NCBI GenBank assembly: GCA_003344405.1
Contig: NOWV01000160.1
Coordinates: 1-64,000, forward strand
Length of the DNA: 64,000 bases
Origin: Trichoplax sp. H2
Taxonomy: Eukaryota
Direction: 5' to 3'
Each line of letters opens with the position of its first letter. Positions within the stretch are counted from its first letter, which is position 1. The notes beneath the pieces were generated by a model. The model searched no databases and was not told the DNA's origin. It saw only the letters and a program-made list of their open reading frames with translations. Shown here piece by piece: positions 1 through 64,000 of the stretch. Both the position numbers and the translations under genes were made by a program.

Positions 1-639
1 TTACGATATTTTTCATGAACAAAAATCCAAAAATTAAAACAGAAAAATTATAATTCAGACATAAATTAAAAATAAACCCGACCGGTTCCAAAACAGGAAA
101 ATTATATCGGACACAAACCCGATCGGTCCCAGAATCCGAAAACTATATCGGACACAAATCCGGAAAAATTCGCTTTTTATGAAGATCACAGTAATCGCTT
201 ATCAAAAAAATTTATATGACTACTACGACTACTTTTCTGACATTAGTACCGCTTAGTATTCGCGAGTATTGACAGTTGATGTTTTAGCGTCAGATTGTAC
301 TGTAACTGTACGAGTATAGACTACCTTACAGTACTTTATCGTCATGTTATAAATCCCCTTTCTCTAAGGATAGGGTTTTGCTACTAAGTCAAATTTCTTT
401 ACAATTTGAATAGACGATGAAACGCCCTTTCTTTAGATTAGGCATTTGCTCTATGGGCTACTTGTATAGTAATCTATATAATACCTTGTAAAATAATGAA
501 GAAGAAAAGATGGCGACATGATGATTTGGCAGGGTAAAACTTAAAGACACTATCACTTTCTAGGTATTTTGTATAGTAAAATAATACTAATTACATACTA
601 AAAACTACAAAGGACTCTACTTTTAGTCCTTTTACTACA
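1..639. mobile_element. Right-hand long terminal inverted repeat of a long-TIR element (family B), runs off the window start
   Basis: Reverse-complement homology to 34546-35096 and 46648-47089, direct homology to 47090-48066. Ends ...AGTCCTTTTACTACA at 639. Contains about 3 tandem ~40-bp subrepeats (AAATTATATCGGACACAAACCCG...) at ~45-165. Confidence 0.8.
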
Positions 640-1532
640 ATTAATTATATTAGATCTACAGTATTTCGTCTAGTATTAAGTGATGCAGCAATGAAGATAA
701 AACGATTTCTACGCTTGGTAAGTTATTGAAACTCATTCACGATCAGAAATCTCAAATGCTGTAGAATCGAAGAATCTTAAAGCTAACGTTAATTAATAAC
801 TAATGAGGTTTATCTATGGTTAATTAAGATCAATTTTAAATATATGACTAATGTTAATATTAATCTCTGGAATGTCTAAAGTTTAGAAATTCTAATATTA
901 GGATTGCTTTGGAGCTCAGTATCTAGAAACAAAACATTTCCTTCTATATTTTAAAGTTAAAAATTGAAACAGAGATCTGCCCTTTACCAAGTCTGTTTTT
1001 ATTTTTGTATTCTATAAGCAATTTTGAAACATAAATATAACAATATGAAGGCATGTAATAAGATTTTTAGGATTAATGAAATATGATGTAAGCAAATATA
1101 ATATTGTCTATCTGGCTTTAAACAGTCGATTAATTCTATTGGTTTAAGCCCGAAATCTTAATGGCCTGAAAATTTTCCTGGTTTATCCTCACGAATTAAC
1201 TACTTACAAAATATCAGATAATTTCACACAGCATGTACCTAATACCAACCTAAATAGTTTTAGAATCAAAAAGTTTGATGAGAAAAATTATCGGAAGATA
1301 AATTTTCTCAAGCAATACTAGAAGAAAGTAAGGCTTATAATTTTTAAGAAAGTTCTAATATCAATTATACTACAATTAGCATAAATTTAGTTAGACGACA
1401 GTTATGGCCAAAGTTAACATTCTTTTAAAACTATTACACGCTTATCCTGTCAATACTTAAGGAGATGAAGTCATTTATCGAGTCTAAAATAATATTTTCA
1501 CAGAAATATATTATGGTTAATTATTTAACGGC

Positions 1533-2162
1533 TGTCACAAATCAGCTTTGCGACAAGATAACGTAATGTACGATCAATAGGTCAATTCCTTGAACCACGT
1601 ATCAAGGGACAATATCTGCACTATCAGAAACACTTTTTCTCTACTAGCAGGCTACACAAAGACTTAGACGCCTCGTATTTTACGTTAAACCTAAGTTTAA
1701 GAATTAACTTTATTACACGATTTATTGCATTTATATACTCTTTCTCAATAGTTCATGAGTCATAGTTAGTACATTTAACTTTGGAATCATTCATTGAATT
1801 AGTCATTAATTTTAGCTGCTGCTTCCTAATGCAGACAACAGTATTTACGAACATAGACATTTGATGACTAATACAGAAAAGTCAAATTATGATATGTCCT
1901 ATCGCGGGATATTTCGAAGATAATTTACAATATACCATAAATAAGTTACAATCACAATGATTCGGACTGTAACTAGATAATTCGCATTCCCTAATATAGC
2001 TATTAATTTCAGTATATGTATATATATGTCACTGTCATAAAAAGGCAGTGCTACATTAAAACAAAGCATATCTAAATTAGAAGTTAACTAAATAAGGATA
2101 GCCTAACAAAATTATTCTTGCATAGATATTTCTACTCCAATGCAGTATATAATACTGTCACA
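1533..2162 (-). mobile_element. Solo-LTR-like element, family A copy 1
   Basis: TGTCACA...TGTCACA ends, homologous to 40725-41349 and 60586-61214. Degenerate TSD ACGGC/ATGGT. Terminal hairpin TGTCACAAA-TCAGC-TTTGCGACA. Confidence 0.85.
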
Positions 2163-2292
2163 ATGGTACTCATCTACCGTTGGTACAGCAAAAATGAGTA
2201 AATTATCAAAGCAAGATCTATTGTCGTATTTGATATTCACGAGCGAATAATGTGATAAAATCAAAAACAAAATAATGTCAGTTCTTACCTAA

Positions 2293-3282
2293 TTATCTTT
2301 TTAATGTATTTGTAGAATGCATTATTGATGTAGTTAAATACTTATACCGACTATGTAAGACCTCTCTTATGGCATCTAGAAAGTATCCATAGAGTAATGG
2401 ATTAACTGCTGGATAGGAAAATGCAATATAGCGACTGATAGCGGCAAAGTAATTACGAAACCAAGTTGGTAAACTGCAGAATGAATCAATATTCTGAAAG
2501 CTAAATAACACTATTTGAAATGTAATTAAGAATGGAAATATCATTGCGATAAAGATTATAGCTAGTATGGACATTTGTATTGCTGCTTGATTAGTTTTAG
2601 AGCGTAGCTTCGAAATTTCTGTCACTTGAACAAATGCCTGTTGGCTAAATATCGTACGTTTCTTCTTATAGATATAGTGATAAATGTAACAGTAGCAATA
2701 AACTATGATAGACGTCGGTACAATAAATAATACCAAATGGTATACGAGAAAGAAATTAGCTTCATCGATAACATTGTAACCTAAAATGCATTCATTAAGG
2801 CTTAGCTGCCGAAAAGTCATGATTGGTATCGCTGCAGTGGTGAAAGAAATAATCCAAGTTAACAGGACGATAGCTATGCAAAATTTTCTATTATTTATAT
2901 CTCGATATTTTATAGGCCATCGAACGGCAATATATCGATCTACACTAATTAAACACTGATGCAGATTATAATTTGATAATAGGGCTAATCCTATGATTGG
3001 CAACATTGAGCAAATTAAGGGAATGTTGATGAAAAAGTCACTTGAAAATAGTGGCAAAATATATAAAGCTCCAAACAAAATTCCAATAAAAAATGAACTG
3101 GTAATGATGATATTTGATGATCGTTTGGCCGATTTCGTAAATATTAAGGAAGAGAATAATATAAAATTATTGATAATTGCTAAAGATCCCACCGTGATCC
3201 ATAGCGATATATTTTCTGGTATACTATATTCGCTCAAACATAGAATATCTGCAGTTGAGTTTTTCGTAGTATTGTTGGCCAT
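2293..3282 (-). CDS. Single-exon class A (rhodopsin-like) GPCR, 329 aa
   Basis: Seven hydrophobic segments, N-terminal NxT sites, TM3 C...NYNLHQCLISVDRY, TM7 YPAVNPLLY. Confidence 0.93.
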   Translation of the reverse strand: MANNTTKNSTADILCLSEYSIPENISLWITVGSLAIINNFILFSSLIFTKSAKRSSNIIITSSFFIGILFGALYILPLFSSDFFINIPLICSMLPIIGLALLSNYNLHQCLISVDRYIAVRWPIKYRDINNRKFCIAIVLLTWIISFTTAAIPIMTFRQLSLNECILGYNVIDEANFFLVYHLVLFIVPTSIIVYCYCYIYHYIYKKKRTIFSQQAFVQVTEISKLRSKTNQAAIQMSILAIIFIAMIFPFLITFQIVLFSFQNIDSFCSLPTWFRNYFAAISRYIAFSYPAVNPLLYGYFLDAIREVLHSRYKYLTTSIMHSTNTLKR

Positions 3283-4254
3283 TTTGAATCAATTTTCAGG
3301 GAAACTATATTTGACAGTTGCAATATAACGCAATCTGAATTATAGCAATGTTATTTAAATGTTTTTGATGCTATAATTTGCAATTAATACCTGAATTAAC
3401 TTCTTAAATAATTTATAGTACATTATATTCCAAAAGTGTGTACTATGAATAAAAAGGCTATATTTTTGTAGTGCTACAAACTCAATGACTTAACAAATAT
3501 AATATGCTGTATCATTCAGTTCTTCCTTAACTTCTATGATATAATAATGTTTAATTTCCGTATCTCATACATTGCTAAAAAAATATTTCATTTTAAGCAT
3601 GTTATTAAATAGTATCAAAGAAAAATTTAAGTATATATTGCTCAACTATCGGAAACTATGCGTTTTCATACTATTGTGCCTATACCGATAACTGTTTAAT
3701 TAAGGCTCCTAACTAAGCTTAAAATTATTTTTTCGAATGCAAAAGTACAAGTTTATTGCCGTTGTATGAACTTGTAAGTGCCTCTTACCTTATCACACCC
3801 TTTATTGATATCAATATTTTACCATTAGCGCTATTATAATTTATCTGAAAAAGTGTGGATCTCATTACAAATGTAAGTTAGATCTAGAATTTAGTTGCAC
3901 AAATATTTAAAAATAAATTTAATAAAAGTTACGATTATGCTAGTGTTTATCTGTTAGCCACTGATTCACTCACAGTAATAAAATATTCAATAATTTAACC
4001 TGCGTTGCCTTTATCTAGTTACATTCGATAGCAAAATTAAAACATTAATGGTGATACGTATACTCTTATTGCAGACATTTTCGCTGTAGGACTACCAAAA
4101 TAGTGGTTAACGGTAAATTGATGTACTTATACATACTTAGAATTTTTATAATTTTAAGCTTCAAAAATGGTTAATCATACGTACGAAAATTAAAAGCATA
4201 ATTACGTTTTAAGTTTAAATCTTTGACTAATAATGAATATTTATGCCATTGCTA

Positions 4255-4859
4255 TGTTATGAGCTAGGAATAGCCCCAACTTTCAACTAGGTTTGAACGG
4301 TTGTTTTCTAACCTATACAACTGTTATATGAAGTAACAGTTTGTTAGTATTCCTAGGCAGGTAGGATTTAACATCGTAAGATCTCCAAACTTTCTAGAAA
4401 ATTACAATCTAATTTTTTTATCGGCGAAGTCGCTGCTTATATGAGTTTCGGTAACTAAAACTGATTTAACTACACAAGTCACTTCATTTATTAGAAATAA
4501 ATTAAATTAATATTCTAAAGAAATTTTATCTGTACAAATTAAATTATAGGCTAGCTCTATTAAATATGTTGTATCGGCATTACATTAATAAATTCTCGAT
4601 ATTAGTTTAACAAACACATATTAGGGTATCCTACTGAAATTTAGACATTGTACTTCAACTTCAACATCATTGGAAAAGATACAATCTAGTTAAACTAGTT
4701 GGCAATTACTATTTTAGTCTATCTAATCCTAAATTGAGGATTGCTAATACATCAAGTGTTAGCAACTAAAGTTACAATTGAAGAAACCGTAAAATTTCTA
4801 AGATATAAACATACACAGAACGTAATAGAAATAACGTTCAAACAACAAGTTTCATGACA
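4255..4859 (-). mobile_element. Solo-LTR-like element, family C copy 1
   Basis: TGTTATGAGCTAG...CATGACA, homologous to 8193-8813 and (inverted) 61220-61726. TSD degenerate. Confidence 0.7.
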
Positions 4860-6492
4860 CTCTATTACTAGGCATTGTCTATATTTGGATTGTTTGGGTC
4901 TTCCATTTTAATTCTAATCATAAAGGTAGCATTTGTACGTTCATTGCTTAGCAAGATATAGGAAGCATGTATCTCGATATGGTAGCAGAGTTTAATAGTT
5001 CTAATTTAGTTAATATAAATTCCATAAATTTTTATAAGATTAATATTATTTATCATTTCTAACAGATGCGATTTTTCTCTCCTGCGCGAGCTAGCATACT
5101 TATGCCAATAGTACCACATTAAAGGATACAATTACTTTTATTCATGTTTAGTAATTGAATGATCTATTATATAGGTGCCTTAGTAAATACTTAAAGAATT
5201 AGCAAAAAGAAAGTTAGAACAGTCACAAAGCACATTTAAATTTTAATGCAGTAATTTTCAATCTAGAAACTGATATGGTGAATGCATAATTATCAGCCAG
5301 GTGTGGCCGTGTGAAATATTATTGTCCATTTAAGATAAATAATTAATAGTAGCCATTAAATTATTGCCATAAATATTTTAGTATGAAATATTAATGGCAT
5401 TATATAATTTATCGTCATAGAAAATACGGTAAATCATGTTGATTAATTTAAGAAATAAGGACTTTAAAAGAAACTATATTATAATTTTAAGCATTTTTAT
5501 ACCGTTACAAAATCCTAAATTAACATATTACAATTGAGAAATTTTGCTAGATATTTTGATATAAGGACAATGCAAATACACTTTAATTACAATATCGTTG
5601 GTATCATAAATAATAAATTTTATAACTTAGAAAATAATATGTATTTAGGAAGAGATATTTTTTAACATAGAAAATTTGTTTATCTTAAAAATTAAAGAAC
5701 ATACACACGTTATTACGTAATTACTACTGTCAAAGATATATTCAATATAATGGATGTTGCTACAAGATTGATACCAAAATCACGGATAATATTTCGAAAA
5801 AAAATTAATAAAAATAGGATTAAGTTTAAGAACTTAATTACATGCTCAGTAGGTTTTAGACCCAAACTTATGAACAGCGACAGCTAAATTAACCTATATA
5901 TGTGCGCATATTGTATTTTCTATATAGTTGAGATCTATTTTTGTTAAATTGAAACATTGTTGCTGACTGATAGTGCTGACTTTGTATCAAAGTTATTACT
6001 AACTTTTTTTATCTCAATGTTTGATCATGACACATAAGATTATTAAAATTCCTATTTTAATTCGTCTGATAACGGAAGTAACACGAATGATAATTTCGTT
6101 TATAGTATCAATTGCCACATCTACTGTTTGAATATCTAAGTAGATAATTTGCTAAATTATTGTTCTATTAAAAATTATATAAAACAATAAATGCTTAATA
6201 GTTTATGTTTATACTGAGTATAAAAAGGGATAAAAATTATATTAACATTAAAATATAGAGACGCCCTTAATTCGGTTTTTAATTAAAGTTGCACAGAATG
6301 GGTATTAAGTAATTGCCTTATACCGTCTCAAAGCCTACTGTTTATGATAAATTGCCTTAGTGACTTTCTGATCCTATTAATATTATGTACAATTATGCAA
6401 TTGTTTGTTTTAGCACTACGCAATAAAGTGTACTGAACCAGGTCATGTGTTCAAGTCGAGTTGTCCCTGTGTTGAACTGTGTAGTACGGTAC

Positions 6493-7105
6493 TGTTGCAA
6501 ATCTCCTTTGTAACAAGAAACCGTGTCTTTAACACTATCTTCACTAGTACTCGTGTTCCCAACTAACTTAGGGACCTATTGTAGTTGAACTAACTTTCAG
6601 CTATACAAATAAGCTACTAATGAGTAATAGGTTTAAATACTTCACTTTTATTTGGTTAAACTTAGTTTTAAAATGTACTAAAGAAAACGTAAGAACATTC
6701 TCAGCAATAATGGTCAAAAGATCTCGCAAGTGACTAACTGGAACTGAACAGCTAAGCTAGTGCTCGGCTTTTTATAGTCTCGGCCAACGCCGATGGTGCA
6801 CTTGTGAATATTCTTGACATAGCGACTTACACTGTGCAGTATATATATATCCTATTGTAGCAAGTAAAGCCTTACGGTATTGCAAAGTAATTAGACCTTA
6901 CACTTAAGGTGTTATTAATTAACGTTTACTGACTAAGCGTGTTAGCTCCGACACGTCAACAATAATGAACTTTCTGATACCTTGGCAATAGCAAGTACTT
7001 ATTAATAAACATTAATATCTAATAAGTTACTGGAGCAAACAACAATTTTAATGAGATATTTTAATTAACATAGCAATTAATATTTCGGAGCATGGCTCCG
7101 TAACA
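6493..7105 (-). mobile_element. Solo-LTR-like element (613 bp)
   Basis: TGTTGCA...CCGTAACA with perfect 5-bp TSD GGTAC. Terminal hairpin TGTTGCAAA-TCTCC-TTTGTAACA. Its GCTCCGTAACA end is shared with 47511-48011. Confidence 0.85.
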
Positions 7106-8192
7106 GGTACTAACAGTATACTGTTCCGTAAGTTATTGTTAAAATTTTTAACAAAATCTGTTGCTACAAATATTTCAAAATGGGATTAATATACGGTATA
7201 ATTACGGTATTTTTGAGCTTTATATTTTAACGTCATAAAGTTTATCAATTTCAATCGAATTTTAAAAATTTAATCCAAAAATATAAGAGTATTGAGAAAT
7301 GCTATAAAATTCAATTTTCGTATCACAATCTTAAAAAAATTGGATATCGAAATTTGAAGTTTACAAGAATTCGCTTCATAATAAGCTTTAAGCTAATGTC
7401 TAATACTCCAGCACTACGTAATAAAGTGTCGATATATCATTATTATATGCATAAACATACATACGTTTCAGATGATTCATAACATAGATATTTTATACGA
7501 ATGATGAGGCATTAATTCTATAGACTTGATCCAGCAGTGCATTTTCTAGAAGTTCTAATACTTTTACCTTAATTCGGACTTTAGCTGGCTATTGTGCATA
7601 TTAGCCGGGATCAAATTTTATCCGTGCCACATATTATAATACGAAATAACCAGGCTAGGAATTTCCTTTTTAAGTTTTGCTTTGTGCAGCATATATACCC
7701 ATTCATTAGGACGGAAAATTTACAATTTAATTATAATATATGCTGACAGCTGCTAACATTTTATCAAAGTTCATTATATACGTTAATCAAAGGCAATTGT
7801 TGATAATCTATTAATAAAATGTTAGAGTTGACTATTGTCTTTAAACTATTACGGTTGTAGAATGCAGAGAAAATTGATCGATCTAAGGTGAAATTCATGG
7901 CGATATAGTGTAGATGAATTTCAAGCTATACGGGTTGGTTTCATTTTCAAAACGCTTACCTTTTCACAAATAAATAAAATACTTCACAAAGAAAACTTGC
8001 AATGTACCTATTCTTTTAGATAAAAATTACCTGCGTTATGCAAAATGATGTTCTATTGGATTAGTTACCCCCTGTAGCAGTGATATGGTCGCGTGATATC
8101 AACTTTCAAATTACTGCAATAATTAAAGTAAAGGAAAAAAAAGTTAAAGCATGCACAGGGAATATGAGTTATTTAAAATAAAAGGTAAGTAT

Positions 8193-8813
8193 TGTTACGA
8201 GCTAGAAGTAGCCCTGACGTGCAACAAGGATTGAGATAGTGATTTCTACCCTTTACTACTGTTATTTGGAACACCAAACAATTGATATTCCAAGGTAGGT
8301 AGGGTTTAAGATAGGGAGACCTTCCAGACTTACTAGAAAATCACGATCTAATTTATTGTCGGCGAACTTGCCGTTTATATAAGTTTCGGACCTAAAGGGG
8401 ATTCAGCTACTCAAGTCACCTCGTCTCTTAGAAATTAACTAAATTAATGCTCTAAAGAGATTCTATATATACAGATTAAATACAGTCTAATCCTATTAAA
8501 TTTACAGTAACAGTTTTAAAACAATTAATGCTTATTAATAGTTTAACAGATATATATAAAATTATCTCATTAAAATATTTCCTGTAAACTAACGAATTGT
8601 ACTTCGAACCTTAACAACTTGGAAGTGATAGATATAATCCACTTTAGCTGGTAGGTAATTAATGTTTTAGTCTATTTAATCGTAAATTAAGGATATCAAC
8701 TCTTAACCAGTTAAATTACAGTTAAGGAGACCGTAAAATAATTTTAAGATATCAGCATATATAGAACGTAACATAGAAATAAAGTAAACGTCACCAAGAT
8801 TACTATTGCAACA
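8193..8813 (-). mobile_element. Solo-LTR-like element, family C copy 2
   Basis: TGTTACGAGCTAG...GCAACA, degenerate TSD AGTAT/AGCAA, homologous to 4255-4859 and 61220-61726. Confidence 0.75.
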
Positions 8814-9387
8814 AGCAATCAAATTATAAAACTGTTCGTGTGCTATCAAAAATATCATAATAACGCTTGTAATGATATAATAACTATCACAATTAATATA
8901 TAAAATGATAGTAGTATTTTAAAATCATATATTGTAAGCAAATTATTTGTTAATAAGGTGTCATTTAGAACAAGATGCAAAAATTAGTGTGACAATATTA
9001 TCGTCATGAAAAAAAGTAAATTATACTTCTAATTTATATAACATTGGTGATTAGAAATTTTAATACTAGTGAAGGAGCTCTAAGCTGGGTAGAAAACGAA
9101 AGTATAATATGCTACAATTGATATAATTTGTCAGCGAAACCGCTTCTTAGGTTGAAGATCATAGATCTCCCATATCCGTGTTTAATAATTATATTTGCTA
9201 TGCATTAAGTAAAATTGGACGATATATGAATAAATCAAGGTAAACGTTGAAATTTTGAGTCAGCAACGGCACAAAGGTCTAGTATTACGATAAGATAGTC
9301 AATGAGTAAGATCACTGATTGGACAGGCTGGCCGGAACATATTGACACCAAATATAGACTGTAATTATTTATTCCAAAAATATCAAA

Positions 9388-10391
9388 CTAGACTAACCTA
9401 ATGATTTTGCGAGTTAACAAAATTCGATTTTCTATTATGGAATAAACCACATTTTTCATAACAGCAGTTCGAATTGATTTAACAAAGTAATCATATAATA
9501 CAGGGTCAATTGCAGGATACGTAAAGGCTATATACCGGCATATAACTGACAAATAATCATGCATCCAACATATTAATTGTAAATAAGACTCTTTAGAATG
9601 GAAAGTTACGAACAGAATCTGAAAAAAAACAGTAAAAGGTAGCATCATTAAGATAAAAATTGTGGCTAAAATGCTTATTTGCAGAGCAGCTGTGGTTATT
9701 TTCTTCTTGAACTTAAAGTATCGCCGAGATCTAAATACAACATTATCATCCTTTACTTGTGAAAATCTAAGCTTTAGGGTAACATAATAAAAATAACTGT
9801 AGCAACACAATGTGATAATAGCTGGAATGAAGAAGAAGCCAGAATGATATATATAGAAAAACGTAGTTTCGGAAATAAGATTTGGTAAAGATATGGTCGT
9901 ACAATGATTAACTTAAAGTGGACGGAAAGTCATGATTGGGATTGATGCGGAAAGAAAAGAAATAAACCTCAGGATGAAAACTGAAGTAATATAACGCCTT
10001 TTAGCTATCTTGCTTTTATATTGCATCGGCTATTTTACAGCAATATATCGGCCAATACTGATAAAGCACTGATGTAAATTATTATTGAAAAGGAATGAGT
10101 ATCCAATAACAGGTAGTTACGAACAAAAATTGCTTTGTGGACGAATTGCTTTGTGGACGCGATACTCCTATAGCCCTATCTTGGCATAATGTAGAATCCA
10201 CCAAAAAGGATACCGATAAAAAATGAGCTACAGATGATAGTATTAGATGGTAAATGAATAGATGGCGAGGAAATTAAGCCAGTAAATAAGATTAGATTCG
10301 TTGTAATAGCTAATGCTCCAATCAGTATCCTTAATGAGTGATTGTTAATTGATATAAAATCTCTGTAAGTAACGTAGGAAACATTGGTCAT
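9388..10391 (-). pseudogene. GPCR pseudogene of the array family
   Basis: Full 7TM homology (SSFFIGILFGGFYIMPR*, NNNLHQCFISIGRY, YPAIDPVLY) with several in-frame stops and a 16-bp tandem duplication at 10128-10159 that shifts the frame. Confidence 0.9.
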
Positions 10392-11658
10392 AATGGCTAT
10401 TAGAAGCAATGAATAATCGGTTTATATTTCTAAAAGATCTAAAAATGCTCTTATTACCATACTTTTTTTATCGAATCTTTCAGTAATGCGACAAAATATT
10501 TAAGCGGCCTTCGCAAAAGATCGTAGCCAATATCAACTATTACGACTGGACAGTTAAATTACGAGCATATATGGAAGGCCTTAATTATGGATCGTGTTAA
10601 TCTAATTGCTTATATTGTTCGAAACTGTTGAGAATTTTAGCAATTTACCTTGATCTTGATATGAGAAACTGTCATCGTAGTTAAAGGAGCATACTTTTTC
10701 TGTTGTATCACTTAACTCCACGTGCATTTTCTGATCAATTATTAAAGTTTGCGAATGTATTTATGATAAGACCAACAAAATCAGTTGTCAGTACGGCATC
10801 ACTCACTGTATGATCTTGATACAATTTAACTTTACAAAATGAATAAGTTAATTGTATCACACTGTATCATATTTTTACAACCTTTACTATTTATTCTCAG
10901 TTTATAATGAAAATATTAGCAAGGCAATAAAATTTCTGATATGCTATATTATGTATATTGTTGTTATAAGGTATCAGCGAAATGTCCAATTCAAAATCTA
11001 TTGTGATCAATGTTTAACACATCTTAAAATATAGTTAAGAATAAAATTGAACAAAAATCATGGAACGCATTGTAAAATGTAGCCTACTTAAACTTCTTTA
11101 ATAATGCAAATATTAACGCTGAAACTGAAAACGCACGTTTAAAGGCATGCTTATTTCGCTCTCTTCACTCTCAGATCAGTTTCAATAGACACTTTCAGAC
11201 GTTACCATCATGTTTCTTTCATTTCATACAAGGACTTGATAATCATGCTGAGCGGAAGCGTGGCATTTCGAAAGAAAGACAGTCTACGCGTATCTTAACA
11301 GTTCGGTGTTATAAAAAATTAATGGCATCGATTATGATATTTATAGGAAGATTGTGTTTAATGAAGCTATATAAGATAATGGCATACATGAAAGGTGTAA
11401 TCTAGTCAAATTGCTTTAGTTACGTGAAAAAATCAAAGAGTACAAGCTTATCATATAATTATTAGAGCTACTTGCTGAGATAAATACTTGAAAATTGTTT
11501 TTACTACGCAGAACGCACAGTAGCGAGGATCATTATTTATGAGTGCGGAAATTGATAAGAATGGGTTATTGTTGTATTAGGGCATCACTATAACGCTTTT
11601 AAATTATAGGATAAATAAAATTACGCGTAATAAATCATTAAATATAGATCTTGTATAC

Positions 11659-12750
11659 TCAAATTATTCTACGGTGCTGCAGAAATTGACTAGTACAAAG
11701 TATAGACAATGCCGTATTCAGAAACATATATGATAGTACATATATGACAGGACCTATACTTTAAATTTTTCTACTAACAATTTATTTTGGAAATCTTCAA
11801 AAATCCAATTAAAAATTAGGGATCACGGTATGCATTGTAATTCGTAAAGAATGGAATCACACAGTAGAATTAATAGAAAATTGAGGACAAGTCCCCTTGT
11901 ATTGAAACAATGTAATGCAATTTTTTCAACTGAAGATAACTACCTTATTTCACAATCCCATGGTAAACACCTCTATCTGTTTTTGGGTAACTTTGTTGGT
12001 AATTGTAGGTTGAATATTGATATGGAACGCTTAGATTCGAAAGTATCATTTACCGATAAGCTTACTGCATGAAATCTCTACTCATATCTAGTATCCTACA
12101 AGTATTTAGCTACATTAAAATGATTTTGCCTACATTCATAAAACCTTTCGGAATAAGCATGGTATAAAAATAAGCTTTTTAAGACTAATCTTCAAAAAAG
12201 CTGTCTTATAAACGCACAGTGTAGCGTTATAATTACTATTATATAATTATAAAAGAAGCTGCTAAATCTGCTACAGTTTTTCACATTGTCGAAATAAGTT
12301 ATCAATTTACTACTGTATTTCAATTATAATGGCTTTATTAATTCTTTATAGGCCTTTTTGCTGTTATGATGGTAAAGTCAGTTTATTTAGGAACTGGCTG
12401 TACCGAGTTTTGCTATTATGTGCAGTAGAGGTTCCATTAATAAATCAATTAGATTAAGTTACAATTATTGTAAATAGATACTGCAATTGGAATATCAAAT
12501 GGAAGACTTGCGGTAACCATGAAGATTGTCCAAAGATGGCAATGACAGTAATCTGTTTTGGTACATCATTCTCATTCTTATTTACCTACGCCCAGATATG
12601 TCTGTTCGGCAGGATAAAGTAGTGATAACATATAATATTTTAACTAACTAACTGATAGAATTATGTTCTGCGTGTACGTATATTAACAATTACTGAGATC
12701 GTTATAACTCTTGTAATCGGCTATACAATATTAATACATAATTACTGTGT
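11659..12750 (-). pseudogene. Highly decayed GPCR pseudogene, different family (long ECL2)
   Basis: Collinear hand-translated fragments WTIFMVTASLPF (12497-12532), LIFIP..KI-FNVAK (~12110-12174), CVIPFFT (11843-11863) and IGPVIYVL (~11735-11757). The 5' boundary is uncertain. Confidence 0.5.
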
Positions 12751-13459
12751 AGATATACAGATTTTTCAGACCTGCTATTCAGTTCTTATTATTATTGAAA
12801 AAATAATAAATAATAATTAATATATTTAGCAGTTAACTACGAATAAATTTATATATGAGATTATTCATAAATAAAAGCAATCTAGTGATTTGCTAGCTGA
12901 AAGGTGTACTTGAGCTATAATAGCTAATTAAAAATAGTATTATCCAAAAATATCGTAGTTTTAGAGGCGTAATATATCTTCGCGTTCATATAACGGGTGT
13001 GGTATTAGTGATAGCTAATAAAGTTTTATTTTACGTATTTAATGAAAAAATTCTATACAGGACAATAGGCAGACACGCATTAAAAATTATCCATACAGAA
13101 ACAAGTATTAGAACACTCATCATAATTAATAGTAAGTCATGGGGTAGATTTGCTAGATTAATGTAAAAACTTATAACTATTTTACATTAATTACTTATAA
13201 TGCATCATTAGCCTTAATACTACTATCAGAATAAATTATCAGTAGCGATATCTTAACATGACTGTACTAATGCATTCCACATCTGATAATAACACTGAAA
13301 GGTGCTGGAAATTAATAGAAGAGTTATGATATCTTAAGTGGAATGACTTGGATAGTACTTTTAATAAGATGTGCTAATATACATAGCATTAGTACATTTA
13401 GATTGCTATTGTGCGTTTGCATTAAATCAATGTTACATGAATTTAGTATACTGGATCAG

Positions 13460-13740
13460 CGTTACCTAGAATTACGCTCCCGACTGGGACCACTAGCTTC
13501 TCGAGTTTGTGAACTACGCTTCCTTAGGCCAAATTGGGTTAACCATTTACTTCAGCAAATGAGATCAAGACCTTCACTTAAGAACACTATCAGTACAGTT
13601 TATTCTTATCTACGTCTCTCTATCGTATACTACCCTATCTAAAGGCTCCATTTACTTTCTAAGTTATCTGATATTTGCTCTTAATCTCATACAGGAGATT
13701 TCACAACTGTAATCTATTATCCGGTAGCAATCTTGTAACA
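13460..13740. mobile_element. Possible short LTR-like element
   Basis: (T)GTTAC...GTAACA ends flanked by CAGC on both sides. Only one copy in the window. Confidence 0.3.
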
Positions 13741-14949
13741 CAGCTATAAACCCTATCCACGTAAATAACTCTCTAATACAGAGATGAGAACAGCATCGAG
13801 ATTTATATTCTTCTAGTCTATACTCCTAGTCGAATGAAAAATAAAAAAAATAACAAGAAATAAGTAAGAGCAGTTGCTCACTCAACTCCTCTACAAACAA
13901 ACACCATAACACAATCTACTATCACGTAAATATCTCAATTTTTAATAAAAATATTCAATTAGCTAGTTTAACTCATTACGGTAAAGAAACTGTTACATTT
14001 TTATAATGAAAAGATTTCAGGAGTACAGTTAATTCTCATTCTTGAATGGATTATTGCTGTTCACTCAATTCTCTGGTTACTAATCTACGTTGTATCCAAG
14101 ACAATTGTTTAATTATTTTATGACGACGACATATAGCTTTAAAAAAAACACTATGACATACCAATAATCTAAAGCTAAAACCCAGATCAAAATATTTTGA
14201 TTTGTCTTGTATTTAGCAGCAAAGTAATATAATTTTTACTGTATTTTACCCAAAAAATTGACTACCGATTTATCATCTTTGTAGCACATACGTTGCATCG
14301 ACTAAAAACATCGGTTAAATTTTAATCTTACAATACATACTTCTTAACAAAATTATACCGCTGGTTGTTCTTAAATTTAAAATGATTAAAGTAATCTGGT
14401 TTATACTAAGATACCAAGTCAAATCTACTGTAATCAAACTAAATTCCTTTTAAAGCTACAATGCCTATTATAATACAAAAGCTTGAAGGTAAATTTAAAA
14501 ATTAGTCTTCATTGTAAATTAATGTAGTTGGATTACTAATAATAGTTGCTATTGTGTTACTAATATGAGAAGAAATGCTGATTATCAACAATAGGCATAG
14601 TCAATTACTTCATATATATTTAATAACATAGTGGGAGTTTTAAGCATAAAAGTTAAAAAAGTTTAAAATAATTTTAATGCACAGTTGAATCGTAGGGAAG
14701 TGAGTTCTAAAGAAGACCCGATGATTAACAGTTAAATGGCAATATCAGTTGGTAGGAGACCACGGTATCAAAGTTACTATTTAGTAGGTGATAGTATAGG
14801 TAAAAGTTCAATCTATTTTAAATAATCAAAGAATTTTTATTGATGTTGCTCAGCAACGAAATGCAAATATCTAGCCTATTGAACCTACAATTATTCATTA
14901 CCAAAATCTCGTTAGAAATACATTGATTCCTACTATGAGCATAATAATT

Positions 14950-16100
14950 GTTAAATTCGATTTCAGTATAATAATGTAACAAAAGTAATACGAACTTATT
15001 GTAATTTAATATCTTATAATCAATCAGCTTTTATCATTTAAATAAAAGATTTAGTCCAAAAAATTGGTTCATGGCACATTTTAACTGTACCAACGGGGAT
15101 ATAGCTAATCTTTGGGGTGTTGAAACTAATGGAATTTGCAGTACCCTCAGTCTTCAATATATCTCAGACGCCTTTATATTTCATCGTATGATTTCAGAAT
15201 TGATTATATTCGACAATTTGTGAAGCTAATATACCGTACATTTTGGCGGCACTTAACATTGATAAATTATTTTCACTATCTAGCGGCTATTCTTGCTTAG
15301 TATCCAAATTAATTCAATAACACTTGCTCATAAACATCTGCTGGCTGATTCTAAATCATTCGATTACAGCACTATTTTTCCATTTATAGAACTATTCATA
15401 TTTTAACAATTTCTATTATTAATCAGAACTAAAATCACTACTGTAAACTACTAACTTAGTTACAATACAAAAATTCTTGTTCAGTACAAATGAAACTTAC
15501 AACACTGCAACTAGTTATAATTATGGTAAATTCTTAATTCATCTTTATAACTTAGATGCGAATTTAGATTCTTTATTAATCTGGAAAAACACATTGTTAG
15601 CTAAATATCTGTTTTAGCTTCTTTAAAATTTATCGCTTAAAGTACGCTACTGACCCTCATTGATCGTCTGTTAGCAATAATAATAACAATTCCTTTAGAA
15701 TAAAGCCTAAAGCTCAAATTTTTTGAAAGCTGATTAGTTTATAGCAATGTTGCATCTAATCAATTATCCACACTCAGATAATATTAATAAGTTAGCAGTC
15801 GTGTGTAATATAACGAGAAATATTACCAATAAATTCATTAAGAGTAAAATTCATAGAAAGCCTTATAAAAGGAATCATGTTAACCTAAAGCGTAATTGTT
15901 AAGCTATTTTGCAATAATAATTTATTATCTAGTCTCCAACATATTGCAAATTATGTTATCCAGCTACTAATCCAAGGAAATGAAAGTTTTGAAGTCAAAT
16001 TTTATGGGAAGCAGAAGGAATATCGATTTCAAAAGGAGAAGTAATTCTATGTATAAATTAGCTTTACGGCGTTGTTTCTATTTATACAGCATTAGTAACG
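14950..16100 (+). pseudogene. Possible highly decayed GPCR pseudogene
   Basis: Collinear fragments VIRTYCNLISYN (~14985), ILAALNIDKLF (15240-15272), ICWLI...TA-FPF (~15340-15385) and FII*SP (15921-15938), with many stops and frameshifts. Confidence 0.35.
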
Positions 16101-16531
16101 ACGATATAATTACTTATTATAGTAAAATCAATTTAATAAGGCAAAAAATTTAGTTATTTGTTAAGTTAAACTTGATGGCAATCATATGGTACATAATTTA
16201 CCAATTAATAAAAATAGCAACTTCGATACATTTATGCTACAACTTATAATGTTTCACTTTGAATTTTTATTGATATCAAGCTAAGGATTCAAAGGTTGGT
16301 AGATTTAAATTTAATTTGTGATAATCGTAAATAAATCAAATTTGTAATACCTTTAATTTTTTCTATGAATCTGGTAAACTTAGAATAGTTCTGATTGTGA
16401 TTATAGCAATTGATATTTTAACGGTAAGATGATAAGAAAATACTAGACTACTTTACATGAGGTTAAGAGAACTTATATACAGTTAACTTTTCAAAGGTGA
16501 CATTACTATTTTCAAAGTAATAAATTTAAGA

Positions 16532-17515
16532 TTAGCGATATTTGATAGATCTAGATGACTCGCTGTCTCTAATATGAAAGTATTCAATTACCGCAGTCTT
16601 AATACTCTTAACAAAATATACGTACAAGAGGGGATTAACTGTAGGGTATAAGAATGCAATATAGCGAGTTATTACAAGAAGAGTAACACGAACCCAGCAA
16701 GGTAATTTATAATAACCAGCTAAAGTGTTATTAGAAAGACTGATCGTTAAAATAAGAAGTTGATAATTACAGAAATAGGGAAAAAGCATAAATAGAAATA
16801 GTATCGCTAATAAAAACATTTGTTTAGATGCTGTGATAGCTTTCTTAGGACTAATCATTGGCATTGAGTTAGCAGATTCCACATTATTATTACTAAAATT
16901 TGACTTTCTTGCATATATTCTATAGAAAATGTATGAGTAACAGCTAATTATAATAACTATAGGTATGTAAAATAAACCAAAAAAAAACGCATAACTGTAG
17001 GTGATTTCTGGAGTAGTGTAAAAAACTGGCGTACAAACATTCATTGGAACTTCACGAAAACTCATTATAGGGATTGATGAAGCAAGTACAGAAATAATCC
17101 ATAAGAATATCACCGTAATTATGTAATGCTTAGATTTAATTGAAGACTTGTAGTCTATTGGCCATTTTATGGCAATTAGTCGATCAATACTTATTAAACA
17201 TTGATGTAGATTATAGTTGAGCAGAAATGATGATCCAAGTACTGGTAAAAAAGCGCAGAATACGTGAATATTTTCATAATTCCGAACACCCCAACGAGGG
17301 ATAATATAAATTCCACCAAATAGAATTCCAATAAAAAATGAACTACAAATAATCACGTTGGAGGGTGTTCGAATGGATTTAGACCTTACCACGCTTGTAA
17401 ATAATATTAGATTACAGATAACTGTAAAAATGCCAATAGCAATCCATATTCGATTGTTGTTATAAGTTCTTAGATCTTGCAAGCATTGAGTGGCGTTCGT
17501 CATGGTCAAATTCAT
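16532..17515 (-). CDS. Single-exon class A GPCR, 327 aa
   Basis: 7TM, NYNLHQCLISIDRL, YPTVNPLLY. Paralog of 2293-3282. Confidence 0.93.
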   Translation of the reverse strand: MNLTMTNATQCLQDLRTYNNNRIWIAIGIFTVICNLILFTSVVRSKSIRTPSNVIICSSFFIGILFGGIYIIPRWGVRNYENIHVFCAFLPVLGSSFLLNYNLHQCLISIDRLIAIKWPIDYKSSIKSKHYIITVIFLWIISVLASSIPIMSFREVPMNVCTPVFYTTPEITYSYAFFFGLFYIPIVIIISCYSYIFYRIYARKSNFSNNNVESANSMPMISPKKAITASKQMFLLAILFLFMLFPYFCNYQLLILTISLSNNTLAGYYKLPCWVRVTLLVITRYIAFLYPTVNPLLYVYFVKSIKTAVIEYFHIRDSESSRSIKYR

Positions 17516-18876
17516 GATTTTTAGTTTAGAATTACTTATACACTAAATGACACTTTCGAATTAGCAGAAACCGTTAAATGATCTTAATAGACGAATAGGG
17601 TTGAGATTTTATAATGTGCCTCGAACATTCGCATAACTATGAGTTCGAGAACTGGTTAATAAAAATTGCTGCTGAGGAGAAAAATTTCTAAATGATCAAA
17701 CTCATCTAATGGATCTATTTTATACCTTACTAAATTTCTACAATGATTTTGTTGTTTAGTAGAATATTTTGGATATCTATTAAATATTAATTAATGTCAC
17801 GGTCAATTTTGTTTTCGCTGTCGCTGAAGTCAATTATTTCATATCGTTGCGCTTTCAAAAGTAAATTATATATTAATTTATAAGAATTTAAGCGCTGTGT
17901 TGGTAAACAGCTATACGATATTACTTATAACTATCACAACGAATTCTTACTATCATGAAATTTACATTAAAGATTATATAATATATAAAAATATTGACTA
18001 AGAAAGGTTCTGAACAATGCCATTAATAATTTAGATAGTTAAGAACTATGTATTATCTATTATATCGGCTAGCTACATACTACTCACAGTGTCTCCTATT
18101 CTGTTTGTGTTAGTAAATTCTTCATTTCATTAAACCTCAACAACACAGTCAATTAATTATCATGTGGTTACGTCAAATATTTACTGTAACTATCATAATT
18201 TCACTAAGTATTAAATTTGTTTCAAATAAGTTAATATGTTCTTATTAGTATATGCAAATAAAAATGATTTTAATCAAATTTAATAATAAAAGAATTATTC
18301 ATCAGTTTGTTAGCGACAACTTGAGTATTTCTTTTCCAAACATCTTTCCTAATACCATAATATGATGTCGCGTCTGTTATTTTGTTTTGATTTGGCTGAT
18401 ATCAAGACAGCTAATTTATAATTCATGGCAATAAAATTACATATAAATATTTATTAATTCGAGTGTTGGTAAACTCTTAAAGTGGATTTACAATTAAATA
18501 TTAGTGGAATGTACCTTAATACAAAAAAATTACAGTATTTGATTTTCAGATTACTATTACTGATACTCTTATGTATGTAATAACTTATATCACACAATGA
18601 AGTTAGCTTTTAGCTAATGGTCACATGATTAGCTTAGAAGGATTTATTTCAGATCTAATTGCAAGCTAACTAATTATTCTTAAAAGGAGCACGACCCTTA
18701 AAGTGATATTTTTATATTATAAAGTAATTCTGTTGACTCTATTGCAAACTTTTCAGTACGGGACCGCTTTTACTCTAATAAGTTATGTTTTTACTACTAA
18801 AATTGTGTTGATCATATTTCAGAAACAATTTTAAAGTACATTTAGCAATTATTAGTATTCAAACATGAAATATCGC

Positions 18877-19563
18877 TGTTACGGAGCTTGAAACAACTTG
18901 TTTACAGCTAGCAGATATTTAAGGTGTTTGTATGAAAGATGTAACTTAGTAAATTAACTTGAGAGATAAAAACATTATTTAGGAATATTATGTGCTAAAT
19001 TATATTATTTAATTCTGTATAAGAGACTAGCACCGGGGCATCTGTTCGACTTGGGAGTTAGCTATATATGCTTGGCTATTTATTTTAAATTCAGTTCCAC
19101 TGAAACTAGTTTAGAGTACACTAATACTAATTTATGAAGTAGCTAGTAATAAATAAAACTAAACTTAATTAGTGTGAACCCCTGTCGTCTATCTCAAATC
19201 TCTACAGTTAGAAAAGTTAGTTTCCAAACAAGACACATCCCGGAGTTAGTTGTATAAAAGAAATACGTGTTTGTCGAATTCGTTTCATTTCTTTGAATTC
19301 ATTAATTAGAGTTGATAGCCAAATAACTAGTGTAGCTAAGCAAAGTAAAGTTACGGTAAATTTACAATACAAAAAATTGATAATTTGACCGCTAAACAAA
19401 TTTTTTTTCTTGTTAGCTACTATATGTGGTCAATAAAGATATCCTTTTGGTAATAGATAAGGCGAAAATTTTTTAAGGCTAAAACATTTAATTTTTGCTT
19501 AGACACATTTGGTTGTCGTTGTCAATAAAGTTTTGATGACCACTTTAAATTTCATTTCGTGAC
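18877..19563 (+). mobile_element. Probable LTR-like element, right end unresolved
   Basis: Starts TGTTACGGAGC, the reverse complement of the ends at 7105 and 48011. TATAAAAG at 19253 with AATAAA downstream. No TSD found. Confidence 0.4.
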
Positions 19564-19924
19564 GTAAAATACAAATTTTTAATGTCGTTTGACCTTGAAC
19601 CCTTTTTGGGAAAATATTTAGGGTATACAAATCAGCTTGCGGAAGTTTATGTCACTGACGTAGTTGAATGAAGACTATCTAATAGAAAATAATGCTTTGC
19701 TGCAATGTATCTAAATATAGCTTTAAAACCTTCAAGCTTAAACAACGACGTATCATTCTTCAAATTTAGCTACTTTCACGTGATTTATTTGCTAATATCA
19801 ATTGATATTTCTAATGTAGAGAATTTGTTTTATAGAATTATGTTGTGGTCATAAGATAATTTCAATGTATGAGTCATGATTTATGAGAATTAAACGGCTA
19901 TTTTGTAGAAGGATTATAAAAAAG

Positions 19925-20487
19925 TGTGATATAATCCAATCACGAAAATTCCAAAGTTGTAAAAAATTAGAACTTTGGTAGATCTAATACAAAGACTATC
20001 TACACACACCTCTACTCTAGCCTAATACAACTATTACAGGACTTCTAGAAAGAACGAACTGAATAGTCTAAAGTAGCCAATTTATATTCATTTTGTAGCA
20101 GTCCCAGCCATAATCAGCATAGCAACATTCTACCTCCATGTACACATAGTCAAACTATTATTAGAGACAATATTTTTCAGCCATCCATCATTAATCTGAT
20201 ATAGACACAACTACAGCATTTCGGTAGATACTATTCTTAGTAGTCAAATTACGGTAAACTAAGTATATCCTAATAGATAAATTACAGTTCTATTTTTACC
20301 TCTAGCCTTAATAGTAACTCAACGTCTTACTATATATAGTCATCAGTGCTATAGCATAGAATCTACTATTACAGTTCATAGTAGTGAGCTACTAAATACG
20401 TCTTAAGATAAGTATAGAAAGTTATGCTCCCATACATCTTACTAACATGGCTAGAAGTGTACAATCACATTACCAAATTTCGTTACA
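19925..20487 (-). mobile_element. Solo-LTR-like element, family D copy 1
   Basis: TGTGAT...GTTACA, TSD AAAAG/AAAGG. Homologous to the copies at 20597, 29542, 33522 and 61997. Confidence 0.85.
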
Positions 20488-20596
20488 AAAGGGCAATGAA
20501 TAATGATTACACAGATATTTTCGCATAAATATTTAGCAATTATTTATCGCTCGATTATGTTGTCTAGCGTAGAGATGCCTTTTATGAGTTTAAAGT

Positions 20597-21600
20597 TGTG
20601 ATAAAATCCGATCACTGAAATTTCAAAGTTATAAAAAATTAGAACTTTATTAGATTTAATACAATGACCAGCTAACACAGCTCTACCCTAGCTGAATACA
20701 AATGCTGAACCTTTCCTAGAAAGAACAGTCAGATAATCTAATGTCTCCTGCTTTTATACTCTCCCCTAGCCTTCGCAACTACAATCAGCTGTCATAAGCC
20801 AGCTTCGTGACAAGAATAACGTAAAATAAATCTCTAAATTACTATAGTCTCCGACATTCAGTATCCCTACTCACAAGAATTTAGACGCCTTTGATTCTAC
20901 GTTAAACTCAACTAGACAATTGAGAACTACTTTATTCAACTATCTGACGGGCTTATATACCCTTCTACAGCCGCTAACAATCACGATTTATCTTATAAAA
21001 ATACTTAGGTGAGAACATCTGCTAACTAATTTTTCACAGTTGGACTACAATATGTCCATTCATAGAACCATTTCAGTGCACATTACAGCACAGCATTAAA
21101 TTTACTGTAACACATTTATAATTAGAGTAATTCCTATTATAAGTAACTAGTTGTAATATAATATCACAATATTATATTAAGCAAATTTAGATAGCGATTT
21201 CTTCGCGGTAGTTCGTACCGTGACATCAGCATGACAGCATTCCACCATATTTTACTTTTACTTAGCATATTTTTAGTCACAATATTTTACAGCGAATCAT
21301 CATTAATCCAATACAGAAATGATTTCAGTATTCTCGAAGACATTATTTCTAACACTCAAAGTACAATGCACTAAGCATATCATAATATATGATTTACAAT
21401 TATATTTCTACCTGTAACCTTATAAGTAACTCAATGTTTTACCGTATATAGTTATCTGTACTCTAGCATAAAATTCCTACCATACAATCTATAATTATGA
21501 ACTACTAAATATATCATAACATAAATATAGAAACGACATAACCGTACATCATACTAAATATAGCTAATAGTCTACGATCACAATACGAAGTTACTTCACA
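20597..21600 (-). mobile_element. Solo-LTR-like element, family D copy 2 (interrupted by a family E insertion)
   Basis: TGTGAT...TCACA, degenerate TSD AAAGT/ACAGC. Family D homology resumes after 21230. Confidence 0.8.
20790..21225 (-). mobile_element. Solo-LTR-like element, family E copy 1, nested in D copy 2
   Basis: TGTCAT...GTGACA with perfect TSD TCAGC. Closely similar to 52623-53058. Confidence 0.9.
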
Positions 21601-23139
21601 ACAGCGCATCACTTCGAATTTCTTAATTTCAGCCTCACTTAATTTGTTATGTAATTACAGCTGTGTACGTGCATGTCTGCTACCAGAATTATTTAGATAA
21701 TATTTTTCGTTCCTTCTTACCATATGCACCTATACAGTGTTCTCTTACTCCATTTAATTTTTGGGAATTTGTTCAAATTTAAGATTTACGGATTATAAGT
21801 AGTAGTTATAAATAAACAGTGAAAATATACGGCCTATCATAATATCCTTGTAAACCCTACAACTAGACTGCTTAAAAATTTAAAGAATTTTAAAGAATTT
21901 CTAGAATAACAGTAAAATGTAGAAAGACCCATGGATTCAAACAATACCGTGATTAATAATCTTGTATTTTTTTTTACAAAAACTAAGTAACTTAATCATC
22001 ATATCTTTCAGAAAGCTATGAATTATAGTCATAACCTTATATTTTTATCAGCTAGTCTATTATCTTTTGATCATTTCTGCTGGCTGCTCAGACTGATATT
22101 ATTTTTACGGTTTGTTGGGAGTTTCTTAAATTGATCCAAGATAGCCTAGCTTACCAATTACATAATGAAGCATGCAGAGGTTCTAATGATTTCTGAGCAT
22201 TTCGTATGATTTCTGCTGCTTCTATAGTGACATTATCCTTAGCATGGACACATTATTCTGATGCATTATATGTACTTTAATGGATAGTTGATTTTTCATT
22301 AGCAATAGTTATATTTGGATATCCACATATGATATCTATAAGTTAGGTTATCTTCCTCTATTTATTTAAATTTATGAATTCTTAAATTTTCAGGAGGAGA
22401 GAATATTAATGCTTTAATTGTTAGTCTTGGATATAATCTAATAATAGATAAGTTACGATAAATCCCAAGAGTCAGTTATTACATGTTAGTAGCTAAACAG
22501 CTTTAAAGCAACGGTTATCTAAGCAATTGCTGATAGTTTGCCTAGTTTGAGAAAATGAGATTTGGTAACAGTTATCAAAATAAGTAACACTAAAGTTATT
22601 TATTTTTAGAGAGTGAGGTTAGCTAGTCTATAACTACGGCATATTGTAGACTAATACGTTTTGGTGTTAATGTGATTACTTTGGCTTCTTGATGTAATAA
22701 ATCGTTAAGTATTAGCGAATACTAAGAGAAATATTATGCAAACAAAACCTGAAAGTAAACCAGTACTACAATTTTATATAACGCACTCAGTTTGATAATA
22801 GTTATTATGTAATAAAGATTTGGATGACATGTCTGGTTTATGCAGATTTTTGTGTGCTACAACTACCCTTATGACACAAGAAATTACTCTCTTCTTCTAG
22901 TGAATTTTACTTTAATTCGTAATAGCATTTCTCTAGCCTACGATAAAGTAACTGAAATCTTTACGAAGTATACGTTCTAAGGCACAACACAATATAACAT
23001 AACTTTCTTTACTTTTAATTGATTTTTATTTCATACTATATCAATCGTATTAAACATATTTATCGCGCTATCAGTATTTTTAATAACAATAATGTTATTA
23101 CGATTTAGTTATCATGTACAGAATTTTGTAGTAATTAGC

Positions 23140-23736
23140 TGTTACGGTATTGCCTTGCCATTAGGATATTTTAATAAGTACAGTAGTAGCTAGTATGGAG
23201 AATATTCATATTTGTAATGCTAGGTAAGATAAGTAATGCCTTAATGTGGATGTTGTTTGTAATAGTTCATTACATATTTGATATTGATTATTAATGTGTG
23301 ATAGATAGCAGTAAGATGATTCAAGTTCTAGTTGATGATAGTTGACACAAAAATTTTCTTTCTAAAAAATAAGTGGCTAAATTCATTAAATTGAACAATT
23401 ACAATGGTAATTATAATTACTTATTTACAGTTAGAATCCGTGAAGTTATAGGGTGCTAGATTAAATTATATATTTTACTGGAACACTAAATCTTATATAG
23501 TAATTAATTACTGTAAAAGCTCTCGTGGTTGTAATTCTGATTAATAAAAGATCATAAGTATACTAAAATCATTCTGTGAACGGACATACTAAAGCTTGAT
23601 TAAATAAAATCAGCTAGAAGATGTCCATATCTAAAAGTATTGCTTTACCTAACGTAAAGTCATAAACGTACAAATTGCTGAGAATTTAAAGAGGTTGACC
23701 TTTACATTATTTTTTTCGCAAAGCTGGTTTGTGACT
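23140..23736 (+). mobile_element. Mosaic solo-LTR-like element
   Basis: Starts TGTTACGG. 23140-23345 is an inverted near-identical copy of 24406-24612. The right end carries the A/E-type hairpin TCGCAAAGCTGGTTTGTGAC. Confidence 0.65.
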
Positions 23737-24086
23737 TTTCGATAAATGAAATCATTATCATCGCTATACGGAGCAAAGTATAGGTGGGTCAGCTATAAAT
23801 AGTCTAAGACTAAAGCAAAAGAACTCTTAAATCAGAAGCTATGTATTTACTAGATTCATATTGTAATAGCCATAGAAATAACTTGAATATAGATGCATAC
23901 CTTACGATAGTATTTTGTTTGAACTCCTTATAAATATAAAACAATAATTCAAGAATTTTTATTGCTAATGATAAAGTAATTCCATACAATTTTATGATGG
24001 AATTGTAAATATTTCTAGTAGGTATTTGAAATAAATAAATTTAATATAGCCAGCAATTGAGAAAATCTTATATATGAAATTGTTAT

Positions 24087-24612
24087 TGTCACAATTTCAT
24101 TTCTGCGACAAGGTAACGTACAGTAATAGTCTATAAGAAGCTACTGACTTAAGCGCCCTATTATTTAAAGTTAAATACACACTTTTATTAGTAAAGATAT
24201 ATCTACGAATTTTTACCACACCACTTCACTCAAATGTTCCCGTTTATTTAGGAACCATCTAATTTGTAAACAACAACTGTATTATTATTTTACCTTACTT
24301 GGAGAAACATCTCGAACTGAGATGTTCCATACATAGTTTTTCTATCAGTAAATATTTTGAATCTCTTACTCATACTTAATCCTAATCTAAGCTCTGTTTT
24401 CTAATTCAACTATGATCAACTAGAACTTGAATCATCTTACTGCTATCTATCACACATTAACAATCAATATCAAATATGTAATGAACTATTACAAACAACA
24501 TCTACGTTAAGGCATTACTTATCTTACCTAGCACTACAAATATGGATATTCTCCAATGCTAGCTACTACTGTACTTATTAAACTATCCTAATGACAAGGC
24601 AACACCGCAACA
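24087..24612 (-). mobile_element. Mosaic solo-LTR-like element
   Basis: TGTCACA-ATTTCATTTC-TGCGACA hairpin end to CCGCAACA. Shares ~205 bp with 23140-23345. TSD not clear. Confidence 0.65.
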
Positions 24613-25048
24613 GTGCAATAAACCAAATAGAGTTGTTACAACGAACAGATGTCGTATAATGCTTCCTAGGACGCATCGTAACGAAACGATTGCATTAATT
24701 TTTTTTCAAAATTTGCCATATTTGTTCAACTTTAAGTTCAAGTTAGAATTAATTTTAAAACGAGTAAATAGCCCTCATTATAATTAAAGTAAACAAATGT
24801 CTGAATTTTAAGAGTTTCTTACAGAGAAAACCCTATAGCTAAATTTAAATAATCTGATTAATTATACTAGAATTACATAATATTATGATTCACATTTAAT
24901 TTTAATTATTTCTGATTAAGCTATAGGGTTATAACTATTCGTAATTATAATGAGAAACATATGTACAATATACGTATTTGCCTTCAAATTTAAAGCTTGC
25001 TCACGCTTAAGTATCTTACGATCATATTGGTATGCTATAAAGCGTTTG

Positions 25049-26510
25049 CTAAATTTTCCTTGAACGTACTAAATACACTGGATGCGTAGAATATTTTATT
25101 TGATATAATATATTCACGACACAAGACCGAATTATGTCAGCAAAATAAGTTTACAAAACTAATTAATTGTTAGATAATGCCAATTATCTAACTGTTATAA
25201 AATACTTAAGAAAGAGTTTTGTTCTAGGAATCGATCTCAGATTTCTTAATTCCGTTAAAGCCAAAGAAATGACAGTGTAAGGCAGCATAATGACTGTAGT
25301 TATTTCAGCTAATTGCAGTAGTTTTAAGTAGGTAATACAGTCATATTATGTAGTGTAGAACTATATGTCTTAATAAATTATGTGCTATACAAGGCCGTAG
25401 CTGATAACCATATTAAGCAATGCTATCAGGCAATGGACTAATGTTATTGATGACTCCTATGTAGAGGAAGTATTGATGATATATTGTATAAGTTCTACAA
25501 AATTGCTATCGTTGAGGCTAAGTCGATTATCCGGTTTATTGTATCTTAGCTATTTTTGACTTTTAGTATGAGGGGAAGAAATTGGAATTCTTTTCCGATA
25601 GACGACACATGGACGTTATTAAACTTAATAGTTATAAGTCAATTATACAGTGCTGCCTATTTTGTGTCTTATTAGGGATTTGCTCGATTTTTACAACTCA
25701 GAATTTGAGTTGACGGATTACGAACCTAGGGCTAACTATCCGTCCACTACAATGATAACAAAAATTTCAGCTAGGATCACCATTTGAAGTGTGGCTTGTA
25801 TTATGTTTAGACTAGTGAAAATGGTCCGTCTCGCGATCTGATGATGTCGTAGATGTCACTATTAAGCGCCGGCGACGATTGAAATAGCGTAAAATGCTAG
25901 AAAACCAAAAGATTATAATTAATTATGGCAATATAAACCAACCGAAATTTTTCCAGTTAAAGAAATGTTCGTTAAGGTAATGATGATTCTAGCGGTAAGC
26001 AGTAAGTAGCATCGTTCTGAAGAAATCCTTTATAACGTCAAAATAGGATGAAAGGCGCAGTTAATAAGAGTAGTCAAGATAAAATAATCAAATAAAAGTA
26101 TAATTTCCTTATATCCTTTCATCGGTATTTGATAGGGAATTTTACAGCGTCACAGCGATCTATACTAATACTTAAAAGGCATTGACGGAGATTATTATTA
26201 AATAATAATGGCAAGCCAGACAAAGATAAAAAGGAGTAAAGAATACCGTTTCTGCTAATTAAATTGAAAGCAGCCGATCTCAGTAAAATGTAAACGCACC
26301 AAAGAATGCTAATAGTGAAGGAACTATTAATGATCATTACGGTTTTATTTTTCCTGTTATTTCATGTTATTAGAGGTACCAATATCAATATATTGTTTAT
26401 GCTGGCGATGCCTCCAGTAATAGCCCATGCTTCGAAAACATCACTTACAAGATGATATTCTGTTTCGTTATTATTTTCTTGTTGTAGACAAGTCTTAAGG
26501 CTACAATGCT
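25049..26510 (-). pseudogene. GPCR pseudogene of the array family, split in TM6 by an insertion
   Basis: EAWAITGGIASINN, NNNLRQCLLSISIDRC..VKFP, ATLQMVILAEIFVI|IMLPYTV and YFADIIR, with stops and frameshifts. Start coordinate is approximate. Confidence 0.85.
25295..25751 (+). mobile_element. Solo-LTR-like element, family F, inserted in GPCR TM6
   Basis: TGTAGT...ACTACA, TSD ATGAC/ATGAT. Removing it restores the TM6 reading frame. 25460-25722 is homologous to 63744-64000. Confidence 0.85.
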
Positions 26511-27759
26511 TGTGATATCAGTCTATTCGATTTATTTTACAAATACTGCTAAATATATTCGAAAATCTATCAGCACGATAGAGCATGCAAGATGTTAATT
26601 ATCTAAATGGATGTCCAAGTATAGAGTATTTCATTTTGATTTTAAAATGTTTTAGATTAACATTGAAATAATATTTGTGAGGATTATGGATGGATCCCAT
26701 AATTGGGTGGGTAGATCCAAATCATTTCACGTAAGCATCTTATTGCGATAGATTAATCTAAAGTTTTTCTACTGATTATAATGTCAGGACTGTAAAGAAT
26801 AACTTAATTTGAAGAATTCGCATATGCTTTTTACAAATAATCTAGCTATAATTCTAGATCATTTTTTATACTCCAAGAACATCATCCTTCACCTTAGTTT
26901 AGTGCAGACTAAGATTCTAACCATTCATTCGATTAGTCAGTTAAGGAACATCTAAAGATAGAAGTTCCGCAGGAAGTAACTTACAGTTGATTACAGTAAC
27001 ACTGTAGTGTTTGTAAAAATTAGTTCTAGTTTTTATCGATCTGCAAATGCTATGGAGATAATCGAACTTAGGCTAAGCTGTATAAGAGACCTGTAGCAAT
27101 GATTAGCTGTATGACGTTCGTTATATGATTAAATTAATATATCAAGTAAAGTTCTTACAAGATTTTACAATTAACAGGAAATTTTTAGTCTTCCTGCAAA
27201 ATAAATTGGTAAACTGACGACGATCGATCATAGCGCAAAAGGTGTAGTAATCAATTACTGGGATCTTAATGCTATAAGATATTTGTGTCTTGTCAGCTAA
27301 AAGCCTAAGATTAAAAATTTCTGAGAGTAAAAATTGCCTAAAGGGTAAACGTGAATATTATGATCCACGATTAATAGAAATATAGCTAAGCTTACAAAAG
27401 CTCACCATGTCTATTGTGTACTACTATCGAGGGTTAATACTAACATCTGTATTAAAAGTTCGTACTACTCTCACTTAGCACAGAGACAAAAAATTGAAAA
27501 CCTAGTTAAAGTTATTGTAAAACTAACTACTAGCACTGCTTTCTCTTTATTGTATTGAAAAGTGGCGGCTTATATATTTACGTCGTTAACATTTACAACG
27601 CATTATAATTACAAGTTTGTATAACAGTGAATTCGCTAGTTAACGCAGTGCAATCCACCATTAATACGTAGAATTAACAAGTGTATGTATGTTACGTTTG
27701 TAGAATACTATAATTATTCAATCACAAGTATTATTATGTAAATTGTGAAGATAGCAAGT

Positions 27760-28306
27760 TGTAATGTACTAACTTTAGGTATTATCGCATTAGCGCAAAC
27801 ACACAAAAGCAATCTTAACCGTACTACTATTACTGACTGACACTGTATATAGTATTACGTCGTACAATCTAGCAATATGGCGTAGTATATAATAAAGTCT
27901 ACCGAGGATTGTACAGCATTCTGCATTAAATTCTACATTGGTAAACTACCTTTACCTTAATGCAATGTCTGAGATAGTTTTAAATTACCTTGATTTCTAA
28001 CTCTGATTCTTCAATAATAGCAGATGATATTGATCATGCAACTTTACCTCGATATGGGGCTGCCGATTTAGTCAACTGAGGATACATGACTAACTAGAGA
28101 AGATTGATGTCAAAGCTGGAATGAACCCTCTTAAAAAGCACTCTCTTCTTGATTATGCTTATCTTAAACTACTAATAATCTTATTACAATTGTAAACAAG
28201 TGCGACGACGCAGGACACCACAATACATACGTTATCTTTGTATAAGATCTACTAAAGTTCCAATTCTATACAAATTTTGGATTTTCATGATCGAACATAT
28301 ATTGCA
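27760..28306 (+). mobile_element. Mosaic solo-LTR-like element with a family-D-type 3' end
   Basis: Starts TGTAATGTA. The last ~75 bp match the D end (ATCTTTGTATAAGAT...TTTGGATTTTCATGATCG...ATATTGCA), but the interior is unlike D. No TSD. Confidence 0.5.
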
Positions 28307-29541
28307 TAGACATGACCAGTGGTAAAATAAAGCGCACAAGCACTTTATAGCAGACGAAATAAACGCAAGTGCAGAGCTCTAGCGCTTTTACATAGCGGAA
28401 AAAATTTATTATAATATTATGAGGTATACAGTAAAAATCCACGGTTAAATTATTAATACTTGACCAAGTATTTAAATTCATATCGGTTGCTAGTTAAATG
28501 CAATGTACGAATTTTCAGAGATTAACTGCAATACATAGCCTTCTAGCACTTAGCGAATCCATAAGGCATTCTAACGTGATATGTGATAAACAAGTTAATA
28601 TTGCATTAGATCCAATTTTAATAATATTATTGCCATGAAGATTTGTGTAATACAGGTAAACATTATTGGTTCATTCACATTTTTTAGCTAATTTAAGAAT
28701 ATTTTTTTTAAGTAATTTCGGTACATTTTATTATCTATTTATAATTCATATGCTATTATTTGGGAATCTTGGCTGATAAATTATAAAGACAGCATATATT
28801 GCGATTTAATTTAGCTGGCCATGAATAAATATGTTGTAAGAAAACAATAAGAATTCAAATCACTGAAATTCTGTGCATGCCATAAAGTTATATGTATTAG
28901 ATACTAGATTTTTTCCTTATAAAACTGTAAAACATTAACGTTTACTTTCAATCCATTTTAAATAATGAAATATAACAGAAAGGCTCCTTATGGAAATCAA
29001 TTCATGATACTGTCATGAGATTATAAATATGTTCTGAGCTATTACCGTAATATCCGACGTATTTAGTAATTTAATCTTCAATTGAACTTTAAAGGCTGCT
29101 TCCAAATTTAATCTAATCGCATATACAAATAATGATAAGATTTTAACCCCTTCCAAAACATTTTTTACGATTACAAGCTAAAAAACAATAAGAGGCGATT
29201 TCTTAAAATTTCTTCATGATTTAAAGAGAGTATGCAATCAGTAGAATCTCAAAATTCCACTAATACTGTTATAAAATCGACTTTGCATCGTATCTGTAAT
29301 AGCTTATATTTTAGTATTCATTATTTAGATCGTACAACCTTGAATGTTGAAAAGCTGAATTTTACTGATATTCAGAAATTCTTAGTCATATATACTTATC
29401 TTTAAATAAATTTGCGTTAGTTAGTATTGCCAATCTTCAATTGTCCGTAATGAATATACATGGACTAGAAGGCATTAAATTAGAATATCGAGTAATATGA
29501 CTATGGTATATTTACCAGCACGAGCAAACTTTAATTGAAAG

Positions 29542-30098
29542 TGTCATGTAACTTAGTATTGTAATTGTAGACTGTTAGCCATGTTTAGTATAATGTACGG
29601 TAGATATTTATCCTAAGAGATATTTGGTAGCTATAACTATACACTGTAGTGGTAGAGACTCTATGCTAGAGTTCATATGACTATATACAGTAAGCTGTTG
29701 AGTTACTAATAAGGCTATAGGTAAAAATAGAACTGTAAATCATATATTGGGATATGGTTAATTCATTGTACTTTGGCTGGTGTGAATAATGTCTACGTAA
29801 TTACTGTAGTCGTATCCATATTGGATTAATGATGGTCCGTAGTAGAACAGTCTTACTAAGAATAATTTAACTATGTGTTATACAGTATAAGGTAAAAGGT
29901 TGCCATGCGGATCGTAGCTGCGAATGCTACGAAAAGTATAAAAGCATGCAACCTTAGATTATTCTGTTAATTCGTTGTAGAAGTCTTTAGTAGTAATATT
30001 CGGCTAGAGTAGAGCTGTGCGTAGTAAATCTTTGTATAAGATTCAATAAAGCCCTTATTTTTCAAAAATTTGGAATTTCGTGATCGGTATATATCACA
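29542..30098 (+). mobile_element. Solo-LTR-like element, family D copy 3
   Basis: TGTCAT...ATCACA, TSD GAAAG/GGAAG, TATAAAA at 29937, AATAAA at 30045. Near-identical to 33522-34072. Confidence 0.9.
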
Positions 30099-30142
30099 GG
30101 AAGCTATCCAGCAAGCTCATACAATAAACGGTATATTTGTAT

Positions 30143-31126
30143 TTAAGATACTTTAATTAGATTTAGAACTTGCTTAGGTTTACTTCTTTTGCAGCGGCAG
30201 GAAATATTTTTAAAAAAATTATATCGAATACTGTCAATAAAGTATGCGTACAATAATGGATTAACAGCTGGATATAAGAAAGCCAAATATTGAAGTGCTT
30301 TGTGTAAGGAGTAGATAATATCATTTGGCTCGGGTTTGATAAAGCCTAATATGGACAACGTATAGACACATACGTAAGGAGCTATCATCACTACAAAAAT
30401 AATTGCCAGCAATCCGATTTGCAAGGATGCCTTTACAGTTCTACTGTTGGGAATTCGTTTAATAACATCAGATATGCCAGAAATAATACGAGTTGTAAAA
30501 ACTTTTCTTCTTTGCGTGTAAAATACATGCAAAATTTTTGAGTAACAAATTACTATAACGGTAGCAGGTAAAATGAATAAAGCAAAAAACTGCCAGCAGT
30601 GATAAATTTTTTTAGCTGGTAAATTATCAGATGAAGTAACGCATCGGTCATGTCGTATTTTCCTATATGTCATCAATGGCATATATCCCATTATAAATGA
30701 CAAAATCCAGCTCGCGCTTAAAAATATGGATAATTTTCTTTTTATAGACTTGTAGAGCTGAAGTGAATTCTTAATAGCAAACCAACGATAGAGGCAAATT
30801 AAGCATTGATGCAAGTTATAATTTAAAAACAGAGAAGCACCGAGAGGGGGTAGCATGGAACAGAAGTATCCAAATTTATAAATATATTTTATCGCAGTCC
30901 ATCGTGGAATAATATACATTCCGCCGAAAAGGATTCCAATAACGAATGTGCTCTCTATTAACATATTTGAAGGACTACGTCGAATGTTTGAAGTTCTTAA
31001 ACTTAAAAGTAAAGCAGAATTGGTAATGACAGTAAAGACACCTATAAAAAGCCATATGCCTTCAGTATATGTAAATTTACAACTCTCTGTCAGAGAGCAG
31101 TTTAGACCGTCCGTGTTGTTGGCCAT
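30143..31126 (-). CDS. Single-exon class A GPCR, 327 aa (YRW in place of DRY)
   Basis: 7TM, NYNLHQCLICLYRW, YPAVNPLLY. Confidence 0.92.
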   Translation of the reverse strand: MANNTDGLNCSLTESCKFTYTEGIWLFIGVFTVITNSALLLSLRTSNIRRSPSNMLIESTFVIGILFGGMYIIPRWTAIKYIYKFGYFCSMLPPLGASLFLNYNLHQCLICLYRWFAIKNSLQLYKSIKRKLSIFLSASWILSFIMGYMPLMTYRKIRHDRCVTSSDNLPAKKIYHCWQFFALFILPATVIVICYSKILHVFYTQRRKVFTTRIISGISDVIKRIPNSRTVKASLQIGLLAIIFVVMIAPYVCVYTLSILGFIKPEPNDIIYSLHKALQYLAFLYPAVNPLLYAYFIDSIRYNFFKNISCRCKRSKPKQVLNLIKVS

Positions 31127-33521
31127 TGCAATAATTTTTTCAGCCTGCTCGCTGACAAAGTATCATGTGGAAAGTAATATATGTGTTCTGTTTCAATTTG
31201 GACACTATAGCACCTTTTATTCGTCTGCTTTTCAATGCTTCTAAAGAAAACTAATTGTTAAATGTATGTATTGACCGGAATCAAATTGTTATTTCTTCTT
31301 TATAAAGTATCATTTTAAACCCATCTAATATCATATGCTTCAAAGTGCCTGCTTTGTTCGATAGGAAGTCTTTAAAATTTAATGATCAATACTTTACTCC
31401 ATGATAATAACTAAGTTTGTAAACATTTTACTTGTTACATTTCAAGGCATTCGTCTAATTTAAATATTATATCACATCATGCCTTCAATCATAAGAATTT
31501 CCGTGTAATAAGGTTGACTATATCTCAGTCTGCTTTACTGCTACAACTGAAAATAAAGTTGGTCTAACTGAATGCAGATAGAAGTCTGCTTTATTACATT
31601 TTATAAAAATTGTAGACTAGTACAAGTTAGTCTAAAAATAGGAAAATAATTCAGTGTTTAATCCAACTCACTACATTCCGATAAGGCGCAAATAGAATAT
31701 CATATTTGGGGATGCATTTCTTTACTGCCATTATTCTATTAGTTGCAGCAAAATTGAATATTAAAAGACGGCCCCTTCTATTCTGCCATCCATCACGTTT
31801 TCATAAATTGTAATTAGCCTTTCAAATAATAAAGTTCTTTTAACAAAATATATATCGTGATATAAACAATGAAATAAAAATGTTCAAGACAGGTATGAAA
31901 ACAATAACTATTATTTTAAATTGACATTACTCGAAAACAAATTACTTCTGCCTAGTGGTACAGTAGTATTACAGATCTGATCGCATATGTGCTTAACCAC
32001 CATTTACAAAACGGTAACATGAGTAGGTATGGTTCAAATACTAGCACTATCTGCTGCATTGCAGCTAAATAATGTTGTTATTCCCGATAACAAATGTAAT
32101 ATTCTGTGTATAAATATTTATTTCGATCTCTATTACGCATAGTTTTATAATAAAAGCTACTAAACTTCAAATTTGGGAGAAATGAGTATTACTGCTTAAA
32201 GAATGTATTGTAATTTCACTGTTATAAGACAACTCAATACGAAGTATCAATAAAGCATAATGTGCTTCTGATCTAGGTATTTGATCATAAAATTTTAATG
32301 CTTATGGCTATGATACTACTCTTAAAAAATTGTTTGATATCTTCGCTAACATTTAATAAATTACAGAAAAGATAAATATACACGAATTATGCACTGTCCT
32401 TACGCTCTAGGTAGCATTTTGTGTCTATATAGAAGAAATTAAAAGTGCAATAAAAATATTTTAACTCGTAAACACCATACGATAAATTAATTACCGATAT
32501 ACAAATTCTTTGAATTACGATATTAGTCAATTAAGTAAATAAATTGAACCTAATTAATAAAGTTTGTTTTACTGAGTTTTAAGCGTTTACGTGTAATAGC
32601 TGCATATTTAAATATATATTACTAGCAGTAAACTCGTTTATAGATCTTTCGATAACAAGGATATTCTGTATCGTTTTAGAAAGGCAGCTGTACGTAAAAT
32701 AGCTTCATAACTATACTCATACACCTGGTACGAAAATTTTAAAAGAGGTGAAAATAGGTAATAAGCTAAGAAATCAAATATTTAATGTAACATATCATTA
32801 GCATGGAAAATGAAACAGTTTCATTCCATTTCCTACCCAAACTACGTCATCCAGTCATTGTTATAGCTTATGCGTAAAGATGCTAGATTTAAGTTCTGCA
32901 ATTAGCTGCTAAAGATCATATCTTTTTATTGGAATTTCATCCTAATCATATTACAATTTATTAACGAATTTCGAGTATGCAAATTGATATTCTTCGTACA
33001 GTTTTTCCCTATTCGTAGAAAATGTAGATGAACTTGCTCCTTAGTTTACGATGTGATTCATTTTACTATGTATTCTATGATAAACGGTGAGAGCAATAGT
33101 CCTTAATATATAATTAACGAAAGACTTTTTTTAACCAGTATGTGATCATAAAATATGGGAATTCAAATAGCATATGGTTAGCAACAGAATTTACTACTTA
33201 AATAAATTACTACATTTTCGGCAGTTTAGATACTAAATTTTTTGCTGCTAATTTGTACTTGCATAAACATAGACCATTATTTCTGTTAATCCATAATAAA
33301 TTCTTATATAGAAATACAACAGTATCGCTAGTTTGGTTTAGTTATAACTAAAAATAAAAACTATTTAGGCTTTTATCAAGTTTTATAAGATATCACGCTA
33401 AATAGTATATGTAACTTAAAGTTTTGCAACTATACAATGCCATGAAGAAAGGCGTTCAGTAGTGATTTAATTCGAATTTCGCAAGGGAAGAGTTTAAATT
33501 GCCCATGGATATGAAAACAGC

Positions 33522-34072
33522 TGTAATGTAACTAGTATTGTGATTGTAGACAGTTAGCCATATGTAGTATAATGTACGGTAGATATTTATCCTAAGAGAT
33601 ATTTGGTAGCTATAACTATACACTGTAGTGGTAGAGACTCTATGCTAGAGTTCATATGACTATATACAGTAAGGTGTTGAGTTACTAATAAGGCTATAGG
33701 TAAAAATAGAACTGTAAATCATATATTGGGATATGGTTAATTCATTGTACTTTGGCTGGTGTGAATAATGTCTAAGTAATTACTGTAGTCGTATCCATAT
33801 TGAATTAATGATGGTCCGTAGTAGAACAGTCTTACTAAGAATAATTTAACTATGTGTAATATAAGGTAAAAGGTTGCCATGCGGATCGTAGCTGCGAATG
33901 CTACGAAAAGTATAAAAGTATGCAACTTTAGATTATTCTGTTAGTTCGATGTAGAAGTCTTTAGTAGTAGTATTCGGCTAGAGTAGAGCTGTGTGTAGTA
34001 AATCTTTGTATAAGATTCAATAAAGCCCTTATTTTTCAAAAATTTGGAATTTCGTGATCGGTATATATCACA
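33522..34072 (+). mobile_element. Solo-LTR-like element, family D copy 4
   Basis: TGTAAT...ATCACA with perfect TSD ACAGC, TATAAAA at 33911, AATAAA at 34019. Confidence 0.92.
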
Positions 34073-34545
34073 ACAGCAAAAGGATGTAATACTATATTTG
34101 ATTTAGCTCTCTCTTGCTACGCAAGTTTAAAAGTTACTTAACACTAAGCAGTGTTGAAGTATTAGCTCTGACCTAATACTATCGTAAAATGCCTAATAAT
34201 TCTCTACTGCAAGCATAAGCGATCTTTCTTTTGTATTGTGAAAGAAAAGAACAGAATTTATTTAAATTTTGCCTAGCTTACGTACTCTTCTGTAGCAGTT
34301 ACTAGTGATAACATTGATGATTTTTTCTAATTATCTAACAAATAAATTTTTTCATAAACCAAATTATTTCTGTAATATATAGCTCTATTGAGGTGGACAA
34401 TTGGACATTTACTGATTACTTATAGATAGCCGGATTTGGCATGTTTTTATTTATGAAATCGTTTTAATATACCGGTGCCCTATAGTCTACTATCATTTCG
34501 GATTATCGTCGCAAGAAAGGGTCATTATTTGATCTTGCAGTCTCG

Positions 34546-35760
34546 TGTAGTAAAGGACTAAAAGTAGAGTCCTTTATAGCTTTTAGTATGTAACTAGTAT
34601 TATTTTACTATAGAAAATACCTAGAAAGTGATAGTGTCTTTAAGTTTTACCCTGCCAAATCATCATGTCGCCGTCTTTTCTTCTTCATTATTTTACAAGG
34701 TATTATATTGATTACTATAGAAGCAGCCCGAGAGCAAATGCTTAATCTAAAGAAAGGGCGTTTGATCGTCTATTCAAATTGTAAGTAAATTTGACATAGT
34801 AACAAATCCCTATCCTTAGAGAAAGGGGATTTATGACATGACAGTAAAGTACTGTAATGTAGTCTATAATCGTACAGTTACAGTACAATCTGACGCTAAA
34901 ACATCAACTGTCAATACTCAGCGATACTAACGTCAGAAAAGTAGTCGTAATAGTCATATAAAATTTTTGATAAGCGATTAGTGTGATCTTTATAAAATCC
35001 GAATTTTTCGGATTCGGATTCCGGAACCGGTCGGATTTATGTCTGATATAATTTTCCTGTTTTAATTTTTGAATTTTTGTTCATGAAAAATATCGTTTTT
35101 TTAAGAGTCGATTTTTGAAATTTGAACTTTTTGCTATGAATTTGAAACTTTGGAATTTTATGATGTGACTGGAAAGTCACGTTAGGAAAGTTAGTTAGGA
35201 AAATAGAAAATAAGATGGAAATTGGCAGAGGTTGTGTAGATTGTTAAGTAGTTAGACTGTTACTTTTATGACTAAATCTTGATGTTTAAAGGTTAATTTT
35301 TAGACTTTTATAATGCATTAATGATAGAAATTATGTTAGAAGTGAAGTTTGATATATATTATAGTTAACTTTTTGGTTTTATAGTATTTTGTAAGGGAAT
35401 CGTAGGGTAAATTGTGTCTGAACTTTGAATGATTTTTGTTTTCTTAAATGGTGCAAAGTAGTTTTCTAAAACGGATCAAGAGCGATTGGTTAGTAAATGT
35501 TTAGTTTTAAATACCTCTGACGGCTCTACGAAGCCTATAAATGATAGTGCAATTAGAAAATTTAGAGGGAGAGTAGAAGAAGATTGTTTGAAGTACTTGT
35601 TGAATTTAAAAGGCCTTTGAGGTTGAATTGTTGTAAGTTAAAACGTAGTTCTTTTTGAAAGGTTGTTTGGTTGTTGACATTTTTTTAGTCTGTCACTTAT
35701 TTTATTAATATTTAAAGTTAAGTTTTTGTAAGATTGTTCGGTTTATACTTCTCCATTTTT
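34546..35760. mobile_element. Truncated long-TIR element (family B): left TIR plus probable internal remnant
   Basis: Starts TGTAGTAAAGGACT. 34546-35096 matches the reverse complement of 1-639. It is followed by a strongly G/T-skewed segment, and the right boundary is approximate. Confidence 0.7.
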
Positions 35761-37148
35761 TTGTAATAAATTGTTGATCAATTATTTCCCCAAATTTTAT
35801 TTAGTGTCAAAGTTTCGTCAAGTCGACCGGAGTGCAACGAAAGCAGAATCAAAGTCTATTAAAGTTTTGCAGCTTGATTTCCACACTTTTCATTCCATTA
35901 CAAATAGCCTATACTTCCTAAAATACTGTAAGTCACAAGGATAAAAGCTAGATAATAAGATGACAATACCAAGGAAATGAGCTGATTAAGTATTAGTTAT
36001 TTTATCTCTACCAAATTCTGTTACAATATTGTATCCTGAAAGTCATTAATAAAGATGGGAAACCATCTTAGTATGAGAACTATAACAAGCTTAATTTACT
36101 TGTGAATAATTTAAATTAGATACTGTAATGTTGACAAGATTAAGTAACATAAATAATGTTGAAATTAGCCTAAGATCTCCTATTATAACAAAGATATCTT
36201 ATCTATCTCGACGATTAAAATAACGCTCTCAATTAATGGATATACGCAATGTAATTAGTTACTATCTATTTCTTATATGGAAAATAGGATGATAATACGC
36301 TGCGTATAGGCGCCAGCAGAAGCTGCTACTGGGCTAATTAAATATATATTTAAAAAGTTATCTTTACTAGGGTAGTTGAAGATATTCTTGTCAGTTGCAT
36401 ATATAATTAGACCTTTTCATAGCTGTTAGCTCTCATCCTCCATTAATATCAGATGCCAACTCAAATTGTCTTAAATTTTAACAATCATCACTGACGTTTT
36501 TGACTGGATTTAAATTTTTTACAGAAACATTATTAAAATTATTTCGCTATAATCTCAGTGCATCAGCAAGTTCTCTTGCTAGAAATGTCAGTTTATTAAG
36601 AATCTTAACTATTCTATGTCATGCCATATATAATTATCGTCTGCAACTAGATTATGAAAGAGTGTACTTGAAAAAGCTTTTTTTCACATAAATTAAAGTA
36701 TATTGTAACAATGAAAAGAAAATCTAAGAGGGAATGATATAACAGATTAAATAAGATTAAGGCACTTAAATTTAATTTTAGGATAACATTTGAAATAAAG
36801 ACTGAATTCCACAGTAATTATAACATTTTGGTGTAAAATAATTCGGTGATTTGATATATCTAGCTGCAGTAATACGATTATCACGGTTAACGAAGCGGAA
36901 AGATTTTATCGCTTACTTTCCTCTTTTCTCTACCGTCAACCTACTCATACCTTTTCTGAAATCTCTATATTGTACATCTTTATGTCATAAACTATGACTT
37001 CATTTATAGAATGCAAATACTTTGAACTTAGAAAACAGTGAATTAACAACGCTCCATAATTAGAATTCTCTAACACGCTCTATTATAGAAAATACTTTGC
37101 TCTCGTATCTGTCATTATAATCTTACTACTGGCAATTTTATCTAGTAT

Positions 37149-38186
37149 TTAACTGTTACTTGTGTAATTTACTAGCACTGTACCACTATTATTTCTTTCT
37201 TGATAGACCGATACTGAATTTTCATTATGAAAACATAATTTTGTTAATATTTTACTCTTTACAGCAGATCGGATACTATCAACAAAGTAGCAGTATAGTA
37301 AAGGATTTACAGCTGGATAGAGGAATGAAACATATCTACTGACTATATGTAAATGGTAGGCAACTATACCAGGTAGTGATGACATCAATCCCAATGATCC
37401 AAATGTAAAGATGAATGTCGACGGCAGCATCAGTACCATAAAAATTATTACCAAAAATCCCATTTGTATAGAGGCCTTAATAGTTTTATTATCAACACTT
37501 CGCTTTGATTGCTGATTTGCAGAGGTAGTCAATGCAAAAGTTTTTGAACGTTGGCGATAGAATTTATGGTATATATTAGCATAGCAAAAGATTATAATGA
37601 TTACGGGCAAAATATTCGTTGCAATAAACGTTATGAAGAGAAAAACATTTTCCGCCGCTTCATCACTCAGGTTCGTACAATTTTCAACTTCTACTATTCG
37701 GTAGGTCATGAAAGGTATGCTTACGAAGAGAAGTGAAAACAACCAAATAGCAGTTATAAAATAGATATAACAGCTTTTATGTATTTTTTTACGATAGCAA
37801 ATTGGCCATTTTACCGCATAGTATCGATCAATACTTATGAAGCACTGATGTAAATTATAACACAGTAGCAATAGACTGCCAAGAGAAGGTAGAAGAAAAC
37901 ATAAACCTGGTATTTCGCTTGTAAAGTATTCTGCTGCCCATTGAGGTAAAATGTAAAATCCTCCAAATAAAATACCAATAAGAAATGAACTATTAAGAAC
38001 TGTAAAAAATAGGTTCTGATTTATGTTCGAGGTAACGGTGCATACAAATATCGAAAAATTAGTAATAACAGTAACTACTCCAATAACTGCCCATATGATA
38101 GCATCAGTTAAGATTTCTGAGACATTTTCTTCGTGATTAGAAGTTTCCGTAGAATTATTTGCCATGCCTTCTGCAAAGTTCACCAT
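37149..38186 (-). CDS. Single-exon class A GPCR, ~345 aa (alternative ATG at 38165, MANNST)
   Basis: 7TM, CYNLHQCFISIDRY, YPAVNPLLY. The ORF-track start at 38285 is TTG, and the first in-frame ATG is at 38186. Confidence 0.9.
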   Translation of the reverse strand: MVNFAEGMANNSTETSNHEENVSEILTDAIIWAVIGVVTVITNFSIFVCTVTSNINQNLFFTVLNSSFLIGILFGGFYILPQWAAEYFTSEIPGLCFLLPSLGSLLLLCYNLHQCFISIDRYYAVKWPICYRKKIHKSCYIYFITAIWLFSLLFVSIPFMTYRIVEVENCTNLSDEAAENVFLFITFIATNILPVIIIIFCYANIYHKFYRQRSKTFALTTSANQQSKRSVDNKTIKASIQMGFLVIIFMVLMLPSTFIFTFGSLGLMSSLPGIVAYHLHIVSRYVSFLYPAVNPLLYCYFVDSIRSAVKSKILTKLCFHNENSVSVYQERNNSGTVLVNYTSNS

Positions 38187-40724
38187 AATGACTGCATCTT
38201 TTGATCGCCAAATTTTCGACAAATTTCTAGATCTACCTACCACCTTGCAAACTGAGTCAGACTTAAAAATTCCTTCTAATTTCAAATTTACAAAGGTGGA
38301 GACATTTGTTCATAGTATGATTTCAAATTGCTTAAGGAGTCTTCTGATAGCTTGAATGATTTATTACTTATCTACATGCTGTAATAGCCTAGAGCATTAT
38401 TTTGTGAAAGGATAAGATCGAGCCATGAATAGCAATATTAAATAGGTTATAGATTCAGCTGCGTATAACTAATAAGTTATGTAAATTGGCCATTATAAAG
38501 TCTACTGTTATAGCCATCGTTATGTTTTCTATCACTGCATCAATAATAAAAGAAAAACTTTGAAAATCCAACTGTATCTTTCGAGCAATCATTTTATTTT
38601 AATGTAGATAGTTCAAATTCAAATCTTAGTAAAAAAACTTAATACTTCATATTTTAAAGCATATCGAAAAATATATCTTAAATTACAGATATATAAATGA
38701 AACTGTCGAATCCCTAACATAGCGATTAAAAATCTGCTCTTAAGTAACAAATAGTTCTTTCCCATTCAGTTGGCAATCACTTGGCGTATAAATTCATGTT
38801 ACTGTAAATCTGGTATTTCTGGTACATTTGCTAGCAATAAAGCATATAGTAGACTGAACAATAGTAAAATTCTAAATTTTTCCAGATTGTAAGTCTGGAT
38901 TACAATTATTATAAATTGTTTGCAACATGAAGTTAGGAAAATAGAATGAGGTAAGGACTATGTGATGCGAAATTATTGATTTAAGCAAAACGTCAATTAC
39001 TTTTCCATACAAGGCAAGAAAAAGGAAACATGCACGGTACGACATTAATTCTGAAAATTCGAAAGTCACTATATTTACTTCTAAACAACCATAGTTATGC
39101 AATGTACAATATCTAAGTATTGATGTTATCCGGAATCAAATTTCCATCTTTGACACTTTAATGCGAGTAAGAATATCAACTACATGCACATAGCTCGGGC
39201 TTTACAAACAATAGTTTTTCGTCCCGTACAACTGATAGAATTTATCAGTTCTTGCTTAGATTTTCACTTACAGTACCATGTGTCGTTATGTGGACAGTGA
39301 TATAACAGAACTGTAGATTAGTTACCAGATGATTGCAATTATTCAGAAGATCTGGTGCAGTAATGCGCATGTAAAGAAACCTAAATATCTGGTATTATGT
39401 ATTACTAACAGTACGGTACAAGCTATAAGTGGGCTGGTATATAAGGTTAAGCCCATAAAATAAAAAGGTATATTCTTTATAGGGATCTATCTATGTGTCA
39501 GTCCGCGTCATCACATTGATTAAAGATATAACAAGTGCAATATCCAATAAGCTCGTATTTTAGTTTCAGTATATCTGAGAAAAAATTGGGCCAAAGCCTT
39601 TTTACTTTAGGGACATTTGTAGGTATACAGAGTAATCATCGTTAATTAGCGAATTTTGGTTGCTTTAACAGTCATTGAAATACAGAAATCAAAAATATGT
39701 ATCAATTTCATAATTTTAAGTAACGCTGCTTTACGCGAAAGACCACAATCTGTTTGTGGCCCTAAGTGTAATGCAAATATTGTAGTTGTTCTACGGATGC
39801 TTTAATAATCCGTTTCAAGCGACATGCAAACATAAAAGAACTATTAAAATTAGCAATACGACAGTAAACAATTGCTTATCACTACTACAGAAATTAATTA
39901 ACAAGATTAATTTGAGGACAGGCATTTCTCAACGAAGAATTGTTTTATCGATTTTACCTACTATACTATTTTCCAGTTTGATATAGTAATAATTCCTTTA
40001 CGAGTAATAGAGCTACGTACCTTCCAAAATAATTTACCTAATCTTTCTAATGCTCTACTTTTTAAAATTATCGCGCAATGCGGACGCATAGGAAAAATAA
40101 CCGATGCAATTGCTGTTACTAACAAAAGTAATCTACCAGAAATATGAGGATTGTTGCAATTACCTGCCATTCTGTGCTACTTTAATAAAGTAAAATCACA
40201 TTAATATACTTATTTTTAATTTACTAGATAGAAAATTGATTAAGCAATCTGTTACAAATTGCTGCATAATAAAATAGTAAGTAACCGAAAATAGTTCTTA
40301 TGTGAATATAAAAATTATGTAAAAAGAAGTTAGCATATAAATAGTAAACAAGATAATAGAATAAATGTCGCGGAACGCACAAAGTTCCGGACGTGAAAGA
40401 GCACAAGCTGAGGATTCATCGTAAAGAACGTAAGAAACCCTGGTCCGGGCTAGAAAAACAAAGTGTAGTGACTGCAATCACAAAATAAGGTATCACTAAA
40501 AAAAGAAAGCATGTCACTGAATCTCTATTATAATATTATGATAGGAATTCTTCATGAAGGATTAGAGGTAACAAAGCCGAAAATTAAAGTTGAATCCTGA
40601 CTATGTATGACATGCTCGTACTACATCCCGATCATAGTACTAAATATTGCAACAAATGATAAACACAGTAAATTTACGTTAAGCTAAATGACGGCTTCTG
40701 TTATATAAAAGAAAAGTGTGCATT

Positions 40725-41349
40725 TATTACAAAACAGCTTTGCAAGAAGATAACGTAATGTACGATCAATAAGTCAATTCCTTGAACCACGTATCAAGGA
40801 ACGATATCTGCTCTATCAGAAACACTTTTGCTCTTATAGCAGACTACACAAAGACTTAAACGCCTAGTATTTTACGTTAAACGCTTAGTTTGAGAATCCA
40901 CTTTATTACTTGATATACTGCATTTATATACTATTCCTTAATAGTTCATTAATCATAGTACGATTAACTTTGGAATCATTCATTGAATTAGATATTAATT
41001 ATAGCTACTGCTCCCTTAAAGCAGACAACAGTATTTACGAACATAGACATCTGATGACTAATACAGAATCGTCAGATTATGATATGTTCTATCACGGAAC
41101 ATTTCCACGATAATTTACAATCTATCATAAGTAAGTTACAATCACAATGATTCAAACTGTAAGCAGATGATTTGCATTCCCTATTATAACTATTAATTTC
41201 AGTATGTGTATATGTGTCACTATCGAAAAAGTTAGTGCTATATTAGAACACAGTATATCCAAATTAGAAGTTAACTAAATAAGGATAGGCTAACAGAATT
41301 ATCCTAAGATAGATATTTCTACACTATTACAGTATGTAACACTGTCACA
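40725..41349 (-). mobile_element. Solo-LTR-like element, family A copy 2
   Basis: Homologous to 1533-2162, ends ...TGTCACA, TSD GCATT/ACATT. Confidence 0.88.
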
Positions 41350-41934
41350 ACATTTTATTCATAGAATTTATTAGGTATACTGCAGAAGTTATATACGCCT
41401 ACAATAAAAACTACATCATTAGGGAAAATTTTCGATCCTTTATGTGTAAATAAAAATTAGCTATAAATAATTTATAAAGCTTATCACATATTTATATAAG
41501 GATGCTTGGCTATTTTTGTATCGGTGCTTAATACATCAAAAGTAATACATCTATCGAGTTCTTAAATGGTCTGGTCATTCGCATTTTGAAATACTACGGA
41601 TTTATTACTTAAAGCGATAATAAATACCGTATCGTATATGAATGAAGAAATTACATCTTAATATAAGTCTATCGCAACTGTGAATGTAACACTAAATATT
41701 CACCGCACAACTTCCGTATGTGATAATTAGAGATACTAGCTACGTAATACTAGAGTAAGTTCTTAACCAACAGTAAAGTACAGTCAAAAAACTTTACCGG
41801 TAGCTGCCTATAAATGTCGTTATAAGTTGGTAATAGAGCTGATGTAGTGTGTCACAATAAGGAGAAAAATAGAAAAGTCAATTTGAGCTAATTTGATTGC
41901 TTTTAGAAGCAATTTTAATATTAGAATAAGGGGC

Positions 41935-42498
41935 TATTACGGTGCGAATAACAATGAAGAGTAAATAACTAAATTTAGTGGTCAACATTTATATGTGGAG
42001 ATAACTAATAATGACTAACAGGAAGAACTACGGTAGTTATTATTTTATTACAGTAAATTATGCTGTACTGTAGTAAGAGTTCTTATACGGTAGCTAATGT
42101 TAATTGATTATAGGGTTGTCTTGTAACGCTTGTCATGAATATCCTAAAAATATTCAATTATAGGTGATACGATAAATAATTCTGTGTATGGACATACTGT
42201 AATCAAATTAACAAGAATCATTCAGTAAATGTCTAAGGTTATAATTGATTTCTATATTAATTTAGCCATCCAATATGAACTAAATTTCATGAACTGTTAT
42301 GACTCATACATGAAAGCTGCTGTCAAAGGGTATTAAGCTTGGCAGATAGTTGAATAATAAAGGAGTTCTATAATTGTTTAATGTAGAACCAAAGCGTCAA
42401 AGTTCTCGTGAGATACTTAAGGGATACTGAATCCGGAGGACTACAGTAATTTAGAGATTTGTTTTAAATTATCTTTGTCACAAAGCTGATTTGTGATA
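41935..42498 (+). mobile_element. Solo-LTR-like element, long family E variant
   Basis: Ends match family E, including the hairpin TGTCACAAA-GCTGA-TTTGTGATA. 41935-42350 is homologous to 63310-63740. TSD imperfect. Confidence 0.8.
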
Positions 42499-44061
42499 GT
42501 CTATTATTACACTCGAAAATTTTTCGTATATATCATTCGTAATACCAAGATTATTTGGTAATATATTTGGATCGAACCTGTAATCTTATAATTAGTTAAA
42601 GTAAATGTTTAATACTATCAAAATCAATGTTTACGTTAGAAGAAGAATGATACTTGATTCCACCCTACTCTGTACGTATATGAAACCATAGATATGTGAC
42701 GTATAAATATAAATAATCTTAGTGACTAGATTATATTATTATATTTTTTCATTAACTTCTTAGGAATATTATATTTTCAAATAAAAAGTACATTAAAAGA
42801 TTAAGTGAAAGCTTTATTTGAAAACATAGATATTTGGGTAGCATAAATATTTTCGTTTATTTTCATTTGAAATCCTCAAAAGTTGTTCAAGGCATGGAAT
42901 TTTTCATAGCTACATCAGACTCGTCAGAAATTGCTATTAGTAGCTTCTTGAAAAAATTTAGTACATCTATGTAAAATATTCTACCGAGAATCTTACTGAA
43001 AGTTATAATGTCGATGTTGTTGCCATATATCGGACTTATAATGATTTGATAAATTTTTCTATTTATCTTCGATGTTAAATTAATGTTTTTAGTCCGTAAA
43101 ATTTCTAAGTGGTAATAATATTCCACTCTTCAAATCTAATCTTTCCATACTGATGATATTTATATGGAATTAAATAAAGCTGATCTAAAGCTTATTAATT
43201 AAAGTAGTTGAACAAATATCGCCAATATAAAGTTTGTTAGCGATTGAATAAGAAATTTTTTTAATTTTTGGATCTCAAGTATATATTGCATATATGTAGT
43301 ACTACTCATAGCACACCAATACACCTAAATTTTGCAAAATACTATTTCTTAATTTCAATGTTCAAAAGTATACGAGATATAATAGCATAAAATAATAGAA
43401 ATTGTCACAAAAATTGTTCTTGATTTAAACGAAAATTATAGTTCGAATGCGTAATTTCATTTACTTTAGGTGGCTATTAAACATGTACCTTTTACGGATT
43501 AGAAGTTTAGCATTTGATTTAATATTCTAATTCAAAGGAATCATTCTTAAAGTCTGTATAACTATTTGGTAATTGAATGAGATACATATTTTCCCTTTAG
43601 ACCTGCAATTATTGAGATTAGTGCTTAAAAGATATTTAACAAAATAATTTTTCTCACATTTACCATAAGCTAAGTCATCTCTTTGAATTATTTGATAAGA
43701 TACTCGCTAATATTCATTTGTGCTCTTATGGAACATTATTACTATTTTTCCTACTTATAACAGTATTATAATTTATAGTAAAGCATAATTTAGATTGGTT
43801 TTTAGTATTACTAAAATATATCGATTATTAGGTCAAGATTGAAGTGGCTTTTAAGACTAAATTTCAGATTAGAGTTTTTACATTGGGATGAATAATTTCT
43901 AGCATGAAAAAAATAATCGCTTATAAGTTATGATTCACTTAATTCTTTACTTAATTTTTCACATTCCAGTTCATACAAAACTATCTAACAATAACAGCGA
44001 TCTTTAAAATAATCAGAAATGAACCTTCGATTTTTAAAATTTAAATTAACATTTCAATCAA

Positions 44062-45075
44062 TTATCCGGAAGCAACTTGACTAATTTTAGGAATAATCGA
44101 TGATTTACTTTTCTGTAGACGAAATAGATTCAGAAAAGCATGCCTAATAGTATCTACAAAGTAAGCATACAATAATGGATTGATAGCTGGGTAAGAAAAT
44201 GCAATGTATCGAGTAATAAACTGCATATTAAGAATAAACTGAACTGATATCGGTAATATCCTGCCGAATTCACTGATAATAAATCCACAAGTATAAGGTA
44301 GCATCATCACAATAAATATGGCTGCTAGTATACCCATTTGTATAGATGCATTAATTGTTTTCTTACTGGTTGTTTTTCCAAGCCTATAGTTGCAGCTAAT
44401 ACTTGGTGCAACGGATTTCTTTCGCTTGCTATAAATCATGTAAAAGGTTTGGGAATAGCAAAAGACAATTACTGTTACAGGGACAAAAAACCAACCTAAG
44501 GATTTCCAGTAGGCAAAAATTCGCTCTGCAAGAAAATTTCCAGAATGAACAACACAACGACTACTAGATAGCGGTCGAAATGTCATCGCTGGTATAAATG
44601 CTGTTGCAAAGGAAAATACCCATAAAATCACTACGATGTATAAATATAAGCTTTTATGCACTTTACGTCGATACTTTATAGGCCATTTAACGGAAAAATA
44701 TCTATCCAAACTCGTAAAACATTGATGTAAGTTATAATTCAGCAAAAATGCTGAACCGAGTAATGGCATAATAGAACAAATTAAATCAAATTGCCGAAAG
44801 TAGTCAAATGCAGCCCATCTTGATAAAATATATATTCCACCAAAGAGGATGCCAATTGCAAAAGAACTACTGATTATAATATGAGATTGATTTCGCAATG
44901 AACGCGATAAAATTAAACTTAAAAAAAGAACTGAATTAGTAATTACTGCAATAACTCCAATAGCTGTCCATAATTCGACACTATTTTGGGGCACTATGAA
45001 AGAAGGTGTTTTATCTGTGACATTGACTTCCATTGCAGTTCCATTTACAGCAGCACTAGAGATATTGTTTTCCAT
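44062..45075 (-). CDS. Single-exon class A GPCR, 337 aa
   Basis: 7TM, NYNLHQCFTSLDRY, YPAINPLLY. ATG at 45075. Confidence 0.93.
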   Translation of the reverse strand: MENNISSAAVNGTAMEVNVTDKTPSFIVPQNSVELWTAIGVIAVITNSVLFLSLILSRSLRNQSHIIISSSFAIGILFGGIYILSRWAAFDYFRQFDLICSIMPLLGSAFLLNYNLHQCFTSLDRYFSVKWPIKYRRKVHKSLYLYIVVILWVFSFATAFIPAMTFRPLSSSRCVVHSGNFLAERIFAYWKSLGWFFVPVTVIVFCYSQTFYMIYSKRKKSVAPSISCNYRLGKTTSKKTINASIQMGILAAIFIVMMLPYTCGFIISEFGRILPISVQFILNMQFITRYIAFSYPAINPLLYAYFVDTIRHAFLNLFRLQKSKSSIIPKISQVASG

Positions 45076-46647
45076 CACTTCTTAATTCTAGTATTAAATG
45101 TATGGGCTATAGAGAACTAAATAAGTGCGATTTTTTAACTGAAGTAGTAGCTAATTTAGTAAGATAATAAATAGTTGATGTAATTGGACTTAATGTACGG
45201 TGTTCGTGATGAATGTTAACCATTACGACTATGGAATTTATTCCTACATAAAACATGAGTATTGTTTAATCATCAGCAAACAAAAAAATATTTACGTATC
45301 TTATCCATGTCCCACGATGATCAAATTCGATAAATCATAATAGTTTGATATTAATGAATATAATTATTTTAATGAACTTATGAAAAACTATAGTCAGTTT
45401 TTGCATGAATCATAATTTACGGTACAAAAAATATATATGAACGTACATTGCATAAACTGACATTTAAGTGCATTAATCAAGCCCTGTTCTGATCTACAAA
45501 GGAGTCTTTAAGTTAGCTTCTTAAGAATGCCCCAATGTGTCTTAACGACGTCATTACTGTTTATTTACTGCATAAATTAAACTTCTTTTCTTACGCTATG
45601 CTGTATTAATTTATGAGCATATATTATAGATACAGCTGTATTTGACTCGTTGACTTGAAAATAAATATTTGCTATGGTTACACAACACTTGCATTGCTTT
45701 ACTAGATATTTAAGCCTATCTTAATGTTGTTCGCTGTACTATTACTACAAAGTTTCTAAATCTATTACCTTTCAACGAAGTTTAATTAAACGACAATACC
45801 ATACTATAATCATTGCGGCTTTAAACTTAATATCAATGATTAAATGTTATCATAGTTTATTAATTCATTAAAATATTTTAAAAATTAAACCGAAACATAG
45901 AAGTACCAGAAAACTATTCACAAGTACCGATAAACTTAGCAAAACGATTTGTGATAAAACTAGTCTCTTGACTAGTGATATTGGCTATTTTCTGCTATTT
46001 AAGTTATTTCCACCCCCTAAAAAAGACAATAGTTTGTAAACAATTACATAAAAATTATTAATCTTTTAATTTAAATTATTTACGACAATATCAATATCTA
46101 CAGTTATTATGATCTCTTTTCATACAACAATACATAACATAGAAGTATACATAATTATAATTAATTAAGCTTTCTACTGTTTTTGAAGGAATCCTTCAGT
46201 TTTGTTAGATTTTTGAAGTCAACATTGAAATTTTTCCTACTATATCTCGTAAAAACTAATAATAGTGAATCATCAATTTAACAATTGTCAACATAAATAT
46301 TTTAAAACGATATTAGGATTTCTAGAAAGCATCTTTCATTATTAAAACAATATATTAATCACTGCAAACTGCGCAAGAATAAATGTCAATATAATCTAGT
46401 TTCAAATGGATTTTAGTATTGATAAGACAATCCTCATAGATTTCGTAAGTAGAATATTCATTTTAATTCAATAACTTAATATATAATATAATTTTTAAAG
46501 TTTAGTAAAATAAGAGTATTTCGATTGAATTTAATCATTAGCCATTACTAATAATCTTAAATTTCGCCGACGCCAATCCGAACTGTTGATTTGTCAATGG
46601 AGTAAATCAAATCAAACTGGACAAAGATTTGAGAATGTAATACATGT

Positions 46648-48066
46648 TGCAGTAAAGGACTAAAAGTAGAGTCCTTTATAGCTTTTAGTACGCAACTAGT
46701 ATTATTTTACTATACAAAATACCTAGAAAATGATAGTGTCTTTAAGTTTTACCCTGCCAAATCATCATGTCGCCGTCTTATCTTCTTCATTATTTTACAA
46801 GGTATTATATAGATTACTATATAAGTACCATTAGAGCAAATGCCTAATCTAGAGAAACGGCGTTTTATCGTCTATTCAAATTGTAACAAAATTTGACTTA
46901 GTAACAAAACCCTATCCTTAGAGAAAGGGGATTTATAACATGACGATAAAGTACTGTATATGAAGTCTATAATCGTACAGTTACCGTACAATCTGACGCT
47001 AAAACATCAACTGTCAATACTCACGAATACTCAGCAATGCTAATGTCAGAAAAGTAGTCGAAATAATCATATAAATTTTTGGATAAGCGGGATTTTGTAA
47101 AGATTACAGTAATCGCTACTTAGCTAATTAAAAAATTTTTTATGACTATCACGATTACTTTTCTGACATTAGCATCGCTGAGTATTAACAGTTGATGTTT
47201 TAGCATCAGGTTATACTGTAACTGTACGATGATAGACTACATTATAGTACTTTGCCGTCATGTTATAAATCCCCTTTCTCTAAGGATAGGGTTTTGCTAC
47301 TATGTTAAATTTAGTAACAATTTGAATGGACGATCAAACGCCCTTTCTTTAGATTAGGCATTTGCTCTAGGGCTACTTGTATAGTAATCTATATTGTTTT
47401 AATACCTTGTAAAATAATGAAGAAGAAAAGATGGGGCGACATGATGATTTGGCAGGGTAAAACTTAAAGACACTATCACTTTCTAGGTATTTTCTATAGT
47501 AAAATAGTACTGTCACAAACTTATGTTGCGAACTACTAGACTAAACTAAACTAATAGATTACTGATGCCTTGCTCCACTACACCTGGAGACCTACTGTAT
47601 GGTAGTTCTTTACTACTTTCGGTCACACAGGGATAAGACCGTTCTAAAAGATTAGTATAGTTTTTATTAGTAGAGTAGCCGAGTACCTTCTCGTACACGA
47701 TCTAATATGGAACTCAGGAACTGAGCATTCGCTCGTCCTTTTATACCATTCCACTAAATTTATGGTGCATACATAGTAACTTGACAATATAAGATTTACA
47801 TGATTTGTAGTGGGTGCTAACGTGTCGCCATTATTAATATCTACTGTATATAGGCTCTACTAATTAATTGCAAATACAATTATGCCTTTTATTGTCTAGC
47901 AATCTAGACATTAATATTCTTAATTTCAATTATCACTTACCAATATGATCCATTAGCTAAATACTGACAAACTCAATTTAGTTAGCAAGTACGGTGCTTT
48001 GCTCCGTAACAAGTACTAGTTACATACTAAAAGCTATAAAGGACTCTACTTTTAGTCCTTACTACA
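46648..48066. mobile_element. Foldback (palindromic) derivative of long-TIR family B
   Basis: Left arm 46648-47089 and right arm 47090-48066 (minus the insert 47511-48016) are inverted copies. Ends TGCAGT/ACTACA. No TSD is recognisable. Confidence 0.85.
47511..48011 (-). mobile_element. Solo-LTR-like element nested in the family B arm
   Basis: TGTCACA...CCGTAACA with perfect TSD AGTAC. The other B copies lack it. Confidence 0.92.
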
Positions 48067-49861
48067 CACAGATATGCTAGATATGGCTAGAATAGGAAAA
48101 CCCTACATACATCTAGAGTTGGCAACTATCAAGATTGAAACATCCGGTATTATTTTAAACTAGTTTGGGTAAGCATTTTGAGAATCTATTCAACAGGTCA
48201 ATGTTCGCGTTTGCGGTCTTGTACAAATTACATTATATCCCCAAATATATCGAATACTTCAATTATTGTACGAAAGTGGATAAATTGTATGTGAGATTGT
48301 AAAATTGAAGAAGTATCTATTTGCACAAGTAGATTATAGTACGTATTGTACCAAAACTATTGAGATGTTTACATATATTAAGATGCCGAGATATAAATAT
48401 TGATAGAAGTTAGCTTAGTGATAGTCATTGATAATAGTTAGATGAGCCCAACTTATGCAATGAAGTGAAGTTTACAAGAAACTGTAGTTCTTGTTTTAGT
48501 TTCGAAAAGATATTTTATCACAAAGGCATTACCTCATGGCGACACAAAAGATTAATTCTGGATACTACTTAAGGTAGATTTATGTTTTAATATAGCGAAA
48601 GTTAATAAATTACTCACTTACATTATATTAGCTTATAGAGATTGATTTTGATATATTACATGAGCATATTGTCTAAAAATTTGTTTAATTGACATGCAGG
48701 ATTTAAATTATTCTTTAAGCTAATTGTTCAAAAATTAAATTTTAAACATATCGAATGCTGCATAGAAAACCACAGTATTTTCTCTGTACGTATATCAGCG
48801 CCATTTTGGAAAAATCGTGTTTTAGTAAGCATATAAATCGAAAATCTAATCTGTAAAAGCTGATATTTAAAATAAACTAGATCTTTAAAAAAATACGATT
48901 GTTGAATATATTTTGCTATAAAGCTTAGTAATTTTCCTTGATTATTGATTTACTCAGATACAATTACTGAATTCAGCCAGCTATCTAGTCTAAGAATTTT
49001 TGTCCACACAATGATCTCAAAATTGCTAGTAAATATTTCCAAATTAGACACCATAAGAACAAATCACATGTACAATAAAATATCCGGATAGTCTTAAGTC
49101 AATATTAGATTAAGTTATATTTCGTCTTGATAATCTTAAGAATTTAAGATTCTATATTACAAAATAGAAGTGAATTTAAAATAGTATTTCATAAATAAAA
49201 CAGAACGTTACTCCTGCAAGCAAAGATTAACAGTTAGTAATTTAATAGAACGATTTTTCAACTCTAAGCAGACAAGTTCTATAACATTTGCCGTAGTGCT
49301 CCGTCTTATAGTTCCACGGAAATAATCAATAAAGTAGATATTGCACTTGTCCCAGGTGTCCTTCTTTATTCTAACAAATTGCTGCAATTGACTTCGAATT
49401 TCGGACGAATTGTAAACTAACGAAAATTTATCTTTTATTGTAAGACCTCTATGGAACTGAAGTAAATCTCTAACTGAATTATTTATGTAGTAATTTCGGC
49501 TAATTACAGCAGTAATTTGAAAGGATCACAGATTGATCTAGATTTTTTTCGATCTTACGTAAGTAATTTCATGATAGTAGATACGATAAAACAGTTTACT
49601 TACATTATTTGTAATGTCATAAAACGCTGCATCTGATAACTATATAAAATTTTTTACGTTTAATGACTAGTGAAATGGAGCATTTTTATAAGCTACGATT
49701 ACTACTATTAAACAGCAAAGGCTATCAGTATATTTTAAATCTTTGCTACTGTCAATTGAAATACCTATCCATTATGATGTTTTAGGAGTTTGAGAGTTCG
49801 GCATTAGTGGCAATAAAGTACAATGGAATAGTTAACGGAAGAGTAATATTTATTGAGCTAG

Positions 49862-50552
49862 TGTAACAGAATAACCGACTAAATTTATCGTACGAGTAAC
49901 GATATGACTAATCGAATAACTATAGTAGCGGGAAATAGGTAAAGCGTGCAAGCTTACCGAATAACTACCAGAACTAACTAACGAGATAGGCGACAGAAGA
50001 TAGCTTTTATAATGTCAGGAGCACAGCAGGAGGAGATTATTTATAAGCCTGAATGATTCATGAAAACAGGTTTCTTCTATTTTAAGCTAGTGCTACGCTA
50101 CAAATTAGCTAGCGCACAAGGTTTTTCAACAGCGTAAATTGTTAAATATAGATCATACATATTTCGAGTTATGTTACTATCTTAGGGTAAGATTCCAGTC
50201 TAGGTAACGCTAATACGTTTACTAGAAATAGGCTACACCATATTTAGAAGTAAACACTACATCCTTGGATACTTCCATGTAGATATAAAAATTGAAATTT
50301 AACGCAGTGAAAGATCCTATCTCTCCAGAAAATCACAGTCTGTTTTATTGTTGGCGAGGCTTTGACTTACATAGTATCTAATATTTAAAACAGTTTAACT
50401 GTACGAGTTTTTTCGTCTCTTGCAACTTACAAAGTTAAAGTAGTATAGAGTCTCTACTTCTGAAAATTAGCTACAACACTATCCTATCGAGTTTTTACCG
50501 TGTTTGTATTAAACTAATCAATTCCTAATTTAACTGTTATATTGCAATTACA
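49862..50552 (-). mobile_element. Degenerate LTR-like element with a family-C-related segment
   Basis: Starts TGTAACA, reverse TATA (CTTTTATA) at ~50004, and 50320-50520 resembles 8335-8530. Boundaries uncertain. Confidence 0.4.
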
Positions 50553-52622
50553 CTATCAATCAAGATTTTTCGTCTACCTTCGATCTAAAATCTGATGAAG
50601 AAGCGAAATAAAACTGAAAACTTTAAGAAATTTTCTTTGTTGGGTTTTGCATGTGTAAATTTTATCGTTTACGCCGCATTTACCCATACATTCTTAGCTG
50701 GCAAACGACTATTACTGTAAACACTATCTAATAACAGTTATAGTTGCACACAAGATATAACCTGCCTCTGATTACACAAAATTCCTGCATTTTGCCTTAT
50801 TACACAGCATTAAACAGAAAAAAATCGCGTTTTAAAGAGAAACGTAAGACCTTCAAAAAAGTCATTCCTGCAGGAAGTTATTGTTCAATATCATAAGTTA
50901 TAAGTATTTTCTAGGATGCTACACAAAAATTCTGAAAGATTACGTCTATCTCAATATGCTATATTTCGCCTAGTAACGCTAATGCTGAAAGCAAGTTTCT
51001 TCTCATATTTGTAGTAATACAATAAATAAATAGAATTGGCTATAGACTTTTTTGTAATGTTTCAGACATCAAAATATATAAGTGAATATTATAAGAAATA
51101 CGTAGTATTCTTCTAGCCTAATACAATGACATTCTGCAGAAAGAAGGTATATTGTATATTGTATAATACCATCAAAACGTTGCTACTAGTAAGAAAGTAG
51201 CAATATTAAATCAGTATTTTTATAATTAGAGGATCAAAATTTGATTTTATCCCGATAGTTATCAAAAACGCTGTATGAAGCTTGAAGGTGGTTTTCGCAA
51301 ACATAATGCTGATAAATTCAGACTTGCCGAAGCATGAGATGAATGGTAATAATTTATTTCCTTTTTTCTCGGCACTATCTAAATTTTAACCCGATACAAG
51401 GAGATAATGCAAATAAGAAAAATTAATTAAACTAATTGCATTGTGATTTTTCAGCATTTACAGCCACAATAGAGTGCTTATTTTGGTTAATAGTCGCCGA
51501 CTCGAAAATTATTACGGGTACGCAAAACTCACCTACAGTATCATAGAGTTTGAGATTTTAGATAGAGTGGTAATTTTATACCGTATTTAATTACATCAGT
51601 TAAATATACATGATAGTAGATATTTCAAGTTTTTATCGTTAAAAATATTTGTAAGAGCTTATTTAAACATTAAAATTAATTTGTATCCTTTTTTAAATAT
51701 AAGAGGTAAGTTTTATGTTACGTCCAGCTATAATAGTAGTCAAAATCATTTATTACCCGCTACACAGGGATATGGTACGTTAATACTGCTGATATTTTAA
51801 ATATCGCGTCTTGTTAACATATTCTTAGCAGAAAAGCTTCTATTCATTAACTATTATAGGGCCTTGTAAGACAGTATAGTATTGTTTTCTAAGTCGATGA
51901 TATAGTTAGTAATGTCTACCGTTGTTAGTGTTCAACGTGTGATAAAAATTCCGTTAGACGATTAAGTATTAAATATCGCTAGCTTCGTATCTGTATCTTT
52001 TTGAAGAGGAATGCTACAGTGCACACACTAGAGCTTTCACATGAAAATTGTAGACTATCTGGTATTTGAGATACTAATGCTGAAATGCGTAGTAAGTAAG
52101 GTACTAAGATTGTTAACGAGGAAAATTATATAAGCGAGTAGTTTAGTACAGTAAAACAGTTCTTTCTCGTTAGAGTTCTTCAGCTGATCGATTACATTGT
52201 ATCTTTGTAAACGAAATTTTGTTCTATAAATTTTAATTTTCTAACGCCTTGAAGATTCTAGATCTATCAACCTCACAGGCCCAATTCTCTAAGTTAATCC
52301 AAAGTTCACCAAATTATTCCGTGTATAATTTTAATAAAGCGTATATGTATCGTCGTATTAGCCAATTAAAGGACAGCTAAAGGCAAAATTGCTTCATTGC
52401 GAGCAGGAATTACATAACGAGTAAAAGTACTTATATCATTCGATTGTTAGATGCTTTCTTTTGTCAATCCCTTTTATCTTTCTATTACATTATAACCTAG
52501 TAATATATAAGTTATCTAACTGCTTGTAAATTTATATATCAGTATGGTGCTTTACCTAGCATAGCTGCTGAGTATTTATCATTAACAATTGTTGAGATTT
52601 TTAGACAGAGTCCATTGAGATT

Positions 52623-53058
52623 TGTCACAAACCAGCTTCGTGACAAGAATAACGTAAAATAATTCTCTAAATCTCTTAAAATCTGCGGATTCAGTATCCC
52701 TACTCACAGGAATTTATACGACTCTGATTCTACGTCTAACTCAACTAGACAATTGAGAACTGCTTTATTCAACTATCTGACGGGCTTAAATACCCTTCTA
52801 CAGCAGCTAACATTCATGAGTCATCTTATAAAAATACTTAGGTGAGAACATCTGCTAACTAATTTTTCACAGTCGGACTACAATATGTCCATTTACAGAA
52901 TCACTTCAGTGCACATTACAGCATAGCATTAAATTTACTGTAATGCTTTTATAATTAGAGTAATTCCTATTGTAAGTAACTAGTTGTAATATAATATCAC
53001 TATATTATATTCACAAAATTTAGATAGCTATTTCTTCACGGTATTTCGTACCGTGATA
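52623..53058 (-). mobile_element. Solo-LTR-like element, family E copy 2
   Basis: TGTCACA...GTGATA with perfect TSD AGATT. Homologous to 20790-21225. Confidence 0.92.
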
Positions 53059-53164
53059 AGATTATGTACAGAACATAATCAATAGTATATGTGGTCTAAT
53101 ACTATAAAATTTCACATTTAATTATCAATTAGCAGTCAAAGTTTTTCATAAATTTCGTGGCAAC

Positions 53165-54118
53165 TTATCCTTCTATTTCAAAACATTCAGATAGAATTTG
53201 CTGCAGTGCGTGCATATTGCCGAGCAATGCGCGTTTAACAGTATTTATTAAACAACTGTGCAGCAGTGGGTTAAGCATTGGATAAAACAAAGCAATATAG
53301 CGAGTTGCGTCTACAAGATACAGAATCCATTTCTGTCGAAATTGAAAATAAACTGCAAGCAATGGCAAACCGAAAGGAAGAACCATAAGCATGAAAATAG
53401 CAGCCAATATTCCCATACGCATTGCTGCGATATGGGCTTTATTTTTCTTTCGCCGTCTATGTCTTGAAGAGTTACTAGCACTGAAAGAGTTAACTTTAGT
53501 ATATTTTCGCCATATTCTATAATATATTGAAGAATAGAAAACAATAATAGCCGCTGATGGAGTAACGAAAATGCCAATAAAGTAGATATAAAATAAGATT
53601 AGCACTGAATTGGAATCACATTGATTGAGGCAGCAGTTGGGTTGCATCTCTGGCAATAATATTACAGGAATAGCAACAGCAAGATGAGCGAACAGCCAAA
53701 GTAAGACAATTATTATTACCCATCGCTTTTTACCGTAAAATTTCCTGTAATGCCGCGGCCATCTAGTCCGATAATATTGATCAATACAAATTAGAAGCTG
53801 ATGCAAAATATAATTGAGGATGAAAGATGAGCCAATCATCGGTAAGAGTGTGCAATAAGACGACTCATATATATAATTTTTTGTAGAATAAATTGGAAAT
53901 ATGAAAAACATTCCCAATAAAATACCAATCATAAAAGTACTTCCAATTAAAACGTGAAATAAATTGCGAGTAAATTTAGAAATAGCGATACAGATTAATA
54001 AAACTGAATTGCTAATAACAGTAAAAATCCCAATGACGGTCCAGAGTTCTATACTATTATGAAATTGAGAATTAAGACCAGTTTGATTACTGACATTAAC
54101 CAAGTGACTATAATCCAT
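53165..54118 (-). CDS. Single-exon class A GPCR, 317 aa, atypical (DQY, NPLLH)
   Basis: Intact 7TM ORF, NYILHQLLICIDQY, YPMLNPLLH. Confidence 0.88.
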   Translation of the reverse strand: MDYSHLVNVSNQTGLNSQFHNSIELWTVIGIFTVISNSVLLICIAISKFTRNLFHVLIGSTFMIGILLGMFFIFPIYSTKNYIYESSYCTLLPMIGSSFILNYILHQLLICIDQYYRTRWPRHYRKFYGKKRWVIIIVLLWLFAHLAVAIPVILLPEMQPNCCLNQCDSNSVLILFYIYFIGIFVTPSAAIIVFYSSIYYRIWRKYTKVNSFSASNSSRHRRRKKNKAHIAAMRMGILAAIFMLMVLPFGLPLLAVYFQFRQKWILYLVDATRYIALFYPMLNPLLHSCLINTVKRALLGNMHALQQILSECFEIEG

Positions 54119-57100
54119 TATTTTCCTAGAAAATTCTACATGAGTCTCTAAAAGTTACGAGCCGACTATTTTGGACTGGAAAAGGGTACCGTCCGTACTC
54201 TGACTATATAATTAATTAGAATTAAGCAAACTACATTAGATATGATTCACGTACTTCAAATCTGATAATTTATCGTTCATAGGATATTATTTCTCTTTTA
54301 AATCTACGTAATCATGTCACCATGGGCACAAACTTCACAAAATCGATCGCTAATATGAATAAGAGCTCCTTCATTTAAAGCCTCATTTACAGGATCCTGA
54401 CGTATATTTTACTTTTTAAGTAGACCATAATGTAATTATTCCAGATACGAATAAATTAAAGTTCAACTTTATCAATCATTTTATAATATCATTCAATAAT
54501 AATTTAGTATTTATATAGCGCAAATAGTGATGTAAACTGAAGTAAATTTCTTCGAATAATGTAATTAACCAGCTGGAGGTCAATTCTTTATATTAACAGA
54601 TATTTTGTTGAAACAGCTGAACGCACATATTTCTTCCGTTACTTTAATGCAAGATTATTTGTTGCTGTGGTAAATATCTTGTGCTAATTCAGATGATTGA
54701 AAAAAAACATTTGACTAAAATACTCTACGAATTCTGAAATGGAAATTTCTGAATTATAACATTTTAAATATTTCCTATCCGTCAATTACGTAAATCCTGC
54801 ATCGATTTTTATTTAAGGTCTTTCTGTGCAGGTTAATAATAAGCAGAATAATGATTTATAGCTTCCCGTAGTTATTACAGCTGGAACACTATAAATTTGG
54901 TAAGAGATTATTAATTTGACTAGTAAAACATTTGTTGAATTTTGATAGTTATTTTTAAAATATAGAGAAAAATTAGCCTAAAACTAAGGATAGAAGAAAG
55001 CTAGACATTATTAAAGAGTTACAAAGTGCTAGGAAATAAGGAATATTATACTTGGTGAGAATCAATTTGTATCACCCTATGTTGCCGAATTACTAGATAA
55101 ACATAATCTTGATAAATTAAAACTGCGAAATATCGCTTTTATATGTGTTTTACCCAATAGCTGGATAGAGCTATCATGATAACTATAATAGCAAAATAAC
55201 GTTTCTTTCATTTTTCTTTCAACAATTATAATTATTTTATATTACTGTCACGTAAATAAAAACACTAAGGTAGTATCGCACGTGGATCTCTACAACCTAT
55301 TATCTAATAAACGTTGTTTCATCCGCACATGAATATAGAATGTCTACTTAATGCCTTCAGTTTCTTCATTTCTATAATGTTTCATAGCAAAAACAAACTA
55401 AGGATATCTAGCGAAATAAGTGATTAGACCATCTTATTAATAAAATTTAACTATATTTACATTATAACAACTATTTATGCAATTTCTGGGCAACCATACA
55501 CGTCTATCGCAGCTTGCAATTGATTTTATATGACTTGTTTGTATAATATCTGCTCAGTTAATATCGAGAGTTTCAAATGACTCAGAAATAACTTTGCGAT
55601 TAAAAGTACCGATAATCAATCCTGTAGCTTTAAATGTTATCAGAAATAAAATGTTGCTATCTCTTATGACAATCTATGAGAACATCCTGTGTAATCGTTT
55701 ACTGATGTAATGAATCCATACTCATTGTAAGTATTGCTGATATTAAAACATGAAAGATTCTGAAAGATATAAATACATGAAAGATACTGAAATACTTCGA
55801 AGGAATCTAAGATCATATTGACTGAAAATTAACGCTGGGCCAAATGGAAGTGTAAGAAATCGGTCCTAAAACAATTAATCCTATCTAATTTATCCTTCTT
55901 TTTCAAGTTATTCAAAGCGCTATGAAATCGATATTTTCTTAGTCAGACATTACCATTTATTTCTTAATATTATAATGTTTACTTAGATCAACCGTATATA
56001 ATATACTATCAATAATAAAGATTTTAATTGTTCCATCAATAGTACCAAGCCTTAACTATTTCTAAACGAACATCTTCAACGTAACGAAGATATTTTATCA
56101 ATTACACATATATGATGATACTTCATTTAAATAGTATGCAAAAGTATTACATATGTCTAAAATTATAGCAATCACAACACATTATAATAAAGCTCTGTGT
56201 GTGGATACGCTTGCGCAAAACGATTCGTAATTACTGCGCACAATCAACACCTTACTACGACTGCGTGGTCGTGTATGTCGGCAACGCGCAGAAGCATGAG
56301 ATTGCGTATTCCCCTTTTGGTCAATGCGCAGAATCGTAAAATTGAGGAAACTTGATCAGTGAGGTTAAGAAAATGAAATAGCAATTTTCGGGTAATTAAT
56401 TTAAGCAAATGAAGCCTGTAATTTTAACTAAAAAAATGATATATGAATTAGTATTATATAATATCACTACTGTACTTATCTTATTAATTTCTAACCTTTA
56501 ATTAAAGAAAGATTGAAATATCAAAATTGCAATTTACGCTTGGAATATCTATAGTAACTGTTATAACGTTCGAGGTGATGACGTTGTTTTTTTATTACTA
56601 TGAACGTAATGGTCGATTCGAGTATCATTACTCATATTGGTTTCGCTATAAATCCTGCTATGATGATATTTCGATCTTTAATTCTTTTCTCTCCATAGTA
56701 AAATACATCACTGTACCCACAGCACCCACCCCGGCGATCGCGCTTACTTTTATACTGTTTCTCTTGCACTTGGATTTATGGATGGAAACGACTTGAGTAT
56801 TTGATATACAAGTACAGTATATCTTAAAATACAGTACCTACTATATTAAGTTACATCTACACAACATTAGTTCACGATAGTAATAACAATAGTTATTGCG
56901 ATCTATTTCAGGTATCCAAGTATACGCAGATATTTACATCTACGGTAAAAATATTCCATGACCATGTAAATTAGTTAATCGAATCAGCTACACAATAGTT
57001 ACTTAAAACTGATTGTGAGTACCATACTAATTAGGCATTGTTCGAAAATAGTTTTAAAGTATACCGTACAAACATGACATCGTCAAAGTTTTATTATATT

Positions 57101-58670
57101 TCTTTTTCTCTCCGTTCATATGAACGGGGAATTCTCACTAGTCTTGTTAATAAACTCATAAAATTAATCTACAGTAATAAGATAATTGTCATATTATTAC
57201 TTAATGATACAAAATTTAGCTATTATAATAAGGAATTTCTGATCGATTTTTAAATTATTTATTCCATTTATCCTGGTTGATACCCTATTGCCATTTATCA
57301 TTCAACAAATTTTATTAGTACGAATCCAGGTAAATATTGCTTAATTCCATGTTACGAACTTCTTATTTGTGATTTAGGCGATAAAACATTTCACAATTAA
57401 AATTGGGTCCCCTCAAATTCTATATAAATTAGAATTAACGGTAACAGCTGAATTTCTTGTTGAATAGTTAAGAATTAGCAATGGTATGCTCCAGTCTAGC
57501 ATTGCTGCGTGCAATAATCAATCATATCAAGTACAAATGCTATAATTTGACAATATTGAAATTTGAGAATATCAAGATCATGTAGCATGCTACATTTATT
57601 GTTTAAATTTTTATCTCATTAAATGGCTTTATCATGTCCGCGGTTTGGAAAAAATATTGACAAAAATACACTAAAAACACACTCACTTAAATAATTATAC
57701 CCTTTACTTAGAATTAAATTGTAAACAAGGCATTCATGACCTTTATGATAGCTAGCCTAGATAAAATACTGAAAGGTGATTTTCACTTGGACTTTGATCC
57801 GCCGCCAAGCCGTTGTTATGTTGATGAATTCATTAATTATTAGATTGTATCTGTCGTCTATATCTCTTATGGTTAAATTAAGTGCAGAAGGATTTATTTT
57901 AATGCTTAGTCCGTTACATATCAAACACGAAAATAGCAAAAAAAATCGACAAAGGATATGAGTTAGATTTATCTTTAGCATTTGTTATTATATTATAAAC
58001 GTTTAATTAATCATATATACTTTACATTTGTTTACGGTCTTATCTGGACCGCGATCATCTTTCATTAACGTGTCATTATTTAATGGATGTAAAATCATTC
58101 GCACATCAGTTGCAAAATAATCACCAACATTTAATCATAAAAAATATAAGTAAAATGTTTCCAAGAACTTGTAAATGTTATACTTTCACTACAAATGTTG
58201 CCATTAAAGTCTAAAAAAATTGCTAAAATGATTAACGATACGAAGATACCCTCCGAAATTGTTGTTAATTTTATTGTAAATAGATACGATTTATATAAAT
58301 TAGGAGCATTGTGCGAGAAATTTTTCGAAAACTGGATATTTTTAGCGAATCCTAGTTTAAGAGATTCTTAAATATGATTTTAATAAGCAACTATAGCAGA
58401 GTTTTCTAAGACTGTATTACATTTAATATTATATAATAACGTATAACTACCAAAAAGGTGCGATAGCGGCAGCTAGAGTAGAACATTTAATTAGTGAATT
58501 AAAATAATCATTAAGACTCGATAATTTGCAATATTGCAGCACAAAAAGCGAGAATTCTACATAACAGAAAATTAATATTAGTTTATTTATGCTAATTTTT
58601 ATGATTTAAGTAATCTTTTGACACGAAAATTTTTGCAATTTAAAGTAATTTTTAGTGAGTATCACCGATG

Positions 58671-59609
58671 CTAATTTCGAATTAAAAATTTTCGAATGGA
58701 TTTGACCTTCATATTGACGACTTGTCTGATGCCGGTAACAAAATATGCGTATAATATTGGATTAATTGCAGGAAAACAGAGAGTGATGATGTAGCTTACT
58801 TTAATATAGACTTCTACTTCAGGCCTCGTAAGAATAGCAGTAGATAAAGTAATTATGCAAATAAACGGAGCCATAGATACGAAAAATATGCCAGCTAACA
58901 AAGCCATCTGTATAGTGGCTTGGAATGCATTATCTTTGGCAGTAATTGATTTTTGGTAAACGAATATTCTAGAGCGAGGATTAATTTGAATTCTTCTTTT
59001 ATAAATGAAGTATATTATATAAAAATAGCAAGTAATCATAATTAGCAAAGGTACTAAATACCAAAATATGAAGACCCAAAAAACGTATAGTAGTTCAGCT
59101 TGAAGACTCGCTAGATGAATCCTGCAATCTTGTAATTGGGATCTACGAAAAGTTAGTAAAGGGATAGTCTGAGAAGCCAAAGCGTCTAGCCAAACTAGAA
59201 GGATTATAACCGCATAATGTTTAGCCTTTAGTGTTTTATAATGATGTGGCCATCTTACGGCTAGAAATCGATCAACACTAATTAGACATTGATGTAAATT
59301 ATAGTTAAGCACTAATGATATTCCAATTGCATTGCTAATAGCACAGAACTTTCCCAATAAAAAATGCGAAAGCGCGAAGCTTGGTATAACATAAATCGAG
59401 CTATAAAATACTCCAATGATAAATAAACTGCTGATAATCATATTTGAATTCGTTTTTAGCGATTTAGATGAAACCATTATCAAAAATAATATCCCGTTAT
59501 TGATTAAAGTTAAAAATCCAACAACAAGGCCAAAATCTCTGAGAATGGTGGGATAAATGGCGATACTAGTATTAGTAATATTACGTAAGACCACTGTGCT
59601 ATTCGACAT
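58671..59609 (-). CDS. Single-exon class A GPCR, 312 aa
   Basis: 7TM, NYNLHQCLISVDRF, FPAINPILY. First in-frame ATG at 59609 (MSNST). Confidence 0.92.
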   Translation of the reverse strand: MSNSTVVLRNITNTSIAIYPTILRDFGLVVGFLTLINNGILFLIMVSSKSLKTNSNMIISSLFIIGVFYSSIYVIPSFALSHFLLGKFCAISNAIGISLVLNYNLHQCLISVDRFLAVRWPHHYKTLKAKHYAVIILLVWLDALASQTIPLLTFRRSQLQDCRIHLASLQAELLYVFWVFIFWYLVPLLIMITCYFYIIYFIYKRRIQINPRSRIFVYQKSITAKDNAFQATIQMALLAGIFFVSMAPFICIITLSTAILTRPEVEVYIKVSYIITLCFPAINPILYAYFVTGIRQVVNMKVKSIRKFLIRN

Positions 59610-60585
59610 ATTGCATGTATTCAATAATACTTTTTATAATAATGTTTTACTAAAGAATTATAAACTTTAAAATAAAATGAAGCAGGCTCCAAAATATTTT
59701 TCAGCTTGAAGAGGTTATCCAATAGTTTTCCAAAGTCCAGTAAGACTTGAAATTCAAATACCGTATATAAGTACTGCTACATCATCGCATTTATTCAATG
59801 AATCAGACGATCTAATTTTATGCAATATTGATAACTTGGATTCCAAGATCAATTCAATTGTTCAAAGATCATTAATTGATTAATAAAAGAATTAAAAATT
59901 TCTTAATTACTGACGTCATTGAACTTCAGAAACCGAATTAACAATAATAAAATTGCTATTACGATATTTAGCTAATTAACTTATTAATGATATGCCGTTA
60001 CATTACTTACAGCCTTATTTGCTAGCAATAAGAGAGCCTATTTTGTGGCTTATGATTTAATTCTTGCTAATCCCATGATCTAAACTACTTACTATTACCA
60101 ATCAAAACTATTTATGAAATACCAATAACCCAGGTATAGTGATTGATGGGCAGATAAATTCTTTAAAGGATAACAAAAAAATTCTAAGAAATGAATTGCA
60201 GGCATACCAGCTACTTGTAATGTTTCAGACGAGACAGAATTGCATAAAATTTCCTCTAGATCGAAAGAATGCTTCCGAGTTCACACTTTTATGTATTTTA
60301 CCGGCCTTTTTATTGAGTTTGACAGAATTGTGTAATATTTCAACGTTTTTTGGTATCGTTCAGAGAAAACGAAGTTATACCAATTTTCCTTCATTTTTTC
60401 TCCAAGGAAATATAACTCGGCGGACCATTTATAGTTTATTACGGTAACATCTACAGAATTAAAGCAGATATAATTTCTGACTAAATACTGATTTCTATTA
60501 CAGCACGTTGTTCACTGCTCAGCGCTTATAAAATCCTTTACTGCAATGTTTAACGAAAAAATCTATTAGGATACATTTATACTAG

Positions 60586-61214
60586 TGTGACAGTGTTATT
60601 TACTGTATTAGAATAGAAATATCTATGTTAAGATAATTCTATTAGCCTATATTTATTAAGTTTACTTCTAATTTGAATATACTGTGTTTTAATTTAGCAC
60701 TGACTTTTTATGATAGTGACACATATACACATACTGAAATTAATAGTTATAATAGGGAATGTAAATCATCTGCTTACAGTTCGAATCATTGTGATTGTAA
60801 CTTACTTATGCTAGATTGTAAATTATCGTGGAAATGTTCCGTGATAAGACATATCGTAATCTGACGATTCTGTATTAGCCATCAGATGTCTATGTTCGTA
60901 AATACTGTTATCTGCATTAAGGGAGCAGTAGCTGTAATTAATATCTAATTCAATGAATGATTCCAAAGTTAATCGTATTAACTATGACTCATAAACTATT
61001 AAGGAATAGTATATAAATGCAGTATATCGTGTAATAAAGTGGATTCTGAAACTTAGTGTTTAACGTAAAATACGAGGCGTTTAAGTCTTTGTGTAGTCTG
61101 CTAGTAGAGCAAAAGCGTTTTTGATAGTGCAGATATCGTTCCTTGATACGTTGTTAAGGAAATGACTTATTGATCGTACATTACGTTATCTTGCTGCAAA
61201 GCTGTTTTGTGACA
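60586..61214 (+). mobile_element. Solo-LTR-like element, family A copy 3
   Basis: TGTGACA...TGTGACA with perfect TSD ACTAG, TATATAAA at 61010, AATAAA at 61033. Confidence 0.92.
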
Positions 61215-61219
61215 ACTAG

Positions 61220-61726
61220 TCTGATATTATTAATCTACGATTACATAGACTAAAATAGTAATCGCCTACCAGCTAATCTGGATGATATTTATCACCTCTA
61301 AGTTGTTAAGGTTCAAAGTACAATTCCTAAGTTTAGAGGGAATTTCTTAGTAGAATAGCTTTATATGTATCTGTTAAAGTATTAAGCAGTATTGATTATT
61401 TTAATACTGTTACAGTAAATTTAATAGGATTAGACTGTATATAATCTGTAGAGTTAAAATCTCTTAAGGTATTAATTTAGTTAATTCCTTATAGACGAGG
61501 TGATTTATGTAGCTAAACCGGTTTTAGGTCTGAAACCTATATAAATGGCGAGTTCGCCGACAATAAATTAGATTGTGATTTTCTAATAAATCTTGAAGGT
61601 CTTGCTGTGTTACATTCTATCTGCCTTGAAATACCAATTGTCCGGTATTCCAAATAACGGTAGCAAAGTATCGAAACCATCCTCTCAATCCTTGTTGCAA
61701 GTTAGAGCTATTGCTAGCTCGTGACA
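61220..61726 (+). mobile_element. Solo-LTR-like element, family C copy 3 (left part interrupted by A copy 3)
   Basis: Reverse complement of ~8193-8700, ends CTAGCTCGTGACA. Confidence 0.8.
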
Positions 61727-61996
61727 TTGCTACTGGGTTAAACAGCAAAATGAGACTTTGATTAATTTACTACTTATTAATTTAATGGTACTGACCATAA
61801 ACGTAGTTTTAATAGATTTATATCCTTTAATCTTTTCCGATTTGCAAAGCTATCCGCTAAATATTATACAATCTTCATCATATACAACACATTCATATTG
61901 GATACCAAGCAAATAACCAACAATCTTTCATATATTGTGTTACGGATCTTCTGTGGATTACATAGACAAAGTTCAAATAATTCTAGCCTATACAAT

Positions 61997-62534
61997 TGTA
62001 ACAAAACTTATTATTATGATTATAGACTTTTAGCCACGTTAGTAAGATGCACGGAAGCGTAACTTTCTATATTTATCTTATGACGTATTTAGTAGCTCGC
62101 TACTATGGACTGTCATAGTAGATTCTATCCTATAGTACTGATGACTATATATAGTAAAGTGGTGAGTTACTATTAAGGCTAGAGGTAAAAATAGAACTGT
62201 AATTCATATATTAGAATATGCTTAGTTTAGCGAATTTTGACTGCTAAGAATAATATTCACGGAAATACTGTAGTTGGTTCCATATCGGATTAATGATGGT
62301 CGCTGTAAAATGTTGTCACTAATAATAATTTGACTATGTGTAAATCAAGGTAGAATGATGTTATACTGATTGTGGCTGTGAGCAACTTTAGACTATTCAG
62401 TACGTTCTTTCTAGAAGTCCTTGAATAGTTGTATTCCGCTAGAGTAGAGTTGTGTGTAGCCAGTCTTTGTATTAGATCTAATAAAGTCCTAATTTTCTAG
62501 AACTTTGGAATTTTCGTGATTGCATTTTATCATG
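61997..62534 (+). mobile_element. Solo-LTR-like element, family D copy 5
   Basis: TGTAACA...TATCATG, TSD ACAAT/ACTAT. Reverse complement of 19925-20487. Confidence 0.85.
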
Positions 62535-62723
62535 ACTATGTACTAATACTTGTCCTGGCATTAAACGGTGACATTGATAAAACAAACATTTAAATATATC
62601 GTTTCATGTGATCATAAACTATTAATTTATCCTAAATAATAATGTGCACTATCAGTAAATTTTGTAGCAAATTAAAATTCGACTTCTCTATGTGCATACT
62701 CTTGACGTATCGAAGAATAATTT

Positions 62724-63309
62724 TTAAAATAGCTGACTCTCATTCTCGGTAGGGTATAGCCAGGATTTCGAATTTTCCCTTAATAGCTTTTTTGAAGCTT
62801 TTTTGATATCCTGATCAAATACAAATAGTGAAGCTGGATTGACAATCGATATTGCGACTGTAGTTGTAAACGCAAAAAATATCATAGCAAAATAAACTGA
62901 GCTTATGTTTTATCTCCCTCTGTGAATGTGCCGTAAGCGCTAAGCATAACATTGTAACAAAAAATGGCTTAGTTACAAATACGTCTAAAGCGGTTATTAC
63001 TATTAATGTTTTTATTGATTTTCGTTTTCTTAATTCCTTATAATTATCAACCAAATGCTTCGGTTGAACATAACTTTTCATGTAGCGAGCAATTTTTCAG
63101 TATGTTAATATTAAAAATGTCGACGGAACAAAGTATGGTGTCACGGCAAGGACAACTAAAAAATTGAAACGTTTCGGATGATGATAGAAATATCACAAAA
63201 CATCGATTCGTCATCATGAGCACTTCCAAAATCAAAGAAAGGTAAAGATATTCAAACGGAGATGACCAATATCAGAATTTATATAATCGAAATCGAATAT
63301 AGAAGCATC
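62724..63309 (-). pseudogene. TM4-TM7 half of a GPCR pseudogene from a different family
   Basis: ISLPF, FCDI, YFVPSTFLILTY*KIARYM, RKRKSIKTLIVITAL..PFF and ISIVNPASLFVFDQDIKK, with stops and a frameshift. Cut at 63310 by an LTR-like element. Confidence 0.8.
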
Positions 63310-64000
63310 TGCCACGGTACAAACCACCGTGAAGAGTAAATAACTAAATTTCGTGGTCAACATTTACATATGGAGATAACTAATAATGAGCGATAGTAAG
63401 AACGACGGTAGTTAGTATTTTGTTGCAGTAAATTATGCTGCACTGCAGTTAGAGTTCTCATAAGCTTACTAATGTTAATTGATTATAGTATTCTGTCTTA
63501 TATCTCTTATCTTGTGATGAATATTCTTAAGATATTCAATTATAGAGGTTACTATAAATAATTCTGTGTATGGACATACTGTAATCTAATTATCTAGAAT
63601 CTTTCAGTACATATCTAAGATTATGAATAATTTCTGCATTGATTTAGCTATCCTATATGAACTAAATTTCGTGAGCTGTTATGACTCGTATATGATAGCA
63701 GGTGTCCAAGAGTATTTAAGCTCGGCAGATGGCAGATAGCAGCTGTAGAGGAGCAATTGATGATAATTTGTATAGGTTGTATAGAATTGCTATCGCGGAG
63801 GCTAAGTCGACTATTAGGTTTATCTTAGCCGTTTTCGACTGATATTATGAGGAGAAGAAATTGGAATTCTTCTCTGACGGACAATGCACGGACGTAATAA
63901 ACTTAACTTTACAAGTTTATTATTCGGTGTTGACTATTTTGTGTCACATTAGGGATTAGCACGTTTTGAACAACTCCGAATTTTGAGATGACAGATTACG
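63310..64000 (+). mobile_element. Chimeric LTR-like element (long-E 5' part, F 3' part), runs off the window end
   Basis: 63310-63740 is homologous to 41935-42350, and 63744-64000 is homologous to 25460-25722. Confidence 0.8.

What the first reader, a model, noticed from the sequence alone, without database searches (positions are those of the whole stretch)
1533..64000. Dense population of LTR-like units with integrase-type footprints but no internal retroelement sequence
Seen: more than 20 non-coding 430-690 bp elements in at least 6 families, about 12 kb of 64 kb, with TG(T)...(A)CA ends. Six have perfect 5-bp TSDs (GGTAC, TCAGC, ACAGC, AGTAC, AGATT, ACTAG). No PBS, PPT or gag-pol remnant was recognised next to any of them. 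Known: TG..CA ends with a 5-bp TSD are the footprint of LTR-retrotransposon integrases, and Ginger-type DNA transposases leave similar TGT ends. Inference: either solo-LTR formation is extremely efficient here, or these units move by themselves as a non-autonomous single-LTR/MITE-like class.
Basis: partly seen in the sequence, partly recalled or inferred. Interest (0 to 1): 0.8.

Follow-up and report, generated by a model that had tools for sequence, protein, structure and literature searches.

The report
Solo LTRs crowding a placozoan receptor cluster
A placozoan genome stretch carrying a row of receptor genes is peppered with about thirty short non-coding relics that look like the end-pieces (solo LTRs) of retrovirus-like jumping genes whose bodies are gone: a known kind of relic, but very abundant for a genome reputed to be nearly transposon-free.

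Summary
Self-comparison gives 27 repeat intervals (29 units, about 14.9 kb, 23% of the window) in at least 9 families. Units with both ends defined are 436-698 bp; family A is probably about 1.27 kb. Two nested insertions have paralogous empty sites.

No RT, integrase or gag domain, tRNA or Rfam family is present. There are no long TIRs and no internal sub-repeats. That argues against Ginger or MITE elements and against TRIM-like units.

The genes between the repeats are intronless rhodopsin-type GPCRs, and the closest named homologue is from Trichoplax sp. H2. Contig depth over the families is about 70 to 2,000 times single-copy. At least six of the insertions between 28.6 and 48.6 kb sit at the same sites in a roughly 1% diverged lineage.

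Published Trichoplax surveys list about 13,800 "Unknown" repeats but only 4-6 RT and 3-4 integrase ORFs.

Best reading: old, fixed solo LTRs of gypsy-type retrotransposons with almost no parents left. The solo-to-full ratio could not be measured because no genome was available.

The parts
1..639 (+). A1, family A copy. Its 5' part runs off the window start. It holds a 41-bp tandem repeat at 74-162.
1533..2162 (+). B1, family B, 630 bp, TGTCACA...TGTCACA. Flanks ACGGC/ATGGT match at 3 of 5.
4255..4827 (+). C1, family C, TGTTATG...CGTAATA. No TSD at these ends.
6493..7105 (+). K1, 613 bp, single copy in the window. Its 5' 36 nt resemble B/E/F and its 3' end resembles H1. Perfect TSD GGTAC.
8193..8773 (+). 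C2, family C, TGTTACG...CGTAACA (7-nt perfect inverted ends). No TSD at these ends.
15139..15499 (+). F3, diverged F-like fragment (about 58% to F1). Weak.
17795..18492 (-). L1, 698 bp, single copy in the window. 3' end ...GACCGTGACA as in E. TSD ATTAA on the + strand.
19925..20487 (+). D1, family D, TGTGATA...GTTACA. Flanks AAAAG/AAAGG match at 4 of 5.
20597..21600 (+). D2, family D copy split by E1 into 20597-20789 and 21231-21600.
20790..21225 (+). E1, family E, 436 bp, nested in D2. TSD TCAGC at 20785-20789 and 21226-21230. The other four D copies are uninterrupted at this point.
23068..23658 (-). F4, diverged E/F-like copy. Ends not defined.
24406..24613 (+). F5, 208-bp fragment, 94% identical to part of F4 (23139-23345) in inverted orientation.
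25460..25722 (.). I1, family I fragment (78% to I2). Ends not defined.
28234..28302 (-). 69-bp fragment of the family D 5' region.
29542..30098 (-). D3, family D, 557 bp, 96% identical to D4. Flanks CTTCC/CTTTC match at 4 of 5. It lies 45 bp beyond the stop of a GPCR ORF.
33522..34072 (-). D4, family D, 551 bp. Perfect TSD ACAGC on the + strand, at 33517-33521 and 34073-34077.
34546..35820 (-). A2, family A, about 1,275 bp. The 3' end ...CTACA is firm. The 5' end (TGACG...) is tentative, placed from depth and the unique-contig edge at 35789.
40725..41349 (+). B2, family B, 625 bp. The 5' TGTC is mutated to TATT. Flanks GCATT/ACATT match at 4 of 5. Highest depth of all families.
41935..42498 (-). 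F1, family F, 564 bp. Its ends are like E's and its middle differs. No TSD (0 of 5).
46647..47089 (-). A3, 5'-truncated A copy, head-to-head with A4.
47090..48066 (+). A4, 5'-truncated A copy split by H1 into 47090-47510 and 48012-48066.
47511..48011 (+). H1, 501 bp, TGTCACA...CCGTAACA, nested in A4. TSD AGTAC at 47506-47510 and 48012-48016. A1, A2 and A3 are uninterrupted at this point.
50297..50576 (+). C4, diverged C-like fragment (about 62%). Weak.
52623..53058 (+). E2, family E, 436 bp. Perfect TSD AGATT.
60586..61214 (-). B3, family B, 629 bp. Perfect TSD ACTAG on the + strand. It abuts or interrupts C3.
61222..61726 (-). C3, family C copy, 3'-truncated at B3.
61997..62534 (-). D5, family D. 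The 5' TG is mutated to CA. Flanks ATAGT/ATTGT match at 4 of 5.
63310..63730 (-). F2, family F copy. Its 5' part is replaced by or interrupted at I2.
63744..64000 (.). I2, family I fragment, cut by the window end.

Best explanation
These units are solo LTRs. Each is the single long terminal repeat left at an integration site after the two LTRs of a Ty3/gypsy-type retrotransposon recombined and deleted the interior.

Inferred history. Several related retrotransposon lineages were integrated by a retroviral-type integrase. Families B, E, F, H, K and L share terminal motifs. Integration gave TG...CA ends and a 5-bp target duplication. The elements reached hundreds to thousands of copies in a compact placozoan genome. 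They were then reduced almost entirely to solo LTRs, and the coding parents decayed or were lost.

The copies in this window are old, with 4-30% divergence between copies. At least six insertions in the 28.6-48.6 kb stretch are fixed in a second lineage that differs by about 1%.

Shown here: discrete insertion with a 5-bp TSD, LTR-type asymmetric ends, no coding capacity, high copy number and shared insertion sites. Inferred: the retrotransposon parent, the recombination step and the U3-R-U5 organisation.
For: 1. Ends and TSDs fit an LTR. 14 of 18 units begin with TG and 14 of 18 end with CA, in the gypsy/Ginger pattern TGTNR...YNACA (pattern quoted). 5 of 12 alignment-defined units have a perfect 5-bp TSD and 4 more match at 4 of 5, against 0.28% and 2.7% in random pairs.

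2. Two nested insertions have paralogous empty sites: E1 in D2 and H1 in A4. Each is a precise insertion of one whole unit with a 5-bp duplication of the host repeat's own sequence.

3. The units are asymmetric. The first 80 nt against the reverse complement of the last 80 nt scores at shuffle level in 12 of 12 units, with only 5-9 nt of terminal inversion.

4. There is no sub-LTR structure. First half against second half scores within or near the range of shuffles in 12 of 12 units.

5. Families share ends but not interiors. B, E and F share about 33-35 nt at one end, and E, F, H, K and L share CCGTRACA at the other. Related LTRs kept alike only at their integrase-binding ends would look like this.

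6. The families are dispersed and high in copy number. Summed contig depth over the elements is about 1,700-52,000, against about 25 for single-copy bins in run X1. Loose ends at three element edges come from 25-34 different contigs with consensus agreement of 0.42-0.51.

7. Contigs of the second lineage (runs X3, X4, X7; 72 differences in 7,490 bases) stop 24-54 nt inside the same edges of D3, D4, A2, B2, F1 and A3.

8. Genome-wide context from the literature. Trichoplax sp. H2 has 13,784 'Unknown' interspersed repeats (3.62 Mb, 3.82%). Its repeat ORFs give only 4 RVT_1 and 3 rve hits (6 and 4 in T. adhaerens), and fewer than 200 repeat entries reach 1 kb. Of the 56 LTR-class TE fragments with protein homology in T. 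adhaerens, 53 are gypsy.

9. One of those gypsy fragments carries, 25 nt from its start, a 23-of-23-nt match to the reverse complement of H1's last 23 nt. RT-type coding sequence follows on the same strand (compared by eye).

10. There is precedent. 18 of 34 LTR families of the asexual yeast Candida albicans are known only as solo LTRs or fragments, and 85% of S. cerevisiae Ty insertions are solos or fragments.
Against: No two-LTR parent, PBS, PPT or gag-pol was seen for any family. The defining link between LTR and interior is therefore untested, apart from one ambiguous 23-nt match that was compared only by eye.

The implied solo-to-full ratio is hundreds to one or more, far beyond the yeast precedents. 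The Candida solo-only families are also low in copy number.

The 2010 survey ran LTR_FINDER and found no credible two-LTR element.

C1 and C2 lack a TSD at the ends I set, and F1 has none.

U3/R/U5, promoter and polyA signals were not tested. The strand labels are arbitrary, and the supplement match suggests they may be inverted for H and K.

The depth ratios are not copy numbers, as the tool itself warns.

No insertion polymorphism was seen, so mobility rests on old footprints only.
Confidence: 0.63

Rival explanations
1. These are solo LTRs, but of non-autonomous two-LTR elements (LARD-like or large TRIM-like, with a short non-coding interior). A few autonomous gypsy elements would have supplied the proteins in trans, and the pairs later collapsed to solos. 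The footprint is the same; the parent differs.
For: Copy numbers are very high and coding remnants very few: 4-6 RT ORFs and fewer than 200 repeats of 1 kb or more genome-wide. The depth ratios reach about 2,000. Non-coding interiors would have been missed by the homology-based surveys.
Against: No pair with a short interior was seen in the window. D1 and D2 lie 109 bp apart in the same orientation, but they are only about 68-74% identical and their outer flanks match at 2 of 5. D3 and D4 are 96% identical, but D4 has its own perfect TSD, the outer flanks match at 1 of 5, and the 3.4 kb between them is single-copy and holds a GPCR gene. LTR_FINDER found only 10 candidates in 2010, none with more than two copies.
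Confidence: 0.17
2. These are DNA-level mobile units moved in trans by an integrase-type DDE enzyme. The enzyme would be Ginger-related or a free integrase, and it would need only the short TGTNR/YNACA ends. That is the reader's 'single-LTR or MITE-like class'.
For: The termini fit TGTNR, which Ginger shares with gypsy. Ginger is the largest classified DNA-transposon class in Trichoplax, with 974 pieces and 0.31% of the genome. No interior is known for any family. Retroviral-type integrases need only short end sequences (established knowledge, recalled).
Against: Ginger1 and Ginger2 have TIRs of 40-270 bp and, in metazoans, 4-bp TSDs at CCGG/CCGT or RTATAY targets. Here the inverted ends are 5-9 nt, the TSD is 5 bp, and none of the 7 perfect TSDs is of those kinds. 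The only sequence link found to a coding element is to an RT-bearing gypsy fragment, not to a transposase. No excision or empty site was seen between two lineages at any of the six insertions checked.
Confidence: 0.1
3. The units are not mobile elements at all. They would be segmental duplicates that arose with the GPCR gene array, plus chance TG/CA and TSD matches.
For: The window is a tandem GPCR array, which duplicates locally. The bare TG..CA-plus-TSD pattern is at chance level.
Against: Repeat copies do not keep a constant position or orientation relative to the GPCR genes. Flanks of other genomic copies are heterogeneous, and depth is 70-2,000 times single-copy. Nested insertions have exact empty sites. 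Perfect TSDs are about 150-fold enriched at alignment-defined ends.
Confidence: 0.01

Closest known systems
Solo LTRs of Ty3/gypsy retrotransposons, such as the yeast sigma (Ty3) elements. Trichoplax fragments of the gypsy 'Tag' and Mag clades are described in PMC2871265.
   Same: TG...CA ends in the TGTNR...YNACA pattern. Short imperfect terminal inversion. 5-bp TSD. A few hundred bp, non-coding and dispersed. Gypsy is the dominant LTR class among Trichoplax coding remnants, at 53 of 56.
   Different: No parent element has been linked to any family, apart from one ambiguous 23-nt match. Copy numbers look far higher relative to surviving interiors than in any case I could cite.
Solo-only LTR families of the asexual yeast Candida albicans (18 of 34 families; passages of PMC4139406).
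   Same: The LTR families are recognised only from TG..CA ends and 5-bp TSDs, with no interior known, in a compact and mostly asexual genome.
   Different: The Candida families are low in copy number (a few to tens). Here the depth ratios suggest hundreds to thousands per family.
Ginger1 and Ginger2/TDD DNA transposons (PMC2836005, passages).
   Same: TGTNR termini. An integrase-like enzyme. TDD-4 and TDD-5 make 5-bp TSDs. A Ginger class is annotated in Trichoplax.
   Different: The TIRs of 40-270 bp are absent here. Metazoan Ginger TSDs are 4 bp with CCGG/CCGT or RTATAY preference, which is not seen here.
TRIM and SMART miniature LTR retrotransposons (recalled, no paper read).
   Same: Small, non-coding, high in copy number, integrase footprint.
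   Different: Those carry two short LTRs with a PBS and PPT inside one unit. No internal direct repeat or PBS/PPT was found here.

Membership tests
Solo LTR of an LTR retrotransposon (Ty3/gypsy type) | 5'-TG...CA-3' ends with a short terminal inversion (gypsy pattern TGTNR...YNACA) | tested here: met
   14 of 18 units begin with TG and 14 of 18 end with CA. B2, D5, F1, C1 and E2 differ from their family's TG or CA by one or two substitutions, and F4's ends are undefined. The terminal inversion is 5-9 nt only.
Solo LTR of an LTR retrotransposon (Ty3/gypsy type) | Target-site duplication of 4-6 bp directly flanking the unit | tested here: met
   Of 12 alignment-defined units, 5 are perfect at 5 bp, 4 match at 4 of 5, 2 at 3 of 5 and 1 at 0 of 5. 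Background is 0.28% perfect. Two nested cases have empty sites. C1 and C2 have no TSD.
Solo LTR of an LTR retrotransposon (Ty3/gypsy type) | The same sequence occurs elsewhere as a direct pair around PBS, gag-pol and PPT | not testable with these tools
   No genome is held. Collection scans found nothing real. Only 24 of 3,159 loose-end rows were shown. The single lead is a 23-nt match next to a gypsy RT fragment in a paper supplement.
Solo LTR of an LTR retrotransposon (Ty3/gypsy type) | U3-R-U5 organisation with a promoter and a polyA signal | not tested
   AT-rich sequence makes TATA and AATAAA motifs uninformative, and no RNA evidence was laid.
Ginger1/Ginger2 non-autonomous DNA transposon | Terminal inverted repeats of about 40-270 bp | tested here: not met
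   In 12 of 12 units, the first 80 nt against the reverse complement of the last 80 nt scores 7-12, against shuffle means of 8-10. Definition.
Ginger1/Ginger2 non-autonomous DNA transposon | 4-bp TSD at CCGG/CCGT (Ginger1) or within RTATAY (Ginger2) | tested here: not met
   The TSDs are 5 bp: CTAGT, GCTGT, TCAGC, AGATT, AGTAC, GGTAC and TTAAT, in element orientation.
Ginger1/Ginger2 non-autonomous DNA transposon | Termini TGTNR | tested here: met
   The feature is shared with gypsy LTRs, so it does not discriminate.
TRIM/SMART miniature LTR retrotransposon | Two direct sub-LTRs inside the unit, flanking a PBS and PPT | tested here: not met
   First half against second half scores within or near the shuffle range in 12 of 12 units.
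MITE | TIRs plus the TSD of a DNA-transposon superfamily | tested here: not met
   A 5-bp TSD with TG..CA ends and no TIR fits no MITE class I know of (recalled).
SINE | tRNA-, 7SL- or 5S-derived head and an A-rich or simple-repeat tail | tested here: not met
   0 tRNA-like genes and 0 Rfam matches at gathering score. The ends are TG..CA, not A-rich.

The most novel reading that the evidence does not exclude
The units are not remnants of two-LTR elements. They would be a self-standing non-coding mobile class whose only requirements are the short TGTNR/YNACA ends, perhaps with the subterminal hairpin next to the CCGTRACA end. An integrase-type enzyme would move or copy them in trans without a conventional PBS/PPT-bearing parent. 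That would explain thousands of copies in a genome with almost no RT or integrase genes.
Probability: 0.08. Interest if true: 0.8.

Novelty: new member of a known kind. Interest (0 to 1): 0.4.

Why it matters
Placozoan genomes are cited as nearly free of transposons. One survey gives 0.13% TE and 0.04% LTR retrotransposon. A later one leaves 3.8% of the genome as 'Unknown' interspersed repeats.

If the families seen here are typical, much of that unknown fraction is solo LTRs. In that case the lineage once carried a large gypsy-type retrotransposon load that has been erased almost completely down to its LTRs.

That changes the history read from the genome. It becomes a past burst followed by near-total purging, in a mostly clonal animal, not a genome that was always poor in TEs. 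It also gives a concrete and countable case for the question of how asexual lineages rid themselves of retroelements.

Locally, the GPCR array carries about 23% of such relics, against 4.6% interspersed repeats genome-wide. This is relevant to how such arrays expand and are regulated.

The four paper searches I ran found no description of placozoan solo LTRs. Repbase and Dfam could not be consulted, so the families may already be filed there.

Tried and rejected
- Whole-genome search. No genome is held for this window.
- Public collections. A 26-mer of family B gave 0 hits in metagenome contigs and 0 in genome contigs. A 20-mer of family D gave 7 metagenome loci. None has any further similarity to the window, so they are chance matches.
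- Read laying. No joint that skips a whole element (an empty site) was listed for any of the four runs. The listed joints join paralogous positions of repeats. Only 24 of 3,159 loose-end rows were shown, none at a B or D 3' edge, so the test for a shared interior next to the LTR could not be made. Depth ratios are quoted as ratios only.
- Pfam on 75 ORFs of 60 aa or more: no retroelement domain. Rfam at gathering score gave 0 matches, so no hammerhead or retrozyme signal. tRNA scan gave 0.
- D3 and D4 as the two LTRs of one element around a GPCR gene: rejected. D4 has its own perfect TSD, the outer flanks match at 1 of 5, and the interior is single-copy.
- D1 and D2 as a miniature two-LTR element with a 109-bp interior: rejected. 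They are about 68-74% identical, the outer flanks match at 2 of 5, and there is no TGG or purine tract.
- B1's 3' flank holds the only TGG within 10 nt of an end. I did not accept it as a PBS. It was not checked against any tRNA, and 130 bp further on a GPCR ORF ends.
- A naive structural scan for X-TG..CA-X is at chance level, 376 against 338-414. It is useless as a detector, though it did locate K1 and L1.
- Subterminal hairpin next to the CCGTRACA end. 78.6% of cells pair, against 26-52% when the partners are slid. Covariation is weak: 44 of 500 shuffles reach the observed score, and the structure was read off these same sequences. I keep it as a note only.
- Twelve short terminal motifs were searched in the 139 published TE fragments. 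One meaningful hit was found (row 5). The others lie inside coding sequence and look like chance.
- Paper searches for placozoan solo LTRs found none. One search returned nothing relevant.

Full report
**What the window is.** The window is 30% G+C throughout. It carries seven intact intronless ORFs of 320-386 aa, all on the minus strand and all rhodopsin-type 7TM receptors (Pfam 7tm_1, E 1e-16 to 1e-24). There are also decayed copies of the same gene family at 9426-10369, 26048-26447 and 62818-63096. No whole genome is held for it. The closest named relative of one receptor is a Trichoplax sp. H2 protein (36% identity). It sits on a contig of the same length, 181,049 bp, as the window's own protein. 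I therefore treat the window as placozoan, of the Trichoplax lineage.

**The observation.** blastn of the window against itself gives a clear set of dispersed repeats. I grouped them into families A, B, C, D, E and F, plus a small family I. Alignments with flanks fix the ends of B, C, D and A.
- Two further units, H1 (47511-48011) and the extension of A2 to about 35820, were not found by self-comparison. They came from a family alignment that breaks off and from read depth.
- Two more, K1 (6493-7105) and L1 (17795-18492), came from a structural scan. They share terminal motifs with the other families.
- In all there are 27 intervals, or 29 units with the nested ones, totalling 14,851 bp or 23% of the window. 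This count includes some weak fragments.
- Units with both ends defined measure 436-698 bp. Family A is probably about 1.27 kb.

**Ends and target duplications.** 14 of the 18 units tabulated begin with TG and 14 end with CA. B2, D5, F1, C1 and E2 differ from their own family's TG or CA by one or two substitutions, and F4's ends are undefined.
- For 12 units whose ends were set by alignment alone, the 5 nt on either side match perfectly in 5: B3 CTAGT, D4 GCTGT, E1 TCAGC, E2 AGATT and H1 AGTAC. They match at 4 of 5 in 4 units, at 3 of 5 in 2 and at 0 of 5 in 1 (F1).
- Random pairs of 5-mers at the same spacing are perfect 0.28% of the time and match at 4 or more 2.7% of the time.
A seventh is ATTAA at L1.
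- Against this, C1 and C2 show no TSD at the ends I set.
- The bare pattern 'same 5-mer, TG...CA, same 5-mer' is no commoner than in shuffled sequence, 376 against 338-414. The footprint therefore counts only where an independent alignment fixes the ends. K1 and L1 were found by that scan, so they are supported mainly by their shared end motifs.

**Proof of discrete insertion.** Two units sit inside other repeats.
- E1 splits D2. With E1 and one TCAGC removed, D2 aligns without a break to the other four D copies, which read ...ATCAGCAT... at that point.
- H1 splits A4. Copies A1, A2 and A3 run straight through the site.

These paralogous empty sites show that a whole unit, from TG to CA, enters as one piece and duplicates 5 bp.

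**What the units are not.**
- They have no coding capacity. None of 75 further ORFs of 60 aa or more hits any retroelement or transposase family.
- There are no tRNA-like sequences and no Rfam family.
- There are no long terminal inverted repeats. The first 80 nt against the reverse complement of the last 80 nt scores at shuffle level in 12 of 12 units, and only the outermost 5-9 nt are inverted.
In metazoans they make 4-bp TSDs at CCGG/CCGT or RTATAY (passages of PMC2836005). Both features are tested here and not met. Only the TGTNR end pattern is shared, and that pattern is also the gypsy LTR pattern.
- There is no miniature two-LTR structure inside a unit.
- No PBS-like or PPT-like sequence lies beside the units. 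1 of 19 has TGG within 10 nt of its end, and none has an adjacent purine tract.
- Two suggestive pairs are separate insertions: D3 and D4 (96% identical, 3.4 kb apart, around a receptor gene) and D1 and D2 (109 bp apart). D4 has its own perfect TSD. The outer flanks match at 1 of 5 and 2 of 5 respectively. The D3-D4 interior is single-copy.

**Family relationships.** B, E and F share the first 33-35 nt at 83-89% identity, and K resembles them there. E, F, H, K and L share CCGTRACA at the other end. C ends in ACGTAACA. The interiors are unrelated or only weakly related. Related LTR lineages that keep only their integrase-recognition ends would look like this. Next to the CCGTRACA end, a 6-bp stem can be drawn in 5 of 7 units, but the covariation support is weak.

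**Abundance, age and fixation.** I laid the contigs of four runs on 28601-48600 at 80% likeness.
- In run X1, single-copy bins have a summed depth of about 21-47. Bins over the elements reach 52,328 (B2), 21,220 (D3), about 3,900-4,800 (A2), 3,524 (F1) and about 1,700-1,800 (A3, A4, H1). These are ratios of about 70 to 2,000. The tool warns that they are not copy numbers.
- Every bin outside the annotated units is single-copy. In that 20 kb the annotation is therefore complete, at about 5 kb or 25%.
- Loose ends at three element edges come from 25-34 different contigs with consensus agreement of only 0.42-0.51. The other copies therefore lie in many different contexts.
- Contigs of the second organism label (X3, X4, X7) differ from the window at 72 of 7,490 listed bases. 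They end 24-54 nt inside the same edges of D3, D4, A2, B2, F1 and A3 as contigs of the first label do. Those insertions predate the split.
- Copies within a family differ by 4% (D3/D4), 8% (B2/B3), 10-14% (A, E, B1) and up to 30% (C, D). No empty-site joint was listed.

**Context from the literature.**
- A 2010 survey of T. adhaerens found TEs by protein homology only (I read Findings part 1 and reviewers' comments part 1). It reported 0.13% TE and 53 gypsy fragments among 56 LTR-class fragments. It found no active element, and no credible two-LTR element with LTR_FINDER.
- A 2018 comparison of two Trichoplax genomes found 6.6-6.7% repeats (I read passages and the whole of supplementary table S2). 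Most were 'Unknown' families from a lineage-specific library: 13,784 pieces and 3.62 Mb in H2, and 11,770 pieces and 3.55 Mb in T. adhaerens. Fewer than 200 repeat entries reached 1 kb. Only 4 or 6 RVT_1 and 3 or 4 rve ORFs were found.
- The units described here are of the size and abundance to be a large part of that 'Unknown' class.
- Four searches of the paper library found no description of solo LTRs in placozoans. Repbase and Dfam were not available.
- Solo-only LTR families are well known from another compact, mostly asexual genome. 18 of 34 LTR families of Candida albicans have no known interior, and 85% of S. cerevisiae Ty insertions are solos or fragments (passages).

**A single link to a retroelement.** I searched twelve short end motifs in the table of the 139 published fragments, where cells are cut at 400 characters. 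One meaningful hit resulted.
- In a 618-nt gypsy-type fragment on a T. adhaerens contig, positions 26-48 equal the reverse complement of the last 23 nt of H1. By eye, the next 22 nt match at 15 positions.
- A purine-rich 25 nt precedes the match. Gypsy-type RT coding sequence, broken by stops and a frameshift, follows on the same strand.
- This could be an internally deleted element whose 5' LTR begins with that end. In that case my strand labels for B, E, F, H, K and L are inverted.
- It could instead be a nested remnant, or sequence shared between the LTR end and pol.
- I could not align it with a tool. It is a lead that ties an H/K-type end to an RT-bearing element and not to a transposase.

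**Verdict.** The most likely identity is old, fixed solo LTRs of gypsy-type retrotransposons (0.63). A variant in which the parents were non-coding two-LTR elements comes second (0.17). The Ginger/MITE reading fails its testable defining features but survives in a weaker form, an integrase-type enzyme acting on short ends (0.10). The decisive count of pairs against solos needs a genome and could not be made here.

The kind is known. The families appear undescribed in the papers I could search, and their abundance sits oddly with the 'TE-poor placozoan' picture. That is the main interest.

Noticed in passing
2293-3288, 16532-17542, 30143-31162, 37149-38309, 44062-45081, 53165-54154, 58671-59633 (all minus strand); decayed copies at 9426-10369, 26048-26447, 62818-63096: A tandem array of intronless rhodopsin-type GPCR genes, 7 intact and at least 3 decayed, all in one orientation and only 56-61% identical to each other at the DNA level. 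Repeat density here is about 23%, roughly five times the published genome-wide interspersed-repeat figure of 4.6%.
   Followed up: partly
46647-47089 (-) and 47090-47510 (+): Two 5'-truncated family A copies meet head-to-head at 47089/47090. They are truncated at nearly the same family position, forming a palindrome of about 2 x 440 bp. This looks like an inverted duplication, not two separate insertions.
   Followed up: no
74-162 (A1), compared with A2 around 35000-35060: A1 carries 2.2 copies of a 41-bp tandem repeat where A2 has about one. The repeat number varies inside the family.
   Followed up: no
last 25 nt of E1, E2, F2, H1 and K1 (for example 21201-21225, 47987-48011, 7081-7105): A 5-6 bp stem-loop can be drawn just inside the CCGTRACA end, with different stem sequences in E (CGGTA/TACCG) and K (CGGAGC/GCTCCG). 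78.6% of cells pair, against 26-52% when the partners are slid. The shuffle control is weak (44 of 500), and the structure was read off these same sequences.
   Followed up: partly
H1 end 47989-48011, against row 5 of additional file 2 of PMC2871265: A 23-of-23-nt identity, compared by eye, between the reverse complement of H1's end and a stretch 25 nt into a published T. adhaerens gypsy RT fragment, on the coding strand. It may mean my strand labels are inverted, or that the LTR end and pol share sequence.
   Followed up: partly
60586-64000: A nest of five units from five families (B3, C3, D5, F2, I2) within 3.4 kb. B3 abuts the truncated end of C3, and F2 is broken where I2 begins.
   Followed up: partly
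34073 joined to 40729 in contigs of runs X1, X3 and X7: Somewhere else in the genome, a family D end lies directly against a family B start. This is a further sign that these units insert next to or into one another.
   Followed up: no
19925-20487 and 20597-21600: Two family D copies lie in the same orientation only 109 bp apart, yet they are only about 68-74% identical. They are independent insertions very close together, which may hint at a local target preference.
   Followed up: partly

Follow-up and report, generated by a model that had tools for sequence, protein, structure and literature searches.

The 64,000 bases of Trichoplax sp. H2 analysed here (the whole stretch is called the window; G+C 26-33%) contain dispersed repeats of which one end can fold back on itself. 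This raises the questions to which elements these ends belong, whether the fold-back exceeds what chance would produce and what it might do for the element. Eight such inverted repeats were listed in an initial annotation made from the sequence, and all eight are present in the window exactly as written, coordinates included. The hairpin is real although it was partly misdescribed, and most likely it represents a stem at the priming site similar to the U5-IR of known retroelements.

Inverted repeats and the elements that they terminate

The inverted repeats form the termini of dispersed elements of 290-1360 bp that start with TGT and finish with ACA, and the seeds of the LTR families make up 14,506 of the 64,000 window bases (about 23%). 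The elements and their hairpins are the following:

1533..2162, minus strand: family A solo LTR, 630 bp, with a decayed 5-bp target duplication (3/5 bases match)
1533..1555, minus strand: U5-terminal hairpin of this family A copy, a 9-pair stem with one G·U on the transcribed strand and a loop of 5 nt; the att end used by integrase forms the outer arm
6493..7105, minus strand: solo LTR of family 6493 (alias V), with an exact 5-bp target duplication
6493-6515: U5 hairpin of this family 6493 (V) copy, which has a second short hairpin just within the U3 end
8193..8813, plus strand: family C solo LTR, its orientation taken from termini like those of PBS-anchored families; U3-type hairpin near 8199-8214, U5-type hairpin at about 8790-8813, decayed in that copy
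13586..13997, minus strand: decayed LTR remnant, 74% to the 5' LTR of an integrase-before-RT gypsy element (G000:C754)
19925..20487, minus strand: solo LTR of the family D group, with a 5-bp stem at 19926-19943 that is at chance level
20790..21225, minus strand: family E solo LTR with an exact target duplication, sitting within a D copy; 93% to the LTR ahead of a tRNA-Leu PBS at G000:C830 (L059)
24087..24612, minus strand: LTR-like, 24087 family; the terminal stem has 8 pairs, two of them G·U
25460..25751, plus strand: family F element, 7-bp inverted repeat at 25712-25744
34546..35902, minus strand: family B element of 1357 bp; its stem (34551-34576) is 9 bp long without a mismatch and stops 5 nt short of the terminus
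52623..53058, minus strand: family E solo LTR, U5 hairpin at 52623-52645 with one G·U and a 7-bp hairpin just within the U3 end
60586..61214, plus strand: family A solo LTR with an exact target duplication
61222..61726, minus strand: 5' part of a family C LTR, hairpin at 61705-61720, 7 nt inside the 5' (U3-type) end

The window also holds eight single-exon frames of rhodopsin-type GPCRs on the minus strand (2293-59633), with LTR copies in between. The named relatives of these GPCRs come from Trichoplax, which marks the host as a placozoan.

Family A gave 681 first-look candidates in genome G000, of which 40 were scored, and in 28/31 full copies listed the two sides of the 5-bp target duplication agree at 4 or 5/5 bases. 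Target duplications were likewise seen for E, D, 6493 and J, on elements with TG...CA ends. In the window, families A, D, E and 6493 are represented by solo LTRs that derive from Ty3/gypsy retrotransposons of the placozoan. An assignment to non-autonomous DNA transposons (MITEs, Ginger-type) was rejected, as the inverted ends measure just 3-7 bp and the PBS, PPT or pol context found for A, D, E and 6493 speaks against it. Family B may belong to a different element class: it is longer (1357 bp), has internal short repeats and a subterminal hairpin (copies at 34546-35902 and 90-639), and neither of its two full-length copies has a clear target duplication. No target duplication was found for the window copy of family F.

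The stems comprise 8/9 Watson-Crick pairs in each of A, 6493 and E and 6/8 in 24087, while D has 5 such pairs, C 6, F 7 and B 9. Where pairing is imperfect in A, E and 24087, the transcribed strand has G·U, and typical family A copies carry two such pairs (in 39 and 42 of 44 copies, respectively); the imperfect pair of the 6493 window copy is A·C and occurs in 1/5 copies sampled. The arms of family F are perfect in the window copy only (1/4 copies), the three others being different. The families had been described as differing in sequence, but the terminal bases argue otherwise: about 35 of them are homologous among the ends of A, E, 6493 and 24087, and the same holds for A, E, G, K, Q, C and 24087. 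The assignment of the hairpins to the U5 end is borne out for A, E, D and 6493 by features independent of the hairpin, namely a PBS behind this end (E, 6493) or RNase H with a purine tract ahead of the opposite one (A, D). It fails for C, whose hairpin at 61705-61720 most likely marks the 5' (U3) end. This C end is similar to the U3 ends found in E, K and 6493, and the opposite C end has a terminal hairpin like that of E and K; judged by such resemblances, the U3-type end of C probably carries the hairpin at 61705-61720, the TATA and AATAAA motifs being ambiguous.

In A, E and 6493 the hairpin had also been noted to form a 23-bp mini TGT...ACA unit, and a pattern for such units was used to look for free-standing ones. 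Among 41 pattern matches, the five that qualified as candidates by strand or flank were fetched, and 0/5 stand free: all five lie at LTR ends, four of them at the ends of known families and one at an apparently new family. Families A, E, G, C, K and 6493 also have short hairpins just within the U3 end, with a median of 5-7 pairs, where interior sequence reaches 5, 6 or 7 pairs in 25%, 11% and 4% of cases. In the window they lie at 53037-53056 (E), 7087-7100 (6493), 61705-61720 (C) and 2142-2158 (A), and in RNA they would stand right behind the PPT.

Parent elements and the priming site

Five integrase and six RT matches were found in G000. One locus, L038 (G000:C754:34-4571, minus strand), encodes Gag-protease followed by integrase (101-448), RT (575-734) and RNase H (799-927). 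Its frames are open except where the assembly has gaps; active transposons have been reported to be absent from this lineage. Its 5' LTR, 74% alike to window positions 13586-13853, has an 8-bp terminal hairpin at the end, followed by 3 nt and then by TGGTGGCAGCGGTGGGAT. This motif is complementary to tRNA-Leu(AAG) and tRNA-Leu(UAG) of the host, namely to the 3' ends of their genes with CCA added, and it has 19 matches at <=2 mismatches as compared to 0 in the reversed control; 16/19 stand 1-4 nt behind an LTR-type end, while one is rearranged and two are due to chance. A looser pattern, the A or E ends followed by TGG, was uninformative (181 matches vs 459 in the control). In full-length copies the hairpin takes up the last 22-26 nt of U5, and the 18-nt tRNA-Leu PBS begins 1-4 nt further on. 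Complementarity to tRNA-Leu is longer than these 18 nt in three loci: it runs on into the T-loop, to 23 nt in L056 and with one extra base in L060 and L064.

Several window families can be placed in this context. Family E precedes a PBS at L059 (93%), and family 6493 is tied to the PBS via L060 and L064. At G000:C184 (L085), the end of RNase H and a purine tract rich in G precede a family A LTR (92.5%). The RT-RNase H remnant at G000:C214 (L050) terminates in a family D LTR, and its target duplication matches; on C364, RNase H and a PPT are followed by a family N LTR. RNase H is the domain nearest to the LTR in all three cases. A two-LTR element is located at G000:C174. The U5 of 24087 has 55 bp that are 80% alike to the PBS-anchored loci L056 and L080. 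No parent with PBS, PPT or pol turned up for B, F, C or 24087 in the overlapping loci sampled, which amount to about 0.96 Mb. The PBS or the RNase H-PPT context places the hairpin of A, D, E and 6493 at the U5 end and makes a tRNA the primer of these families.

These parents also decide on self-priming, which had been offered as one function of the hairpin and according to which the RNA's own 5' end would serve as primer, as in Tf1. The precedent of Tf1, for which a paper title listed in PMC4600332 (Lin and Levin 1998) names a U5-IR-like stem-loop, gives this idea some appeal. Both the placozoan parents and their relatives outside placozoans have an 18-nt tRNA-Leu or tRNA-Leu-type PBS, however, and self-priming is therefore rejected; the tRNA-Leu PBS refutes it for E, 6493 and seven other lineages, and overall we regard it as hardly credible.

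By their gene order, the parents are Gmr1-type gypsy elements, as read from sequence; the relatives compared are unnamed or generically named proteins. The order of integrase before RT marks rGmr1 among the gypsy elements, as stated in the part of PMC3601003 available, and L038 likewise has integrase ahead of RT and RNase H. The placozoan 3' att, GTNACA, matches the CGTNACA given in the accessible part of the published description. The nearest Pol relatives, at about 50% identity, carry a SCAN-like Gag: all five scanned have the same gene order and a SCAN domain, whereas Pfam SCAN was not matched in the placozoan Gag of L038 at E<=0.001. Integrase-before-RT loci from outside the placozoans were taken from a scan of genome_contigs (51 loci, 45 of which were examined together with 4 metagenome loci), and they too have tRNA-Leu-type PBSs. 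The metagenome scan gave 6 loci, none of them with a PBS, and that of viral_contigs no matches.

Solo LTRs, Gmr1-type elements and U5 stems at the PBS are each known kinds of feature. For the hairpin or its parents in placozoan or Gmr1-like LTRs, no description was found in the literature searched, subscription papers, Repbase reports and supplements lying largely outside this search, and the part of PMC12221973 available contains nothing bearing on either. Transposable elements were put at 0.13% of the genome in PMC2871265, the accessible part of which reports gypsy RT fragments and no credible LTR element. The abundant short repeats of a genome portrayed there as nearly free of transposons are now tied to a defined gypsy lineage, in which a retrotransposon of an early-branching animal has a predicted retrovirus-like stem at its priming site.

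Pairing against chance and the possible role of the stem

Folding and pairing were evaluated on 26 family seeds, each of them a real copy, and on 1-48 copies per family. The median z of folding lies at about -1 to -2.4 for most GTRACA-ended families, which is modest, and near 0 for D, F, J, W and X; the stem of family B is significant by energy (z -3.8), and that of family D is no better than chance (z -0.4, p 0.34-0.49). The register of the stem includes the last base of the LTR or nearly so. As a control that leaves the integrase end unchanged, interior LTR sequence was joined to the same last 9 nt and compared with a PBS-selected set of 14 copies from 8 lineages, which excludes L060 and L064 (no upstream LTR) and 3 non-LTR matches. 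The combined Fisher p was 0.0037 with G·U counted and 3.9e-5 with Watson-Crick pairs only, both values being too small because the statistic was designed after the hairpins had been seen and because the lineages are related. Single-lineage p values range from 0.007 to 0.87, with p<0.05 reached in 2/8 lineages if G·U is counted and in 4/8 with Watson-Crick pairs only. Among GTRACA-ended families, 5/18 U5 ends vs 0/18 U3 ends have p<=0.05. Measured against such controls, the GTRACA-ended families thus stand out as a group and family D, although a proven LTR of Gmr1-type gypsy elements, has merely a 5-bp stem at chance level. At about -3 to -9 kcal/mol, the predicted stems are weak ones. If the PBS is blocked, 6/7 copies are predicted to form the local hairpin; for the single PBS-anchored E copy, a U5-leader helix is preferred in the predicted fold.

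The paired substitutions between families, which had been taken to suggest selection on structure, were overstated. A two-sided change does occur at position -4, where the 18 GTRACA-ended seeds have C-G in 13 cases, T-A in 3 and T·G in 2; position -7 is A-T, G·T or G-C. Since the ends are homologous, these one or two positions stand for one or two events and not for many. Of the 108 pairs at positions -3 to -8, 88 are of the Watson-Crick type, 15 are G·U, one is A·C and four are of other kinds, and the stem remains while the loop varies in sequence and in length (4-14 nt). Within family A, 44 ungapped copies have 27 broken vs 15 kept changed pairs and no double change, as is expected for dead copies. 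The excess of G·U is not significant against controls and gives no proof of selection at the RNA level; it is expected because the outer arm is rich in G and T and transitions make up 62% of substitutions, and control windows likewise favour G·U over A·C (571 to 303). The first base of the spacer between LTR and PBS is paired in 8/10 copies, by T:A where the spacer is AT and by G·U where it is of the TA type. This extension of the stem into the spacer, a part that solo LTRs lack, is a hint of a role in RNA and amounts to about one event.

The U5-IR stem of avian retroviruses and of Tf1 helps to present or pace the initiation of reverse transcription. In Rous sarcoma virus and Tf1 an inverted repeat lies at the 3' end of U5 before the priming site, as the parts of PMC3601003 and PMC4600332 available describe it; there, as in the placozoan elements, it adjoins the priming site and overlaps the att end. 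The placozoan stem differs in that it takes in the last LTR base and may extend into the spacer, and Tf1 differs in that it self-primes while the placozoan Gmr1-type gypsy uses tRNA-Leu. HIV-1 and HIV-2 have a U5 hairpin just before the PBS that is linked to initiation (accessible part of PMC3185550), and the hairpin just upstream of an 18-nt PBS is common to both systems. In HIV, the loops are rich in A and pair with the anticodon of the tRNA, whereas placozoan loops vary freely.

Guided by the U5-IR analogy, we give a probability of roughly 55% to the reading that the stem forms in the genomic RNA before the annealed tRNA and tunes initiation. A stem-loop for priming had been among the functions first suggested, and it is the best reading of the U5 position and the adjoining tRNA PBS, the RNA pairing as such resting on predicted folds. 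The arms would pair in genomic RNA into a weak stem of 7-10 bp before the 3' end of the annealed tRNA, at the first bases copied by reverse transcriptase, and would help to present or pace tRNA-primed initiation. As the outer arm would be fixed by integrase, the inner arm would follow it by Watson-Crick or G·U pairing. Selection would act on active master elements only, and solo copies would inherit the stem and then decay neutrally. We restrict this reading to the GTRACA-ended group, namely A, E, 6493, 24087, the other end of C and their relatives, and do not extend it to D, B or F. Natural variants at each pair offer a test set in which tRNA-primed initiation and integrase recognition meet on one stretch.

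A different origin of the symmetry lies in DNA, where the inner arm may be a second, inverted site for integrase or a host factor and the fold-back a by-product. The inner arm often starts with TGT and resembles the LTR's own 5' end; the 5-7 bp inverted repeats just within the U3 end (A, E, G, C, K, V) fit dyad sites, and the insertions L060 and L064 described below would mean that an internal near-palindromic att can serve integrase as a left end. Neither of these short-left-end insertions starts at the inner TGT, however, and the inner TG is not intact in 5/18 families that keep the inner stem (K, K1, K3, Q and R, with the stem kept from -3 inward in four and from -4 in one). An arm spacing of 4-14 nt is unlike a fixed protein footprint, none of the five mini-units stands free, and G·U pairs would be mismatches in a DNA symmetry. 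The double integrase-binding site proposed earlier is weakened by the broken inner TG in those families and by the lack of a free mini-unit among the five candidates, and we consider a DNA-level explanation unlikely.

The stem may also be neutral, that is, an ancestral inverted duplication of the att made by template switching and kept matched by rare palindrome correction together with transition bias. This agrees with the homology of the terminal 35 bp among A, E, G, K, Q, C and 24087, with the small number of independent paired changes, with the absence of compensation within A and with the fact that the hairpin is not general outside placozoans. Yet most LTR bodies no longer align at E<=1e-4 and the loops are unrelated while the register of the stem persists, and palindrome correction would lead to perfect pairs, whereas family A spread (681 first-look candidates) with two fixed G·U. 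Neutral persistence therefore appears rather doubtful to us, and initiation tuned by an RNA stem is the reading that we retain. As to its range, the distinct non-placozoan LTR ends next to a PBS, taken from loci with the same gene order, have a strong U5 hairpin (p<=0.01) in 4/16 cases with a median z of -0.1 and varying registers, and the 8 placozoan lineages have a median z of -1.1 vs 0.0 upstream (Wilcoxon p 0.027). The att-inclusive hairpin is thus not general in non-placozoan members of the rGmr1 clade, and it is a trait of the placozoan lineage and not a need of the clade.

Insertions that start at TGTAACA and further elements

Two target-duplicated insertions, L060 (G000:C114, near 73770-74335) and L064 (G000:C497, near 123830-124932), have an unusual structure. 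They are 91% alike and have different flanks and different exact 5-bp target duplications. Their left end is TGTAACA, the last 7 bp of the LTR, which is followed by AT and the PBS, by about 185 nt of internal sequence and by the 3' 357 nt of the 6493 LTR with its TGTAACA end; the start of U3 and a G-rich PPT are absent. This structure has only two full matches in G000 (3 matches overall), and no master copy with a full 5' LTR was found there. The left junction of L060 is bridged without differences by a 209-nt contig in 4/4 runs from 4 studies, although one run may be the window's own source, and it is therefore not an assembly error; the read tables have no loose ends at the L060/L064 junction among the matches listed.

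The sequence TGTAACA (TGTRACA) is nearly palindromic, with GTNACA read on both strands, and a one-LTR circle cut at its single att would therefore leave the structure of L060 and L064. A staggered cut at this att would yield a permuted circle with a 7-bp duplication. We tentatively propose, for two cases from one lineage and as a possibility that we hold to be improbable on balance, that the near-palindromic U5 att lets integrase open and insert a one-LTR circle. Integrase cuts both strands of a palindromic circle junction, and circles accumulate when the PPT is changed, as reported in the available parts of PMC1905944 and PMC11680205, respectively. As described there, the cleavage of 2-LTR circle junctions is similar in that integrase cuts an internal palindrome on both strands; it differs in that here the single U5 att of a one-LTR circle would be used and 7 bp are duplicated. 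As an alternative, stray plus-strand priming may have occurred in the loop of 6493, which is purine-rich and could act as a cryptic PPT. That would predict the AT-TGT junction at natural PPTs, a prediction that failed, as the two clear ones end with GGGGGAG or GGGGGAA. If circles do insert, PPT-less or LTR-only circles could be mobile, and solo LTRs, which are in large excess in placozoans, could also arise by circle insertion as a second route, one for which the literature search found no description in retrotransposons.

Some further elements were seen in the course of the analysis. L055 (G000:C255, near 80073) is a rearranged family E element with gag inverted upstream and with the PBS and 47 nt of leader between an inverted duplication. 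L173, L175, L176 and L174 (G000:C214, C221, C524 and C190, respectively) are LTRs of a young family; they are 97-98% alike, and their terminal stem contains two G·U pairs. Three of the copies are 5'-truncated alike, with a purine-rich start and different left flanks. In genome_contigs, the loci L177-L221 include bacterial and archaeal bins with complete animal-type LTR retrotransposons that have LTR pairs and a PBS, and these are probably host DNA in the bins. L039 (G000:C546:1-8700) and L036 (G000:C231) have an integrase beside several open frames that resemble a Polinton-type gene set (putative protease, capsid and ATPase).
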